Positions 1 through 64,000 of a stretch of 64,000 nt of DNA are shown here, in pieces (positions within the stretch are counted from its first letter, which is position 1; each line of letters opens with the position of its first letter). The notes below the pieces were generated by a model, which worked only from the letters and a program-made list of their open reading frames with translations, was not told the DNA's origin and did no database searches. This DNA is from Lepidodermella squamata. Its lineage: Eukaryota; Animalia; Gastrotricha. The position numbers and the translations under genes are program-made. Location: NCBI GenBank assembly GCA_047495785.1, contig JBLDXI010000010.1, positions 1,364,001 to 1,428,000 on the forward strand, read 5' to 3'.

Positions 1-377
1 TCTATCTACAATTTTTCGATCAACTTAAATTAAAGCTGAAAAATAGCAATAAAAATAGAGTATGCCACAGATGTTCGTTTTTCGTAACAATCAAATTTTG
101 AGTGGCGCTAAAAAAAACTTGAAAATAGACTTAACAACTGACAAAAATCGCTACAATCTTTTTTCCTAATTTAAAAATCATAGGGAAGGAACCGCACCTC
201 GAAGTTTGCATCACTAGCATCCTTGAAAGATGAGGAATTTTTAGGTCCAAGTTTCAAAAAATTCCGAGGCCTACGACTATTTTCACCTTTTAAATCAATG
301 CATTTAAATTAGTGTGCAAATTTATGGTTTAGCGTAAACAGGCAAGTGCGTGAGTGTCCGATCTGTTACATCATTGT

Positions 378-3300
378 CTATGGCGTCAACAAATCTGTAG
401 CGTACTTCCATGCGTACCCTTTCGATCTCTCCATCAGATAAATTTGACCGTTGTAGACCAGCGGTTCGAAAAAGCCTGACCCTGGCGTTGCATTAATGAT
501 ATCAGTCGAATAAGCCAGAATGAATGCATTTGCTACATTTTGAAGGGTGAGGTCACGATATCTCGAATGACCAGGATCACCTCCCCAAGCTGCCCATTCT
601 TCGGTTTTCGAGTATGGTGTAAAATTGTCCAGAACAACTCGAGTTATATCGCCCTTCTGACTATCGACCGTGTACAGGCTTTCATCGTCCATTACCAAGT
701 AAGAATCAGTGACGTCCTCAGAAATAGCATCAGTGATCGCAAAAGGCCTGAAGCGATCGCTGCCTGCGTCGTTGTAAATCCCCACGATGCCACCCGAAAT
801 TATCGAGAAAATACTGTTCCGGTTAACAATTGGCCCGTTATTCGGATGATACTGACGCAAGCCCATATAGCTCTTGATAGATCCTTCGAATCTGTCCAAA
901 GTAACAAAGGAATCATCTTGGGCTATGACTACTCCATCAGGAGACAATGCCGCTGTTGCAGCTCGATAATCAGAGCCAATATTGACACTTTGCGATCGCC
1001 ATTTGGGACCATTAACTTCGTTGTAGTTGAACGCTACCTCGTCATCTGATGGCCATAATACGAAAACAAAAGCTGCATCGTCGCTAACTGGCTGCCATTC
1101 GTAGCCGTTATACAGTCTATCACCGATAACGCAGTGTTCGTCCATATTACCATTGGTCGCGTTAAGCGTACAGTATCCCTTATTCACTGATATTATCAGG
1201 GTATCGTCATTCATCAAAGCCAAGCCCATAACATTGATGTCAGAGGTAGATGAAACCAATTCTTGGCTTTTGAAGACATACGCGCCATCTGTAATTTTGA
1301 GAGCATGGACTCGCCGATGAGCCAAGAAGTAAACCAATCCATTGCTGTCACTTACAACACCAGGCAATCTTTCAAAATTTTGATCTTCAGTCTCCGGTAG
1401 GTCGATTTGAGTATCCCACTCCGCTACGAGGCCGTTAGCCCTTATGGCATGGAAAATCACACCTGTTTCCAGGTGGTAGCTTTTTGTGAATATGTAGTTG
1501 TAGGCCTTTGAAGCAAAAGGCTGCGAGAAAAGACAGCCTTCAAATGGGCAGTTAAATTGCCATTCCAATTGCTTGTGAAGATATTTCTTTTCGAAAATCC
1601 AGATTGTAGCGTCAACTCGGGACATTACAAAAATTTGATCGCCTAAAATCAGCGGCTCGTGGAGTAGGATAGAAGTGCCGTTTGTCAACTTGTGCTTCGC
1701 TACTCCGGTGAATGAATTCATCCCAGCTGGGCTCGAAAAATTCAAGTATCTTGTATGACCGTTATTACCTCCAGAGTTCAGCCAGTCAAAATTTGTCTGG
1801 AAAGGTCGGGGCGTGGTCGATGTGGATTTTGTTGGAATTATCGGGTCGTATTCCAATGTGTATTTAGACATCTCGCCCCCGCCATCGATTACGTAGATGT
1901 AATCGTGGCTTAGCACCAGGTGAGTTCTCGTAGGATCAGTTGTAAAGCTGCTTTGAAATACCTCCTTGGTATTTCGGTTTACTCCAGCGAAACCATTTTT
2001 TGTTATTAGGAAGATGAAGTTGTCTGTCACTATGGGCCCACTTTGAGGATCAACTCGGCCGAGCGGGTATTCCTCCATCATTGCCATCGTTCGATTTCTG
2101 TCGAAAACCGATATGGTATTTAGTGTAACCACATAGAGGCCCTCCTTCGCAATAGCAGGATCGCCGGCTCTCGTTGGGCCCAAGAAAACGTGTGGGCTAG
2201 TTGCTAACGCTTCAATTCTATTGAAAGCTTGCCACGAGATGAGACCAGAACCGTACCATACTTCAGCTATACCAGAAATTCCGTCAATCGAAACTTGCCA
2301 CTCGTAACCCGGGCCTGCTCCGTCCGCAAGATTGGTCTCTAGAATTTTACCTGTGTATGGATCGATCGTAACAACCCCTCCAGGGACACTCGCGAATAGA
2401 ACCGATGCATCTGGGGCCAAAGTGATGGCGAAAAGAGTTCCGCTATCAATGACGTCATCAGTTGTGAACTCGGTTCTACCAGTTTGAATTTCGAGGCATC
2501 GAACTTTGTTGCCAATCCTGAAATAGACAAGCCCAAGGTTCTCGTTCACAGCGTCGCCAAATTGACCGTACAACTCCATACTCGAGTTGAAGGCTGGTAG
2601 GTCCATAGTTGTGACTTCCCATTTCTCATACAGGTAGTAAGCATCAAACGCTTTGAATGTGAATACTCCAGTCTCTGGGTTGAAAGCTTTCAGGAAAATC
2701 ATGTTGTAGCGCTCCGAGATGAATGGCTGGGAGAAGGAAACATTCGAGCTTGTATCATAGCTCACCTTTTTCGAGAATGACAAATCTTCGGCAAGGTATA
2801 CCCAGATTGAGAAGCCGTGCTTTTGAACTAGGTATATCGAGTTTCTGTATAGCAAGGGCTCCCAAGGCTCATAATCAAAATTGATAGATTCCAGCAGTTG
2901 CACGCTATTGCATGATGGATCAATCGAAAAATTCCGATACCTTGTATGGCCATGGTCGCCACCTGAGTTAAGCCAATCATCGCCATTTGGTTTAGTATGT
3001 GCAGTCGTTGCCTGAGCTATTGTTGTAGTAGGGTCGATCTCAGTTTCGAAGAAGCCATATTTAGCAACGGCTCCGCTTATACTGTCTGCGATTAGGACGT
3101 AGTCACTGTTGATAACGAAGAAAGAGTCTCGGCTATTCTGATCCATAGCTGTGTCAACATAAAACATCTGTTTCGATGTTTTGTTGTAAGCAGCAACTCC
3201 GCCAGGAATCATGACAAAAATAAAGTCTTTAGTAACGATAGGAGCACTTAAAACTCGATGGCCGCCAAACGCTACATCATCAATTCCAACACCTAGTTTT

Positions 3301-5525
3301 CGATCGATTATAAACACCTTGTACTGATCATCGTTCACGTAGATTTCATCGGGAGCGATTGCAGGAGCTAGCGATGAGATGGGTTGCTGTTTGTTGTCAA
3401 AAGGCATCATATCTGAGTACCACTTTTCTCCTTGAAGTCTCACGCTGCCGTAGAATACCAAATCGTCACTGGCCCATAGAGTCAATATCACGGCTTTATC
3501 GTCAACAGCTGGAATCCACTCCTCGCCCTGTTGAGCAATCTCGATAAACTCTCTTGTTCGATCAGTGATTACTGCTCCAAAGACGCTGTTCACTTCGTAG
3601 TAGCCCCGTGGCACGGCTACTATCAGCGCGCCTTGTACCAGAGCGAGGCCAAAAATAGGCGAGTCGGGGTATGAAGTAGAACCTAGATCAATGGTTGTGT
3701 ATTTCGTTTCGCCATTATTTCCACTCAGGGCTCTAACTTTGCGCCCAACTTGGAAATACACCAGACCTAGAAAGTCGCTCTCGACCCCGCTGAGCCAACC
3801 TGCGAATTCCCCAGTGAAGTTGAGATCAGCACCACTGACGTTCCACTGAAAGCCATCTGGGCCGATAGGAATTGCGTGGAACAGTATTCCAGTGTCAGGA
3901 TGGTAACTTTTAGTGAAGATAGTGCTCATTCTTTCTGAAATGAATGGCTGAGCAAACTGACGACCTTTTTCTGCGTAAACCTCTCGTTTTTCAGTTAAAT
4001 TCAGGCTAGACTCGTCTAGCACCCATAGCATTGCATTTCCCCGACCATTTTCACGATTCATAACATAAATCTTTGAGTTCAAAATCAGCGGCTCCCACAA
4101 TGGTTCTCCATTCCATTCGGGTAGGTTAGTCTTGCCCATGAGATAGAATGAGTTGAAAGACCCCGAGTAGCTAACATCTCGATACCTTGAATGAGTCGAA
4201 TCTCCGCCCGAATTTGTCCATGGCAGTGACCATGTAACTGGGTCACTTCCTTGGGTAGTAGATTGCGTAATCGGAGCAGTAGTTGGCAAGATAGGATCTC
4301 CGCCAAACAGGTCGTACTTCATTAACTTGCCATTAGGACTGTCGACCAGGTAAACGTAGTCTCTGTCTACGGCGATGGATGAGTAAGTTACATCCGTACC
4401 AGCATCTTCGACTGAATAAAAAAGCTGGGTTGACTTTTCAATCGCAGCAAATCCACCAGGTATCATTGTTACGATGTAGTCCCGAGTTACGATCGGACCA
4501 TTCCTTGCCTTCAAATAAGGAGAGTCGATTGTTTCGAGGAGCGTTGCAGTTTCTCGATCTAGTTTCAAGATATCGTCGCGTGAGATGACGTAGATCCCTT
4601 CTGGGGTAACAGCCGGGCTGAATGTCCGGAAATCTGATACTGATGCTGGAATCTTTTGGGAAAGGACCGAGCTAGTTTTGTTTGTAAATGCGTGCTGTAT
4701 ATCTGTTGAGTTAACACTCCATAAAATAGATACGACGATCTCGTCATCCCCAGCCGGCTCCCATGGAAGCCCTATCTGACAGGCGCCACAATGCCAGGAA
4801 TGAAAGTTCTGAATAATTACTTCCCCTGTCTCAGGGTCGATTTCAGCGAAAGCACCACATGAGGATACAACCAAACTGCCGCCTATCAACGCGACACCAT
4901 AGATGCCAGTGTCGTAATCCTTATTAAGCTCGATGCGTCCCGATCTCATCTTTAAACTCAAATCGGCATAATTGAGCGCCAATAATTCGTGACCCATTTC
5001 GTTGTAAACAGCTGATAAATCATCATAAGGCAGAGGTCCAAATGTGCTGTAGAATTTATCAGAATCATCAGTCAAAGGCTTGGTTATACCCTTTGTTACA
5101 TCACTTGTATGACAACTGTGGAGTAGCACTCCGGTTAAAGGACTGTAGCTTCTGGCAAAAAGTAGGCCTTGTTCAGCGGAAATCGTTGGCTGAGTACATT
5201 TTCTGTTCACATCGAACGTGTAAAAGGTGGTGGTTTGAAGCAACTCAAGGTTGGTCTCGTTCAATACCCAGATTTGACCTTCGTCTTGTGATACGATGAA
5301 AATCTTGCCGTCGAATAGCAATGGCTCCCATAACACAGTTCGGATAGAGTGCTTTTCCAGCGCTGCCTCAGCAACTAATTTAGGTTCTGTCAGGCTCGAA
5401 GGCGATGAGAAGTCTCGATAACGGGAATGGCTGTGATCACCGCCAGTATTAACCCATGGTAAGTAAGTGGCTGTAGATATTTCAAGGTAGCTGCATAAGG
5501 CAAGTATTAAGAAGAGCCACTTCAT
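378..5525 (-). CDS. Secreted 1715-aa protein with four complete and one truncated PQQ-like beta-propeller units
   Basis: Intronless ORF with signal peptide MKWLFLILALCSYLEISTA. The ~400-aa unit recurs about every 1.2 kb, each copy opening with W-x-N-x-G-G-[DN]-x-x-H-[ST]-R-Y followed by (W/H/F)EPL and QPF/QPT. Thr-rich linkers separate the units. Confidence 0.8.
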   Translation of the reverse strand: MKWLFLILALCSYLEISTATYLPWVNTGGDHSHSRYRDFSSPSSLTEPKLVAEAALEKHSIRTVLWEPLLFDGKIFIVSQDEGQIWVLNETNLELLQTTTFYTFDVNRKCTQPTISAEQGLLFARSYSPLTGVLLHSCHTSDVTKGITKPLTDDSDKFYSTFGPLPYDDLSAVYNEMGHELLALNYADLSLKMRSGRIELNKDYDTGIYGVALIGGSLVVSSCGAFAEIDPETGEVIIQNFHSWHCGACQIGLPWEPAGDDEIVVSILWSVNSTDIQHAFTNKTSSVLSQKIPASVSDFRTFSPAVTPEGIYVISRDDILKLDRETATLLETIDSPYLKARNGPIVTRDYIVTMIPGGFAAIEKSTQLFYSVEDAGTDVTYSSIAVDRDYVYLVDSPNGKLMKYDLFGGDPILPTTAPITQSTTQGSDPVTWSLPWTNSGGDSTHSRYRDVSYSGSFNSFYLMGKTNLPEWNGEPLWEPLILNSKIYVMNRENGRGNAMLWVLDESSLNLTEKREVYAEKGRQFAQPFISERMSTIFTKSYHPDTGILFHAIPIGPDGFQWNVSGADLNFTGEFAGWLSGVESDFLGLVYFQVGRKVRALSGNNGETKYTTIDLGSTSYPDSPIFGLALVQGALIVAVPRGYYEVNSVFGAVITDRTREFIEIAQQGEEWIPAVDDKAVILTLWASDDLVFYGSVRLQGEKWYSDMMPFDNKQQPISSLAPAIAPDEIYVNDDQYKVFIIDRKLGVGIDDVAFGGHRVLSAPIVTKDFIFVMIPGGVAAYNKTSKQMFYVDTAMDQNSRDSFFVINSDYVLIADSISGAVAKYGFFETEIDPTTTIAQATTAHTKPNGDDWLNSGGDHGHTRYRNFSIDPSCNSVQLLESINFDYEPWEPLLYRNSIYLVQKHGFSIWVYLAEDLSFSKKVSYDTSSNVSFSQPFISERYNMIFLKAFNPETGVFTFKAFDAYYLYEKWEVTTMDLPAFNSSMELYGQFGDAVNENLGLVYFRIGNKVRCLEIQTGRTEFTTDDVIDSGTLFAITLAPDASVLFASVPGGVVTIDPYTGKILETNLADGAGPGYEWQVSIDGISGIAEVWYGSGLISWQAFNRIEALATSPHVFLGPTRAGDPAIAKEGLYVVTLNTISVFDRNRTMAMMEEYPLGRVDPQSGPIVTDNFIFLITKNGFAGVNRNTKEVFQSSFTTDPTRTHLVLSHDYIYVIDGGGEMSKYTLEYDPIIPTKSTSTTPRPFQTNFDWLNSGGNNGHTRYLNFSSPAGMNSFTGVAKHKLTNGTSILLHEPLILGDQIFVMSRVDATIWIFEKKYLHKQLEWQFNCPFEGCLFSQPFASKAYNYIFTKSYHLETGVIFHAIRANGLVAEWDTQIDLPETEDQNFERLPGVVSDSNGLVYFLAHRRVHALKITDGAYVFKSQELVSSTSDINVMGLALMNDDTLIISVNKGYCTLNATNGNMDEHCVIGDRLYNGYEWQPVSDDAAFVFVLWPSDDEVAFNYNEVNGPKWRSQSVNIGSDYRAATAALSPDGVVIAQDDSFVTLDRFEGSIKSYMGLRQYHPNNGPIVNRNSIFSIISGGIVGIYNDAGSDRFRPFAITDAISEDVTDSYLVMDDESLYTVDSQKGDITRVVLDNFTPYSKTEEWAAWGGDPGHSRYRDLTLQNVANAFILAYSTDIINATPGSGFFEPLVYNGQIYLMERSKGYAWKYATDLLTP

Positions 5526-5692
5526 GCTAAGTTAGAAAGCGTCATGAACCAAAATAAATGGAAATATTAATTGTGGTATAAGTTTTGGATAATTATCAAT
5601 GAAAGATAAGATAAAACGCTGTCCGAGTCTTTCACAACACCCCGAAGCTTTTTTCACTGATAAAGAAAAATTGATGCATCAGAATTTTCCTG

Positions 5693-5718
5693 AGCTAAGC
5701 ATTTAGCTAAGCATTTAG
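5693..5718 (+). repeat. 12-bp tandem duplication
   Basis: agctaagcattt x2 plus ag. Confidence 0.7.
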
Positions 5719-5794
5719 AATTCGGATATTTTATTATTGCTCTCCAATTTTCTCAGAATATCATATTTTCAGCTGTTTCGTATGAAAATTAATA

Positions 5795-7393
5795 TCATTC
5801 CATTGACAGTTGCACCTTGTCATTATCACTACCGTTTCGACGGCGCCATTCCCGGTAGCTGTAAAGAAAAAGAAAAATATATATATAAAATAATGTCGAT
5901 TATTGATAAAGTTACATCAGGAAAGCATTCCCCATCATTGAGAGGGCCAATAATCCACCTAAGACCCCTCCTATAACCGCAGAGTCGTCTGAACCACAAT
6001 CGATAGGACTCTTTTCAGTTGTCGAAATGATGGGGGTAGTTGGATGAGCTGTCTCGGTGGAAGGCAACTCATCCTCGGACGTAGTCATAGTTGTAGGCAG
6101 CGTTGTCGTAGTTGATGCGGTAGTGGTCTCAATTAAAGGGTTGTAAAACATTGACAGCAATACAAATTTTCCTTGCTTGCTATCAGCGACTATCACCTTG
6201 TCTCCGTAGAGACTAATCCAAGAATTTGACACATCTTGATCGATAACATCGTCTATGAAAAACCCGATTGGTTCGTTATTATTCAGTTTATATGGATCGA
6301 CAGCAACAACTCCTCCTTGAATCAGACCGAAACTGAAATACGGAGTGACGATTGGCTCGCTCCATAACACTTTCGCTCCTGGCATATCGGAAACACGTTT
6401 GTCTTCACCAGTTAATAGATCGACCTGGCATATCTGATTAAAGTTAAAGAGACAGACAACGAAGATCGAATCCCCTGCCAAAGCTGGGATCATAGTTCTG
6501 ATCGATGGGTGCTCTTCAACCGCCAGAGTCTGCCATGTCTGTGTTAAGGAATAGTCTGCTTTGTTGAATTTAACGGAATTCCAAGCCACGTTAGTATCGT
6601 CTACCCATTCAGTGCAGATGACAGCCGAATGTGCCTGGTCAATGACTGGCAGCCATTCCGAACCTTTCTTAGCACCATTGAACAGCAATTCCCCATTTTC
6701 GGCTATCGATTCGTTGAGGAAGAGAACATGTGATATACCTCCATCTAATGAGACAAAGAGGTATGAGTCATCCAGAAGAGCTTGCCCTTGGATTGCAAGG
6801 CCAGATTTTGTTTTAGTGACGTACTCGATATTTCCATTATTCGCATTTAATGAGTAGATCTTTGACCCAGCTCGAAAGTGAACTAAATTATCTTTTTCGC
6901 TGACAACATCTCCGAAATTCCCAGAAAAATCAATTGCTCTCTCATCGGGTAATTTAGTCACCCAAGCTTGACCCAAATTTGGATCATTGAGGTTCATGGC
7001 GATCAAAACAACGCCTGTTAAATAGTAGTAGCTATTTACGAAGAGTAAGCCTTGTTTTCTGCCAATGAACGGTTGGCCATACATTCGACCCGTTTCTTCG
7101 TAAAACGGGCTGGAAGATGTGACAGCACCAGTCTCCGGGTCAATGCGCCAAAACTTCGACCCATACTTTGACGAAAAGTAAATCATTTTGTTGTAAGCTA
7201 ACGGTTCCCAAAATGTGTCGCCATTCTCCAGTCCTAGAGGAAAAGCCCATTCTACTTTGAAGGAGTTGACATTTTGCGGGATATTAACATTCGCGGAACG
7301 AGTATGCTCGTTGTTCCCGCCATAATTGTACCAGTCATACTGGCAATTCGCTAACTGAAAAGCGAGTAACAAAAAGCTAGCGATTCGAATCAT
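5795..7393 (-). CDS. Type I membrane protein: signal peptide, one PQQ-like beta-propeller, Thr-rich stalk, TM helix, short basic tail (2 exons)
   Basis: ATG at 7393 (MIRIASFLLLAFQLANC). Propeller motifs WYNYGGNNEHTRS, WEPL, YGQPF; TM AVIGGVLGGLLALSMMGNAFL. GT-AG intron 5915-5859 joins in frame to a last exon 5858-5795 (IYREWRRRNGSDNDKVQLSME*). Confidence 0.8.
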
Positions 7394-7896
7394 GCTATGG
7401 GTGTTCCGTCTTGTTTCACTGCATGGCATTTAAGACGTATCTGCTTATCTCACAGTTGACCACCAAAATGGGGTTGGAACGCTCATGCTGAGATAAGACT
7501 ACCGATTAACGATGGCCGGAAAGTAACCCCCATTTAATTGCAGTCGTTGTCCAAAATTTGTATCTTAACCTTAATGAGTCACCCATTTTATTGTGATGAT
7601 TCATATGTGCGTCCTCGATCGAAAATGGCCTCGAACTGAGGTTATCCGGAACCATTCTCAAGTGATGAGTGAAAATCCACCGAAATACATTAGAGTTCTA
7701 ACTATCAATTCTCTAGAGCCCGCCGAAGTTAGTGGGTGCGATTTGCCTCATCAATATTTCAAACAAATCCATTGCGTGTTGAAGGCGGCGGGCATCAATC
7801 ATTAACGATATTCAGTAATGATGCTATGAATGATCCGACCTGCATAGTACAAAAATTTCATACATACAAAGTATTGCACTTATCTGATTTGGGAAA

Positions 7897-10091
7897 ATGA
7901 CCGATGAAGATACCGCCCTAACCCTAGATGCTGATTCAATGCAGCCCGGCGATGTTGAAATCAGCCTGAACGAACGATTGAACTGTTTCACCCCAGACTG
8001 CTTTCGTCGTACTGACTACAGCGAATCTGATGAAGATCAAACCGCAGCGAAGAGGGAAGAGCGTCGCCTTAATGAATTTTTCGCGACTATGGCTCAACTT
8101 CGTCATGACGAGCGATTCTGTGATGTGACAATCCAAATTGATTCAGTTGGAATACCAGCTCATAGAATAGTGCTATCGGCTGCAAGTCCTTTCTTTCACA
8201 GATACTTCATCGACAACCCTCCCGTTGTTCAGTTCAGGAAGGTCGAAAGAACTGATAAAGAGAACGACGAGCCAGCTAAAAGTCACGTAGAAGAACTTCA
8301 CGTTTCTCCTTACAAAATGTATCTCAACAACTACGACTCAAGGTTGAGCTGTGAATATGAGTCTTACTGTTTTAATCTTTTATTCTTTATCTAGGATGAT
8401 CGAGCCACTCATTGAATTCGCGTATTCAAGGAGGCTTGATGTGACGGAGGCAAATGCTTTCGATCTCTATCGGCATGCTAGACTGCTCGAAATGGAAGAC
8501 GCTAAAGAGAAAATTTGTTCATTTTTGATCGATGGGCAAGCCATTAACTTACCTCTCTTATTTCGCTGATATTTCCTATTAAACAGGCTGACCCATATGA
8601 ATGTGTATGCTCGGCTTGATTTCGCTGTAAAATGTAGCGCCCAACCTGTTCGAGAGGCCTGCATCAAATTTCTGAGCTCTGACTTCTGGCATACGTGCTG
8701 CGCAAGTGGTTTCTTCAAGCTGGAATTTCCCACAGTTCAAGACATGCTATCATCCGCCTTAACTGGGTCCGTCAGTGAAGACGAAGTTCTCGACGCCGTT
8801 GTTAACTGGGTAAGCCACGCAAGGGCGACCAGAAATCACCATTTGGAAGAGCTGTTCGATCTTGTTCAACTTGCATTCGTTTCGAATTCTACTATATCAG
8901 ACGCGCTAACTCAGCAACCTGGTTTGCTGTCAGGAAATCCTTACTGCAACGATAAGTTGAAGGTAAGGTACGACGAGGGAAATCGCGTTGAAATCGGCTC
9001 AATGCTACCGCGAGGTGGCTTTATCTACGCCGTAGGACGGCCTATAAATCACTACGGTAAACTCATTTTCCCCTTCTCTTCAAAACTTAATTGAATCTTT
9101 ACAGAGCATTTCTTCGAGGTTTATGACCCAATCATGAACAACTGGCGCATAGGTCCAAAAGTAAACAACTATCAGTTTGGGGCTGAGTTAAAGCTCGCGA
9201 GTATTGGGTCAACAATCTACATGCTCGGTGATCGATTCATCCGACCCTCACCGACTGCTATGAGCTACGACCTGTGTACCGAGGCGTGGACCACGATTCC
9301 AACTCAGAACCCAGCTAGAATTGGCATATCGCTATGCTCTGTGCCTTACATGGAGGCTATTATAAGCATTGGTGGATTCACTGCTGCTGATTGGGTCGCA
9401 GGCGCGTCGGATTGTGTTGAAATCTATAGGAAATCAACTGGGACTTGGGATCCATTGCCCAAGCTTAACACCATTCGAAAGCACTGCTGCTCCGTTGTCA
9501 ATGGGGATCGGGTTTTCGTTTTAGGTAAGGCGTTTTACAGTTTTTTCCATGTCATTCATCGATTCCATCAGGTGGGGTCGATGAGAATGGAGCGGTTAAC
9601 TCAGGCGAATATTTCTCGCTGTCTAAAGCTGCCGAGAACAGTTCGGGCAACCTCGATGGAGTTGGCTGGGAGCTTATCAAGCCAATGGATATTACCCGCT
9701 ACAAAGCTGGGGCGGTTTTATCCACAAACAAGCTCTACATCGCAGGGGGCCGGGAGTTAGCCCAGGACGATCCACCTTCCCCGGCAATCCGCTGCGTTGA
9801 TTTCTACGATTTTGAGAAACAAAAGTGGTATCAAGCTCCATCGATGGCTTTCAACAGGGCATCTTTCAGTCTGGTCGCGTCTGGAGGGGTGATCTACGCT
9901 GTAGGGGGCTATGATGACCCATCGAACAAACGAGCGACAGTTGAGAGATACGATCCTCGTACTAACAAATGGGCAACAGTCGCCCCGTTGAGTCAGGTAA
10001 TATTTCAGAATTTCGAGTCTTTTTTTATGTTTCATTGTCTCGTATATAGGCAAAAGGAACAACTGTGGCTACATGCGTATCGCCTCATTGA
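7897..10091 (+). CDS. BTB-BACK-Kelch (kelch-like) protein, 6 exons
   Basis: BTB motif FCDVTI...IPAHRIVLSAASPFF; BACK motif VSEDEVLDAVVNWV; kelch repeats (IYAVGGYD, VERYDPRTNKW). In-frame introns 8343-8394, 8536-8586 (GC-AG), 9057-9104, 9525-9571, 9997-10049. Confidence 0.9.
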
Positions 10092-11398
10092 AATCGATCT
10101 GTATGAGAGGAGATAATGAACTACGCGTCAATATTTGCTTCTGCGCATTGCAAATAAAAACAGGACGTCTATTGTACAGTTTTTGATTTTTCATTGCGAT
10201 GCCAAAAATGGATGATTCAATTTTCGATGCGATGTGACTACATTCAATTTTCTAGTCGTCTGCCCAGGGCGGTTATTCCGTCGACCTATCGAGTTGCTTT
10301 TCCCATTCATTCGCAGTCCCTGGGGCAGATGATGATACTGAGTGGGCGAATTACTTGTCAACCTCGTGTACCGTTCGCCCCAGCGTTCCAATTAAATTGA
10401 TTGAATGAGTTTTTTCGCTCCTCAAGATGTTGTAAGATCGGATGTGGGAAAATCGAGTTATACAATGCGTATAAGTTTACGAATTCACTTTGCTGGCACA
10501 AAAAAGAAAATCAATTTTTTCACGCGATATCGTACGCGCACGTTTGTATGAGTGTGTGTGCGTGTATGAGCTGCTTCGAATTTTAGCGCGCAGTTAATTA
10601 ATCGAAAAACTCGGGAAATATCAGCATCGCGTCGTTGCAGCCAGGTGTGTGCGCCTTATGTCGCTTAGATTAGCTGGCTAGCGGCTGTGTAATTAATATT
10701 TAGCCATTCAAATCGTTCCCCCTTTTCCTGCTTTGTGTTTTTTTGAGAATATATGTAGCTATTTGTTTAAAAATTCAACTTCCGATAACTCCAGACATGT
10801 GATACAGACATTTGTTGTTCCAATATACGGAAAAAGCTCATTCTCAAAATTTGGACTTAATGATGTCCCAAATTTAGGTATAAGTATTCTAAGATATAGC
10901 GTCACTTATGAGAGCAGTAGAACATTTTAGTAGCATTTGATGCGTCGATTGGATATAATTTGGGTTTGATTGTTAACAAATCTGTTGCTCAAGCGACCTG
11001 GCCACTTGTCTGAGATTTAGTCTAAAAACACGTTAATTAACAAAAAACCGTGATACTCGAAGTTGAAAGATTTCAATTATTTTGCAACTACATTTCCAAC
11101 ATTTCCGGCCTACGGCGCGTCAAGAGCCGCGCACCTAGATTGCGTATCTAAAGCCAAAGATTGAAAATCTTGTTTTAGCAATCGCTCTATGTCCTTGTCG
11201 TAAACAAAATCTAAATTTGTTTGCCGCGTTAAATTGACCGTATCATTATCGCACGCACTATGACAACATGCCCTCTTACTAGATAATCGATTATTTTCAA
11301 AAGTTGACAGTTCGTGTGTGTGTGATCATTCTAAGATACCGCCTTCTTATATTTCATATTTTCTTGATCAAAAGTCTTTAGACATTTTGTGTCCTTAC

Positions 11399-13096
11399 AT
11401 GCAAACTCTACAAGCTCCGCATTTCATGGCCGAATACGATGAGTCAATCGAAGGAGATTACGAAATTATGTCTTCTACGTCTATGACCACATCATGGGAG
11501 AACGGGTCTGTTGCAACAGTGGCGACATCATTCGGTTTCAACCCTACAACAACTCAAGACGTGAGCCATAGTAAAGAAAGTCCGAAGCAGGCCCCAGCTA
11601 TTCTTGTTGTCACTCTCGGCGGCATTCTCCTCGCAATTTTTGTCGCAGTAATGACCTTCGACTATTGCAGGCATCTTAGGAGATCCGGTTTACTCGAAAG
11701 ACGGCAAAATAACGAGAGTAGGGAAAAGGCGAGAAGAGAACGAGCCGCGACAATCACTGGCCGTAGGAGGTCCAGTTCCAGGCCTTCAATTTGCGTTGTG
11801 AGCGGTGTTTCGAATGAAAACCCGTCTTCAAATCAAGACGGCAGCTATAACGGACCTTACCGTGCTTCCTATACTTTAATTGACGAAGGCTCTCATCCGT
11901 TGATACCCATGACAGAACAGACCCCTTTGATCGCTCAGCCGCCCAAAACTAGGGAAGGCAGTTTAGTACAATCCGAGCCTCAGGAAGAGCAACCTTTAAT
12001 CACCCCGCCGAAAGTTGTTGCACCTTTTCAATATGGTACTTTTGATTCAGCTCTCGAGTTGCAGTTGTATTGCGAGGCCTCGAGTCAAGAGAATGAAGTT
12101 CGCTATTTCAGCCCACTGCCAATGATCGAATCATCTTTCTGCTCATCATTCAACATCAGCGAGCCGCCTATCAACCAAACCAAGGGTGCTCCGCCCGTTA
12201 CACCTCGAGATTTAACTCAGACCTTTCTTACTAAAACAAATTCGAGCCGAGCTGTGACATTTCTTATAGGCAATTCAGCTAATTCAGATATAAAATCGGT
12301 ATCGGACGAAGGATTGGGGTTGAGTCGAGGGGATTCAATAAGATCTAACGCTAGTCGGAGCCACAGGAACTCGAATGAGCAAACGCTAGTTTCGTCAAAT
12401 CTTCTTCAACCGCCCCCTTCCCCTCATTTCAAACAGACATTTGATTTATCTGGAAATCCAGCTAAACCGCGGTCCCTCAGTGTCACGAGTCTGGGCCAAT
12501 CGAACATCGGAAGTCGTAGTGAATCGATGCTATCCTGCGCTTCAGTTGTTACGATTGGTAGCTTCAGTGGGAAGCAAGATGTAACAGTATCCTGCTGGCG
12601 ATCTCTGGCTCTTGAATGTGTTAGTCCAACCTCGCAACATGCGTCTCAAAGATTGTCAAAATCCACTCCCGTTGTTCCAGCATCAGTTCGGCGAGAGAAC
12701 CCTCGCCGAAGTTTGAGAGAACTCGATCTTCCACCGAAAGGTTTCGATCCACACAATTTGACACTTCCAAGCCCGGCTGCTCCACCTTACAACCCTAATC
12801 TCGGCCCATACTTGGCCATACCCGAGCGAAGGATTCACACCTTCATGGACGTCTTTGCCAGTAAGTACAACATGTTCCTTTTGGAGAGGCAGAAGCAGAA
12901 AAAGCGACAAGAGTCTATCAGGCGAAGACGTCGATCGGTGAGACTCAGGAGTGATAGCAACGCCTCAACTCGGCTGAAGGCTCCAGTTCACCCGGATGAC
13001 GAACATCTGGAGGTTGAACTTGGCCATCACAGGGCTAGAATGTTGCTTAATGCGCTTCGTATACCTCTGAGCAGAGTAATGCCTCTTGGCAGGTAA
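11399..13096 (+). CDS. TM-DY family member A (single-pass membrane protein, long disordered tail)
   Basis: VVTLGGILLAIFVAVMTF-DYCRHLRRSG; C-terminus RARMLLNALRIPLSRVMP. Start could be 11399 or 11426. Confidence 0.75.
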   Translation: MQTLQAPHFMAEYDESIEGDYEIMSSTSMTTSWENGSVATVATSFGFNPTTTQDVSHSKESPKQAPAILVVTLGGILLAIFVAVMTFDYCRHLRRSGLLERRQNNESREKARRERAATITGRRRSSSRPSICVVSGVSNENPSSNQDGSYNGPYRASYTLIDEGSHPLIPMTEQTPLIAQPPKTREGSLVQSEPQEEQPLITPPKVVAPFQYGTFDSALELQLYCEASSQENEVRYFSPLPMIESSFCSSFNISEPPINQTKGAPPVTPRDLTQTFLTKTNSSRAVTFLIGNSANSDIKSVSDEGLGLSRGDSIRSNASRSHRNSNEQTLVSSNLLQPPPSPHFKQTFDLSGNPAKPRSLSVTSLGQSNIGSRSESMLSCASVVTIGSFSGKQDVTVSCWRSLALECVSPTSQHASQRLSKSTPVVPASVRRENPRRSLRELDLPPKGFDPHNLTLPSPAAPPYNPNLGPYLAIPERRIHTFMDVFASKYNMFLLERQKQKKRQESIRRRRRSVRLRSDSNASTRLKAPVHPDDEHLEVELGHHRARMLLNALRIPLSRVMPLGR

Positions 13097-13493
13097 CAAG
13101 GAGTCGATGATAATCAAATTTTGCGCGCTCAATTTTTGCTGCCTATGTTCAGATTATTCTTCGTTTATTTTTAATATCGTTTCTTGCACTAATTTGTCTT
13201 TATCGATAAATAAAAAATGTCAGAATCCTCATTTGCGAACTTTAAAATCTGCTGAAATTGAATTATGCAATTTGACCTAGTTATGGGTAATTATCCGGAC
13301 AGCATTGGCGAAATTGCCGAAATTACGCTGGGATCAATGCATTTAGTTACGTCAGATCTAAAAGTAGTTTCTGAATTCCATACTAATCTTCCGTGTGATA
13401 TCTTATTAAAACACCTGGATGTCTAAGAAGCCGACTCCGATCAAGCAAGATTAAGAAAACGTTTCAGTACACATCCTCAGTGCATCCAATGTG

Positions 13494-14108
13494 ATGCTTG
13501 TTGAAGACTTCGGCTACGGCTCCTTATCTTTAGAGTCCGGCATCATTTTCACAATTGGAGGTCTCTTCAATTTAATAGTTATCGTCGTGCTATTGGTGGA
13601 CTACGTTACTCACATGAGAGCCGCTGGCTATTTCGGAGGCAGAGTCGACACTTTTGCACGAAGACACAAAGTCAATGAAGATCATGCGAAAATTCGTAGG
13701 AAATCAAGCGTGAAAGCAGCTGGGAAGACACTGCGAAAAGCAATTACCGGTTGTTTCGACTGTGAACAGGGAGACGTTAGCTCCGAGGGTACAATGCGAA
13801 CCCGTAGGGCGTCAATCTATACGCTCGGAGAAGCTGCAAGCTCTTTCGCGAGAGAACTATACGATTTAAGGTTGCCTACTCCTGCTCCTCCTGTTCTGAG
13901 TCCTGCTTACTCTCATCCCCGACTGACTCCCTCAAACAGCTCTTCAAGTGCTACAATGTCACGACAAGTCACCCCGAAGGGAAAGATGCGCAGAAATCAG
14001 ACGCAGCCCGACTTGCAGTTGGAACCGGCTGTAAAAAGAGTCTGGACGTCTTTCGGCTTCTTCACGGGCAGGCAAGAACAACGAGCTGAACCTAACCTCA
14101 TAATGTAA
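13494..14108 (+). CDS. TM-DY family member B
   Basis: IFTIGGLFNLIVIVVLLV-DYVTHMRAAGYFGG; LRLPTP motif; AATAAA about 30 bp after the stop. Confidence 0.75.
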   Translation: MLVEDFGYGSLSLESGIIFTIGGLFNLIVIVVLLVDYVTHMRAAGYFGGRVDTFARRHKVNEDHAKIRRKSSVKAAGKTLRKAITGCFDCEQGDVSSEGTMRTRRASIYTLGEAASSFARELYDLRLPTPAPPVLSPAYSHPRLTPSNSSSSATMSRQVTPKGKMRRNQTQPDLQLEPAVKRVWTSFGFFTGRQEQRAEPNLIM

Positions 14109-14412
14109 TTTTACTCAACGTTCTAAAGTCTAAAAAATAAAATAGACAGGCAAAATGAATATATCGGCCTCTTATTGAGTGAGCACTGACCAGAGCTTAA
14201 TTAAGCCCACACGATCCGTTAGAACTCGGAGACTTAATGACTTCTTTAAATCAGCAATCAAAAGAAAGGCTCCTTGAACTTGAGTGTCATAAGGGCTACT
14301 AATTCCTATCAAAGACCGCTGCGTCCAGTAATTTCAATCAAGGACTCATATCTAATTCCTCAGTATTCTGTCCATTGCCATCAAATAGTTCAATTCAAGC
14401 CACTTGAAAGGT

Positions 14413-15627
14413 ATGACGCTCGATTTTTGGCGGGAATCTATGGAACAGCCTTTGCAACTGTTTGTACGCTGTCCTGGCAACCTGACAGCCTTCTGCGAAG
14501 TCGCTAATTCCGCCTTCTTAGAAGTGCGCTTGAAAGCCCAGCTGGACATTCACCACCATCACGACGATGCTGATCAACCTGATGACGATGATGATGGGCC
14601 GTACATTCCCGATGACGATATCGATCTCATAATCGGTGGATTCCCGCATTCTCAAGGGAGCTATGCGATTCTGACTGGCTTAGCTTTCTGCACCGTTGTC
14701 ATTGCTCTGCTGATTGTTGATTACGTCCGTTTCATGCGAGCTCGAGGAGTTTTTGGGCCAAATGCTGAAAGCATAAAATCTCGCCGGAATCGTTATCAAC
14801 GATCTAACTATTCCGAGTTAGTCTTGCCCTAAAAATATGAATATATATAATTGTTTCACTCAATATTCAGGGATGATGAATTTGATCCGCCCTCATTTCG
14901 AGAGCCGTCTATTGCAGGAGAAGAAGTAGAGCATCAAACACCGGTGGATCCAATGTTCGAAGGTCTGGAGAATCTTGAAATGCCTGTTGTGGAGTATCCG
15001 GTGTCGAATACCCAGCACAAAGCACCGAGTACCATTGCATCAATTAGTGACGAAAGCCATGTTACAAAAACTATGCTCTCATCCTACGACAGCGATTTTG
15101 GAGATCCGAAGCCAGTTTTAAGGCGGCGCTCTGGTGGACGCAGGAGGGCAAGCGTTGCTCATTATAGGAAACGGCGATCATCTCTAACCAAACTAATGGA
15201 AGTGAAGGTCGACCAATCTCAAAAATCGGAGGAAGTATTTGAGGATGAGCCTGAGAATAATGTAAGCATACAAGGAGGGATTGAAGTTGGGACAAGATCC
15301 ATCGCAGTACCCCCTGCATTGGTGGAAGAGGAAGAGCAGGTTGAGCCGAAGAAAAGCGGTAAAGAAATTGAAGAATCTGCCCCTTCAATTGTTGTGACGG
15401 AGAGGTCCTTCGACGCTGACGATCCCGAAAGCTGGACTCTCCCTGTGCCTGAATTCTCTAATTCTGTTGATACACAGAAAAAGCCGGATCAAGTCAAGAA
15501 ACCAATTGTCAGACGACGCAATGAAGGTGAAAAAGATTCGCCAAAGTTGCGAAGACCGAAAATGCTACTCAGCTTCCTTGGCAGTGGTCTCAGTCGCATT
15601 AACGAAGACCGATCGGGCAATAATTGA
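14413..15627 (+). CDS. TM-DY family member C (2 exons)
   Basis: YAILTGLAFCTVVIALLIV-DYVRFMRARGVFG; in-frame intron 14817-14870; C-terminus RRPKMLLSFLGSGLSRINE. Close paralog of member I. Confidence 0.85.
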
Positions 15628-16053
15628 CCATTCATGTTAAATATCGTGAAAAATTACACGTTTAAATAATAAACACACATGTATGCTGGATCTGCTATAT
15701 ATGTCTTTTTGAGTCGAGTTCAGGTCGATGCCTGATTTCAAATCAAAATAAGGATGAAGCAGTCCTTGTATATGCCACGATTAAGCATTCATTAACCCTT
15801 AAATCATTCATTCGTTGGCTGAACTTGTTTTCAATCTGGCCATTGTATGCTGATTCATTTCAAGTTTACGAGTCCCTTCATTTCAATTCACGAAGTTTTT
15901 TTCAGGACGCGAAATAGCTTTTGTACCCGGAGAAGTTAGACATTCTTAGTGCAGACAGATTGATCGGCATTTGTTCTAATTAGAAAATCAGCAGACATAC
16001 CTTGGCCATGAGATTATCCTTCGCTTGAAAGTCCTCAAGAAGCTAAATGTTTG

Positions 16054-17112
16054 ATGGAAGGTGACCTTGATGAGAGTCTGCCGGAAAACGCGACGGATGG
16101 CTCGCTGTTGATCCTCAGCATTGGTGGAGCTTTCCTTATTGCTGTTTTAACCATTCTAGTTTTCGACTATCTCGGCTTCATGAGGTCTGCTGGTTACTTT
16201 GGTGGCAAGGGCAGCCGTTACGCCCGAAATCGTAGACATCGACTTGAACGACTTAAACGCTTCGAAAGCGAGACTTCAGACACTCGAATTTCAAGGTGCC
16301 ACCTCTGCCATTGCGGTCGCACTGCAGAAACACCGGAAAGTGTTTACGTGCCGAAGACATCATTACGTAATGAGTCAGTCGGTTATTCGGAGAGTAACAG
16401 CAGTGATTATCAGGACAACGGATCTCAAGATTTGGACTACCTCGATAACCTAAAAATGCCAACTCCAGATATTTCCCGAACCGCGTCTACTATATCCACG
16501 ATGGGGACTTTGAACATTGATTTTAGCAAGTTTAACCGTCCTCTAGTGAAACACGCTTCGACAAGATCAATCCAGTCTGAAGGGGAAAAGACTAGGCGAG
16601 GAATCGGTCTATTCGGGAGATGGAAGACAAATCACAGTCAAGATACGACCGAATCTGTGCCAAGGCGTCGCTTGAATAGAATTGCTCCCCAGCCGTTACA
16701 GAGAACAAAGCCGCTAGCAATAGGAGCCTATCGGCACGAACCTCTTCAAACTATTCCTTCCTTACCAGCCGAACCTGTGATGCCGGCAATATACCGAGAT
16801 GACCCTGGCAATACGTCGACTTACAGGCCGGATGGTATCAAGAGAACTTTCAGACGCCCATCAGAGGCCTCAAGTAAACGAAAGCGGTCTTTAATGGGTC
16901 AAACCAGTGATGTGTATGCAAATAAGAGGAAACTCATGCAGGCTGAATTCGATCGGAAACGAAAAATAGACGATTTGCGGAAGAAGCAGCGGTCTCGGGC
17001 TTCTAAAACACCTGAAGCTGCGACAGATGTTTTTGGCATAGGAAGACCACGAATGATGTTGACTCAGCTGGGTTTTACCCTCAGCAGAGTTTCTCCTATA
17101 TCGAACCAGTAA
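16054..17112 (+). CDS. TM-DY family member D
   Basis: LILSIGGAFLIAVLTILVF-DYLGFMRSAGYFGG; C-terminus GRPRMMLTQLGFTLSRVSP. Confidence 0.8.
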   Translation: MEGDLDESLPENATDGSLLILSIGGAFLIAVLTILVFDYLGFMRSAGYFGGKGSRYARNRRHRLERLKRFESETSDTRISRCHLCHCGRTAETPESVYVPKTSLRNESVGYSESNSSDYQDNGSQDLDYLDNLKMPTPDISRTASTISTMGTLNIDFSKFNRPLVKHASTRSIQSEGEKTRRGIGLFGRWKTNHSQDTTESVPRRRLNRIAPQPLQRTKPLAIGAYRHEPLQTIPSLPAEPVMPAIYRDDPGNTSTYRPDGIKRTFRRPSEASSKRKRSLMGQTSDVYANKRKLMQAEFDRKRKIDDLRKKQRSRASKTPEAATDVFGIGRPRMMLTQLGFTLSRVSPISNQ

Positions 17113-17850
17113 TAAATGAATAAATAGAGATATTTTGGTTTATTTTACTTGCTGTGCTGTTTTGATTCTGCAACGGGATTTGGGAAAGCGCGGCATAATT
17201 AAACCATCTTTTCAGGGGATTTCAGAATTCAATCTTCTATTGATCAACAAGTTATCCTTGGAAGCGGCCCTCAAAGGTTTCATTTAACTGCCTTCTTTCA
17301 TTTTCTCGTTGACATTTGGGGCTATACTCAAGAAAATAAAAGAAACCTCCTCTGAAAATGAGGATAATGGCATGAGTTACAAGCAAACGCAATGTGGTCA
17401 ACACTTTCAGAAACACTATTTTTTGTTAGTTTTTTGAGTGTTGCTTGAACTTTTTTGGGCCTCTCTTGAGTGCTCTACAAGTGGGGTTTTTGATGATATT
17501 TTCTGGACAATCAGGCATTTTTTGACATAAAAATATCATAAAATCCCTGCTTGGAAGAAGGTTTTATGAGTTTAAAGTTCGGCCGTTAAGAACGCATATT
17601 TTACGATACGATCCGTATAATAGCAATTATTGTTATTAGTCAATTATTGCGGACGGTCTCATTAATTGAAAATCATTAAGCTCAATGCACTAACAATATG
17701 AGGCGATCGATAAAATCTATCATAATTGTATCAATTATTGTAAGGACTTAGCGTTTTGCGTGGTTGACGTGCGTATGTAACACCTTAACACGACTAATAA
17801 TTTATCAAGGGGATGAATAAGGCACTATTTTACATTAAGTAAAGGCTATC

Positions 17851-19071
17851 ATGAACATGTCATCTCTCGTTCCACAGTTCCAGCTCATCTTGAACTGCAC
17901 TGCCGATAATGCGGACGTCTGCCGAATTCCACCCTTCAAATTAGTTAAAATCGGACCTTGGAGCGACGATGATAGTAATGACGATGACGATGATTCTTCG
18001 CCAGATGACCTACCCGGTCTCGGAGAGTTTTCCTTCAAGACACCCACCGACTACATTTTTACAGTTGGATTCACCTTCCTGATCTCTGTTATCCTAATCC
18101 TAACAATCGACTACGTGAGGCATATGAGATCGTGCGGATTTTTAGGAGGAGAGAAGGTCTATTCATCGCCGGGCGCTCTGAAACGAATGCAGAGGTAAAA
18201 TAGACCTTGGGCTTTTTCTATCTCTTTACACTTCTTTCTTCCTTCAAGTAGCCAAAATTCAGAGGATGATGACGAGCCTTCGATAGCCGATGCTATACCT
18301 CTATTTGAATTGCCCACACAGCAGCGATACAACGCCAATGAAACTGCTATTACAACTCCAGCTATCAAGTTACCAGCAAGCGGTGCCGCGTCCTCGTCGA
18401 ATTCAGGACGATCAACTGCACTTTACGAGGAAAAGTTTGGCGAATTGATGAAACTAGCGGATGAGCTCACCAAACATGATAGGGATGACGATTTAAGATC
18501 GCAATCTGCTGTTCAAGCCTTCCACAGGCCGAACATGGCTCGTGGCCCAATACGGGGACGAGATGTTGGCAGGGCTAGAAGGGTTAGGTCTAACTCAATA
18601 TCCCCTGTGATTCATGGTCTCATGTCACCTTATATTCCCAAGCGGGCTAACGAGCCTGAGAAACCTGAATTTGTTGGTAGTAGATCAAAGGATAAACTCC
18701 AGCATGGTTCTTCAATTTCTCTGACAGATTTTGGACGGCAGCCGAGCGCCGTTGCCTCACAAGCAGGCCAAATGGCTGAAAGCAAAGAGGAATCCTCTGC
18801 GCAAACTTCGACTTCATCAAGCGACTCTTCACCGAAGGCGGAATTCGAAATGGGAGACTTGCCCAGCCCCACGATGTCGCCTACAACCAAGATGAAAACC
18901 GAGCGATTTCGAACCGGTGAGCAGCTGTCGCTGGAGAAGAGCACTTCGCCGAAGAAAAGACGCAGCAGACATAATTCCGGAGAAAAAGGTGACCAGGTTA
19001 CAAGTAACCGAGCAGGATCCCTATTTCTGAGCTTGTTCGGGGGCTCTCGCGCTAAACCAAATGACCAATGA
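17851..19071 (+). CDS. TM-DY family member E (2 exons)
   Basis: IFTVGFTFLISVILILTI-DYVRHMRSCGFLGG. Intron 18195-18248 (tandem AAG-TAG acceptor, 18251 also in frame) joins the 18310-19071 ORF frame. Confidence 0.75.
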
Positions 19072-19495
19072 CCCTCATTCAGTGAATTAGTCACGTTATT
19101 AGAAGACCGCATGCTGACATTGGCTGGTTCAATTGTTAAATTTCACATAGGCAATTGTAGTAAACACTGTTGATTTTCTTGTTCAACGAAACATCTTTTT
19201 ATTCTATTTCGATATGGTTTATCCTTTGAATCTAATTAAAATGTAGCAATCGATATAAGTATCATACAATCGCGGTCTGATATAAGACCTGTGCATGATG
19301 AAAAAACTCATCCGAACCGGATTTGCAGAAACGGCGAACAATACAATTTTTTTGCTTGAAATAAGAATTAATTGTTTCTTAACAAGTAGGCTCAATGACA
19401 AATAAATTCGATCACCCTGGATGAGCTGCGGTTGTCCCTAGACTGGCAGTTTAGGGATATGCCGGCTGAAATAGGTACACCTTCCCTCTTTTGCT

Positions 19496-20656
19496 ATGGC
19501 AAGCGAGAGCTTGGGCGTAGACAGCCTCTCAACGGAATCCAGCGCAATTTTCACTGTTGGAAGCTCTTTCATCTTAGTCGTTATAATAGTCCTGGTCATT
19601 GATTACGTTTCTCACATGAGAAATGCCGGTTTCTTCGGTGGAAACATCGATTCATTTGCTAGAAAGCACAACTCTGCTCGCCATTCATCTCTTCACCTGA
19701 AACCTATCCAACAAATAGCTCTACAGAACAAAATGAAGAACAAACTCTCCATCTGTAATGGCTGCGGTCAAGGGGACGTTGAATCAGTAGAATCCGAGCC
19801 TTCACATAAGGAAGCATCTGTTATAATTGTTAACGAGAGTGAAGACCCGCTATATCAAGAAGTCAATGAATTGAGACTACCATCGCCTGTTTTCGAACAT
19901 TACCAACGTCCAGAGAGTGGCTTCAGGTCCCCGTCTTCTATAAATCGAGCTCCATCTGCTCAATCTACTCAGGAGTTAGAGTACGTGGACTCGTCAGGAC
20001 GACCATTCCCAACAAATCCTCAGAGAATGTTACGGCGGCATCAAACCGTCCAAAATTTGCTGCCAGTTAGGAAAGCCCAGCAGCGGGAATCGTCAGAAAA
20101 ATCGTCGACTTCTTTCGGGCTGTTCTTCCGCAAAAAGGCTCCTGAAGAGGAGACGAAGCCGAAACCTCCGATGCAAAGGAGATCTAGCACGATTTCACTT
20201 GTCCAGCCTTACCGCAGTTCAGTAACAGACATATCACCAGAGGATCTAGCTCGACTCCGGCAAATTGAAGCAGCTCGTCAGGTAAAGGAAAATCCGTATT
20301 TGGACAAAGTTCGCGAGGAGAGTGACGTTAATAGCCCACTTGAGAGCCTTGGCAGCCCGGATCAGCCCGGTCCATCGGGTCGTAAGCCTCTGAAATCCCA
20401 TCAGCCAAGGCGTGGCAGTGTATCACAATCTGCGAAACCTGAGGATGTTTATTCAAAGAAACGGTTGCTTGCAGATCAAGATCGGCACAAACGGAAAATT
20501 GAAACTTTGAAACGTGGCAAGAAGGCATCTATGTTGAAACAGAGCCGGAAGAGAAGCGAACCTGCTGACGCTCAAATAGTTCTGCACAAGCCAAAGACGC
20601 TTTTAACCGCGTTAGGAATCAACTTGGCGAAAGTAACTCCGTTTTCGGAGGGCTGA
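19496..20656 (+). CDS. TM-DY family member F
   Basis: IFTVGSSFILVVIIVLVI-DYVSHMRNAGFFGGNIDSFARK; C-terminus KPKTLLTALGINLAKVTP. Confidence 0.8.
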   Translation: MASESLGVDSLSTESSAIFTVGSSFILVVIIVLVIDYVSHMRNAGFFGGNIDSFARKHNSARHSSLHLKPIQQIALQNKMKNKLSICNGCGQGDVESVESEPSHKEASVIIVNESEDPLYQEVNELRLPSPVFEHYQRPESGFRSPSSINRAPSAQSTQELEYVDSSGRPFPTNPQRMLRRHQTVQNLLPVRKAQQRESSEKSSTSFGLFFRKKAPEEETKPKPPMQRRSSTISLVQPYRSSVTDISPEDLARLRQIEAARQVKENPYLDKVREESDVNSPLESLGSPDQPGPSGRKPLKSHQPRRGSVSQSAKPEDVYSKKRLLADQDRHKRKIETLKRGKKASMLKQSRKRSEPADAQIVLHKPKTLLTALGINLAKVTPFSEG

Positions 20657-21568
20657 AAAATAAAACAACGCATTTCTCCACCATTATTGTTATTTGGGAC
20701 ATGATATCTTCGATAATGCCGATGTTAGGTTTCATCTCTATGCTATAATACAAGCGGGTATTCATTCATTAGAATCTTTTCGATTCGCATAAATACTAAG
20801 TGCTGGTTTAAGTTTAAGCAGCCATCTCAACAATGAGAACATCCATAAAGCAAATGAACATGTGAAGACGAAATAGCTTCTCAAAAAACTACCGATTGAA
20901 TCATTTTATTCACGCGACAAAACCAACCATTTTCTCACCTGTCCTCAATTCACAAATCGCCAATGCAGACCGAAATTCGACCTGAAAAACAAGGCGAGAA
21001 AATGTTACAGTTATACCTTGGCACGCAGCTTTTCCTGTTTCGAATTAAGACCATTTTATGAGCCAGTGTGCGACTTTTAGGAGGATCACGCTTGGTTAGA
21101 CTAAAAATGTAGTCCCGGCTTTGTCAATTTGAGATGTTTTGGAGCGTGTTTTAGAGGAAAATCTTAGAAATGATCTCGCTTTTTTGGTTTCTGGTTAAAC
21201 TCACAATTCATTTTAGCAAATACAGCGAACAATTGTTTTCTCCCTGGCAGCACTGGGGTCAAAGATATCGCACCCTGTTTGAAGCAAATGGAAACAGTAA
21301 TCGGCACACGGTAAGTCGTGGTGACCTTTAGGCACATGAATAAATCCGAGAAATTACTCAGACTTGAGACTAAAAGGAACAGATTAGCAGCACTGACCGC
21401 AATCGATTAGCATAGCGGAGGATAAGGCGTTCAATTCGACGACTTGCAATGGACAGCCATATTAAAATGTAATTATTAGAAACTAATTGCTAGTTAGTGC
21501 AGAGATCTAATCTACAAAAAATCGCCGCTGTCCTTGGTCAGCATTGAGCGCATACTATTTTTTGCGTA

Positions 21569-22582
21569 ATGGATCCTAACGATACGAGATCAGAAGAAAC
21601 TTCAAGTTCTTTTCTTGGTCCTGGCCGTGACATTGATGTCGATTTCAATGGGTCTTTCGGCTATGTTATCACGTTTGGCTCGGCCTATCTCGGTCTAGTT
21701 ATTATCATTCTGATTGTCGACTACGTTCGTTGGATGCAAGCTGCTGGTTACTTTTGCGGTAAGGTCGATCCTTTTGCTCGAAAACATCGCACTGATCGAA
21801 AGAAGATGAGACGGGTATCTACGGTGGCATCCCTCGCAAGCAATACTTGGATGGCTAAACTCCACGTGCCGATGTATGATGACACGCCTAGTAAAGATCC
21901 CGAATCGGTGGATGGATCCGAAGCTATTTCTTCAACGTCATCTGCAGTCAAAACATATGTAACCCAACCCGATGAAGATATTGATGGCTTTGATCAAAAG
22001 TTGAGACTTCCCAGTCCAGACTTGAATGCGGCATTCTCGCATTACGCGGATCGAATGAGCATGTTCTTGAACCAGAGTGCTCGATCAACATCTATGAGCA
22101 ACGCTTTGTGGCATCAAAAGAAGTACCCTTCCTTCGGCAGCGTGCCCGTACAAATAGCTCGTAGACTTAAGAAGCCTGCGCACGTGGATGAACGTGGATC
22201 GGAACCTGATAGCAAGCCAGTGCTGCTCGGGATGTTCAGGCGCCGCGCAGAGTCTGAGGCTGGGGAGGCCAAAGTCGTTAATTCGAGAAGGCGTAACAGT
22301 CTTACTCTCACTAACTACCCTAACAGTGCTATTAGCCGGCTTTATTCGAGTCTACAGCCTGAAAAAGCGGTTGAGATCGTGGGATTGGGAGATAAACCGG
22401 CAATCGAACCTGATGGCTTACCGTTGAAATCAACCATATCAACGCCCCGGTCAGTACAGAAAACTCCGAAAAAGGCGAGAATCCAAAAACCCACTGCTAA
22501 AATGGTCCCGAAGCGCAGGACGAAACTCTTTGCTGCTAAGCCGCAATACAAGCCCGAATTTTCACCTGTTAAAGAATACTGA
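21569..22582 (+). CDS. TM-DY family member G
   Basis: VITFGSAYLGLVIIILIV-DYVRWMQAAGYFCGKVDPFARK; LRLPSP motif. Confidence 0.8.
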   Translation: MDPNDTRSEETSSSFLGPGRDIDVDFNGSFGYVITFGSAYLGLVIIILIVDYVRWMQAAGYFCGKVDPFARKHRTDRKKMRRVSTVASLASNTWMAKLHVPMYDDTPSKDPESVDGSEAISSTSSAVKTYVTQPDEDIDGFDQKLRLPSPDLNAAFSHYADRMSMFLNQSARSTSMSNALWHQKKYPSFGSVPVQIARRLKKPAHVDERGSEPDSKPVLLGMFRRRAESEAGEAKVVNSRRRNSLTLTNYPNSAISRLYSSLQPEKAVEIVGLGDKPAIEPDGLPLKSTISTPRSVQKTPKKARIQKPTAKMVPKRRTKLFAAKPQYKPEFSPVKEY

Positions 22583-23458
22583 AATATCACCGCCGATGTA
22601 TACTGATTTGATAGCTAGGGAAAGTCTTTACATAGCCAGTGATAGTTGATGGTATTATGTAGCTAAGCTCCCTTGATCCTCAATAAACAATAAACAAGGT
22701 GAATATCTTAGGAATGTCGGTTTTCATTCATAAGATATATACTTTACATTTGCCTGAAGTCTTCTAAGGATCAATAACGAATGTCTTAGCCTTACTTACC
22801 CTTATACGTACTTTCTTCACTCGACCCGCACGTTCAACATCCGTCGATCCGAAGTTCTATATCCTAAACTGTAATGCGCCGGTCGACAGCGTCGGAGTTA
22901 TGTTCGTTCCAGCTAGCGAAAGTTTAGATCTACATTGATCCTGAACACTGTTCAGTCAGCGCTAGATGCATGGCCTCTAAGATTCCGAGAACCAATAGAT
23001 TTAATCATCGGTGATCCTTGTTCTTCAAAATATGCCGATCTTGCAGGTGACCAAAACAAAGAAATTGAGGCATAGACATCATTAAAGCAGCAAAAATTCT
23101 AGAGAAATTGTTATTGCTTCTTTTCGTAACACTCAGGATTAAGAGCAATAAAACCTTTTCTGGATTTTGGGTCATAAATTGAGGGAGAAGTCCAGTATGG
23201 AGGATAGAAAAGAAATCGCCCATATCAGTTCAGGTTTTTCGATTGAAAACAAGTGACTGCCGTGCGCAGAACAAAGGAGGTGTAAACACGTCCTATCTTT
23301 GACCTGAAGAGATTACAGAGATTTGTTTAATTTTCCTTGTTTTTATACACCTTAAAACTAAATCAGGTAAACATCCCACGCACTTGATCGCAAAAACAAT
23401 CTTTGCCTTCATTATTCGTGTTTTCCTTGGGTTCAGCTTAACAAAAATCGCAAGCCTA

Positions 23459-24580
23459 ATGGACGACCCACCTTATTCAATAGATGGCGAGCTTCAGCCC
23501 TCTGCTTACGTTTTGATCGTCGGAGGTGGTATGATAGTAATGGTCATCGCTGTTCTCAGTGTCGATTACCTCAACCATCTGAAATTCTCTGGCGTTTTCG
23601 GTTCGAACTTCGACGCATTTGCTAGGTCAAAAACTCTAGCCTACAGCGTAACTGCTCGAAAGCGGAAGGCCAAATCGAAAGGGTGGTTTTGTTTCAAAAC
23701 GACAGCATCAAGGCCTGTCAGCACTAAATCATCTCGAGCTAGCTCCCGCAGCAACGTTTCGATCCCGTTTAATGAAGTCATTCAAATTGAGAACGACGAG
23801 CAAGAAATTACTCTGGAAAATACTGCTTCTGATTTGGATGGCCTAAGGCTGCCCACCCCACCGCCACCTATGCAATCGAGCAACAGTTTTGACGACCTCA
23901 GTGAGGCAGGTTCCAACATCAGCACTGTGACAGGGCTAGTTCGCCCGGATAAAATCGCTAAAATAAAACGTCAACAGCAAAGACCACCTTCAACAGAGAA
24001 TCCGACAAAATTCTCTCTCAGAATCGCGTTCAGACGGGGAAAGGAAAAACCCGAGTCGGATCAAGAAATCCGCAAGCCTTCCAAAATCCGTCGCACGAGT
24101 CAAGCTATTTCATCAGCTCTCAGTTTTAAGCCAACAAAACAGGAGATACGATTGGAAGATTATTTGCCGCCAAGGTTCGAAAGTCATGAAATCGTTGATG
24201 AAATAGCCCCGGAACAAGCAGCCCCAATTCCCAGTAATATTACTCCCCATCAAAGTCCACCTGTGAGGAGACGAGTTTCAAGTTTCAATGCCGGCAGCTC
24301 CTTTTACCGCCCGCACCTCGGAGTTTATCTTGCTCTACCTGATCGACGCATTCACTCATTTCAGGATGTTTTCGGATCTCAGTTTGACATGACCTCATCA
24401 CAAATTCTCAAAAAGCGGCTTATTGCTCAGCACCATGCGCATTTGAGAAATGCCCTATCTGACGCAGCAATGGATATGAGCGGAATTCCAGCGAATGAAA
24501 GGCGCGGCAGGCCGGCATTGATGCTTACTATGCTGGGAAGAAATCTAGCGAAGGTTAATCCTTTCCCCACGTTCGAATGA
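23459..24580 (+). CDS. TM-DY family member H
   Basis: VLIVGGGMIVMVIAVLSV-DYLNHLKFSGVFG; C-terminus GRPALMLTMLGRNLAKVNP. Confidence 0.8.
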   Translation: MDDPPYSIDGELQPSAYVLIVGGGMIVMVIAVLSVDYLNHLKFSGVFGSNFDAFARSKTLAYSVTARKRKAKSKGWFCFKTTASRPVSTKSSRASSRSNVSIPFNEVIQIENDEQEITLENTASDLDGLRLPTPPPPMQSSNSFDDLSEAGSNISTVTGLVRPDKIAKIKRQQQRPPSTENPTKFSLRIAFRRGKEKPESDQEIRKPSKIRRTSQAISSALSFKPTKQEIRLEDYLPPRFESHEIVDEIAPEQAAPIPSNITPHQSPPVRRRVSSFNAGSSFYRPHLGVYLALPDRRIHSFQDVFGSQFDMTSSQILKKRLIAQHHAHLRNALSDAAMDMSGIPANERRGRPALMLTMLGRNLAKVNPFPTFE

Positions 24581-25123
24581 CTTGCATGCATTTCAATCAA
24601 ATTTATTTCATTTGTCGTAAATAACTGTTGAAGAAATTGTTGGGCAAATAAAAACTGCGAAGTGAGCTTGCAATGGGCTATTTGATACCGTCTTTAGCAG
24701 ATGTCAATGCAACTCATCCTTCAAGGCTACTCGACTAGCAGAGTGGAGAGGAGTAGAATTTCCATTAAACCATTCAACCGGTTCACTCACAACTTTCAAT
24801 AATTACCACTTTCTGAAAGAATAAGCTGCAATTTTTTATACCTATCATGGGTGCTATTGGTTTAGAAAGTCGGACCCATCACGTACAACTCGTTCGCATT
24901 ATAGAGCCCGATTGCTAAGTAAATGTAGACAGTACATCTTCTTAAATGTTCTATTAATTAGCCGCACTGACCGCAGATGATCCAGATTGATTTCAATAAA
25001 ATAAGGCAGTGTCCTAATTGCAAGCTAGGACTTCATCTTTACTCTCTCCCAATTATTCAGCTGAGGGTGCAATTCTTGCGTGCAGCTTCATTTTATATAT
25101 CATTCCTTCGAATTCCATTTTGC

Positions 25124-26340
25124 ATGGCACTTGATATGCTGCGTTCTTCATTGTATGACCCTCTTCAATTGTTTGTACGCTGCCCTGGAAATGAAAGTTT
25201 CTTCTGTGAATTGGCCAATTCTGCTTCAATCAAGACACGCATGCCGAATCTGCTTGACAATCAAGATGCTGCTGATAACGAAACAGAAGACGACTACGAT
25301 GGGCCATACATCCCGGATGATGATTTGGGCCTAATAATCGGAGGCTTCCCACACTCGCAGGGGAGCTATGCGATTTTGACTGGCTTCGCGTTTTGCACAG
25401 TGGTGGTGATTCTTCTCTTCATTGATTACATTCGCTTCATGAGAGAACGAGGTGTCTTCGGACCGAAGGCTGAAGGCGTAAGAGCTCGGCGCAATCAGAG
25501 AATGTTTCCACAAGCTTCGACCCCAAGTGACGAGTAAGTCTATTAATTTAACAATTTTTCATGTCAATCTTACATATGATTTCAAGGTCAGAGTCGGAAT
25601 CCCCTGACAATCGGGAGCAGTCTATTGTTGGAGAAAAAGCCCTCCAGTCTTCGCCTCTACACCCCATGTACCAGGGATTAGAAGGTCTGGAAATGCCAAG
25701 TGTTGAACCCTCGCAATCTAGTGCGCCCACTAAGGCTCCTAGCATTGTTGAATCTGTCAGTAGTCCGGTTGCTGAAACAATTCTCTCAACTCATGACAGT
25801 GAGGTTGGCGAGATGAGACCTGCTCGTAGGCGGAGATCAGTCAAAAGCCGGAGAAATAGCATGATGCTTTACAGAGGAAGACGTCCTTCACTGGCTATCA
25901 AAGTTCAAACCCGCGCGAAACTCAATTCAAATATTGGCAACTCCGTAATTTCCGAGATTGCAATCAATGAGGATCGCCCTGACATTGAAGCTAAACCAGA
26001 AACAGAAGGCAACCCTACTTCTAACGAGCCAGAATCAGCCGAAAAGACTGAGGAGATGAAGAAGGAAGACCAAAGCGAAACAAAAGCCTCTGGCACTCCG
26101 AATCTAGTACCCGAGAAAAGTTTCGATGTAGATGACCCTGACAACTGGACCCTTCCCGAACCTGAAAGCACGTCCTCGGTCGAGCCGCTGAAAAAGTATG
26201 AGCAAGTCAAGAAGCCTATCATAAGGAAGAAACAAGAGGCTGAGAGGAGTTCCCCAACATTTCGCCGTCCGAAAATGTTACTAAGCTTCCTTGGCAGTGG
26301 GCTTAGTCGCATCAATGAAAACAGATCCGGAAATAACTGA
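25124..26340 (+). CDS. TM-DY family member I (2 exons), paralog of C
   Basis: YAILTGFAFCTVVVILLFI-DYIRFMRERGVFG; intron 25534-25586 in the same phase and region as in C; near-identical C-terminus ending RSGNN*. Confidence 0.85.
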
Positions 26341-26689
26341 ATGACATCATTCAATCTTATGCTATAATTCGTTTTAGTAAACGATGTTTGATAGGATGCA
26401 ATTTAGAATAAAAATGTTGCGTGGTAATTATTCAATCATCCCAGATTATATTTTTTTACGTTCAACCTGCGATTTCTGAGACACTTCGCAGTAAAAACTG
26501 TTCGAGTTATGACAGAGGTAACTGAATTTATCGAGGATTCATCAGCCAGTGTGGTTCTGGTGATAGGCTCAGCAATGCTGGCCTTTCTTCTCTGTGTTCT
26601 AATTGTCGACTACCATTGTAGTCCGGCTTTGCAGGGTCAAAGTCCATTTTATTCATCATGTGTGTTTTTATCGTTTATATAATGTGCCA

Positions 26690-26721
26690 CTGGTGGTGCG
26701 GTCGTGAGGTGGCGAGGTGGT
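26690..26721 (+). repeat. Left subterminal GGT(G/C)GTG-type tandem block of the transposon
   Basis: ctggtggtgcggtcgtgaggtggcgaggtggt; first 21 nt match the reverse complement of 29901-29921 at 20/21. Confidence 0.8.
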
Positions 26722-26983
26722 ATTTTTTTGTACTCTTGCCTCACTGTTGTCAAATGATTTGCCCCATTTATGCACAATAATAATCGCGCCTTGCCGTATG
26801 TGTACCATAAAAGTCCGCCTCACATTCATACTGACCTGAGCTATCGCAAATGATAATGGGCTTTTATAATCAAAACAACGCGTCTTCTAATTACCCCTGA
26901 TGTGACACAAAAAGCAGTTGCGACGACAGGAATACGATATATATGATATAAAATGGGTAAACTGTGTGTTTTCGTTTTGTAAA

Positions 26984-28954
26984 ATGCCCGCTGCTTACAG
27001 TTTTGAGGTGAGCGTTGACTTGGACTCGATAAAGCACCGTTTGGAGCGGATGCCAGCTTCGATTACTGATGTGCAGATTCGAACTCGTAGAGCGCGAGCT
27101 GAATTGGCGCAGACTCTTGCTTTGAAGACGCTACCTTCTACATGGCCATTTTCGCAGATAATGAATGGGGCCATTATGAAATCGGCCAAATTAACCATCG
27201 AGTATGATGACATTGGGGTTGTGGAAATCGAAGTACCCAGCGAAAAGCCAGCTAAATCTAGGGAAAGCGCAAACAATCGTGCTAAAAGGTTATAGAAATT
27301 GTCAAGTTATCGAATTTTATTAAATATTTTTTACTCTAGTCTCGTGATTCTGGGATTGCGTTACGGAATTAACGCCAGCAAGTTGCTAGCAATGCGTCGT
27401 TCCATTGGTTTCGAGTCAGTGTCAAAAGATTTATTCTATAAAGTTAGGAACGAGCTGGCTGTTTTGCACCCTATAAGCACGATAAGCGACGGAAAGGCGG
27501 CTTTCCGATCGGTATTTTCGCTTGCCAGTACTTGGGCCCGTAAAGGTGAGTTGAAACCGTCGGTCACTAACGACATTCGACTCCAGGTATAAATAAATTA
27601 AAATTCGAGGTAGAATTGAAACTTTATAAGTAACTGTTTAAGGTGGATGGGATGGCGAGCCGGACGAATTACGCTGACCCCTTTGTCACCGCCTATGTCT
27701 GTGTGGCGAGCAGGAAAAGGAAAGCCGGGATCGATAATGAAGACCAATTGGCTGTCTATAATGATAACGAGTCAGCGAGTAATTTTCGAGAATATTTACA
27801 ACCCCCTGTCGACGAGCTTGTAAAACTGGTCGAGCAAGGCATAACAGTCGACGGAAAAAGCTACAGTTTCAGACTGCTGACCTGCTGTGATTACCCGGCG
27901 CTGGTAAAAATATTTGGCTGTGGTCATCAGTCGAGTGAAAATCGTTGTGTTATTTGCGAGATGAGCGTCCGAAACCCAACTTTGCCAGCTAAAAGACGCA
28001 AGTTCGATGAATATTCGGCCGAAATGGCTGGGAAGCTGGGGTGGTCGGAAGATTTCGGGCCTATGATTCGGCTAAGCGAGGACAAATTGCTGATAATACC
28101 GGACTTCTTCCATCTTCAAGTCAATATTGCGAAACCACTGATTACCCAGGTTAGCATAGCAAGCGGAAAACTCTTCGAAAAGACATTTCATCCGAAAAAT
28201 AACTTTAGGTTCTCGGAAAGTTGAGAGCGTTCAGTCAACGCGAAGCAATCAAAAAAGTCATCGAATTCTTGAAGATTGGGTCGAAATACAAATCATCAGC
28301 GGCTTCTTCAAGACGGATCAAGCGAACTCCGAAAAACTCGAAGCTGTCTATTGACGTCCGCCGAACTTTGAAGGGGAAAGTCAAAGTCAGCATTAAAAAT
28401 TCGAATCACTACGGCGTTGTTCAGGTAGAATTGTGGTAGAGTGAAAATAAAACTTAATTTTGGATTTAAAATTTCAGGCATTCAAGCGATTTACTGAACA
28501 TATGAGCCAAAATTCGTTGACTGATGCGTTTTTCTTGCCAAAAAATTGGCAGAGAAAGAAAGTTTTCGGAAAAGTGAAGTCATCTGCCCGAATCAAAGAA
28601 AACGACTTTCTTACTTCTTTAGCCGGTCTTCGGAAGCTTTGCATCGCATCATGTGCCGCGTTTGACGATATCAAGGAAAATCGGAAAAAAGGAAAGGGCA
28701 AGTTCTTCATGCCGCGTTATGCATCGCTCTGGAAGACGCATGTTGGTCCTGTCACGTCATACGCACATCTCCTTTCGAGCCACACATACGAGCTGTTGAA
28801 ACGAAATATTAATCTGGCCGCTTTGTCCGCTGAAAGCATCGAACTACTCATCAAAGAGCTGCGCGCAACAGTTAGCAGTCAAACTTCTAATTTCTGGCCG
28901 TTGTCTTCTCAGCTCATGAGAATTCAGAACATGAAAGACAATCTGAAAATTTGA
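26984..28954 (+). CDS. RAG1/Transib-like DDE transposase, 5 exons, 583 aa
   Basis: Exons 26984-27288, 27340-27586, 27643-28149, 28209-28424, 28478-28954 with GT-AG introns total 1752 nt and give an open frame. Motifs: LQVDGM, CCDYPALVKIFG...CVIC, IPDFFHL, YAHLLSSH...SAESIE. Confidence 0.8.
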
Positions 28955-29088
28955 TACTTCAATTTTGTCAGCTTTACTTCTCATTTCAAGTTTTAATTTT
29001 TAAAAGTAAAATTCGAAAATGTAGAAAGAATGTTTTTTATTCAGCCTCTACTCTTGAACTCATCATCATCAGATAACACGGCAAAATA

Positions 29089-29819
29089 TCATCTTTTCGT
29101 GTACACATACTCATCTCGAGCTCGATCGAAATGCAATTCATATTTATCTTGTGCGGACCAGACGAAAGAAAAAAGCCCGGCTCGGCAGAGCTCATCGAGT
29201 TTCGAAATTTGCCGGCAGATTGCGTTTTGGCTTCTGCCAAGTTCAGCATCAAGGTTTTTATCGGACAGAGTAATCCGCATCCAGAATTTTAATAAGCTTT
29301 TGGGAGCAGTCGCCAATTTACCGCGTTTCGTGTAGAAGGCGAACACATGTCGCAATCGATTCCGGTCGCTAAAGGTCCACTCAACGCGTGAATTCGCGGC
29401 ATGAACTATATAAATTCGGACTATTTAGGACTCTCAGTGTCGAGCATTTCCAGATACTAACCTTTGTCAAACCGCTTTGACACCGCCCTGATGTAGTTCC
29501 AAGAGCCATAACTTGCCGTAGAAACCGAAGAGTCGAGCGTTGTATCGCTGATTTCGATGGGCTCGATTTGCTCGGCTTGATGCGCGCCTGCTTGTTCCTG
29601 CTGTCCAAATTCCTCATGAAGAAACGATTCATCGCCTTCATTTTCCGATAAACCGGTTTCAGACTGCTGATTATTTTTCGATTTGGCGAACATTGATCGA
29701 ATATCGGCCTGTTTTTCAAAGCGATTGTGCTGTTGTTGCTGATGATGAGCAGCTCTGCGCTCACTCCTGCGCTGCCTTTTTCGCCGATTGCGTGATCGCG
29801 ATTTCGCAGTTTCACTCAT
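29089..29819 (-). CDS. Transposon accessory protein, 224 aa: basic N-terminus and Myb/SANT-like helix-turn-helix C-terminus (2 exons)
   Basis: Exons 29819-29462 and 29405-29089 (intron 29461-29406, GTTAG...TATAG). Arg/Lys-rich NLS-like start; VEWTFSDRNRLRHVF...LDAELGRSQNAICRQISKL. Confidence 0.65.
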
Positions 29820-29889
29820 TTTATTCAGATGAATTTCGCAAATAGCTCGAAAAACGAATGGCTTTACGACTGATAAAAATAACAAGTGA

Positions 29890-29921
29890 ACGACTGCACG
29901 ACCTCACCACCGCACCACCAG
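29890..29921 (-). repeat. Right subterminal block, inverted copy of 26690-26721
   Basis: acgactgcacgacctcaccaccgcaccaccag, reverse complement ctggtggtgcggtggtgaggtcgtgcagtcgt. Confidence 0.8.
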
Positions 29922-31207
29922 CGCGCATAGCTAAACATAAGACTACTACACACATGATATATAGCAATAATAATTGCACATGAATCATCTAGGTCACTCT
30001 GCAAAACCCGGACTTGTATGACGCAAAACATGTGAGACAAACGCTGAACCCATTTTTCAAAACAATTTTGTTTTTTCCCAGATGCGTGCTGCTGGTTTCT
30101 TTGGGGGTGAAATCGACTTATTCGCTCGGCGCAAGAGGAAAACGAAATCGTTATCAACATCTCGCACGATGTCAAGCAACTACGGAGCTACTTCGCCAAT
30201 CCATGAAGTTGCTACCGACTACTCCCTGCAGGTCAGATCGGTTCAATCGCGGGAGGACATTCTTCTAGACGAAGAAACAGGGCTGGAACTTCAAATGCCT
30301 AGTATTACACCATTCAAACATGAAGAAATGGCAGTATGCATTCCTCATTCGGTGTCGGAGATTCTACCAGCCGTTGGGAAGAAAACGCATGAGAAAATTC
30401 GGTATAATTCATCTCTGGACCTTGGCAAAAGGTCATTGCCAAGCAAGACTCCATGGGAACCTATTAAGGATAACCCAGAAACACCTTTCCGACTCCGAGC
30501 TGATACACAAACATTCATTGATCTGAAGGAAATGTCCGGAACGAGGCCTCGAAGTAAATCGATAACTGTAATGCAGCGTAGCATCCAGCCAGATCGACCT
30601 TCAGCAAGCCAACGCCCTGCGAGAGAAACATCATCGCGGGAGCTATTGAAAGGCGCCAGAGCGTTTGCAGCGATCAGAGCCGAAAGACGTCTTATCAATC
30701 GTCGAAGGGAGAATAATGGGGAAACGCCTGATAATTATGATCTTCTTCAAAACTCTGCAATGTTTCTCACACCATTCGGCCGCCTGATGCGAAATGTGAA
30801 TATGAAGATGGCATAATCCTTGCTGCTTTGTTGGGCTCTTTTACCGGGCTACAACGCTTCTCCTGAGAAAGCTGTACATGATGATGAATGACTCTAGTTT
30901 CAACTTCGAAAGTTCTAAGCTATTGATATTTAAGCAGTGCGCGAAGGGATACGATACCCCTCATCTCTACATCTCTAAACCGCACGTTCCCTTTGTTAAG
31001 TTAAATCAATGATGTGGAAATGAAAATAAAGGGCGAATGGGGAATCCCGATCTAGCCTATTTTTCTGTGTAGAATTCCTCAAATATGAAAACTACTAAAC
31101 CAGGTCTAGACAAGGAAATTTCAGATTTATTCCGTGTAAGCAACCACTGCGGAATGTTAATGAAGGCGATAGCATTTGACTAGTAAATCTTAACGACTAA
31201 CAGAGCA

Positions 31208-32551
31208 ATGAGATCGGCACTTTGCTTAATACTTTATTTACTGCTAAATGCCACAGCGAGCCACCAGAGGAAGCGTAATGGAAGAGGAAATTCGCCCGAG
31301 AAGGATCTGATCAGCTCCATCAAGCAGTTAATCGCAAAAGGATCGTCTCTGGACAACTTCAACAAGCAAGGCATGACACCTCTAATGGCCGCAATCGACG
31401 CTGATTTAACTCGGACTGCTAAAATTGTCATGGTCAAGGGCGCTGATGTTAATCTGGCCAGCGAGAAGCATAAGGGCAGAACAGCTTTACATTTCGCTGT
31501 CGCTAAGGGCAACTCAGAAATCGTTAAGGCTCTTATTAAAAGAGGAGCTGACGTCACTGCAAAAGACGGAGATGGCCAGACTCCTTTGATAATGGCTGTT
31601 CGATCAAGAAAGTGCGATATAGTCAACAAAATCGCAGAATCGAAACCTGATTCGCTGGATACAACAAACGAAGAAGGCGAGACTGCACTGATGATCGCAG
31701 CTGGAAAGAATCTAATACATTGCGTTCAAGCTCTGAAGTCTGCCGATCATAATGTGGCTCGAGAATCTGATGGAAACACGCCGTTGCATATCGCTGCTAA
31801 GAAAAATTACATAGCAATGGTTAAATTGTTGCTTTCTCAAGGCGCTAGGGAGGAAGTTATGAACAGTAACAAGCATACTCCTCTCTTCGAATCCCTTCAG
31901 TCATGCAGAGAGAGAACGTCGATCGTTCTAGCTGGAGCAGCTGATCACGACCCCTACCTAAAATCGATAGATCCCAAAAACGAGACTACGTTGCTCCACC
32001 TAACCTCTTACTGCAATTTCGGTAAAATTGCGAAGATCTTAGCCGAGAAAGGAGCGACTCTGGAGTATAAAACTTGGGACGATATGGCCCCTTTGAATTA
32101 CGCTGTTCATATGAAGAGTTTCGACGTTGCGAAGGAGTTGATAGAGGCTGGGGCTGATGTTAACACCAATTCTTACTACAACAGCGGAAAAACGCCACTC
32201 CACTACGCAGCTCAGCATGATAATATTGAAATCATGAAGATGTTGATTGATAAAGGGGCAAAGCTTGATTCTGGTCGATATGAGACGCCTTTCGTTACAG
32301 CCTGTAAATCAAACAGCCACGACGCTGCTAGGACGATGTTGGAGCGTGGGGCTAACGTGAATGCGCGTTACAAAGATGGCTACTCATGCCTGCATTACAT
32401 TTGCAAAGTTGGGGGTATTATCAACTTTTTCAAGGATATGGTGGCGAGAGGGGCTGATATGGAGGCGAAAGCGAGGGATGGTGTGACTGTTTTGGCTGCG
32501 TGCAGGAATAGTCCTCGTATCCGGCAGTTTCTGAAAAGAATGGGAGTATAA
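31208..32551 (+). CDS. Ankyrin-repeat protein with N-terminal signal peptide (447 aa, intronless)
   Basis: MRSALCLILYLLLNATA followed by about 12 ankyrin repeats (GMTPLMAA, GRTALHFA, GNTPLHIA, GKTPLHYA). Confidence 0.9.
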   Translation: MRSALCLILYLLLNATASHQRKRNGRGNSPEKDLISSIKQLIAKGSSLDNFNKQGMTPLMAAIDADLTRTAKIVMVKGADVNLASEKHKGRTALHFAVAKGNSEIVKALIKRGADVTAKDGDGQTPLIMAVRSRKCDIVNKIAESKPDSLDTTNEEGETALMIAAGKNLIHCVQALKSADHNVARESDGNTPLHIAAKKNYIAMVKLLLSQGAREEVMNSNKHTPLFESLQSCRERTSIVLAGAADHDPYLKSIDPKNETTLLHLTSYCNFGKIAKILAEKGATLEYKTWDDMAPLNYAVHMKSFDVAKELIEAGADVNTNSYYNSGKTPLHYAAQHDNIEIMKMLIDKGAKLDSGRYETPFVTACKSNSHDAARTMLERGANVNARYKDGYSCLHYICKVGGIINFFKDMVARGADMEAKARDGVTVLAACRNSPRIRQFLKRMGV

Positions 32552-33062
32552 AACAAGTGTTATGATAACGATTTCGAACGTTTTTTGCATCCAATTTCAA
32601 TACAAATAATTCTATATAACATTGAAATGCCGATAGATCCCAACAGTGGGCGAATGGGTGTGGGGGTGGGAAATGGGGAGTATCGTAAATCGCACCCTCA
32701 AGTTCGCAAGGGGAAAGTTAGGGTTTAGGGTCATTCAATTTGTGCTCGGAAATACTCCCTAGTTCTTGGATCCTACTTGGCACACTGCAAACAATTTCCT
32801 TATGGTCTCGTCTCACGTGGCTATAGTAAAGACACCGAAATGCGCTGAAATGAGCTACAGCTGCTGCTTTCCTTCATTAAGCTACTCAATTAAGGTAATC
32901 TTGACCTGTCTGATAATGGAGATTATTTGTATTAGATTGGAGCGAAAGTAACCCCACAGCAGCTGTATTCATGAAAATATACAAAAAAGGAAAGTTTTCC
33001 TGTTTTCAAATAGCATTTGCGAGATTTCGCAAGCCCATTGAGAACTACACAAATTGTTTAGT

Positions 33063-34069
33063 ATGAAGCTACATATTTATACCTTCATTTTTATGATATC
33101 TTTTTCACTGGCTAAAAGTGGTAAATCGGCTTTCGATTGCGATAATTTAAACTCCATTGATTGATTTATTTCTTAAAAGTCAGCCAGAAAAACGACGATC
33201 TCATGGATGCGGTAAAAAATATCGATGAAATTCGTGTCGAAGCTCTTTTGAACGAAGGCGCGGATCCTAATGCGTTGGATAAAGATGGCAATACGCCGCT
33301 TCATGTCGCCGCTTCGAATGACGACGCGGAAATTGTTATGCTGTTGCTATCGCACAATGCTGATACTATCAAACTCAACCGGGAAAATCACACCGCGCTT
33401 TATGAGGCCCTTAAAAAGTGCTTGCAGAAAACGTCTGATATTCTGGCTAAGATGGCTAGTGGAGACCCAGCTTTACGAAGACATGATCCTGAAAAAGGAC
33501 TTACTCTACTCCATCTCGCGGCGGGCTGTGATATTGCATCTGCTGCGCAATCCTTGGCACATCTTGGGGCCAATCTGGAACTTGCGAATGACGAAGACAT
33601 GACTCCTTTAGTCTACGCGTGCTATAAAAAGGGATGGAAAGTGGCAAAGGTTTTGATCGAAACCGGTGCTTATGTCAACGCTGGGGCGTATTATTACAAT
33701 GACAAAAACGCCTTGAATTACGCCGCTGGGCATAACAACATTGACATGATGAAGTTTCTCTTGCAAAACCGCGCGGAAATTGAAGGTCAGGGCCGGGAAA
33801 CTCCGTTTTTGAGCGCGTGTTACGGAAATGCGAAGGAAGCGGCTGAATTTCTGCTGCATCACGGCGCCGACAAGAATAGGAAACACCCTAACGGCAACAA
33901 CTGTTTGCACTTCATCAACGAACAAAATGGCAGTTACAGCTTTTTTAGATCTATGGTCGAGCGCGGTGTTGATATCAATGCTGTTGGTAATCAGGGAAAA
34001 ACCGTTCTTGGCACTGCAACAAATCCAGAAATAATCGCTTACTTAAAGTCACTCAATGCAAAGCCGTGA
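33063..34069 (+). CDS. Ankyrin-repeat protein with signal-peptide exon (315 aa, 2 exons), paralog of 31208-32551
   Basis: Exon 33063-33120 encodes MKLHIYTFIFMISFSLAKS; intron 33121-33179 joins in frame. Aligns with the C-terminal ~60% of the upstream ankyrin protein (DGNTPLH, HT.L.E.L..C, ETPF..AC). Confidence 0.85.
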
Positions 34070-34276
34070 AATGATCAGGCCAACTTTTATTAAGCCTAAT
34101 TCAGGAAAAATTATAATATCAGCTTGTTTGTCTCATAGATGTGCTTCTTAAGTTGTTTTCTTGTGTTTGTAATGAGAATGCCTGATCAATTTTATTTCAT
34201 TATTGTTTTCCTGTTCGCAAAATAAAAAAAAAACATTGTAAGCTTTACTTCTCCTTTCATTTATTCCTCAGAAGAG

Positions 34277-35152
34277 ATGGATCCTCAAACTCCGCATGAC
34301 ATAAAACGAGAGGTTGTGTCTTTCTTCAAGGAGGCCTTCGATGCCGACCATCCTATCAAAGATGAGGACTTCTACGACTCAGCTGCTTGGGTTCTCATCG
34401 TCGGCGGTATCGTCATATTTATTTTCCTTATAGTACTAGCAATCGACTATTACCGGCATCTTCAAAGAACCGGAATTCTCGGCGAAAAAGCTTACTATCA
34501 AGCAATGCTGCGTCAGGCGAGCGAACGGAAAGCTGCGAAAACTAGTCGATGTTCTGGATTATTTTCGTGCGCGGAACGACAAAGTTTGAACACAGAAATA
34601 GGCACAAAGTCCAGGGTTGAGTCTGGTCATCACGTCTCGGCTCGAATGGGTCCGATTGACAGAATATTTAGGCGAGGACATACCAACCAAGATGAAGCCT
34701 CCCAGACACCTAGACGACTGGCTTTTTCTGCTCCGGATCTCAACAGGAACGAAATCTCAATCGAGCTAGCATGTCAACGCAATTGTTCTGCGTCGCAGCA
34801 GGAAGGAATCAAGGACTCGCAACAGCTGAGCTCTAGAACTGATATGGCTAAGGTAGCATCGAATTGGCAGTCCACGAGCTTCTCAGACATACAATCCCTT
34901 GACGAGGTCGATCACTCATCTCGAAGCTTTTCTGTAGGAGCTAATCGGTCCTACTCAGCCGAGGCCATTCGCAGAAGAACCACCCGGATCGATCTGAGAT
35001 TCAACGCTGGAGATGTTGATCTTCATAGCCTGCTAGAAATGTTGGCAAGTCAATTTACGCTTCACGTGATGAGACGGCGGAAACGCTGGAACTGCAGGCG
35101 GAGGAACAAAACTCTGAAAAATCGAATTCATCACTCAGAAACTCTGCTGTAA
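34277..35152 (+). CDS. TM-DY family member K
   Basis: WVLIVGGIVIFIFLIVLAI-DYYRHLQRTGILG. Confidence 0.75.
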   Translation: MDPQTPHDIKREVVSFFKEAFDADHPIKDEDFYDSAAWVLIVGGIVIFIFLIVLAIDYYRHLQRTGILGEKAYYQAMLRQASERKAAKTSRCSGLFSCAERQSLNTEIGTKSRVESGHHVSARMGPIDRIFRRGHTNQDEASQTPRRLAFSAPDLNRNEISIELACQRNCSASQQEGIKDSQQLSSRTDMAKVASNWQSTSFSDIQSLDEVDHSSRSFSVGANRSYSAEAIRRRTTRIDLRFNAGDVDLHSLLEMLASQFTLHVMRRRKRWNCRRRNKTLKNRIHHSETLL

Positions 35153-35407
35153 AATCGATGCGAAAAGAAGTCAGCTTTCAGCTATCAGCCAACCGCACCT
35201 AAAAAACTCAAGTGCGGGATTTAAGAAAAAGAATGCCCTTGGTCAATCATTTGCTTTAATAATCCGTTCCGTGCTCAGCTGGACGAATTATCCAAGATAA
35301 TAAAAATGATTTAATATGCGCAGTATCGTTTTTGCGATATTAACGTTTGATTAAGACTTATATCTAGCCATTGGTCATCGCGCTCATTTAAAAGTCATTT
35401 ATGCTTA

Positions 35408-36247
35408 ATGATGAATTCCTCAGAGAATGTACCCCTGTCAGGACTTTTTCGCGAGCTTGCACGAAATTTATCGACCGATGATTCCGATGGCTCGGTAACT
35501 AAGGTGGAAGTGGTGTTCGAACGGAACGAGTTGAATATGTTCCTATTCTCAGCTGTCTACGTTGTTGGCATTGGCGGAATTGTTATTGTCATGCTTGTTT
35601 GTGCGATGCTCCATGATTACTACAAAATCTTCAGCAATGTGAAAATTTTCTCCGATGACGAAAACTCATTCAAACAAAGAAGGAGGAGCGTTGTTCCAGT
35701 TAAGAAGAATCCGCATGCGGCGTCGCGAATGATGGCATCTGGATCTAATCAGGACATGGCCTCTGGAAACTTTGCACGAAGAAATTTTCTCAGCCCACGG
35801 CCTGTTGAGAGAAGTAGCTTGGAGGCAGATATCAAGACCCTTACTCCTGTATCCATGATGGAAGAAATCGACTGTGGCCTGTTTCAAACTTTCTCGGATC
35901 CTTTCAAGTCGCGTGACGAATGTGGGTCGCCCCGCTCTTGCGATTCCAGTGTATGGGGAAGTACTGATTCTGACTCTGGTCATCCTAATTCGAACCCTGA
36001 ATCTATCGGAAAGCGCGAATCACCGATAAGATATCCAAGCTTTGTACAAATGCCGGAGAGCCAAACACCAACACGTACCGATTCAACATTTTCTTTTTGT
36101 GAAAATGAGCGCCGTTTGCAGGAAGAAATCGCTGCCGGCAATAATGGCCTCGATAAAGATTCTGGAGGTTGGTCGCTTTTAGGCTCAATCAAAAGGATGT
36201 TGTCAAAATTTCTGAATCGCAACCGGGTTCAGCAAGACATGTGTTGA
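35408..36247 (+). CDS. TM-DY family member L (divergent)
   Basis: YVVGIGGIVIVMLVCAMLH-DYYKIF; Ser-rich tail ending in an amphipathic segment LLGSIKRMLSKFLNRNRVQQ. Confidence 0.7.
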   Translation: MMNSSENVPLSGLFRELARNLSTDDSDGSVTKVEVVFERNELNMFLFSAVYVVGIGGIVIVMLVCAMLHDYYKIFSNVKIFSDDENSFKQRRRSVVPVKKNPHAASRMMASGSNQDMASGNFARRNFLSPRPVERSSLEADIKTLTPVSMMEEIDCGLFQTFSDPFKSRDECGSPRSCDSSVWGSTDSDSGHPNSNPESIGKRESPIRYPSFVQMPESQTPTRTDSTFSFCENERRLQEEIAAGNNGLDKDSGGWSLLGSIKRMLSKFLNRNRVQQDMC

Positions 36248-37506
36248 GAACGAGTCGAACAATATAAGTCTCCAGTAGCCTAATCACGATTATTTACCTC
36301 AGAATTAGACTTGCTAATAATTCCCTATGAAAGGTAATTGTTGTAAATTCATTAAAGAAGCAATAGGTATTATACGGAAGATTACTTCATTGCTAACGTC
36401 ACATTGGTTTCCCGATTCAATATTGAATAAAACTTGACAAGGAGCATTTATTACAGATCTTTTGTTCGTGATTCTCGTTTTTCTTGAAGCGATTGATTGA
36501 GTCTTAATCGAATAAAAAAGAATCGACCAGATTCGATAGAGTTATAAATTTCAGATAAAACAAGTATAACGTAAAACCGCTGTCTTTGACTCGGAAAGCC
36601 TTTTTTAGAAACAATGGAGGTAAGTTTCGACGACGGAAGTTCAATAGCCACAAACCTTTCGAGACAATCAAGTTTTTTTTAATTTTTTATGACTTTATTG
36701 GTCCTAATCGATTTTTTGTACCAAATGAGATCATGATTAAGTGCATCACAATACGCAGACGTGGAATCACGTGGTGCAGCCCAAATTCAATACGACCTTT
36801 GTCTGATGAGCTATTACTGCCCGAAAAATTGTCTATTTCTGAGTTTAGCAAAAAATGAATCCTGCTTTTTTACTGCAAATTTCGCGTCTGTGTTTGGCAG
36901 TCGACCATCGACCTTGAGGCAGCCCCAAGCCGCGCATTTTAGAACCCTGGAACGGAAAATTAGTTCATGCAGGGTAGGTATTTGATTTTCTCGCTACAAG
37001 AATGATACTAGAACGCCCGATTAATTCGATCCCAGAACCGATTTTCAAAATCCGATCAATCGTGATTAAAAAGCAAATTCTGCGCATCAATATAATCAAG
37101 CACTATAGTAAGTTGACATAAGTTGGAAAGACGAATGCTCTTTTTAACGTGACTAACCTTGAGCTGTTTTGTTCCAAACAAATTCTTCAGCCCACAGTCG
37201 AACCTTGACGAGCATCTATTTTCACCGTGACTTCCGCTTTGAATGCCCTGATGCGGAAGCGTTTTCGAGATAGCGTTTTCATGTCATGATTCAAAACGCG
37301 TTTTATTTCGCTGATTCACCTTTGCGTCGCACTAAAGACAAAACGGGAGCATGATCAATTATAATTCCATCGATATCAATTAGTCTCAGAAAAGGCATTC
37401 GATAGCCCTCTTCATACCGGCGTGCATCAGCCTTAACGCTCGATTTATTTTTGCTTCGAACCTCATAAAACGCGACATTTTATTTCAAAACACTCCATTC
37501 TTCCCC

Positions 37507-38904
37507 ATGAATAAGCTATCGCAAATATTTTTTGTGAACTCAGCAACTACAGAGGACGATTACGTTGAAACACGCGCTTGGACGATGCAATCTCAGAGAC
37601 CGATGTTAAACTTGGACGCAATGCGGATAAAATCCGAGTCGAATATCAGCTTTCAGGATTCATCCAGTGCCAATTTCATTGTTGTTCTATCGGTCGGCTG
37701 TGTTGTCTTGGTCATAATTCTGGTAGTTGTAGTATGGGACTACTGTCTCCATCTACATCGAAGCGGGGTGTTTCGCCACATATCGAGAGAGGAACGGCGG
37801 AGAAGCAGAGCTAGATTTTACGAAAGAGTGAAACATCGCGAGTCGAAGCGAAGAACTGGGGCAGTTTTTATTACGGAGGATCCGCAGTCAGTCTCGACCC
37901 ATTGGCGAGTTGGCGGTGGCCATATAAGAGCTAGCGATGCAGACTCGTCAATCAACCTTAAAGAACTACCGTGCCCCTTTTCTCCGAACCACTCACCAGG
38001 CGATGCGTCAATTCGCTCAAGTTTCAGGGAAAGATCCAGTACACAAGGGAAAGATTCATTCAGCAACCGATTATCGCCATTTCGAAATCGTGGGAGCGCG
38101 ATTCAAGATTCTGACCCAGATGCTACGCTTAATCAATTTTCATCCTTATCATCATTTACAATGGATGAATCGGATGCATCGACAAGTTGTGGACTCGAAA
38201 TGTCGCAGAAGGAGTCTTTGATCAAGCAAATAAGTCCTGACAGTGCTGTTACTACTTCAAGTAACAACACCACTTATCGAATGCGGGTTTCTCTGGAGGA
38301 CGAAACAAAAGGCAGGCCGATAACTCAATTGAATGATATGATTCTAGTGAGAGCGCAGTTTCTCGCGCCACCCAAGCCTACTTATAGGAGTATGAAAAAC
38401 CATGTGAGCCAAAAGTCAAAAAGTTGGGACGACCTACCCTCGACGCGCTTGCTTCCCGACCCGATTTCAAGGGATGAATACAGCGATACTGGCTCGCCAA
38501 AGCCGAATGGTACAGACGCATTCAGGCGGCTCAAAGGGCAATCATTCGACGGAGTAAATTTGCCGCCTCCCATCCCAACATTCAATCTAGATAGGCGATT
38601 TTCTGTTTCTGACCAAAATACAACAACCGTGTCTGAGTTGTTCCTGCAGAAGTATCAAATGTTTCTACTCGAACGTTCAAAGCAACGCAAGAAAGCTGAG
38701 ATCCTATACAAGAAACGGCGTCGCATGGCAGCTTTCGAGGGAGTAGTCGCTCCAAACCCTATGGAACACAAGCGGACTTTCCCTCCGGGTAATCAAAACC
38801 GACGCCGTTCTTTCGGCCATGGCGAAGAAGGCCCAAGAAAGACAAAAATGTTAATCCATGCAATGCGAATACCACTTTCCAAGAATTCTTCATTATTACA
38901 CTGA
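37507..38904 (+). CDS. TM-DY family member M
   Basis: VVLSVGCVVLVIILVVVVW-DYCLHLHRSGVF; KYQMFLLER; C-terminus KTKMLIHAMRIPLSK (matches member A). Confidence 0.8.
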   Translation: MNKLSQIFFVNSATTEDDYVETRAWTMQSQRPMLNLDAMRIKSESNISFQDSSSANFIVVLSVGCVVLVIILVVVVWDYCLHLHRSGVFRHISREERRRSRARFYERVKHRESKRRTGAVFITEDPQSVSTHWRVGGGHIRASDADSSINLKELPCPFSPNHSPGDASIRSSFRERSSTQGKDSFSNRLSPFRNRGSAIQDSDPDATLNQFSSLSSFTMDESDASTSCGLEMSQKESLIKQISPDSAVTTSSNNTTYRMRVSLEDETKGRPITQLNDMILVRAQFLAPPKPTYRSMKNHVSQKSKSWDDLPSTRLLPDPISRDEYSDTGSPKPNGTDAFRRLKGQSFDGVNLPPPIPTFNLDRRFSVSDQNTTTVSELFLQKYQMFLLERSKQRKKAEILYKKRRRMAAFEGVVAPNPMEHKRTFPPGNQNRRRSFGHGEEGPRKTKMLIHAMRIPLSKNSSLLH

Positions 38905-40694
38905 AATAAACGCATTCACGTATTTGCTTATTATGTATATCATTAGGTATTACTCGTTTAATTGCTTGGATCGATCGAGATGGATGTTTTCTCACCACCA
39001 TGTCATTAATCGCATGAAGGACACCTTGGATATTTCTTCTTGTATATGATGCCGGCCATCGATTTGGTATGTTGAGTCTACACCGGGCGTGGCGGAATTT
39101 GTATTTTTTCGACGCGCACCGAATGAGTGTCGTGTGAGAAAGCACGCCGCTGTTTACGCGATTATTCGCATTACTACGCGCGATGATGATGAAATTGATG
39201 CAGCGAGACAGGTGAGACGCATTAGCAGTTTTGTACACACCTTGGTCGCAGCTATAGCTATAAGTACTACTGGCAAAGGAGGATGTAGTCAGGCCGGAAG
39301 GTACTGCCTCTTCCCAGCTTGTATCTCCATTTCATCCTGTCGAGGGCCATTCGCATCTTAATGCACGATTTTTTATTGATCCAACTAAAATTTACACGTT
39401 TGGTTAGAACAATTATTGAACCATTTTCTTCCTTCTTGGGCATCACATTCTTAATTTTTTTAAATGAAAACACCTTAATTGATGTCTGAAGTTACCTTCA
39501 TTTTTCAAGGGATCCGTAGCACGAAACTGACCCTCTATTTCATTAACTATATGTGTCCCTTAAATTGTTACTATCATGGGAATCTGTAGTTTCATTAATA
39601 ATTTTCCATTGAGCGAAATGGGCTCTAATATCTAGGCCGCATACCTCTTAGGGGGAAACCCGAGGCTAATTTTCGCTTTACAATATCCGCATCGGAACAG
39701 AAAAAAATTGTCTGGGCGCCTAAAAATAGTTGTCGGAAGTTGAGGCCGCGAAATAATTGATCCTCAGAGTGCGCGTGAAAAGGTCGCGCTCTAATAAAAT
39801 TGTAGGAGCGCGCCACCAATAATAAAGCCATTATCGCATTAGGCCAACACGCTTTTATTACTATCAATAACACACAAGGAAAAACGGCCAGAATTCATCT
39901 AGGCGTCGCGAGCCGTGAGGAATAATATTGTGGGTAGTCGCGAATTTTATACATAGTACATAAGCGATCAGTTTTATCATGCCGAACAAACAGAAAGCGA
40001 CGCGCGTGGCCCTTTGTTTGCTAAACGAGCCGTGTGTATGCGGCCACTGACAATTTAATATCGATCGCGCGACATTATACACACTGATCAGTAGGTATGC
40101 ATGAAGAATGAATAGCCGCGGCGTTCGCCTTTTTCCGCTTTTTTTGCTTTGTTTTTAATAGACATTAATATTACATTTCGCTACTATCGAACGCCGTGTT
40201 TCTACTCGCGTATATTCTAATGTCATTGTTTATCTCGCTTATGAAAATTCCATTTTTTTCTGTACTATTTCAAGCGTGAGGCGCGAATGCCGGAAATTTT
40301 AGCGTCGCGTTGCCACTTTTTAATGACCCTCGTAAAAATCACTTGAAATATTTTAGATATATTTTTTATTATAATAATATTATTGCTATAATTTATTAAT
40401 AATGATGCGGCACGTCGCGCAGCTTATTGTTGCCTCGTGATAATTTCCGATAATTGGCACTCGCACTATGTGATATTATACACGTCAATATGATCGCTGC
40501 TAGTACGCCTACTGTTACACTATTCATAGTATAAATTTTTCTATATCGAATTTTTCGCAGCGATCCCGGCCGTCTATGCACTGCTACTACTACAACTACT
40601 ACTTCAACTCGAGAGTGTCGACTCCGCTGCCAGTCCTACGCAACGCCCGAAGAAAAGCGGTGTAGGAGGCAGCAACCGGCGTAGACCCACTCAG

Positions 40695-42593
40695 ATGACA
40701 ACCATAGCTGTTAATCCAAATCAGCCGCTCTACGTCAACACCGAGCAACGGAATGCAATATCAGCGCAAATTGAACCGCAGAATTTGGCAACGTCACCAT
40801 TTCTTGTCCTTTCGATCGGTTCTTTCATTTTATCAGTCGCTGTTGCTGTTATGCTTTTCGACTACTGTAAACACCTTAAACGGAGCGGTGTTTTCGACCG
40901 GCATCGCAGCAAATCTACGTACAACAAGTACCGAGAAGAGGCATTGAAAACTGTCGGGGAAATACCAAGTCAAGTTGACGTTTTAGGCCCTAAGCTCATC
41001 ACTGAAATTGGAGCCGTTTCTTCCGAAGACACGGAGCCTCTTGTCCCAAAAATCGACTCGCCCCCTGAAACAGGAAGTGAAAACAAAGGGCTGGAAATTG
41101 ATGAGAGAAAGGAAACAGCTCCTGTTTCTTCGAACTCCTTTACTCGGATTTCATCCCGCTCAGCCTCGAGAGGGTGCTTTGTTAAACAAGCATCTCTCGA
41201 ATCGTCAAGCCAGCCAAGATTCCTTACTCCGAAGGCTCGTTTGATTGAGACTTCGAAAAGTAACTCTCAAATGGCGTTACTACTCAAGAATTATGGGACA
41301 TTCGACTCAGAACTTGAGCTTCAGTTTTTCAACGAGACAATTCCTGCTATTGATTCTGTTACAAGATACCTACCAATGAAAGGCCTTACAGTCTCTCAGA
41401 ATTTGTTGCTGAAAGCTGAATCGATTGATGAGAATTCCGTGTACTCCATAACTCCAAATCTGCCGTTGAGTACACATGTCTCGATGGGTTCAGTTCATCA
41501 ATCTTCATCCAGCCACACCCTGAAATCTTCGTCTAGAATGGATGATTCATCCACTGCTGCGATTTTCATCGGCGGAGATACAGGGTCTGATACCGATATT
41601 CAAAACTCATCGTCATGCTCGTCCTACCTAGTTCTTCCCGGCATTACAAAACAAATAACGATGGAAGATTCGCCTGAGAAAGAAGTCGAGATAGATAGAA
41701 CTCATCGATCAATTCTTAAAGATCAATATCTCAACTCATCGACAGATCCATTGTTGATCGACACGCCGCGGCATGCAAGTGAAAGTTCGATAGCCGTGCA
41801 GAGGGGCAGTTGTAACTCACACCCTGCTCATATGACGGAGCGAGCTAACAGCGATACAGTCGATCTGATGCGATCAGCAGCTCAACAACACAGATTTTTA
41901 TTCACCGGCATTAGCGCCGATGCAATAGCCAACAACAGCAGCTTATCAGTATCTTCCAATTCTACGACAATGCAGCGAACCCCTAATGCCATGTCAAGTC
42001 AGACCTATCTCAGCCCGCCAAAGTTTCTTGCTCTGTCTTGTAAGAAATCTACGAGTGATACCTCAGGATTAGTCGATATGTCTAGTCGGAATAAAACCGA
42101 GCCTATAAGCCCTACTCCCAGCCCTATGTCTTCAGATGAAGCTAGTCTATCAATGACTCGAGCCGCTTGGAGTAGCGCCTCAAGTTACGTTTCTATCTTA
42201 GAGAGTGACAACATCCTTATTCAGTCGCCATCCTCCAGGAGGAGTAAAAGTAGCAGTAAGCTCAGTGGAAGTGTTGGCTCGAGGCATTCAAGGCGTTTAA
42301 TGCGCCAGGCCGCTTCTCCAATGTATCAAACCGCCCTGGATAAGATGACAGCGAGAATGGCTGAGTTGTATCAATTTGCTAAGCCGCAGAAGCCTGAACG
42401 AGTCACATCTTTCAACGACGTGTCCGAGGAGGATAAGCGGAAACTGCTGTTAAGCGAGGCTCAAAGCAGGCGGAAGCGAGCTGAGGCCATTCGGCGGTTG
42501 AAACGGCGCTCCCAGCGCCCAGGTAGTCCGTCAGAACGCATCAGAGCGAGATTGCTTATCAGCACGTTACGGGTCACGCAAAAGCAAAAGTAA
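40695..42593 (+). CDS. TM-DY family member N
   Basis: LVLSIGSFILSVAVAVMLF-DYCKHLKRSGVF; YGTFDSELELQ; C-terminus RARLLISTLRV. Confidence 0.8.
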   Translation: MTTIAVNPNQPLYVNTEQRNAISAQIEPQNLATSPFLVLSIGSFILSVAVAVMLFDYCKHLKRSGVFDRHRSKSTYNKYREEALKTVGEIPSQVDVLGPKLITEIGAVSSEDTEPLVPKIDSPPETGSENKGLEIDERKETAPVSSNSFTRISSRSASRGCFVKQASLESSSQPRFLTPKARLIETSKSNSQMALLLKNYGTFDSELELQFFNETIPAIDSVTRYLPMKGLTVSQNLLLKAESIDENSVYSITPNLPLSTHVSMGSVHQSSSSHTLKSSSRMDDSSTAAIFIGGDTGSDTDIQNSSSCSSYLVLPGITKQITMEDSPEKEVEIDRTHRSILKDQYLNSSTDPLLIDTPRHASESSIAVQRGSCNSHPAHMTERANSDTVDLMRSAAQQHRFLFTGISADAIANNSSLSVSSNSTTMQRTPNAMSSQTYLSPPKFLALSCKKSTSDTSGLVDMSSRNKTEPISPTPSPMSSDEASLSMTRAAWSSASSYVSILESDNILIQSPSSRRSKSSSKLSGSVGSRHSRRLMRQAASPMYQTALDKMTARMAELYQFAKPQKPERVTSFNDVSEEDKRKLLLSEAQSRRKRAEAIRRLKRRSQRPGSPSERIRARLLISTLRVTQKQK

Positions 42594-43766
42594 TCAATCC
42601 GCTTTCGAGCAGGCTGCATTTTACAGCAATTATTTTCTGATTTTATCATCTATTTATATCTGATTATATAATGAATATTTACTACTAACTACGAATCTTC
42701 AAATGTTCATCTCAATAAAATGCCACGATTTTCTTCCAGAAATTGATGCCTTTGGATATCATGAGTAAATGTAGCCATAGTAACAGGCGTAGAGACAAGG
42801 CTCCCTTGCCGATAAGCATGTATTTAGTGGTAAGTTAAAGGGTAATTATATGTTAGAGAATGTTCTTTACATGGCCTGAGCAATCTTCATTACCCAAAAG
42901 ATGTCTTGAACTTCGAACTTGTGCAAATTGTCATAGCAGCAGGCAGCAGGAATAGGTGAGATATGAGCACCAGTTGTCCAGACTTCTTGAAATATTACGA
43001 CTCAGTATTTTACGGCTTTTCATAATTTTTCCTTTGTTTTTCAGTCCTTTGTTTGACTGGTAAATTGATATTATCTGAGCAACTTTGCAAATTCTTTATA
43101 GAAACATTGGTTCTTTCTGATGTAAGACTTGCTCATGTCGTGGGCGATGACAATTTTTTGTTATTAGTTGTTCAGCTCGAAATTGCACTCCTTCAACCGC
43201 ATGATTTCATTAGTATTTTTTCGCCTGAAATTTGTGGAACCTTATTTTGAATTTATGTCGAATGCATGACCGCATATATTTAGATCATTACTTCGGCGCG
43301 CCCCGATATTGAGGATCAGGCTTCGTACAGTAATGTTGCAAGAAATTTGAATGTAAATCGGTGTTCCGATTACGAGGGATATTTTGCGAAAAAACGTGAG
43401 GGTCCCCCATATGATTGACAATTTTTTGGCTCAAAAATACTCGAGTCCCCTCTAGTCGTCTAATTCTAGAAAATTCTGAAAAATGTGGTTTTGGTCACAA
43501 ATTATTTAAAAATTTAGTTTAGGAAAACAAACATTTAGTTTTCCAATCAAATCAGATTTTGTTCCGCTGAAAACACCCGGTATTTACCTCAAAACCTGTG
43601 GGAATGTCAGGAATCAATGCCAATATTGCCAACTATTTGTTCTCCAATTTGTTCATTCAAACCCTCCTTTTCAGAGAAAATCGATTGTTTTCGCCGCGCG
43701 CAATCCATGAGAATAGGTCAAAACAACTATGCATGATCCTATTAATCAATTCGGTATTATTTAATG

Positions 43767-43800
43767 TAATAGGGTATTAAGAATAATAGGGTATTAAGAA
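43767..43800 (+). repeat. 17-bp direct tandem duplication
   Basis: taatagggtattaagaa x2. Confidence 0.8.
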
Positions 43801-44539
43801 TGGGTCATAGTGCCTTCTCGATTTTAATTACCCAGCAACCAGCCTGTAATTTCTTAGTAATATGAGAGGTCCAAGTAAAGATAGCTCTTTTAACTATTGA
43901 TTTCCGTTTACTCGTGAGATTTATTAAAGGATGCCGTAATTTCAAAGCTCCCATTACATTTACATTTACATAAAAAAAACAATGAAAAACAAACAGCAAA
44001 AGGTGTGAAAAGTCACACTTTTGTTGCATCTGCAAGTTGGAACTGATTACAAAAATCTCCTCTGTTTTTTCTGCGAGTAGAGGCGTCTCATAACAACTTC
44101 TCATGCCTTTGACCATCTTCACCGCATTAATTTGCATTTCTATTTCATAGCTCTGACTGCCGGTACCTTAGTTTTTTGTGGTTAGTGATATCAAGCCTCG
44201 AATTACTGAGGCGATTGCTATAGCGTATTTTCGGAGATAAGGTGAGAACCAGTGGGCGGCCTGTGATCGCGCGATCAATGGCTCTCATACACACCAGTTC
44301 ATAACCCGTGTCGTCACATGATTTGATACGATGTTGTCTCAGAATAAATAATTCAAGTAGGAATATCAGTGCCTCGATGGCTCGCCCAAGTTTTCTACAG
44401 TGTAGTAGCACTGAAACGCAGCTGCATAGTAAATGATCCGCTCGACGCGCCGTGATTGCTTTAACGATCGCGTGAGATAGTAGTATCAGACACGACGGCG
44501 CACTAGAATCGCAAATCGCTATCCATTCTTAGCTGCGAC

Positions 44540-45253
44540 ATGCCGTCGTGCGTACAGCCTATTCATATACAAGCCACCCTACTGCAACTTTCCGCTTTTG
44601 TGACCCCGCTAACTATCGCGCATGGCTACGGCACGAGACGCGCTCCGAACGCCGCCATGAACGTACGATTAGGGTCAAATATCACGCAACCATTCTTCGT
44701 CAACAACGGTGCCTATTCGAGAAACGACCAATCAAACCCGCCTAAACGAGCTGTTACCTCCCCGGTCCTTGTTTTATCCATCGGAAGTATCGTGCTGTCA
44801 ATTATAGTAATGGTTATGCTAGTCGACTACTGCAAACACCTACGGAAAACCGGTGTACTTCAGCGGCACTTGAAGAAAGAAGCATACGAGAAGTTTCGTC
44901 GAGAGGCCCTATCCAAAGTGCCTACAGTGGACATACCTACCGTTGAAGTGCATAAAAGCCCGTCGGATAATTACGAAGTCGAGCACTTGCTTGATGCAGA
45001 GAACGCACCTGTTGTATCAAAAGTAGAAAGCACTACAGAAACTGCGGACAAAGATACGCAATTTCCATTGACTTTATCTAAATGCACCCAGACGAGTCGG
45101 CGAGCGACTAGGCATTCTTCGCTGTCAAGCTATGGCCAGCCTAGTATACCGTTGAAAGCTGTTACTTCAAGCCCGCAGAGAATGCGGCCGGTTCTTGAGC
45201 ATCAAAAGCGAACTTATGGAACTTTCGAGCTGCAACAGGTCGAACAAACGTGA
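44540..45253 (+). CDS. TM-DY family member O (short paralog of N)
   Basis: LVLSIGSIVLSIIVMVMLV-DYCKHLRKTGVL...YEKFRREAL; ends at YGTFELQQ. Start could be 44540 or 44657. Confidence 0.75.
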   Translation: MPSCVQPIHIQATLLQLSAFVTPLTIAHGYGTRRAPNAAMNVRLGSNITQPFFVNNGAYSRNDQSNPPKRAVTSPVLVLSIGSIVLSIIVMVMLVDYCKHLRKTGVLQRHLKKEAYEKFRREALSKVPTVDIPTVEVHKSPSDNYEVEHLLDAENAPVVSKVESTTETADKDTQFPLTLSKCTQTSRRATRHSSLSSYGQPSIPLKAVTSSPQRMRPVLEHQKRTYGTFELQQVEQT

Positions 45254-45387
45254 TATTTTACTTGCGGCAAATGTATTTCAATTAAACTGTTGATGAGAAG
45301 GAAATATTGATGTCTTTTTTACACACTTTAAGCGAAACAATAGCCGTGAAAATGCGGGTGTTATTTGCCAGTCCAAGTTTGAAGCGT

Positions 45388-47060
45388 TTACTGCTGCTGC
45401 TGACCGCATGGACCGGGGCCAGAGCATGGGGCTGGAGCGCAGGGAGAGGGGCCAGTGAACGATGGGCGGAAGGTTTGGCAGACGCCGTTGGCGCCAGGCT
45501 CTCCCTTGCAACCGACCGGGCCTGGTTCGCCAGGGCGGCCAGGTTGGCCGGGTTGGCCGGGGAATCCAGACTGGCCAGGAGGGCCCTGAGGTCCAGGTGG
45601 TCCTGGGCGGCCTGCGATCTGGTCGACGCGAGGGGTCTGACCGGGCATGCCCTGAGGGCCAGGGGCGCCAGGTGGGCCGCGAAGGCCAGGCATACCTGGA
45701 TCACCCTTGCAGCCAGGCTCACCAACACGGCCTTGGAGACCAGGACCGCCGGGCATGCCAGGTGGGCCAGGTGGGCCAGGAGGTCCAGGTGGGCCGGGCG
45801 GGCAGTTGCAGACTGGCTGGACGACAGGCTGGATGACGGGCTGAGGCGCTGGCTCCGGGATATAGACAGGCTCAGGGGCTGGTGTCGGGGCTGGTTGACC
45901 GCACTGTGAGAAGAAAATTATAAAAATCTGAAGTAAAAAAACTTGGATTATCTTACGCCTGGAGGGCGGGTTGCGATCGGTCCACCGCAAGGCGATGCAG
46001 CCGGGTATGACGGGTATGACGGGTAGTAGTCGACCGGCGGCAGCTGGTACGGCGCTTGTGGCTGAGGCTGTGGGGCGACAGCAGCGTAGATGTAGGTGTC
46101 CCTCAGTGGTCCCTGAGCAATAGCCTCCGGGAAGCCAGAGCTGCCAGGGTAGCCTTGGTAAAGGCCATCCTGGGGGTACAGATCGCGCCATTCAACCTTA
46201 CCCATCGGCGCACCCTTGGCGTAGATCTCATCCAAATGTTCAACCTCGGGCGAGAGCTGCTTCTTCACCGACTCAGTGCTGTCGACGCGGAAGACCCAGC
46301 GACCAGTCGAGTTGACGTTCGAGGTGGTGGCAACCTGGTTGACTTGTTCAGAGCACGACTTGGGAACAGCGTAGAAGTTGACGCCATCACCAGCATCGAA
46401 ACCGACCTTAGCCGGGTAGCCGCCAAGGCCAGTGCAGCGATCACCACCGCTGGCAGTTCCGGCGACCCATTGCAAGTCGTGGTACAGGAAGATGACGTAG
46501 GCGTGCTCGCCATCGCTGGCCAGCGCGACCTGGAAGGTGTTGCGCGGGAACTTGTCCATAGCACGGTCGCCGCAGGTATCAGCGCCGAAGTATGAAACGT
46601 TGACCCAGGTGGCGATGTACAGCCACTCGGTGTTGAAATGCTCGGGCAGGATTGACTTGAGCTCACGGTCGGCCTTCTTCAGAAGCTCGGGATCAGTCGA
46701 CTGGCGGTAGTAGATCGAACCACCGATCGAGGCGTTGGTGTTGACGTCGGCCCAGAACGGCGAGATCATCGACTTGCGGATGTTGAGGGCACCGCAGTAC
46801 GGTGTGTAGTAGGCAATTCCGTCGTCGAACGAGATAGCGCCGTTGACGTTGAGGGTGACCTCGCGTTCGCGCTTGTCGAAGAACTTGAACGAATAGCCGT
46901 CGCGGATGAGCAGAGGCAGGGAGAAGGTGTCATCTCCACGGTTCAGCTCACCGTCTCCGACTTCCTTGCCGAAGGGGAAGAACTCCTCGAGGGGCACGCC
47001 GCCGAGCACGGACAGAGGCAGCAGAGCAGCCACAACAAACCACCTGGCTGTAAGTTCCAT
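45388..47060 (-). CDS. Secreted NIDO-domain / short cuticle-type collagen fusion protein (539 aa, 2 coding exons)
   Basis: Signal peptide; NIDO motifs ([47 protein letters not shown]). Phase-0 intron 45956-45904. Then CNC plus Gly-X-Y blocks of about 18 and 15 triplets and a Cys-rich tail. Confidence 0.85.
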
Positions 47061-48492
47061 CTAAAAATAAAAACAATATTGAAAACCCAAGCAGACACAG
47101 GTCTCAGAACTGGTGCAGTGAAAGCACCGGAAATCACGCGGGAATTCTGCTCCATTATCGGAGTGAGAAGTGGTAGGTGTGAAAGCTAAAACACCTAGGC
47201 TGTACAGTTGGAGTTAGGGTTAAGAAGGATTGACAGAATTAGTTCTTTATTATTAATTGAGCTAATCGCAGCTGATGCCCCTGTCCTATTTAAGGCAGCG
47301 CGGAGGAGTGAATAGTCATCCTATTCTCAAATGACAAGAAATGACAAGCTGAAAGGACCCGGTATTGGCGAGGAGGCGTTGTTAAATAGTCCTGTACCGG
47401 GCGCGCTAAGAAAACACGCAAAAAATCTTGATTTCAGTGTTGCTGATGTTCTTAAGTTGCCACACTCGAGAACAAACCGCCTCGCTGCTTTTTTTTCTTC
47501 GTCACAGTATATCCATGGCGCTGAGATGTATTATTTGCTCTCGGCTGAGTATTCGGTTACGTCGTTAGCGCGTACCCGAGCGCGTTATCTCGCATATGCT
47601 AGCCGGCGCCCATCTGAGAACCGCCCATCAAATGGCACTCGGGCGGACACCGGGTACAGGTAAACATGCTTGAACAGCGCATTTTTGCAATAATAATAAA
47701 AGATGCCCGATGCGCGATGATAATTGGCCATCAAGGCCATTAGCGGGTGGATAACAATTACACGCAAAGGCACTCTATTTGCGCGCATTTTTTTAAACAA
47801 GCAGCTTAATTGTTCCCTCTCTTCGGCGCAACCGCATTCACGGGCAATCTACTTTTTTCCCACGTGACGTAGGGGATGTAGTTTGGGACGGCCACTTATC
47901 AGCTAGCTGTTTTTGTGTTGAGTATTGCTTGAACCGTGGAATCTGGGTCTGAGATGTTCGCGTGACCAATTATCGGATCGAATAACACCTCTGGTGTGTA
48001 AACGACGTAATCCGAGATGGGACAGTGTCGGGTGTTGAAGAGAAACACAAACGTTTCCAGATTTTGCAGGAAGAAACCAGATACAAGAAACAATAGAAAA
48101 CATTGGGCTTAGTTTTGCATTCAGATTAGTGACCGAGATTAAGTCGAAAACACTTCATCTAACAATGGAACAATGAGACTATTACGGTTGTGTAAGCTAA
48201 TTTTTTGCGTGCTGTCCTCAATTTTTGGGACCCTACCCAATTTTCGCAATTTCGTGAGTAATCTAGAGCAGTGTTTCCAATCGTGTGGGGTGTGTGTGGG
48301 ACACTTGTGCCTCCTATGGGCATTATTTAATAGATCTGGACTAAGGATAAATGCATTTTTACACCAAAATCGGGAAAACTGTTAGCTAAAGTCAAAAAGC
48401 TATTTTTGGAACTCATACCCAGCGATATTTACCTTATTTGTTCCAATGGTAGCTCTCATAGATTTCATCGCGCAACACGTTTCGTAATCATA

Positions 48493-48978
48493 CCGTAATC
48501 CGGTACAACTTTGAACACCTACGTCCATGCAAACTTCAATGTGCTGTGTAAATTTAACAGATGCGATTTTGGTCGGGTTTTCAATGTAGTTCGAATGGGG
48601 CCGCCCACCGTAACATCCTGATATTTTTTATTCTCGGAAATTCGCAAGCGTAAGGATTTGGCAAGGGGTACCCCAAAAGTACAACTTTGAACAGCAAGAT
48701 TTCGTGAAATAAAAAATCCACCTTTATTCTTGCGCAGAGAATTTCGCGTGAAAATTGCGATTTCCCTGGTTTGCTGCATACATAGACTTCAAAGTAGACG
48801 TAAACCTTTGTTTTTTTCGGGAATTTTTAAGGAAAAGACTATGGGGGCTGTGTTGATGAAACTTGGCAATATGATCTCAACGAGACCTATATTCAGTAAA
48901 ATTCCAAAGCGGTAGATCCCCATGGTTTCAGAGAAAAGCTGATTCGCGTGAAATGTTCAAAGTTGTACTGGATTACGG
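48493..48978. mobile_element. Non-autonomous MITE, Tc1/mariner-pogo type
   Basis: 25-bp TIRs ccgtaatccggtacaactttgaaca / tgttcaaagttgtactggattacgg (1 mismatch); TA on both sides (48491-48492, 48979-48980); no coding capacity. Confidence 0.9.
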
Positions 48979-49332
48979 TACAGATTTCATCCCCGGGTTT
49001 GATTTGAAAGTTAAGAGAATTTTTTAACAGAGAAAAGATGAGTGGCTATTTAATGTGGATATTTTGAAAAGATGTAATCAGCATTCACCGTTAAGACCAA
49101 CGCTTTGGATGGAGACTTGTGTGAACTCGATAACGCCGACTCGCAGCCAGTTTTTTCTATCGAATGATGAGTAGAAACAATTCCACCGCAACAAAATGGG
49201 GTTTCGGAGCAAATGATTTCGGGGTTTTTCGCATTGCGTTAACATTTTTCGTATATATCAATAATATGACCCTTTATTCAATCGCAGCGAAAGCTATAAT
49301 ATCTGCCAAATTTTTCAACAAACGATCAAAGA

Positions 49333-52300
49333 TCAACAAACACTGAAATCTTTCATTTCAAATTCTGCGCGATCCATTTCGGCTACAACGTGTCTGTGCT
49401 TCGGGTTGGTAGCCTTCTGCAGTTCATCTGTTTTATCGCGGACAGGCAAAGGGTTAGCAATCAACGATCTTTGTTGACCGCCCAAGAAACCAGCAAGACG
49501 CCGCTCTTCATTTTGTTTTCTCACATTCTCCAAAAACCTGTCAGCCGCAAATTTGTATCGAATTCTTGCTCTCAGAACATGGAGATGCTGGATTCTGGAT
49601 CTATCTCGCATCCATTTGGTGAAATGCCGCAAATTATGCTGTAGTCGGCGAATATCTCTAGTCAGGGTCATATAGTCTAGGCATACGATGAGCCCTAAGA
49701 AGAACCCGAGTATAGAAAGGACAGATGAAGCTGCTGCGACGACTGCGTCGGATTCATATGTCACCAGTTTGACGGGTTTAGCGGCGTTGATTAGCCCACT
49801 TCTTACGCAGGTCAATGGCTGCTTATCCCAAGTTGCATTCACGTTGCACCGCCAATACGCAAGGGTATATGACTGGTTCTTACTAGGCTCATATCCCTGA
49901 TTCCAATCACATTCGAAGGCTATCACGGAATCAAAAAGTACTGTTTGAATTTCTGAAGTTGCGTTTATCAAGCGATACGCCTCGATTTCGAAAGTTTGAG
50001 GCATTCCGCAGCTCACGGCTACCACGATATTTGAAATAAATTATAAAATATAAGTAAAAATTGAAAACTCACGGAGACAGGTGAGTTGATTTGTTGACCA
50101 AACGCCAGATTCGAGGCAAGTGTTGACAATTTGACTCAGCGGTGTGCTTTCTGTACCCGGTTCAATATAAAGGCTGTTTGAGCCTTTGGCACACTTCAAT
50201 GTGTAAGTGTCGCCAAACATCTGAGTGCCGATTTTTCTCTCTGAAATGTATGAGTTCTCTTCCTCTAACGGGTTCGGGCAGGTCACGACTGGTTTCAAGT
50301 AGAGAGTTGAAGCAAAATTATGCTGAACTCGAAAACCTTGTTACCTGAGCATTTAGGTGGGCCTGCTGGTCTCCAGGTCCCATCTGACTGACACGTTTTA
50401 ACGAATAGCTCAGAGTCGCTATCAGGCCTGTATCCTCTGTTGCAGCCATACGACACTACTCCCCCAGTTTGATTGACGGACACGTTGTAGTATGTATTGA
50501 AACCCTCAACGACGCTTTTACAAGGCGGAACTTAACAACAAAGCAAATGATGGAATCAAAAATCATGAATTATACGAAATATACGTGAGCATGATGCTGG
50601 GCCATTTACCCAACTCCAACCAGTCGGCCCGGAGAAGGTGCATTCCAGAAGTCCCGTCGAAGAGCCAGTCATGTTGAATCCCGTGTTACAGTAATACTTC
50701 ACCAAATCCCCCTTTTTGAAGAAGCTCTCTGTTGTGAAGTTGACATAGTAAGCTTGCGAGAGGGAAGGTGGGTCAGGACAAACAGCCGAGAGACACGTTG
50801 GAAAGTTCGGATTTATTACTACCCAGTTTCCAGTGGATGGATTAGGCGAGAAAGGATCGCAGACGTGCATACCAGTATCGCCAGCTGTTTTCGCTGTGAA
50901 ACCAACGTTACATGTCATTACAGCGGTTTGCATGAAACCAGCAAGGCCGTTGAAATTATCCGTCGGAGGTGCTGAGAGGGACCAGTTCGCGTTTGGCGGT
51001 AAAGAAACCCCAGCCGGCACGCTGCTACAGTTGTTCAGGGGGTTGAGCCGCCTGGCACACGTGTAGGAACAAGTCGTCCGTGTCGCTGCATCAGTTTCAC
51101 ACAGGCCAGATGCTGCCCAATCGCCACATGTACAGTTCTGGTCGTATGGCAGGCGGCGGTCAAATTCGCACTCACAAGTGGCCCATTTCGTGCAACTGGC
51201 TTGACAAGATGGCCACATGAAAGCTGGGTTTGATAGGCAGCTGCCTTGATCGCGCCATGTATGGCAAGAGGGCTCGGTATCGGTCTTTGGAGCCAAGCAT
51301 AGAGTTTGATTAGAACCTGCAGTGCAAACGCCCGGGCCAGAGCATGTCGAGCCAGTCGGGCAGTCTGGGACGCAGCGAACTAAAACAAACTTAATTCCAA
51401 CAAAAGCTTCGAAAATAGCTCAACTTACATTGCGAGCAATCTGACCCAGTGTAAAAATCAGTACAGTTGCATTGGTTCGGTCCGGAGCACGTTCCGCCGT
51501 TTTGACAAGTTGTAGAGCAAATAGCTAGTAAGGGCATTCATGCAGAATTTATTTAAGCAAAAAGATCAGGACAAACGGGTCGTGCACGAGGGTCCTTGCC
51601 ATCCAGAAGCGCAACTACACGTTAGATCAGGATTACAGGTTCCGCCATTAGCGCACTGAGGATTGCACAGACCTGGGCAATAAAATTGTTTCTAGTGTAA
51701 TTGTGAAAGAGGAATGACCTTACTTGAAGAGCAGTCTGAACCAGTAAACGGAACCGCGCAGGAACATTTATTGAGTGGCGTACATGTTCCGCCGTTTCGA
51801 CAAGCAGGTGAGCAAACAGCTAAAAAGAAAATATAGGCTAAGTTTTTAGACTGTCCCACCTGATGTAAGTATACGGGATTAGGAAGACATTGCGGAAAGC
51901 AATGATGTATTCGAAACTCCTTATCATTGCACATTAGAAGTCGTTCGAATTGCCAGAATTTTTAGAAATGACAACGACTTGTTAGGCGCCCACCAGTTTT
52001 TCGAATAGCTAAATAATCGCAAAACTCTAGCTTTCAGAGTTGACCGATTTTAGCGAAATTTAACCCAAATCATAATGCATTCGAACGACTGTTGAGTTTC
52101 AAAAACTGTCGATTTTCGCGACCCATGGCTGCAAGCTTTAGGATGAGCTTTCCTTGCCTCTTACCTGTATTGCAAGTTGATCCTCCCCATCCAGATGGGC
52201 AGCTGCAAGTTAGATTTGCATTGCACGTTCCGCCATTGCTGCAGTTAGGACTGCAAAGAGCTGATAAAAAATAATCGACGACGTAATATAAGAATTGAAA

Positions 52301-55300
52301 TCACTATAGCTCACATGAAGTACAGTCGGATCCTGTGAATGGGGAGGGGCAACTGCATTTGTTAGGGGAAATGCATGATCCTCCGTTCTGACATGTTGGC
52401 GAGCAAATAGCTATAATATGGAATAGTCAAGATTCAAGACATATATTGCCAATGAGATATTAAAGTAGCAAATCGTTAACGTCGATATGATGATGAATGA
52501 TGATAAACTCGGATTTCAAGATCCGTTCATGAGTCCGCTGATAGCTGACAATACGTCTTTCTACACGTCGAATTTTTCCTAGTTATTTTTCTAATATTTC
52601 TAATTTCTAAAGCTGATTTATGCGATTTCAAAACCCATGTTAATATCTGGGTGTATTTTAAAGGTTATTCTAATTTAATCTTGAATTAAGGAATGCGAAA
52701 TATTCTAAATCCTGAATTCAAAATGTTTCATTTCCTTGAAAACTTACGATTGGCGCAAGAGGACCCTCCCCATCCAGTTACACAGCTGCATGTTAGGTTT
52801 GGATTACAGGTTCCGCCGTTGCTGCAAGGAGGATAGCAAAGAGCTAAGGAATGGCCAATACTTTTACTCAAGTTATTTTATGATAACAGCTAATACTTGA
52901 AGAGCAGTCTGGCCCGGTGAATGGTGAAGTGCAATTGCATTGATTAGGCGCCACGCACGAACCCCCATTTAGACACGTTGGCGAGCAGAGAGCTAAAAAA
53001 CACCAAGGGTGATCAAATCCGAAGATTTACTGCGGCTTCCAGACTAACGGGTCGTACAAGATGGGCCTCCCCACCCGGAGACGCAGCTACATGTCAAGTT
53101 AAGATTGCAGGTCCCACCATTGCTGCATTGAGGATTGCAAATACCTGGATAATTAACTAATTCCTATTCAATTGTGAAGGTAGAATGATCTTACTTGAAG
53201 TGCAGTCTGAACCTGTAAACGTAGCCGCACAGGAACATTTGTTGGGTGAAGTACATGATCCGCCGTTTCGACATGCAGGTGTGCAGATAGCTATCAAAAC
53301 AAGCGACTCTTTTAAACTGTCCCAATCAATGGTCTACTTGGCTGAATATAAATTCATACAACACATTAGTACAGATTCACACTGATAACAGCTATATCAG
53401 CCCCTAGTTCGAGCTTCAATTAGCGATGTTTAATGTTCCTAACGGGTGGCTTGACTCTAATTGCTTACGCGTATTGCAAGACGATCCTCCCCAGCCTGGT
53501 GGACAGCTGCATGTTAGATTGGCATTGCACGTTCCGCCATTGCTACAGCTAGGACTGCATAGAGCTGTTAAAAGAAATATTTCAAGACACATGCATATGA
53601 CTCAAAATCACTATGGCTCACTTGAATTGCAGTTTGATCCTGTGAATGGTAGAGTGCAATTGCATTGGTTAGGCGACACGCACGATCCCCCGTTTTGACA
53701 CGTTGGCGAACAAATAGCTGGATGAAATAGTCAAGACATGAATAACCAATCAGGTATTGGATTATTGTTCATCGTTTTAGCACCGTTCCTTAAATCGGAT
53801 TTTAGCGTCAATTTAAAGATGAAAGCTGACAGTGGCATCATCTGACTTGCCGCTCGTCATTCTCCCTCTCAAAACCTAAATTCCAAGTTTTTAAACGTCT
53901 GATGATCTCCTCACGAAAGCCTTCATCTGGTATCCCAAGTCGTCTATAAGCTCAATAACTTACGGCTAGCACACGAAGATCCTCCCCATCCATTTGTGCA
54001 GCTGCATGTTATATTCGCATTACAGGTTCCGCCGTTGCTGCATGCCGGAGAGCAAAGAGCTATGAAAACATCGATACGTTAACACATTACATTACATCGA
54101 ATTGCGGCTCACTTGAATTGCAGTATGATCCAGTGAATGGTAAAGTACAATTGCATTGGTTAGGCGACACGCATGATCCCCCGTTTTGGCACGATGGCGA
54201 GCAGATAGCTAGGAAACACAAAAACTTTATTGAGTGCAAAAATTTCTTGCTGTTTTCATAACTGACGGGTCGTGCATGACGAGCCTCCCCAGCCGGAAGT
54301 GCAACTACATGTCGCATTAGCATTGCAGGTCCCGTTATTGCTGCACTGAGGATTGCAAAGAGCTACGTCAAAAAATATTGCTAATATCGATACATAAAAT
54401 TAGTTGCTAAGTGATTTACATGCGTTGCAATTGCTTCCCGTGAACCCTGGTCCGCATCGACAGATGTCGATCCCAACGCATGAGCCACCATTCAAACACG
54501 GAGAAGTGCATTTAACTGCGCTCAGTTGCAAATAAATTAGTGAAAATTAAAAGCCTGAATCAATTTTTTACCTGAAAATAGCTTGCAAGTATCTTTAACC
54601 TTGATGATCGACGTGACATTGAGAGCTGTCGAATGTATGGAAGCACAAGCTACTCCACCCTCGAACAAGCCGGCAAAACTGGGTTAATTGAGGTCGAAAA
54701 TTAAAGGAATGTGGATTTCGACAGAAACGTCACCTAAACCCGATGTAAAGTCTTGAGGATGTTACTGGCGCTGATGTTGTTACATAGCTTGTCCCAGATG
54801 CCGTGTCGCAAAAATGAGTAAGCGTTTTATTCGTCGAATTGTAAGTTATCGCAGCGAATCGCCACCAGTTCGAAGTTGTAAACCAACACGAGTTTGAAAC
54901 CCCAGATGAATACCCAGTATCAGCATAAAGACTGTTTGAACTCGAGTATTCCCATCTCGCTCCATAAACGCTACTCGCAGCATTGAAGTACTGAAAAATT
55001 GCCCTAAATTGACAGCATGATGAACAATGTGTGGCTTTAAGATGCGGTTTCTAACCGGCTTGAAGCAGGTGATTGGCGGATAAAAGCAGCGATAGTCCAT
55101 GAGGACTGATTGAAGTTGAGCGCAGCATTGTCAAGCGTGATGTACATGCTCGGGGTGCCAGTCGCGAACTGAACGCCAGTATCGCCGAAGTCATACGGAC
55201 CTTTCATGTAGGTAAGAGAATTACTCGGCAGCCCGTTGATAACATTCCTGACATCTCTCGCTGCGAAATCGAGACTGAGTGGCCAATAAGCGACAATTCC

Positions 55301-58300
55301 AGATAAATTGCCGACTGTTTCTTTGATATAGTCAGTATTGATTGGCTCTGTGACATTTGCTTCTTAGAAAGAACTGAAAGGGGTACTGAAGATGTATTTA
55401 CGTGTGTCACAAAGGCGACCGGTCCATGGAGATACGCATTTGCAGGTATTGAATGCCACGCAGGTACCTCCATTTTGGCATGCGGCTGAGCAAGAAACTG
55501 CTCGAACATTATTTTAAATATTTTCAAAAAGAATTTAGTAGATATATACCCGAAAATAATCGACAAATATCTCTGACTTCAGCGATTTGCTTGGCCGATA
55601 AAGCCGAGGTGAAAATAGACAGACAAGCCATTCTCGCGAACCCCGCTAACGTTCCATTTCTTAAGAATTATCAACACATACAGATGTCATGAAATGTTGG
55701 CTTAGAATACTACCTGGAACCTAGATAAAACTTGGTCGTTGTGGCTGGGTAAGAGGTAGCGGTTCCTCCTGAGCCTGGTATAAAATCGTCGCCGCAAAAC
55801 ATTCTCATTTGCATTGTTTCATTATTGAATGATATCCCAACATATTGCCAGTTATTAGACATCGAGCATTGACTATCCGTTGCGATCGAAACTACGTCGT
55901 TGAGCCAGAGGCGATTTTCGGGATTGCCTGATGATGTGTATTGCCATATATGCAATTTATTTACGTTGGCAGCTTGATAATATTCGAACAGCGGTGTTGC
56001 GCCTGTCGTGGTTACATTGACCCAAAAGACAATAGTGAATGACGAGCTCCCCAATGCTAGCTTAGGTGACTCGTAAAGACCGAATCTCGAAGGTCCCAGA
56101 TCAACTGCAGTGCTAGCGCCACCGTACGGTCCATCAACGAATCTATGAACCGCAGGGGAAGGAGTGCCATCGATTTTGGTCACGCCAATTTCCTTATATC
56201 CGAACTCATAGGTCAAAGGCCAATAACCCAGCAAAGATGGATATTTGCTCAGCTGAATCGCAATATAGTCTTTGTCGATGTCAACTTGAAGAAAATATTT
56301 CTTTGACAGTAACGTATTATGCGGGGATTCCCTCACCTGATCCGCAAAGGTCGCCAGAGAAAGGTGGATTGCACTTGCATAGGTTAAACCCAACACAGGT
56401 TCCACCATTCTTGCAAGGCACTGGACAGGACACTGAAAAACGAAATGTTAATGCAAATTTCATCACAAAATATATTGATTACCCGAAAACAGCCTGCAAG
56501 CATTCCGAACTTCGAGCAATTCAGCAAGGCCTAATGCAGCGGAGTGATATGATGCGCAAGCCATGTAAATGTCACTGTTCATTGCGGTGCTGTTCGGCAA
56601 AGCTGGCCTGTTACATTTAATTGAAATAGAAATTTGCAACTAGAGTTTAGTTAACTCTGAAAAATAACCTAAAACCAAAATACAGAATATTCGTTGTAGC
56701 TGCTTCAGTCGAACGATTTCGCGCTGGCCCCGTCCAGTTCCAGCCACAGAACATGCGCATGCTTATGCCAGTAGATGAAACGTTGAATATAATCGCCACA
56801 AACTGCCAACTTGCATTCATAGCGCACGCTTCTGTGTAGAAATCTGTGCGAGGATTCATCGCGTTGAAAAACAGCCCGCCGATGTAGAACAAATGAGCCC
56901 CCATTCCGGGATAAGTTGTTTCTAATTGCCAATTTGTGAATTGGAAAAAGGGCAAGCTGTCGCCTGCCTTGATTTTGATAAATGCACCCAGGGTCCATGA
57001 TGCGTTGCCCCGTTTTAGCAAAGCGGATGTGACATTCATGTATTTATTCGTCGTTAGATAGGTTGAAGTAGCGGGGAGTTGAAATGGTCCAGTGAAGTAA
57101 GTCTGAACAGCGGGCGTCGAAACGGCGGTCAAATTGTTCGGTCCAACATCAGATGTTGCATACGTGTTGCTCAACGGCCAATATGCGATAAGTGCCGGCA
57201 GGGTTGCTATCTTTTTCGACGCATAGCTCAGATCAACATTATTTGTTGCTTTAAAATCAAATGACAATGAACGATTACTTTAACAGCCTAGCTCGAAACT
57301 CACTTAACGAGCAATTCCTACCAAAAAAGCCAGAGTTGCATTTGCAAATGTTCTTTCCAGCACAACCTGCGCTGTTAGAACAGCCACCGCATGCGCCTGG
57401 CAAAACGTAATCGATTATCCATCAAAGACATATTTCAATCAAAAACATTTCACAGCTGCAACCCGTGCTCACAACTGAATGCAATATGCAAATCAATTTC
57501 AGCTGTGAAGAATGTGCTGGATTTCCTAGTTCAGAAATCGTAATATCGGCATCCTGCTATTCACAAGCCATTCAAAAATCTTGCATATGGATCTCTTCTT
57601 CAACAAATTTGCATGGAATTTCATTAAGAATTAAGAGAATTGAACGAAGTAATATATTCGATATCTATATTTGCCTTATGCCTAATCTCAGAATGAAACT
57701 TAGAACAAGTTTCTCGTTCGGAATCGGGAAACTAACCTGCGACAGATTCACATGCGTAATTCGCAAGGTCAAAATCATCAACGTCGAACTCCTTCGTGTA
57801 GAAGCTTCCGCATGCAAATTTAGCATTCGTGTTATTCACTGGCCCTGACCTGTGAGAAGTAATCAAAGTTTAAGCTAGTCATTTGTAGTTTCACTCACCC
57901 GCCTATTCTAGAAGTGTTTGCCGTGATAGCCGTAGAATTTGGAGCCGGTAATATTGATATAGGGAAAATGCTGCCCTTACAGTATAGCCTTAATGTGCCA
58001 GTAGCTCCGTTATAGGTTAAACCTATTGCCGTGTAAGAACTGATGTCGCATGGAAAACCTAGCCATTCGGTTCCTCCAGGTCCCGCGATACCCAGAATAT
58101 TGATACCAGTTTGCCAGAGCTTGATGCCATTCGTAGCAGCGTACTCCATGATTGGCCACATATATCTATCCGAAGTATCTATGACTTGAAAGTACGTAAA
58201 AGAGTTGCTCCCGAAATCAATCAGGCTGCTCGTGATAACAATAGGATTCGAATAACGGTAGGATCCATACGTCTGATTGCCATATCCGTCTTCAAATTTT

Positions 58301-58485
58301 GCACCGGTCGGAATCGATGACGGAATTTTATTTGCAGTTTTAGCATCATCACCCAGTGGCGATCTGTTGTCCCACGGCCAGAAGGCAACGCAGCTTGGAA
58401 TCGATGTCAGAGCAGCGTATAAGTAATCATCGTCACCTGCTGCTCTTCCCACAGCATAGCATAGCGTTGCAAATGTTAACAGCAT
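49333..58485 (-). CDS. Large multi-exon type I receptor: signal peptide, 4 LamG/pentraxin-like domains with EGFs, EGF array, 2 ShK-like domains, Sushi domains, TM, cytoplasmic tail
   Basis: Signal MLLTFATLCYAVGRAAG. Repeated [AG][YF]WP...W.F.[AG]I.[YF]N...C domains (about 58.4, 57.2, 56.2, 55.3 kb); one-EGF-per-exon array 54.5-51.4 kb; CHTWRDQGSCLSNPAFMWPSCQASC; Sushi C..G[YF]...W; TM SVLSILGFFLGLIVCL-DY. Confidence 0.8.
51427..54362 (-). repeat. Tandem array of about 14 single-EGF exons with strict A/B alternation
   Basis: Exons alternate between a CSC..GW.G..C type and a C.C...[FY]TG..C type; flanking intron sequence is also shared between copies. Confidence 0.75.
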
Positions 58486-58973
58486 AATTCACGATCAGTG
58501 TCTAATTAATGCGGGTTAACTATCTCTGCAAAAAATAATTTCGAAACTAATGAAAGTGTAACGCAGACAGCAAAGACTGCATCAACAGCGGCTCCGTGGG
58601 CGTAAAAATATCACGGGGATACTGTCAATTATTTGCGGAGGAAATCAATCTTCATCTGTAGCTGAAGCGCAACGCAACGCATTTTTTCGCAAGTCATGGT
58701 CCCCAAATAATCAATTGTTATTGATGTCTCTGCATGCGATTGTTCGATGTTTAACAACTTTAAACTCAAATCAAATCGCCATATGTTGGTATTGACTGGT
58801 TGGTTGTTAGGTAGGTTGCTATGGGTTCTGAGGGTTTGGGGGAAAGGACTGTCTGATACCTGGCCTCTTTACTGAGTTTTACTTTTTTGCCTCTGTTCCC
58901 AATTCATGTTCGTCTTGTGATCAATTTATTTTCACTATTAGCGTCTCTTCAGTTTATATAATTTAATTCAGAT

Positions 58974-61900
58974 TTATGGGGTATCATTACTGTCATTTTC
59001 TGGAAATTCCATAGCTGCATCGACATGGGTTGGTCTACTTGAACCACTGGCGCCGGGTCCGCCGTGCTCGAAGGGGTTAGCAACTAACACATCCGAGCGC
59101 TGATTGGCTAGGATTCCAGCTTCGGCTAACTTCCGCTCCTCTTTCACTTGCTCCAAATTCTTCATGAATTCCTCAGCTGCGTATTTGTTGCGCAGCTTTG
59201 TCCTTAGGTCATGCAGATCTCGAGCTCTTCCTCTATCGCGTAGGTATTTTAACAAGTGGTTAAAATTATGCTTCAGTCGCCTGATATCTCGAGTCAGCGT
59301 CATGTAATCAAGGCAAACAACAATTCCTAGAAAGAATCCAAGAATCGAAAGGACGGTCGATGCAGTGGCTACGGCAGTTTCTGATTCATAGACAGTTGCT
59401 TTGAGTGGTTTTGGTGCAGTCAGCAACGCATTTCTCGAGCAAAACAGTGTTTGCTTATCCCAGGTTGAGTTTTCGTTACAGCGCCAGTAGGCGATCGTAT
59501 TGGTCTGGTTTTTCGACGGCTCGTAACCCTGATTCCAGTCACACTCAAAGGCAACAACGTCGTTGTACAGAATCGTTTCGATCTCTGAAGACGAATTCAT
59601 GATGCGGTAATTCGAGATTTCGAAACTCTGAGGCATTTCGCAGCTTACATCTGCAGTACAAGGAAATTTGAATGCCAAGCGTGATAGAAGAAAACTCACA
59701 TAAGCATGACAATGTGTTTGTAGACCAGAATCCAGACTCTAAACAAGTGTTTTGAACCTGTCCAAGTGGTGTAGATTCCGTACCCGGTTCAATATAGAGA
59801 CTGTTAGCTCCTTTCACACATTTCAGGGTATAACTCTCGCCAAAGATGTAGGTCCCGGGCTTCAAATCGGTTATATAGGCATTTTCTTCCTCAACAGGAT
59901 TTCGACAAATCACAACTGAATTAATAGATTTTCTATCATCTGAGACATTTCAAAGTAAGTGACGTACCAGAGCAACGAGGTTCGTCGTTCGGGGTCCATG
60001 TCCCGTTACTTTGACAAGTTTTTACGAAGTACTGAAGGTCGACATCTGGCTTGAATCCCTGGAGACAACTGTACGTGGCAACCCCGCCCGTTTGATTCGC
60101 CGATACATTGTAGATAGCATTTTGGCCTGAAATTAGAGCTTTACAAGGTGGAACTGGAAAATATAATAAACATTTCAAAATTTGAACATCGATAAGCATG
60201 ATAACTTACGCCCACACTGCGGCCTCCCATCCAACCATGACCAGCCACTGGAGCCTGTGAATGTACATTGTGCCTTTCCTGTGGTTGATCCAGTCATGTT
60301 GAATCCAGGATTACAGAAATACTGAACAACGTCTCCCTTGAAAAATTTGGCGTCTGAAGTGAAATTCACATAGTATGTATTAGCCAGTGATGGAGGGTTC
60401 GGACATGGGGCCGTTAGACACCTTGGACCCTTCGAGTTGATCTTGAACCAGTTCCCAGTCACAGGATTTTTCGTGAATGGATCACAAACGTGCATGGCCG
60501 TATCACCCGGGAACTCAGGCAAATAACCCTTACTGCACAGCATGACTGCTGATTGCATGTAACCAGCTAGTCCGTTGAATATTGCCAAGGGTGGAGGTGA
60601 TAGGGACCAGTAAGAATTCGGGGACAGCGGGAAACCAAGCGGCTCAGCTGTACAGTTATTCGCCGGGCTAAGTCTTCGTCTGCAGGTGTAAGCACACGTG
60701 CTTCGAGCGTCATTTTCATTACTCTCGCAAAGACCTGACGAAGCCCATTCGCCACAGGTACAATTTTGATCGACTGGGAGCCTTGGGTCGACATCACATT
60801 CGCAAGTTGCGTATTTCGTGCAAGTTGCTTGGCATGACGGCCACATGAATCCGGGGTTGGAAAGACAACTGCCCTGATCTCGCCAAGTCGAGCAAATCGG
60901 GCCGATATCGACTTTCGGTTTCAGACAGAGGGTTGTATCTGATGATGGGGAGCAAACGTTTGGGCCAGTACACACAGATCCAGGCGTACATGGCGGAACA
61001 CACAGGTCTGAAGACATGAAATCCGCTATTCATCATGATAAAACCCTTGAATTATCACTTACAGTCATCACAAGTCGGGCCAGTTCTATAGATGGTGCAC
61101 TTACAAGTGTTGGGTTTTTCACAAATGCCGTCATTGTTGCATGATGGATCGCAAATAGCTATAGAATCATTCGAAAATTATCTTTCTGTCAGACAACTAA
61201 GTATCTTACGTTCAGTGCATAGAGCACCTTTCCATCCAGTTGCACAGCTGCAAGTAAAATTTGTTGTGCATGTGCCTCCGTTTTGACAAGGCGGATCGCA
61301 TACAGCTAATCAAGAAAAGGTCTCATTTTCTGCAGAAAAAAGTGCCAGACTTACAAATCGAGCAGTCTATTCCAGACCAGCCGCTTGTACACGAGCAAAG
61401 ATCTGCACCTATACAAGTTCCGCCATTTTTGCAGTACGAGGGCGATGAACATCCCATGTAAAATAGACGGCATTGATCTTTCACGAGCATCAGCTCTTTC
61501 AAGCTAAGAGCGGTAGAAAACAAAGAACCGCAGGCGAAATATGCATTCGCAGCAGTAGCAGATGAAGCCATAACTCTATGTAAACCTACAATCAGAGATC
61601 GAAATAAGAAAACATGCTTACCTACCTTTGGCCAATGTCAAGCCGTTCAGTCGCGATAGGAGGTGGATCATATGATCTTGTTCCTACTATCGACTGATTG
61701 CAAATGAAGTTGAAGTCTTTTGTTGTAGCGTTGTAAGTCGCAGCAACGAATTGCCACTGATTTAACAAGGGGCAATCGTAATTGGCGTAGTTTTCCCTCC
61801 CTTCGTTAAACCATAGCTTATCCGTAGTCTGAGCCATCCAGAAATGCATAGCTGCCGTGATATCTGGCTTGACGTATTCATAAAACGGCATCTGGCCTCC

Positions 61901-64000
61901 AGACAGGACTTTGACGAATATAGCGAGTGTGAATGAAGTCGCAAGGTTGACTCGAGGATTTTTGACGGAAATGAATCTGTTCATGCCAGCAGCCGGTGTT
62001 AGAGACATTGCAGTGTAATTTCCCCCGAATGGTCCACTGGTGTAGATTGGCTCTCGTGACATCTCCCCATTGACTTGATTAACAGATTTTGCATCATTCG
62101 CAGCGTAGTCTGCCGTGAGAGGCCAGTAGGCGATCAAAGAAGGATATGCATCGAAAACACCAGAAATGTATGTGCGATTTATCGATTCTAGAAAGAAAGT
62201 GAGCTACAATGGGTTTCATATTCCAATGACATACTTATATCACAACTAGGACCAGTCCATCCAGCATCGCAAGAACACACATTGTCCCCGACACAAATCC
62301 CATTCCCGCAATTATTGCAATTACCTATGATAAGAGATAAGCTGAGAAAATAATGACATCAATAGAATGAATTTACGAGCGAAAAGTCGGCATATTCCTT
62401 TCAACTTTATCAGCTCGTCGATAGTCAAGGCTTTGGAGTGAACTGATCCACAGGCTATTTCACCACCCCAAGTAATTTGATTCGGATTTACAAAGCTAGA
62501 ATTAAAGTTTGAAATAAGACTTGACTGGCAGTGGCTATAACGCTAACCTGTAGCCAAGGTAAAGCTTTTGCGAGGTTATCGGGTTTGTCGCTGGACTATT
62601 AGTTGTTGCTGAAAAGTACTCGCCACAATAATATTTCTGAACTTTGTTGACACTGTCGTAAGTGATCGCGACGAATACCCACGTTCGATTCAAGGCACAA
62701 TTAGCAGGAGTGCCGCTCCAAGTTTCGGATCCCAAAAGTAACTGGCTGTTGACAACGTACCACAAGTACATAGCATAAGTCCCACTAAGGGCAGCAGGAT
62801 TTGATGGGTGGTAAAATTCGTAAATCGGACTTGGCGCTTCTGTTGCGTTGACATAAGCCGCGAAGGTCCATGAGCCGTTGCCAACATTCAGAAGAGCCGA
62901 ATTAAACGTTACGTACAGCTTAGGGGTCCCTGTTCCCGTTTGAATAGCAGTTGTAGAGTACCCAAATGGACCATCTGTGTACGTGATGAGGTTGTTGGGA
63001 AAGCCATTCAAAACATTCAAAGTGTCTGAAACGTTGTAGATGTAAGAAAACGGCCAGTAAGCAATGAGACCAGTTTGCGCGTTCAAATTTGAATTAATAT
63101 GAGTTTGATTGATTGGAACTATAATAGAGCTAATAAAGGAGAGATACAGTAGAAAGCAGGAACCTACGTGTATCACAAGTAAATCCTGTCCAGGGCGAGA
63201 CGCATTTGCAAATCCCAGCTCCAATACAAGTTCCGCCGTTTTTGCAGGTAAAACCACTACAATCGACAGAAAATAATCGGCACCAATTTTTTACCCGTAA
63301 CATCTCGGCCACCGTGAGGGCTGATTTGATAACTGATCCACACGCGAAACGACCATCAGCCATCACATTTCCATTATCCCTTGTGCCGAAGTAAATATTG
63401 GGAGCCGAGACAGGGGCGCCGCTCAACTTAAGGTCGGCCTTGAAGTCATCGCCGCAAAAAAGCTTGCCCGTTGTATTTGTGCTGTCGTAGACGATTCCAA
63501 TGAATTGCCAGTTGTTGTCCATAGCACAGTCATGAACTAAACCCGCATTGCCCGTATTCCACCAATGTCTGTTATCAGCAGCACCACTTGGCGTCCACTG
63601 CCACCAATGCATTCGCTCGCTTGAAGCGTCAAAAAAGCTCCAAAGTGGCATAGAGGCTCCAGAGTAAATGTACACCCACATTGAAAGAGTGAACGAAGAC
63701 GTGCCGAAATTGAACTGGGGAGAGCTGTAAGTCGCGAATCGATTTTGAGGTGAGCCGGGCCCAATTTCGACCGAAGTGGCTGATACACCAAAAGGACCGG
63801 TTTTAAATTTGTGAATCGCGTTTGTCGGCGTGCCATGAATCGCAAAGTTATCGCATGCATCTTTGTAGCCATACTCGGCCGACCAAGGCCAATAAGCCAC
63901 CAGGGATGGAATTGTTGCGAATTGCGCCCTTACGTAGTTAATATCGACCATGGCTTGAAATCGCTATGGTTAGTTTGGTCTCTTTAGCTTTGAATAATGC
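58974..64000 (-). CDS. Paralog of the LamG-EGF-ShK-Sushi-TM receptor; 5' end lies outside the window
   Basis: Three LamG-like domains (63.9, 63.1, 62.1 kb), few EGFs, CSTWRDQGSCLSNPGFMWPSCQATC, Sushi exons nearly identical to the downstream paralog (NSLYIEPGTESTPL, AFECDWNQGYEPSKNQ), TM TVLSILGFFLGIVVCL-DYMTLTRDIRRL. Confidence 0.8.

Follow-up and report, generated by a model that had tools for sequence, protein, structure and literature searches.

A lineage-restricted array of 15 single-pass membrane protein genes in the gastrotrich Lepidodermella squamata: candidate membrane-anchored docking scaffolds

Few animal phyla have been studied as little as gastrotrichs, and the locus considered here raises the question of what a run of similar, co-oriented membrane protein genes is, how old it is, and what its products might do. 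The locus occupies positions 11399-45253 of the + strand in a 64,000-nucleotide stretch of the Lepidodermella squamata genome (hereafter the window, from whose first letter all positions are counted). A first-pass annotation made from the letters alone had described about 15 genes of an unrecognised single-pass family at this site, and all 15 were confirmed to be present (Table 1). Lineage-specific membrane protein families are to be expected in any newly sequenced phylum, and the array alone opens no long-standing question; the terms "orphan" and "gene families" are absent from the main text of the gastrotrich genome paper (PMC11660948).

The 15-gene array is a genuine multigene family that is limited to one animal lineage. 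All 15 genes encode a hydrophobic helix in which one Gly is invariant; where the helix reaches the cytoplasm it ends in D-Y, likewise invariant, and xx[HFW][ML][RKQ]xxG follows. In the alignment of this block G13, D27 and Y28 are invariant and G36 is nearly invariant. When a 48-column profile of the helix and DY block was searched against the 121-Mb genome, 14 of the 15 members were matched at E 1.5e-19 to 6.8e-16, and the fifteenth (m10) was matched through its N-terminal piece (window 26539-26613) at 2.8e-4, values which place the array far beyond chance. The working definition of the family, an N-out TM helix with [ST]xG and then [DN]-Y-x-x-[HFWY]-[ML]-[RKQ]-x-x-G, describes every array member and also the C1 and C10 paralogues, P0001-P0004 and P0008. 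The initial description had continued the block into G[hydrophobic][FL]G, of which the first G stands (G36) but the last is kept only in the inner members m2-m11. Two ankyrin-repeat genes interrupt the array, a second cluster of the family lies 225-238 kb distant and there are additional singletons, giving about 20 genes in one genome that form a cleanly delimited, Pfam-ready family.

Table 1. Members of the array and associated features, in window coordinates. Start codons are the first in-frame ATG.
Feature	Position	Strand	Description
m1	11399..13096	+	565 aa, single exon; outer type (DYCRHLRRSG); tail with YGTFDSALELQLY, PYLAIPERRIHTFMDVFASKY and basic helix, C-terminal RARMLLNALRIPLSRVMPLGR; orthologue P0001, 33-43 % identity
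m2	13494..14108	+	204 aa, short inner type: DYVTHMRAAGYFGG, LRLPTPAPP, FGFF; without C-terminal block
m3	14413..15627	+	two exons, 14413-14816 and 14871-15627; intron 54 nt, GTTAGT..CAG, phase 2; N-terminal Cys pair
m4	16054..17112	+	352 aa, single exon; ten allelic variants
m5	17851..19071	+	two exons, 17851-18194 and 18249-19071; intron 54 nt, GTAAAA..AAG, phase 2
m6	19496..20656	+	386 aa; member chosen for AF2 model
m7	21569..22582	+	337 aa, inner type; without C-terminal MLL motif
m8	23459..24580	+	373 aa; inner-type block, m1-like island YLALPDRRIHSFQDVF and C-terminal RPALMLTMLGRNLAKVNPF
m9	25124..26340	+	two exons, 25124-25533 and 25587-26340; intron 53 nt, GTAAGT..AAG, phase 2
m10 N-terminal piece	26509..26613	+	MTEVTEFIEDSSASVVLVIGSAMLAFLLCVLIVDY; stops exactly at DY, where transposon starts
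Transposon splitting m10	26614..30020	.	about 3.4 kb; outside the family
m10 tail	30082..30816	+	MRAAGFFGGEIDLFARR ... AMFLTPFGRLMRNV
m11	34277..35152	+	291 aa, DYYRHLQRTGILG
m12	35408..36247	+	279 aa; degenerate juxtamembrane motif HDYYKIFSNVKIF
m13	37507..38904	+	465 aa, outer type: THWRVG, ELFLQKYQMFLLERSKQRKKAEILYKKRRRMAAFEG, KTKMLIHAMRIPLSK; orthologue P0002, 36 % identity, full length; P0003 also related
m14	40695..42593	+	632 aa from first ATG, 5' end probably incomplete; orthologues P0004, P0005
m15	44540..45253	+	237 aa; short m14 paralogue, ends just past YGTF..ELQ island

Searches for relatives agreed with the description of the family as unrecognised. No Pfam family, and hence none of known function, matched at E <= 1 in hmmscan of 10 members, and no PDB or named homologue was found. 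When 1.84 billion proteins were searched exhaustively with the profile, six matches were obtained, all of them in assemblies of metagenomes or SRA data that come from related animals. Four assemblies, three of metagenomes and one of SRA data, contain orthologues of m1, m13, m14 and the C1 paralogue. At least two other animals have orthologues of the family; those of m1, m13 and m14 share 33-43 % identity with their counterparts. The adjacency of m13 to m14 is preserved on L028 and L045, and the contigs that bear the orthologues also carry ordinary metazoan genes (arrestin, COMM and amino-acid permease).

Tandem and segmental duplications of ancient date built up the array, and purifying selection has maintained it. 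An origin by local duplication had been proposed at the outset and is borne out by the tree, in which the inner members m2-m9 form a clade (UFboot 94) and m3 has its sister m9 as nearest paralogue. In this closest pair pS is 0.69-0.79 and pN 0.24-0.32, and in all other pairs synonymous sites are saturated. Among the allelic variants of m4, nine are synonymous and one is non-synonymous, and this ratio, together with pN well below pS, shows purifying selection. Saturation at synonymous sites, taken with orthologues at 33-43 % identity, marks the genes as old duplicates under such selection; the first-pass annotation had instead seen rapid diversification, a view that is not sustained when synonymous sites are saturated even in m3/m9 and m1, m13 and m14 have recognisable orthologues elsewhere. 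The reads of one DNA run have a uniform depth of about 100 with no joints, and open ORFs reach 632 codons.

Each protein is single-pass, with a short acidic N-terminus that probably lies outside the cell. The N-termini are 11-80 aa long and net acidic in 14 of 15 members (net -1 to -14), much as first described; N-x-S/T sequons are present in 9 of 15, and m3, m5 and m9 have Cys pairs. The helix is 22 aa long with a mean Kyte-Doolittle value of 1.8-3.0. An AF2 model of m6 (pTM 0.27) placed one helix at 8-44, running from the TM segment through DYVSHMRNA with pLDDT above 90, and a basic helix at 321-354 with pLDDT of about 90, the remainder being disordered; these observations bear out the N-out layout with a disordered cytoplasmic tail that had been postulated. 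The TM helix has one conserved face, with small-x-G near its outer end and a cytoplasmic exit of D/N-Y plus H-[ML]-[RK] ending at Gly. Conservation along the helix has a periodicity that peaks at 90-100 degrees, a modest signal given that 339 of 10,000 column shuffles match the observed power (p about 0.03). The statement that the family lacks signal peptides breaks down for one branch: an in-frame stretch upstream of m14 (40530-40694) contains a signal-peptide-like segment with no ATG, and signal-peptide-like starts are also found in P0004, the L045 ORF and m15. Judged from these segments, the m14/m15 branch probably carries a signal peptide.

The cytoplasmic tails are intrinsically disordered and bear short conserved motifs in fixed order. 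They are 142-577 aa long and contain 15-25 % S+T, 13-19 % R+K and 1-9 % P; the remark in the first-pass annotation that the tails are barely alignable does not hold, since at least four islands are shared in the alignments. These are an acidic-aromatic LxLP[ST]P site ([DE]x[YF]xxLxLP[ST]P); YGTFDSxLEL, in one branch; DV[FY]xxKY, with which a basic helix some 35 residues long begins; and, at the C-terminus, the basic-hydrophobic peptide +x+MLLxxL+xPL[SA]+V. Of the 15 array members, 10 combine the DV[FY]xxKY basic helix with the MLL peptide (E 2e-29 to 6e-13), and so do P0001-P0005 and three genes of the second cluster; this C-terminal block is missing from m2, m7, m11 and m15 and weak in m12. 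Comparison of the tail motifs with the testable curated linear-motif classes gave no match.

The explanation that we favour, at a probability of roughly 55 %, is that this lineage-restricted single-pass family acts as membrane-anchored docking scaffolds with the N-terminus outside, a function that we infer. The constant helix and juxtamembrane module would hold the proteins in the membrane, through self-association or a common membrane partner, and the conserved tail motifs would recruit cytoplasmic partners, either via serine/proline-directed phosphorylation or via a C-terminal peptide that binds a hydrophobic groove. Such recruitment would be independent of phosphotyrosine, and the variable spacers may adjust reach and specificity.

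Other functions for the same proteins must be weighed against docking. It is unlikely that they serve a multi-pass membrane complex as single-pass auxiliary or regulatory subunits of the KCNE, FXYD or TMIE kind, in which the helix face and D/N-Y-xx-H-x-R collar would dock onto a channel, transporter or receptor whose modulation or trafficking would fall to the tail. The residues most strongly conserved are indeed those of the TM helix and of the 12 positions that follow it in the cytoplasm, among them the invariant Gly and the interfacial Asp/Asn; the ectodomains (11-80 aa) are too short for ligand binding alone, and a TMIE cluster scores 0.82-0.86 among protein-language-model look-alikes. Known auxiliary subunits, however, are short-tailed, whereas the array tails extend to 140-580 aa with four islands kept across species, and no candidate partner gene lies within or adjoining the array. 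Membership in the known families fails, as none of ISK_Channel, ATP1G1_PLM_MAT8 and TMIE matched in the 10 members scanned at E <= 1. More doubtful is a doubly anchored arrangement, in which the TM helix would be one attachment to the membrane and the polybasic helix at the C-terminus, together with its amphipathic peptide MLLxxLxxxL, the other. The disordered loops in between would use Ser/Pro-directed, phosphotyrosine-independent motifs to organise a cortical or signalling structure peculiar to the lineage, probably gastrotrichs, to which the family is so far confined; if this were true, the roughly 20 paralogues would be a diversified repertoire analogous to the vertebrate transmembrane adaptors and separately evolved. 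We consider it very unlikely that the proteins link membrane and cytoskeleton in the manner of syndecan, neurexin or glycophorin C, with juxtamembrane Y-x-x-[HR]-x-R-x-x-G-x-[FY] as a FERM/4.1-binding site. The spacing of Y0, basic 3-5, G8 and aromatic 10 is that of the syndecan encoded in the same genome (LVYRMRKKDEGSY), a likeness at the level of the motif only, but PF01034 matches other loci (contigs C20 and C48; 82.8 and 25.7 bits), none in the array and 0 of 10 members at E <= 1. Alignment of the block profile by hhalign with the TM-cytoplasmic segments of the same genome's syndecan and neurexin-like proteins gave probabilities of 1.3 % and 2.3 %, and the C-termini, which include ..VMPLGR, ..VSPISNQ, ..VTPFSEG and ..RSGNN, contain no PDZ ligand of EFYA/EYYV type; on these three counts syndecan/neurexin membership was rejected.

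Two further readings concern the status of the genes themselves, and both are already largely refuted. That the array represents chance ORFs or decaying pseudogenes is extremely improbable. Some members do have the appearance of decay: m2, m7 and m15 are without the C-terminal block, the m12 motif is degenerate, and m10 is split by a transposon with subterminal inverted repeats at 26650-26721 and 29890-29963 and an ORF (27652-28221) with a weak tnp2 match (E 2.4e-4). Between DY and MR, m10 is three codons shorter than expected, with no in-frame GT donor close by, and this haplotype probably carries a broken copy of the gene. The m2-m5 stretch was matched in no RNA run. Against wholesale decay stand the allelic 9:1 ratio, the low pN relative to pS with saturated dS, and orthologues that keep both motifs and synteny elsewhere, as well as canonical introns in three of 15 members (m3, m5 and m9; 53-54 nt, GT..AG, phase 2) and an AATAAA or ATTAAA no more than 230 nt from each of the 15 stop codons, compared with 19 % of random windows. 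An origin from a virus or mobile element has equally little to commend it: A36R and UL132 clusters reach feature scores of 0.79-0.84 and a transposon is located inside the array, but that transposon is an insertion into m10 and not a carrier, the GC content of the array is the same as in the surrounding genome, none of the 10 members scanned matched the A36R or UL132 Pfam families, and the genes have spliceosomal mini-introns and orthologues among ordinary metazoan genes.

The docking-scaffold reading can be set beside several known systems. Protein-language-model look-alikes of the family (C1orf185, TMIE, vaccinia A36R, HCMV UL132 and LIME1) are all membrane-anchored with disordered tails; their scores of 0.78-0.90 lie at or below the lead threshold of 0.9, and they share fewer than 170 features with the array proteins, whereas true family members usually have 170 or more in common. 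The best named among these are C1orf185/DUF4718 and TMIE (PF15842 and PF16038; 0.82-0.88), small single-pass proteins with basic cytoplasmic tails, from which the array differs in scoring below 0.9 with 138-158 shared features and in having no hmmscan match at E <= 1. Syndecan, neurexin and glycophorin C are likewise single-pass and have identical Tyr, basic, Gly and aromatic spacing just past the helix, but the array proteins have tails 3-10 times longer. The viral type Ib proteins A36R and UL132 share an N-out signal-anchor and a tail rich in linear motifs; the array has no detectable homology with them and consists of cellular genes with introns and orthologues in related animals.

A further parallel in layout, already drawn in the first-pass annotation, is with the vertebrate leukocyte adaptors LAT, NTAL/LAB, PAG, LIME, SIT and TRIM. 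These resemble the array proteins in having a single TM helix between a short N-terminus outside the cell, in most cases lacking a signal peptide, and a long disordered cytoplasmic tail that carries short docking motifs. The layout itself holds (N-termini 11-80 aa, 22-aa helix, tails 142-577 aa, AF2 tail disordered), but the parallel does not extend to motifs or homology. A juxtamembrane CxxC palmitoylation motif occurs in no array member, the post-helix sequence being DY[CVLIY]x[HFW] with a single Cys after DY only in m1, m13, m14 and m15; the tails are Tyr-poor (1.0-3.2 %), with 0-3 YxxPhi and 0-1 YxN per protein and none of these conserved in the alignments; and no LAT, LIME or PAG Pfam match was obtained for 10 members at E <= 1. 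Membership among phosphotyrosine adaptors was rejected on these grounds. The array further differs from the leukocyte adaptors in that its genes stand in tandem and its conserved motifs are Ser/Pro-, basic- and Leu-based. Because viral proteins and the immune adaptors of vertebrates have also arrived at a signal-anchored helix with a motif-bearing disordered tail, the family is a useful independent case of scaffold evolution.

Stop-to-stop translation of window positions 11399-45253 yielded 15 co-oriented ORFs on the plus strand (m1-m15), each with a 22-residue hydrophobic stretch (mean Kyte-Doolittle 1.8-3.0) followed directly by D-Y (15/15 members). In a 48-column alignment (A2) of this block, which comprises the transmembrane (TM) helix and the D-Y juxtamembrane module, G13, D27 and Y28 are invariant and G36 nearly so, with the consensus V-x3-G-x3-L-x2-V-x2-VL-x2-DY-x2-HMR-x2-G-x-FG. 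When the A2 profile was searched against the whole 121-Mb assembly, in which the window corresponds to C10:1364001-1428000, 14 members were matched at E-values of 1.5e-19 to 6.8e-16, and the fifteenth, m10, was matched through its N-terminal piece at 26539-26613. These matches across the genome show that the array is real and far beyond chance, as the first-pass annotation had proposed in describing 15 co-oriented genes sharing a TM and D-Y block.

Eleven members are single-exon genes. The subgroup of m3, m5 and m9, whose longer N-terminus contains a Cys pair, carries one GT..AG phase-2 intron per gene (53-54 nt), located ~30-35 residues past DY (Table). For these three and for m10, each exon of the spliced model was searched and aligned separately, and lengths and composition were counted on the concatenated exon translations. 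A polyadenylation-type signal (AATAAA/ATTAAA) lies no more than 230 nt past the stop codon in 15/15 members, vs. 19% of random 230-nt windows. Upstream of the first ATG of m14, the frame is open for 55 codons without an ATG (40530-40694); this stretch is hydrophobic and signal-peptide-like, resembling the N-terminus of the m14 orthologue P0004, and the start of m14 must be supplied by an upstream exon or another source, e.g., a trans-spliced leader.

Coordinates of array introns, the m10 insertion and second-cluster members (window positions, unless prefixed by contig C10)
Feature	Position	Strand	Remark
m3 intron	14817-14870	+	GT..AG phase 2
m5 intron	18195-18248	+	GT..AG phase 2
m9 intron	25534-25586	+	GT..AG phase 2
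Transposon, ~3.4 kb	26614-30020		insertion point immediately follows the DY codons of m10
Fourth second-cluster member	C10:1130635-1131636	-	same motifs by inspection
Second-cluster member	C10:1133163-1134038	-	C-terminal block profile
Second-cluster member	C10:1135596-1137044	-	C-terminal block profile
Clearest second-cluster member	C10:1138935-1140446	-	reads ..LFNYIVYLRESGYF.., ..DVFTSKYRLFQEDKRKRQK.., ..KTRMFLNAMRINLAKILF

The transposon interrupting m10 has subterminal inverted repeats (26650-26721 and 29890-29963) and two ORFs, at 27652-28221, with a weak tnp2-type match below the cut-off (E 2.4e-4), and at 28502-28951. From 30082 the m10 tail continues (MRAAGFFGG), lacking three codons that would be expected. 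Splicing the transposon out of m10 was considered and rejected, there being no in-frame GT donor beside DY. Because of the missing codons and the lack of such a donor, the m10 copy in the window is probably broken. About 60 nt between the right end of the transposon and the m10 tail, terminating in polypyrimidine-CAG, are unexplained.

Whereas the tails of these proteins had been described as barely alignable, full-length and C-terminal alignments revealed four conserved islands in a fixed order. The first, (a), is an acidic-aromatic LxLP[ST]P site located 90-130 residues past the helix (e.g., ELYDLRLPTPAPP, DLDYLDNLKMPTPD, EVNELRLPSP and LDGLRLPTPPPP), and (b) is YGTFDSxLELxhY, found in m1, m14 and m15. 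Island (c), [SF]xDV[FY]xxKYxMFLLE, starts a ~35-residue basic helix (RRKRAExIxxxKRR), and (d) is the C-terminal motif +x+MLLxxL[GR]xxL[SA][RK]VxP. A profile of the C-terminal block (A5), built from islands (c) and (d), matches 10 array members at E-values of 2e-29 to 6e-13. An AlphaFold2 model of m6 with the family alignment contains only two confident elements, a helix at 8-44 (pLDDT above 90) that runs through DYVSHMRNA to the conserved Gly, and a helix at 321-354 (pLDDT about 90) corresponding to the basic helix; the remainder is disordered, with a pTM of 0.27 and no globular domain.

The family extends beyond the array. A second, co-oriented cluster of more divergent members lies on the minus strand of the same contig, 225-238 kb from the array (C10:1126000-1140446). 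The C-terminal block profile detects three of its members in total, and two additional ORFs resemble, by eye, divergent single-pass proteins. A fatty-acid-desaturase-like gene adjoins this cluster. Additionally, a singleton on contig C1 (E 3e-5) reads LIVNYFLHMRRNGFF followed by LDFGLPPMPSP, and there is perhaps another on contig C24. D-Y is thus invariant within the array, and members elsewhere read N-Y or T-Y.

Several other genes and features were observed in the window. Two ankyrin-repeat genes lie inside the array, at 31208-32548 and 33203-34066; the N-terminus of the first is the signal-peptide-like MRSALCLILYLLLNATAS, an uncommon start for a protein with ankyrin repeats, and the second resembles the C-terminal half of the first. 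Directly past m15 is a minus-strand gene with collagen triple-helix and NIDO domains (45282-47186), in a stretch of 52-53% GC vs. about 43% elsewhere. Upstream of the array, a BTB-BACK-Kelch gene (7888-10113), interrupted by several very short introns, is not syntenic with the contig carrying the m1 orthologue.

The family profile (A4) was run exhaustively by hmmsearch against 1.84 billion representative proteins and returned six matches at E <= 1e-3, none of them named, from the ENA metagenome assemblies ERZ23486764, ERZ23486787 and ERZ27332993 and the Logan assembly of SRR21279711. These matches are orthologue-like: P0001 resembles m1 (33-43% identity), P0002 resembles m13 (36% over full length), P0004 and P0005 resemble m14 (33-43%), and for P0006 and P0008 the match is the C1 paralogue. 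Their contigs bear ordinary metazoan genes, e.g., arrestin, COMM and lipase. On one contig (L028), m13-like and m14-like genes lie side by side in one orientation, which is also their arrangement in the window. On another, the SRA contig L045, an m14-like N-terminus and helix come after the m13 orthologue; apart from this m13-m14 pair, no flanking genes are common to the window and the metagenome contigs. The m14-like helix of L045 ends at a GTAAGT donor directly followed by CCCTAA/CCTAA-type repeats (3400-3600), which may be telomere-like or an artefact of assembly. The called P0002 retains an unspliced 60-nt phase-2 intron (GTTAGT..CAG) within its C-terminal motif.

Searches of Pfam with 10 full-length members and 15 C-terminal blocks (hmmscan, E <= 1) gave nothing consistent, and profile searches of the PDB with A4 and A5 returned nothing beyond dystrobrevin at E 0.4, in agreement with the earlier description of the family as unrecognised. 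Scattered sub-threshold single Pfam matches, such as Sema4F_C (17 bits, m1 only), were rejected as basic low-complexity. A word-indexed protein search with m6 alone gave no match, and one with a 12-row cross-species alignment recovered P0002 only and nothing new. By these searches, the family has so far been seen only in L. squamata and a few relatives.

The members are old duplicates under purifying selection and not recent, fast-diverging copies. Even in the closest paralogue pair, m3/m9, synonymous sites are saturated (pS 0.69-0.79) and pN is lower (0.24-0.32), and the motif islands persist in orthologues that are 33-43% identical overall, contrary to the previous suggestion that the array is diversifying rapidly in the tail. 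Depth in the DNA sequencing run mapped to the window (X1) is flat at ~100 over genes and spacers, without joints. Alternative-haplotype contigs of this run differ from m4 at ten positions, nine synonymous at third positions and one S8N. At 17400-17799, two bins reach depths of 750 and 378 vs. ~100 elsewhere, which indicates a multicopy element in the m4-m5 spacer. A phylogeny built on the block places m1 and m13-m15, the outer members, with the orthologues from the other assemblies, and supports an inner clade m2-m9 (UFboot 94) that lacks a counterpart in the databases; this clade may have expanded at the species level or may merely be unsampled elsewhere.

A predicted N-out, C-in topology is the best reading because N-termini are net acidic in 14/15 members, N-x-S/T sequons occur in the N-termini of nine members and Cys pairs in those of m3, m5 and m9, signal-peptide-like segments are found in P0004, the L045 ORF, m15 and the ATG-less stretch upstream of m14, and the tails are basic, Ser/Thr-rich and disordered in the AlphaFold2 model. 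Most members would thus be type III without a signal peptide, as initially annotated; this assignment fails for the m14 branch, which, with its signal-peptide-like segments, is probably type I. Along the helix, the periodicity of conservation is strongest at 90-100 degrees (column shuffling, p about 0.03), pointing to one conserved helix face that extends from the outer Gly as far as the D/N-Y-xx-H collar. A single conserved face is the signature of helix-helix packing. Our best inference is that the members are membrane-anchored docking scaffolds; the main rival reading is that they are single-pass auxiliary subunits of a channel or transporter. As docking scaffolds, the constant membrane module would self-associate or bind a common partner, and the tail motifs (the Ser/Pro site, the basic helix and the C-terminal hydrophobic peptide) would recruit cytoplasmic proteins.

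Taken together, these results describe a real and previously undescribed protein family, organized in tandem arrays and with a well-defined architecture. Lineage-specific single-pass membrane families are common, and this one is ordinary in kind and new in content, its function being read by inference only. Language-model look-alikes in the ESM Atlas (C1orf185, TMIE, A36R, UL132 and LIME1; scores 0.78-0.90) are best regarded as layout analogues only. At the motif level, the juxtamembrane segment is reminiscent of the syndecan/neurexin region that binds FERM domains; this candidate relation was supported neither by PF01034 nor by hhalign against the genome's own syndecan/neurexin-like genes. 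The comparison with immune transmembrane adaptors made in the first-pass annotation holds for layout, in which the array proteins are like the vertebrate adaptors, but does not extend to the defining features, since the array proteins have no CxxC, Tyr-poor tails, no conserved SH2 motifs and no Pfam match.

Follow-up and report, generated by a model that had tools for sequence, protein, structure and literature searches.

The window, by which we mean the whole stretch of 64 kb that was analysed, contains at positions 26614-30020 a transposon of 3407 bp in which two convergent genes lie inside imperfect terminal inverted repeats (Table 1). The preliminary description had recognised an intact two-gene transposon at this place, and the open reading frames, the inverted repeats and the contig breaks at both ends bear this out. 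No further copy was found within the window and no direct repeats beyond chance within the element; neither an Rfam nor a tRNA scan of the window gave a match.

Table 1. Coordinates of the element and its parts within the window.
Feature	Positions	Strand	Content
Left 2-bp target site duplication (AC)	26612..26613	.	AC directly before the CAT terminus; contigs break at 26614
Left terminal inverted repeat and subterminal blocks	26614..26725	+	Repeat of ∼26 nt beginning CATTGTAGTCCGG; conserved subterminal blocks ATCATGTGTGT and CTGGTGGTGCGGTCGTGAGGT
Transposase exon 1	26984..27288	+	Residues 1-101; without known domain; homologous in L001 and L007
Transposase exon 2	27340..27586	+	Residues 102-184; covers the pre-RNase H region and the first part of strand β1
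Transposase exon 3	27643..28149	+	Residues 185-353; VDGM (D186), CCDYPAL (D267), RCVIC (C286/C289, C-x2-C), PDFFH (H341)
Transposase exon 4	28209..28424	+	Residues 354-425, basic linker; homologous in L001, L003 and L007
Transposase exon 5	28478..28954	+	Residues 426-583; YAHLLSSH (H523-x4-H528), SAESIE (E544); assigned by alignment
Second gene, 224 residues, two exons	29089..29819 (29819-29462, 29405-29089)	-	Convergent with the transposase gene
Right terminal inverted repeat and subterminal blocks	29895..30020	-	Terminates ...CCGGACTTGTATG; contigs break at 30020
Right 2-bp target site duplication (AC)	30021..30022	.	AC directly after the ATG terminus

Recomputation of the predicted exon model confirms that the five exons of the first gene splice to 1752 nt and yield the uninterrupted ORF of 583 residues reported before, with a single terminal stop; all exon borders are of the GT..AG type and the introns measure 51-59 nt. 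Homologues encoded on metagenome contigs share 36-43% identity in tblastn searches (E-values of 1e-49 to 1e-81), and the breaks between their HSPs match the predicted exon borders at residues 101/102 and 354. Hence, the transposase stands far beyond what chance could produce. The motifs that had been quoted for it are all present and in the order given, and the catalytic and zinc residues are all retained in this copy. Between the second aspartate and the glutamate (E544) lie the C(2)C and H(3-4)H modules, as C286-x2-C289 and H523-x4-H528, which the homologues keep; likewise, the exon 5 motifs SYAHLL..H.Y and SAE.IE recur in the homologues P0008 and P0009.

The protein predicted from the second gene has a basic N-terminus, an acidic middle part and a conserved C-terminal domain. 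Its transcript is spliced in run X2, where a contig skips precisely the predicted 56-nt intron (joint 29405->29462), the shorter side of the joint comprising just 27 letters. Convergent homologues were identified at locus L011 (39% identity, with the intron in the same place) and at loci L007/L008 (34%), and both L007 and L011 keep, at 34-43% identity, the arrangement in which the second gene lies convergently behind the transposase gene. A Pfam search with the 224-residue protein gave no match, and hence no RAG2-like (Kelch propeller) partner was found; the sole lead, a weak one, is to Myb (language model, score 0.87), and the C-terminal domain is possibly Myb-like. Its conservation across these loci suggests that the second gene encodes an accessory protein. 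By analogy with TNPA in En/Spm and the Myb-like protein in Harbinger, its product probably acts in the nucleus as a DNA-binding (Myb-like) helper and would recruit the transposase to the element's ends.

The inverted repeats are followed by conserved subterminal blocks, among them GGTGGTGCGGT..GTGAGGT, which reach to about 110 nt, and 29 nt of this subterminal sequence (26693-26721) are found again, inverted and with 86% identity, in the homologous locus L011, next to where the contig ends. In another copy the right end is perfectly inverted (...GGACTACAATG), unlike the imperfect repeat seen here. The termini of the element are CAT..ATG, with CATTGTA on the left, and the target site duplication comprises 2 bp. 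The latter assignment is based on one paired copy (AC/AC, which would arise by chance in 1 of 16 cases) and on three unpaired flanks of other copies, two of which end with ..TA before CATTG while one starts with TA.. after CAATG. A 5-bp duplication TTGTA with GTCCGG termini, which at first sight resembles Transib, was rejected because the contigs of other copies stay alike up to CATTG/CAATG; a 3-bp duplication TGT was likewise rejected, as it breaks the host reading frame.

Assembly contigs of the source-like run X1 break exactly at the two ends of the element. In this run the interior reaches a k-mer depth of 453-477, against 75-77 for one flank haplotype and 38-42 for the other. Over 2.66 kb, only 5 substitutions and one 7-bp indel separate the present copy from the collapsed consensus; identity between copies is about 99.5% or higher, and differing flanks occur at both ends, in run X1 as well as in run X2. 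The insertion lies inside a coding exon of a host gene in one haplotype only: a contig of depth 43 without the element joins 26613 to 30071, the empty allele being exact on the left side only. It is thus evident from the contig breaks, the deep interior and the element-free second haplotype that the element is multi-copy, near-identical between copies and recently mobile, i.e., an intact cut-and-paste transposon in an animal genome. The earlier suggestion that it is potentially active gains from the same observations, and the element is probably still active. Overall, we consider it likely that this 3.4-kb cut-and-paste DNA transposon is autonomous and has been active recently.

Two other readings of the locus have to be weighed against this. 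The transposase exons are nearly uncovered in run X2 (depth about 0-1), whereas coverage extends over both the second gene and the host gene, and this copy carries the 7-bp deletion upstream of the ATG and F198 where the majority has L. One could thus imagine an element that is structurally intact but non-autonomous, its transposase silent or inactive and its copies the relics of one past burst. However, active elements commonly show little transposase expression in bulk RNA, the catalytic and zinc residues are all intact, and the near-identity of the copies, the haplotype without insertion and the differing flanks in both runs argue against such a relic, which we regard as unlikely. For a domesticated, immobile host gene pair one could cite that both ORFs are intact and that the second gene is expressed, but nothing more; the inverted repeats, the 2-bp duplication, the multi-copy depth, the several flanks and an insertion that lies in a host coding exon in one haplotype and is lacking from the other make this barely conceivable.

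The transposon belongs to a family that is very rare, with 7 matches among 1.84 billion representatives, in line with the previous view of a poorly sampled branch; a scan of JGI metagenomes with peptide patterns of the family found no relative. At the sequence level, exon 3 matches Pfam Transposase_21 (E 1.8e-4; 21.2 bits, below the gathering score of 28.6), which is the only named-family Pfam match beyond faint ones to DUF1280 and DUF1258, both nematode families. The only phmmer match outside the family is P0007, which itself matches Transposase_21, and hhalign relates the family to an insect TNP2-like family (probability 94.8%, E 4.8e-8) that matches Transposase_21 and DUF1258 just weakly. 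The domains DUF4218 and Transpos_assoc are absent from the element.

For structural comparison we relied on a model of the homologue P0002 (36% identical, pLDDT 75.5), from which the C-terminal third with H-x4-H and the glutamate is absent. The model shows the order β1-β2-β3-α1-β4-α2 with D70 after β1 and D155 after β4, and the segment equivalent to exon 2 aligns with RAG1 residues from about 470 onwards. Its top matches among solved structures are RAG1 (Z-scores 8.8-10.0), BbRAGL (8.1-8.3) and HzTransib (6.7-7.4), the next one reaching 5.6; exon 3 folded alone gave a poor model (pLDDT 62) and weak RAG1 matches (Z-scores 4.0-4.6). Based on the homologue model, the transposase family is thus predicted to possess an RNase H core of the RAG1/Transib type in which the zinc motifs follow the expected order. 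The RAG1 core previously proposed from the motifs is in this respect recovered by the structure search, whereas searches by sequence and profile, i.e., of Pfam RAG1_RNase_H, RAG1_ZnC2 and RAG1_ZnH2 with single pieces and family profiles, and of the RAG1 and HzTransib PDB chains with exon 3 and three family profiles, returned no match at E-values up to 10.

It would then be tempting to ally the lineage specifically with RAG1/Transib or, as the preliminary description had done, to put it between Transib and CMC, which would make it directly informative on how the V(D)J recombinase arose. Apart from leading the solved-structure matches, RAG1, ProtoRAG RAG1L and Transib share with the element the order of the DDE residues, H-x4-H, and a pre-RNase H region followed by an RNase H-fold core with the zinc module after the second aspartate; RAG1 clusters are moreover among the language-model neighbours, and divergence is too great for any Pfam family to score above threshold. 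However, among predicted models plant CACTA TNP2 matches as well or better (TM-score 0.69 over 233 residues versus 0.64-0.66 for RAG1). Because CACTA models share the RNase H/zinc-insertion fold, this fold does not discriminate, and RAG1 and Transib may head the lists of PDB matches merely for want of a closer solved relative, since no solved CMC transposase is among the matches. Nor is H-x4-H diagnostic of RAG/Transib, as had been assumed: C(2)C, H(3-4)H, DDE, CA..TG ends and target site duplications of 2-5 bp are shared throughout the CACTA-Mirage-Chapaev-Transib (CMCT) clade (PMC12730594). Transib elements are characterised by a 5-bp duplication, an invariant 5'-CAC, a CACAATG heptamer, a 12/23-bp spacer and an A-rich nonamer (PMC1131882); the present element, in contrast, has a 2-bp duplication and a CAT terminus, and no nonamer-like sequence was found 12 or 23 bp after it. 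It also differs from Transib and RAG1 in its shorter protein and in the missing sequence-level match, and from ProtoRAG and other RAG-like transposons in having a partner that is not RAG2-like. Neither an intermediate position nor a specific affinity was found, and we consider such an alliance quite unlikely.

Instead, the tentative sequence links, the 2-bp duplication and the ends point to the CACTA-Mirage-Chapaev side. The short duplication falls in the range of the CMC supergroup (2-4 bp), and CAT..ATG fits its CA(C)..(G)TG ends. Mirage, a Repbase superfamily of this supergroup first described in Caenorhabditis elegans, likewise exhibits a 2-bp duplication and, by description, a CMCT-type DDE with C(2)C and H(3-4)H as well as CA..TG ends; it shares an animal host with our element, which has nematode-like introns, and DUF1280 and DUF1258 may be linked to it. 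We know of no Mirage element with a two-gene layout and a convergent partner. With CACTA/En-Spm (TNP2/TNPD, Transposase_21) the element shares (i) the Pfam match, which stays below the gathering threshold, (ii) the best predicted-structure match, (iii) the D-x-P-A segment at the second aspartate, and (iv) a two-protein system, the accessory DNA-binding TNPA of En/Spm acting on subterminal repeats. It deviates in its CAT rather than CACTA termini, its duplication of 2 bp rather than the usual 3, its lack of DUF4218 and Transpos_assoc, and a convergent partner that is, as far as compared, unrelated to TNPA; the CAC..GTG termini typical of both CACTA and Chapaev (PMC4079192) are also missing. Among recently described deep lineages, ESTA comprises fungal EnSpm-like transposons with TA duplications that were recognised only via HHpred similarity to RAG1 and often carry TET/JBP genes (PMC12730594), and CNEST is a new CMC lineage from Cryptococcus (PMC12810828). 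By description, the TA duplications of ESTA may be compared with the three unpaired TA flanks observed here; both lineages are fungal, unlike our element, which is also devoid of TET/JBP genes. Since CACTA fits the fold equally well, and since duplication, ends and relatives point to the CMC side, we regard the element as a family that is new and rare but most likely of an already known kind, rather than as one with special kinship to the antibody-gene recombinase.

By homology, the 583-residue DDE transposase (D186, D267, E544), whose RNase H fold would accommodate the C-x2-C/H-x4-H zinc module, would bind the CAT...ATG repeats and subterminal motifs, excise the element and join its 3' ends to the two target strands at positions staggered by 2 bp. 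TA is probably the favoured target; this copy sits at AC.

Taken alone, the element leaves the picture of the origin of RAG1 unchanged, the relevance to V(D)J recombination proposed at the outset notwithstanding. One may speculate, at rather long odds, that this family and its few metagenomic relatives constitute a separate deep CMCT lineage of superfamily rank, whose branching point might be closer to Transib/RAG1 than that of the classical CMC groups and which would combine a 2-bp stagger with a Myb-like helper; if so, RAG1-type cores would have paired with differing partners before or beside RAG1-RAG2. To our knowledge, few animal CMC elements look active. A compact, intact two-gene element of 3.4 kb with traces of recent movement would be a practical candidate for the biochemistry and structural biology of the CMC side of the RAG1-type fold; it could help to learn what sets a 2-bp versus a 5-bp integration stagger, and it might possibly be of use as a genetic tool.

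The two-gene element is a rare new family inside a known clade, CMCT (CACTA-Mirage-Chapaev, or CMC, plus Transib), and the preliminary description, which had read it as a RAG1/Transib-like branch between RAG/Transib and CMC, is confirmed in what it observed and partly supported in its interpretation. As that description had claimed, the five transposase exons (see table) give a 583-aa reading frame with a single, terminal stop, across introns of 51–59 nt that each run from GT to AG and have nematode-like acceptors (..TTTCAG, ..TTTAG); the introns are based on reading-frame continuity, canonical splice sites and conservation rather than on reads. The catalytic and zinc residues are conserved, and all motifs quoted earlier are found in the spliced protein: the first and second aspartates are D186 (within VDGM) and D267 (within CCDYPAL), the zinc-motif residues are C286/C289 (RCVIC) and H523/H528 (YAHLLSSH), and H341 and E544 lie within PDFFH and SAESIE, the C-terminal third having been assessed on a 5-row alignment. 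The line-up with RAG1 is thus real, but its motif order equals the signature of the CMCT clade and is not specific to RAG1 or Transib; likewise, H-x4-H does not serve as the RAG/Transib marker it had been taken for, since H(3-4)H is common to the whole clade (PMC12730594).

Features of the element and its flanks (window coordinates)
Feature	Position	Strand	Remark
Two flank haplotypes	25510-26355		k-mer depths near 76 and 42
Left end	26614	+	starts CATTGTAGTCCGG...; imperfect inverted repeat with right end
Transposase exon 1	26984-27288	+	joined by script
Transposase exon 2	27340-27586	+	joined by script
Transposase exon 3	27643-28149	+	joined by script
Transposase exon 4	28209-28424	+	joined by script
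Transposase exon 5	28478-28954	+	joined by script
Second gene exon 2	29405-29089	-	tail to tail with transposase
Second gene exon 1	29819-29462	-	tail to tail with transposase
Right end	30020	-	closes ...CCGGACTTGTATG; imperfect inverted repeat with left end

Relatives are few, as the idea of a poorly sampled branch had implied: phmmer with exon 3 found only 7 proteins among 1.84 billion cluster representatives, six of them exon-sized reading frames of the same family (36–52% identity) that come from a handful of metagenome assemblies (ENA and Logan), and the seventh, P0007, a fragment of a different family. The relatives' contigs were retrieved and compared with the window by tblastn. One of them, L007, encodes a full-length transposase homologue (aa 7–583, ∼40% identity) and, downstream in convergent orientation, a homologue of the second gene (34%). 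Another, L011, encodes the C-terminal end of the transposase together with a second-gene homologue (39% identity), likewise convergent, whose intron is in the same position. The exon borders at aa 101/102 and 354 are matched by breaks in contigs L001 and L007, and L003 has a break at aa 354 as well as an intron that matches the window's fourth in position. Both the convergent two-gene layout and the gene structure are therefore family traits maintained by selection. On the 7.1-kb contig L007, large reading frames of 644 aa (1233–3167, minus strand) and 168 aa (4070–4576, plus strand), both devoid of a Pfam match, adjoin the homologous element; these may belong to the host or to an element longer than the one recognised.

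Sequence and fold searches used exon pieces and homologues of the transposase. Folding exon 3 by itself produced a poor model (pLDDT 62), with RAG1 as top but weak match (Z 4.0–4.6). The relative P0002, which holds exons 2 and 3 in one reading frame and shares 36% identity with the window protein, was folded with a 20-row alignment (pLDDT 75.5, pTM 0.75); its model has the order β1-β2-β3-α1-β4-α2, with D70 at the end of β1 and D155 right after β4, the canonical sites of the first two catalytic residues. The comparison with RAG1, RAG1L and HzTransib that had been proposed, run on this model with Foldseek against the PDB, returned only RAG1, HzTransib or amphioxus RAG1L among the first 45 matches (E 2e-4 to 1e-2). 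VIA-align gave Z 8.5–10.0 for RAG1 (191–231 of 253 residues aligned), 8.3 for BbRAGL, 6.7–7.4 for HzTransib and 5.4 for the next unrelated chain, and exhaustive comparison with 48,161 representatives yielded the same order (P element transposase 4.9, Hermes 4.0). The aspartate positions and top PDB matches of the model hence support a RAG1-type RNase H fold for the family. Among predicted structures of the ESM Atlas, however, the model matches plant CACTA TNP2 with TM 0.69 (233 residues aligned) versus 0.64–0.66 for RAG1, and the modelled fold is therefore not specific to RAG1; fungal and rotifer unnamed clusters reach 0.62–0.67, and the language-model neighbours of exon 3 are a mixture of unnamed, RAG1 and Transposase_21 clusters.

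In Pfam, the pieces matched a single family, Transposase_21 (TNP2 of CACTA/En-Spm), with E 1.8e-4 and 21.2 bits, which falls short of the gathering score (28.6); family members add a second such match and a faint one to DUF1280. RAG1 Pfam families gave no match at E up to 10, and RAG1 and HzTransib chains were not matched in sequence by exon 3 or by any of three family profiles. P0007 and its insect relatives weakly match Transposase_21 and DUF1258, and the family-only profile aligns with that of the insect group over α1-β4-second D-C(2)C (probability 94.8%, E 4.8e-8).

Most members of CMCT, a named grouping, have CA..TG termini, and target site duplications (TSDs) in the clade are 2–5 bp long; fungal ESTA, with TA TSDs, was recognised only via HHpred similarity to RAG1 (PMC12730594). 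Chapaev has TSDs of 3–4 bp and ends CAC..GTG (PMC4079192), and CNEST exemplifies CMC lineages still being newly described (PMC12810828). Transib is defined by 5-bp TSDs and by 38-bp terminal inverted repeats in which a spacer separates a CACAATG heptamer, its CAC invariant, from an A-rich nonamer (PMC1131882). The element shows none of these features. Its 2-bp TSD matches the Repbase value for Mirage, a putative link.

By homology, the transposase would excise and integrate the element through DDE catalysis with a 2-bp stagger, and C286, C289, H523 and H528 would form one zinc site. The two-gene make-up holds, with a convergent second gene whose homologues recur in L007 and L011 and whose predicted 56-nt intron (29406–29461, GT..AG on the minus strand) is skipped by one contig of the RNA-like run X2, the shorter flank of the joint having only 27 letters. 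Its 224-aa product, basic at the N-terminus, acidic in the middle and conserved towards the C-terminus, gave no match in a Pfam search. Conservation, the resemblance of the N-terminus to a nuclear localisation signal and a weak language-model lead to Rap1/Myb clusters of the Atlas (score 0.87) make it tempting to speculate that it might be a nuclear, Myb-like end-binding helper. Beyond the terminal repeats, conserved subterminal blocks extend to ∼110 nt. A 29-nt stretch, CTGGTGGTGCGGTCGTGAGGTGGCGAGGT (26693–26721), recurs inverted with 86% identity near the end of L011 (1683–1711); such conservation beside proteins only ∼40% identical hints at a putative protein-binding site.

The terminal inverted repeats proposed earlier are confirmed, albeit as imperfect ones, and assembly contigs of run X1, probably the sample from which the window derives, end exactly at 26614 and 30020. 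The window copy has AC on either side; at other insertion sites in X1, two left flanks read ..TA then CATTG, and in one copy the right end, ..GGACTACAATG, is perfectly inverted, with TA after it. In an X1 contig of minor-haplotype depth (43), the element is missing and 26613 directly adjoins 30071; the left border of this joint is exact, whereas the right one, in a diverged intron, is not resolved to the base. The insertion lies in a host coding exon (...CVLIVDY / AKH..., then a GT donor; 26509–26613, 30023–30816). Elsewhere in the window, a GC-rich stretch (52–53% GC, 44–48 kb) contains a gene (45391–47060, minus strand) with NIDO (E 1e-49) and collagen triple-helix (E 9e-18) matches. Interior contigs have k-mer depths of 453–477 in X1, while the flanks occur at 75–77 and 38–42 in two haplotype versions that diverge by ∼9% (59 differences over 631 nt), which suggests a very heterozygous or 2:1 (e.g., triploid or hybrid) genome. 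Taken together, contig breaks, depth, other flanks, the AC pair and the empty allele establish a multi-copy, insertion-polymorphic element with a 2-bp TSD. Its copies are nearly identical: over 2.66 kb, only 5 substitutions and one 7-bp indel separate the collapsed X1 interior contig from the window copy (coding differences: one silent, one F198L). The termini show excess depth (971 and 782), and some contigs part from the element at 26645/26646 and 29980. This probably reflects deletion derivatives, or else a sister family, with no more than the terminal 30–40 nt in common (26614–26645, 29980–30020).

X2, labelled as a guess at RNA, behaves RNA-like in its cover: the second gene has depth 6–10 and the downstream host exons are also covered, whereas the transposase exons have almost none although the element is multi-copy. 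Two 151-nt contigs of X3, a biofilm metagenome, match exon 3 (27733–28048) with one difference each, and the host, or at least the element, is therefore present in an environmental biofilm sample. The element has been mobile recently and is probably still active.
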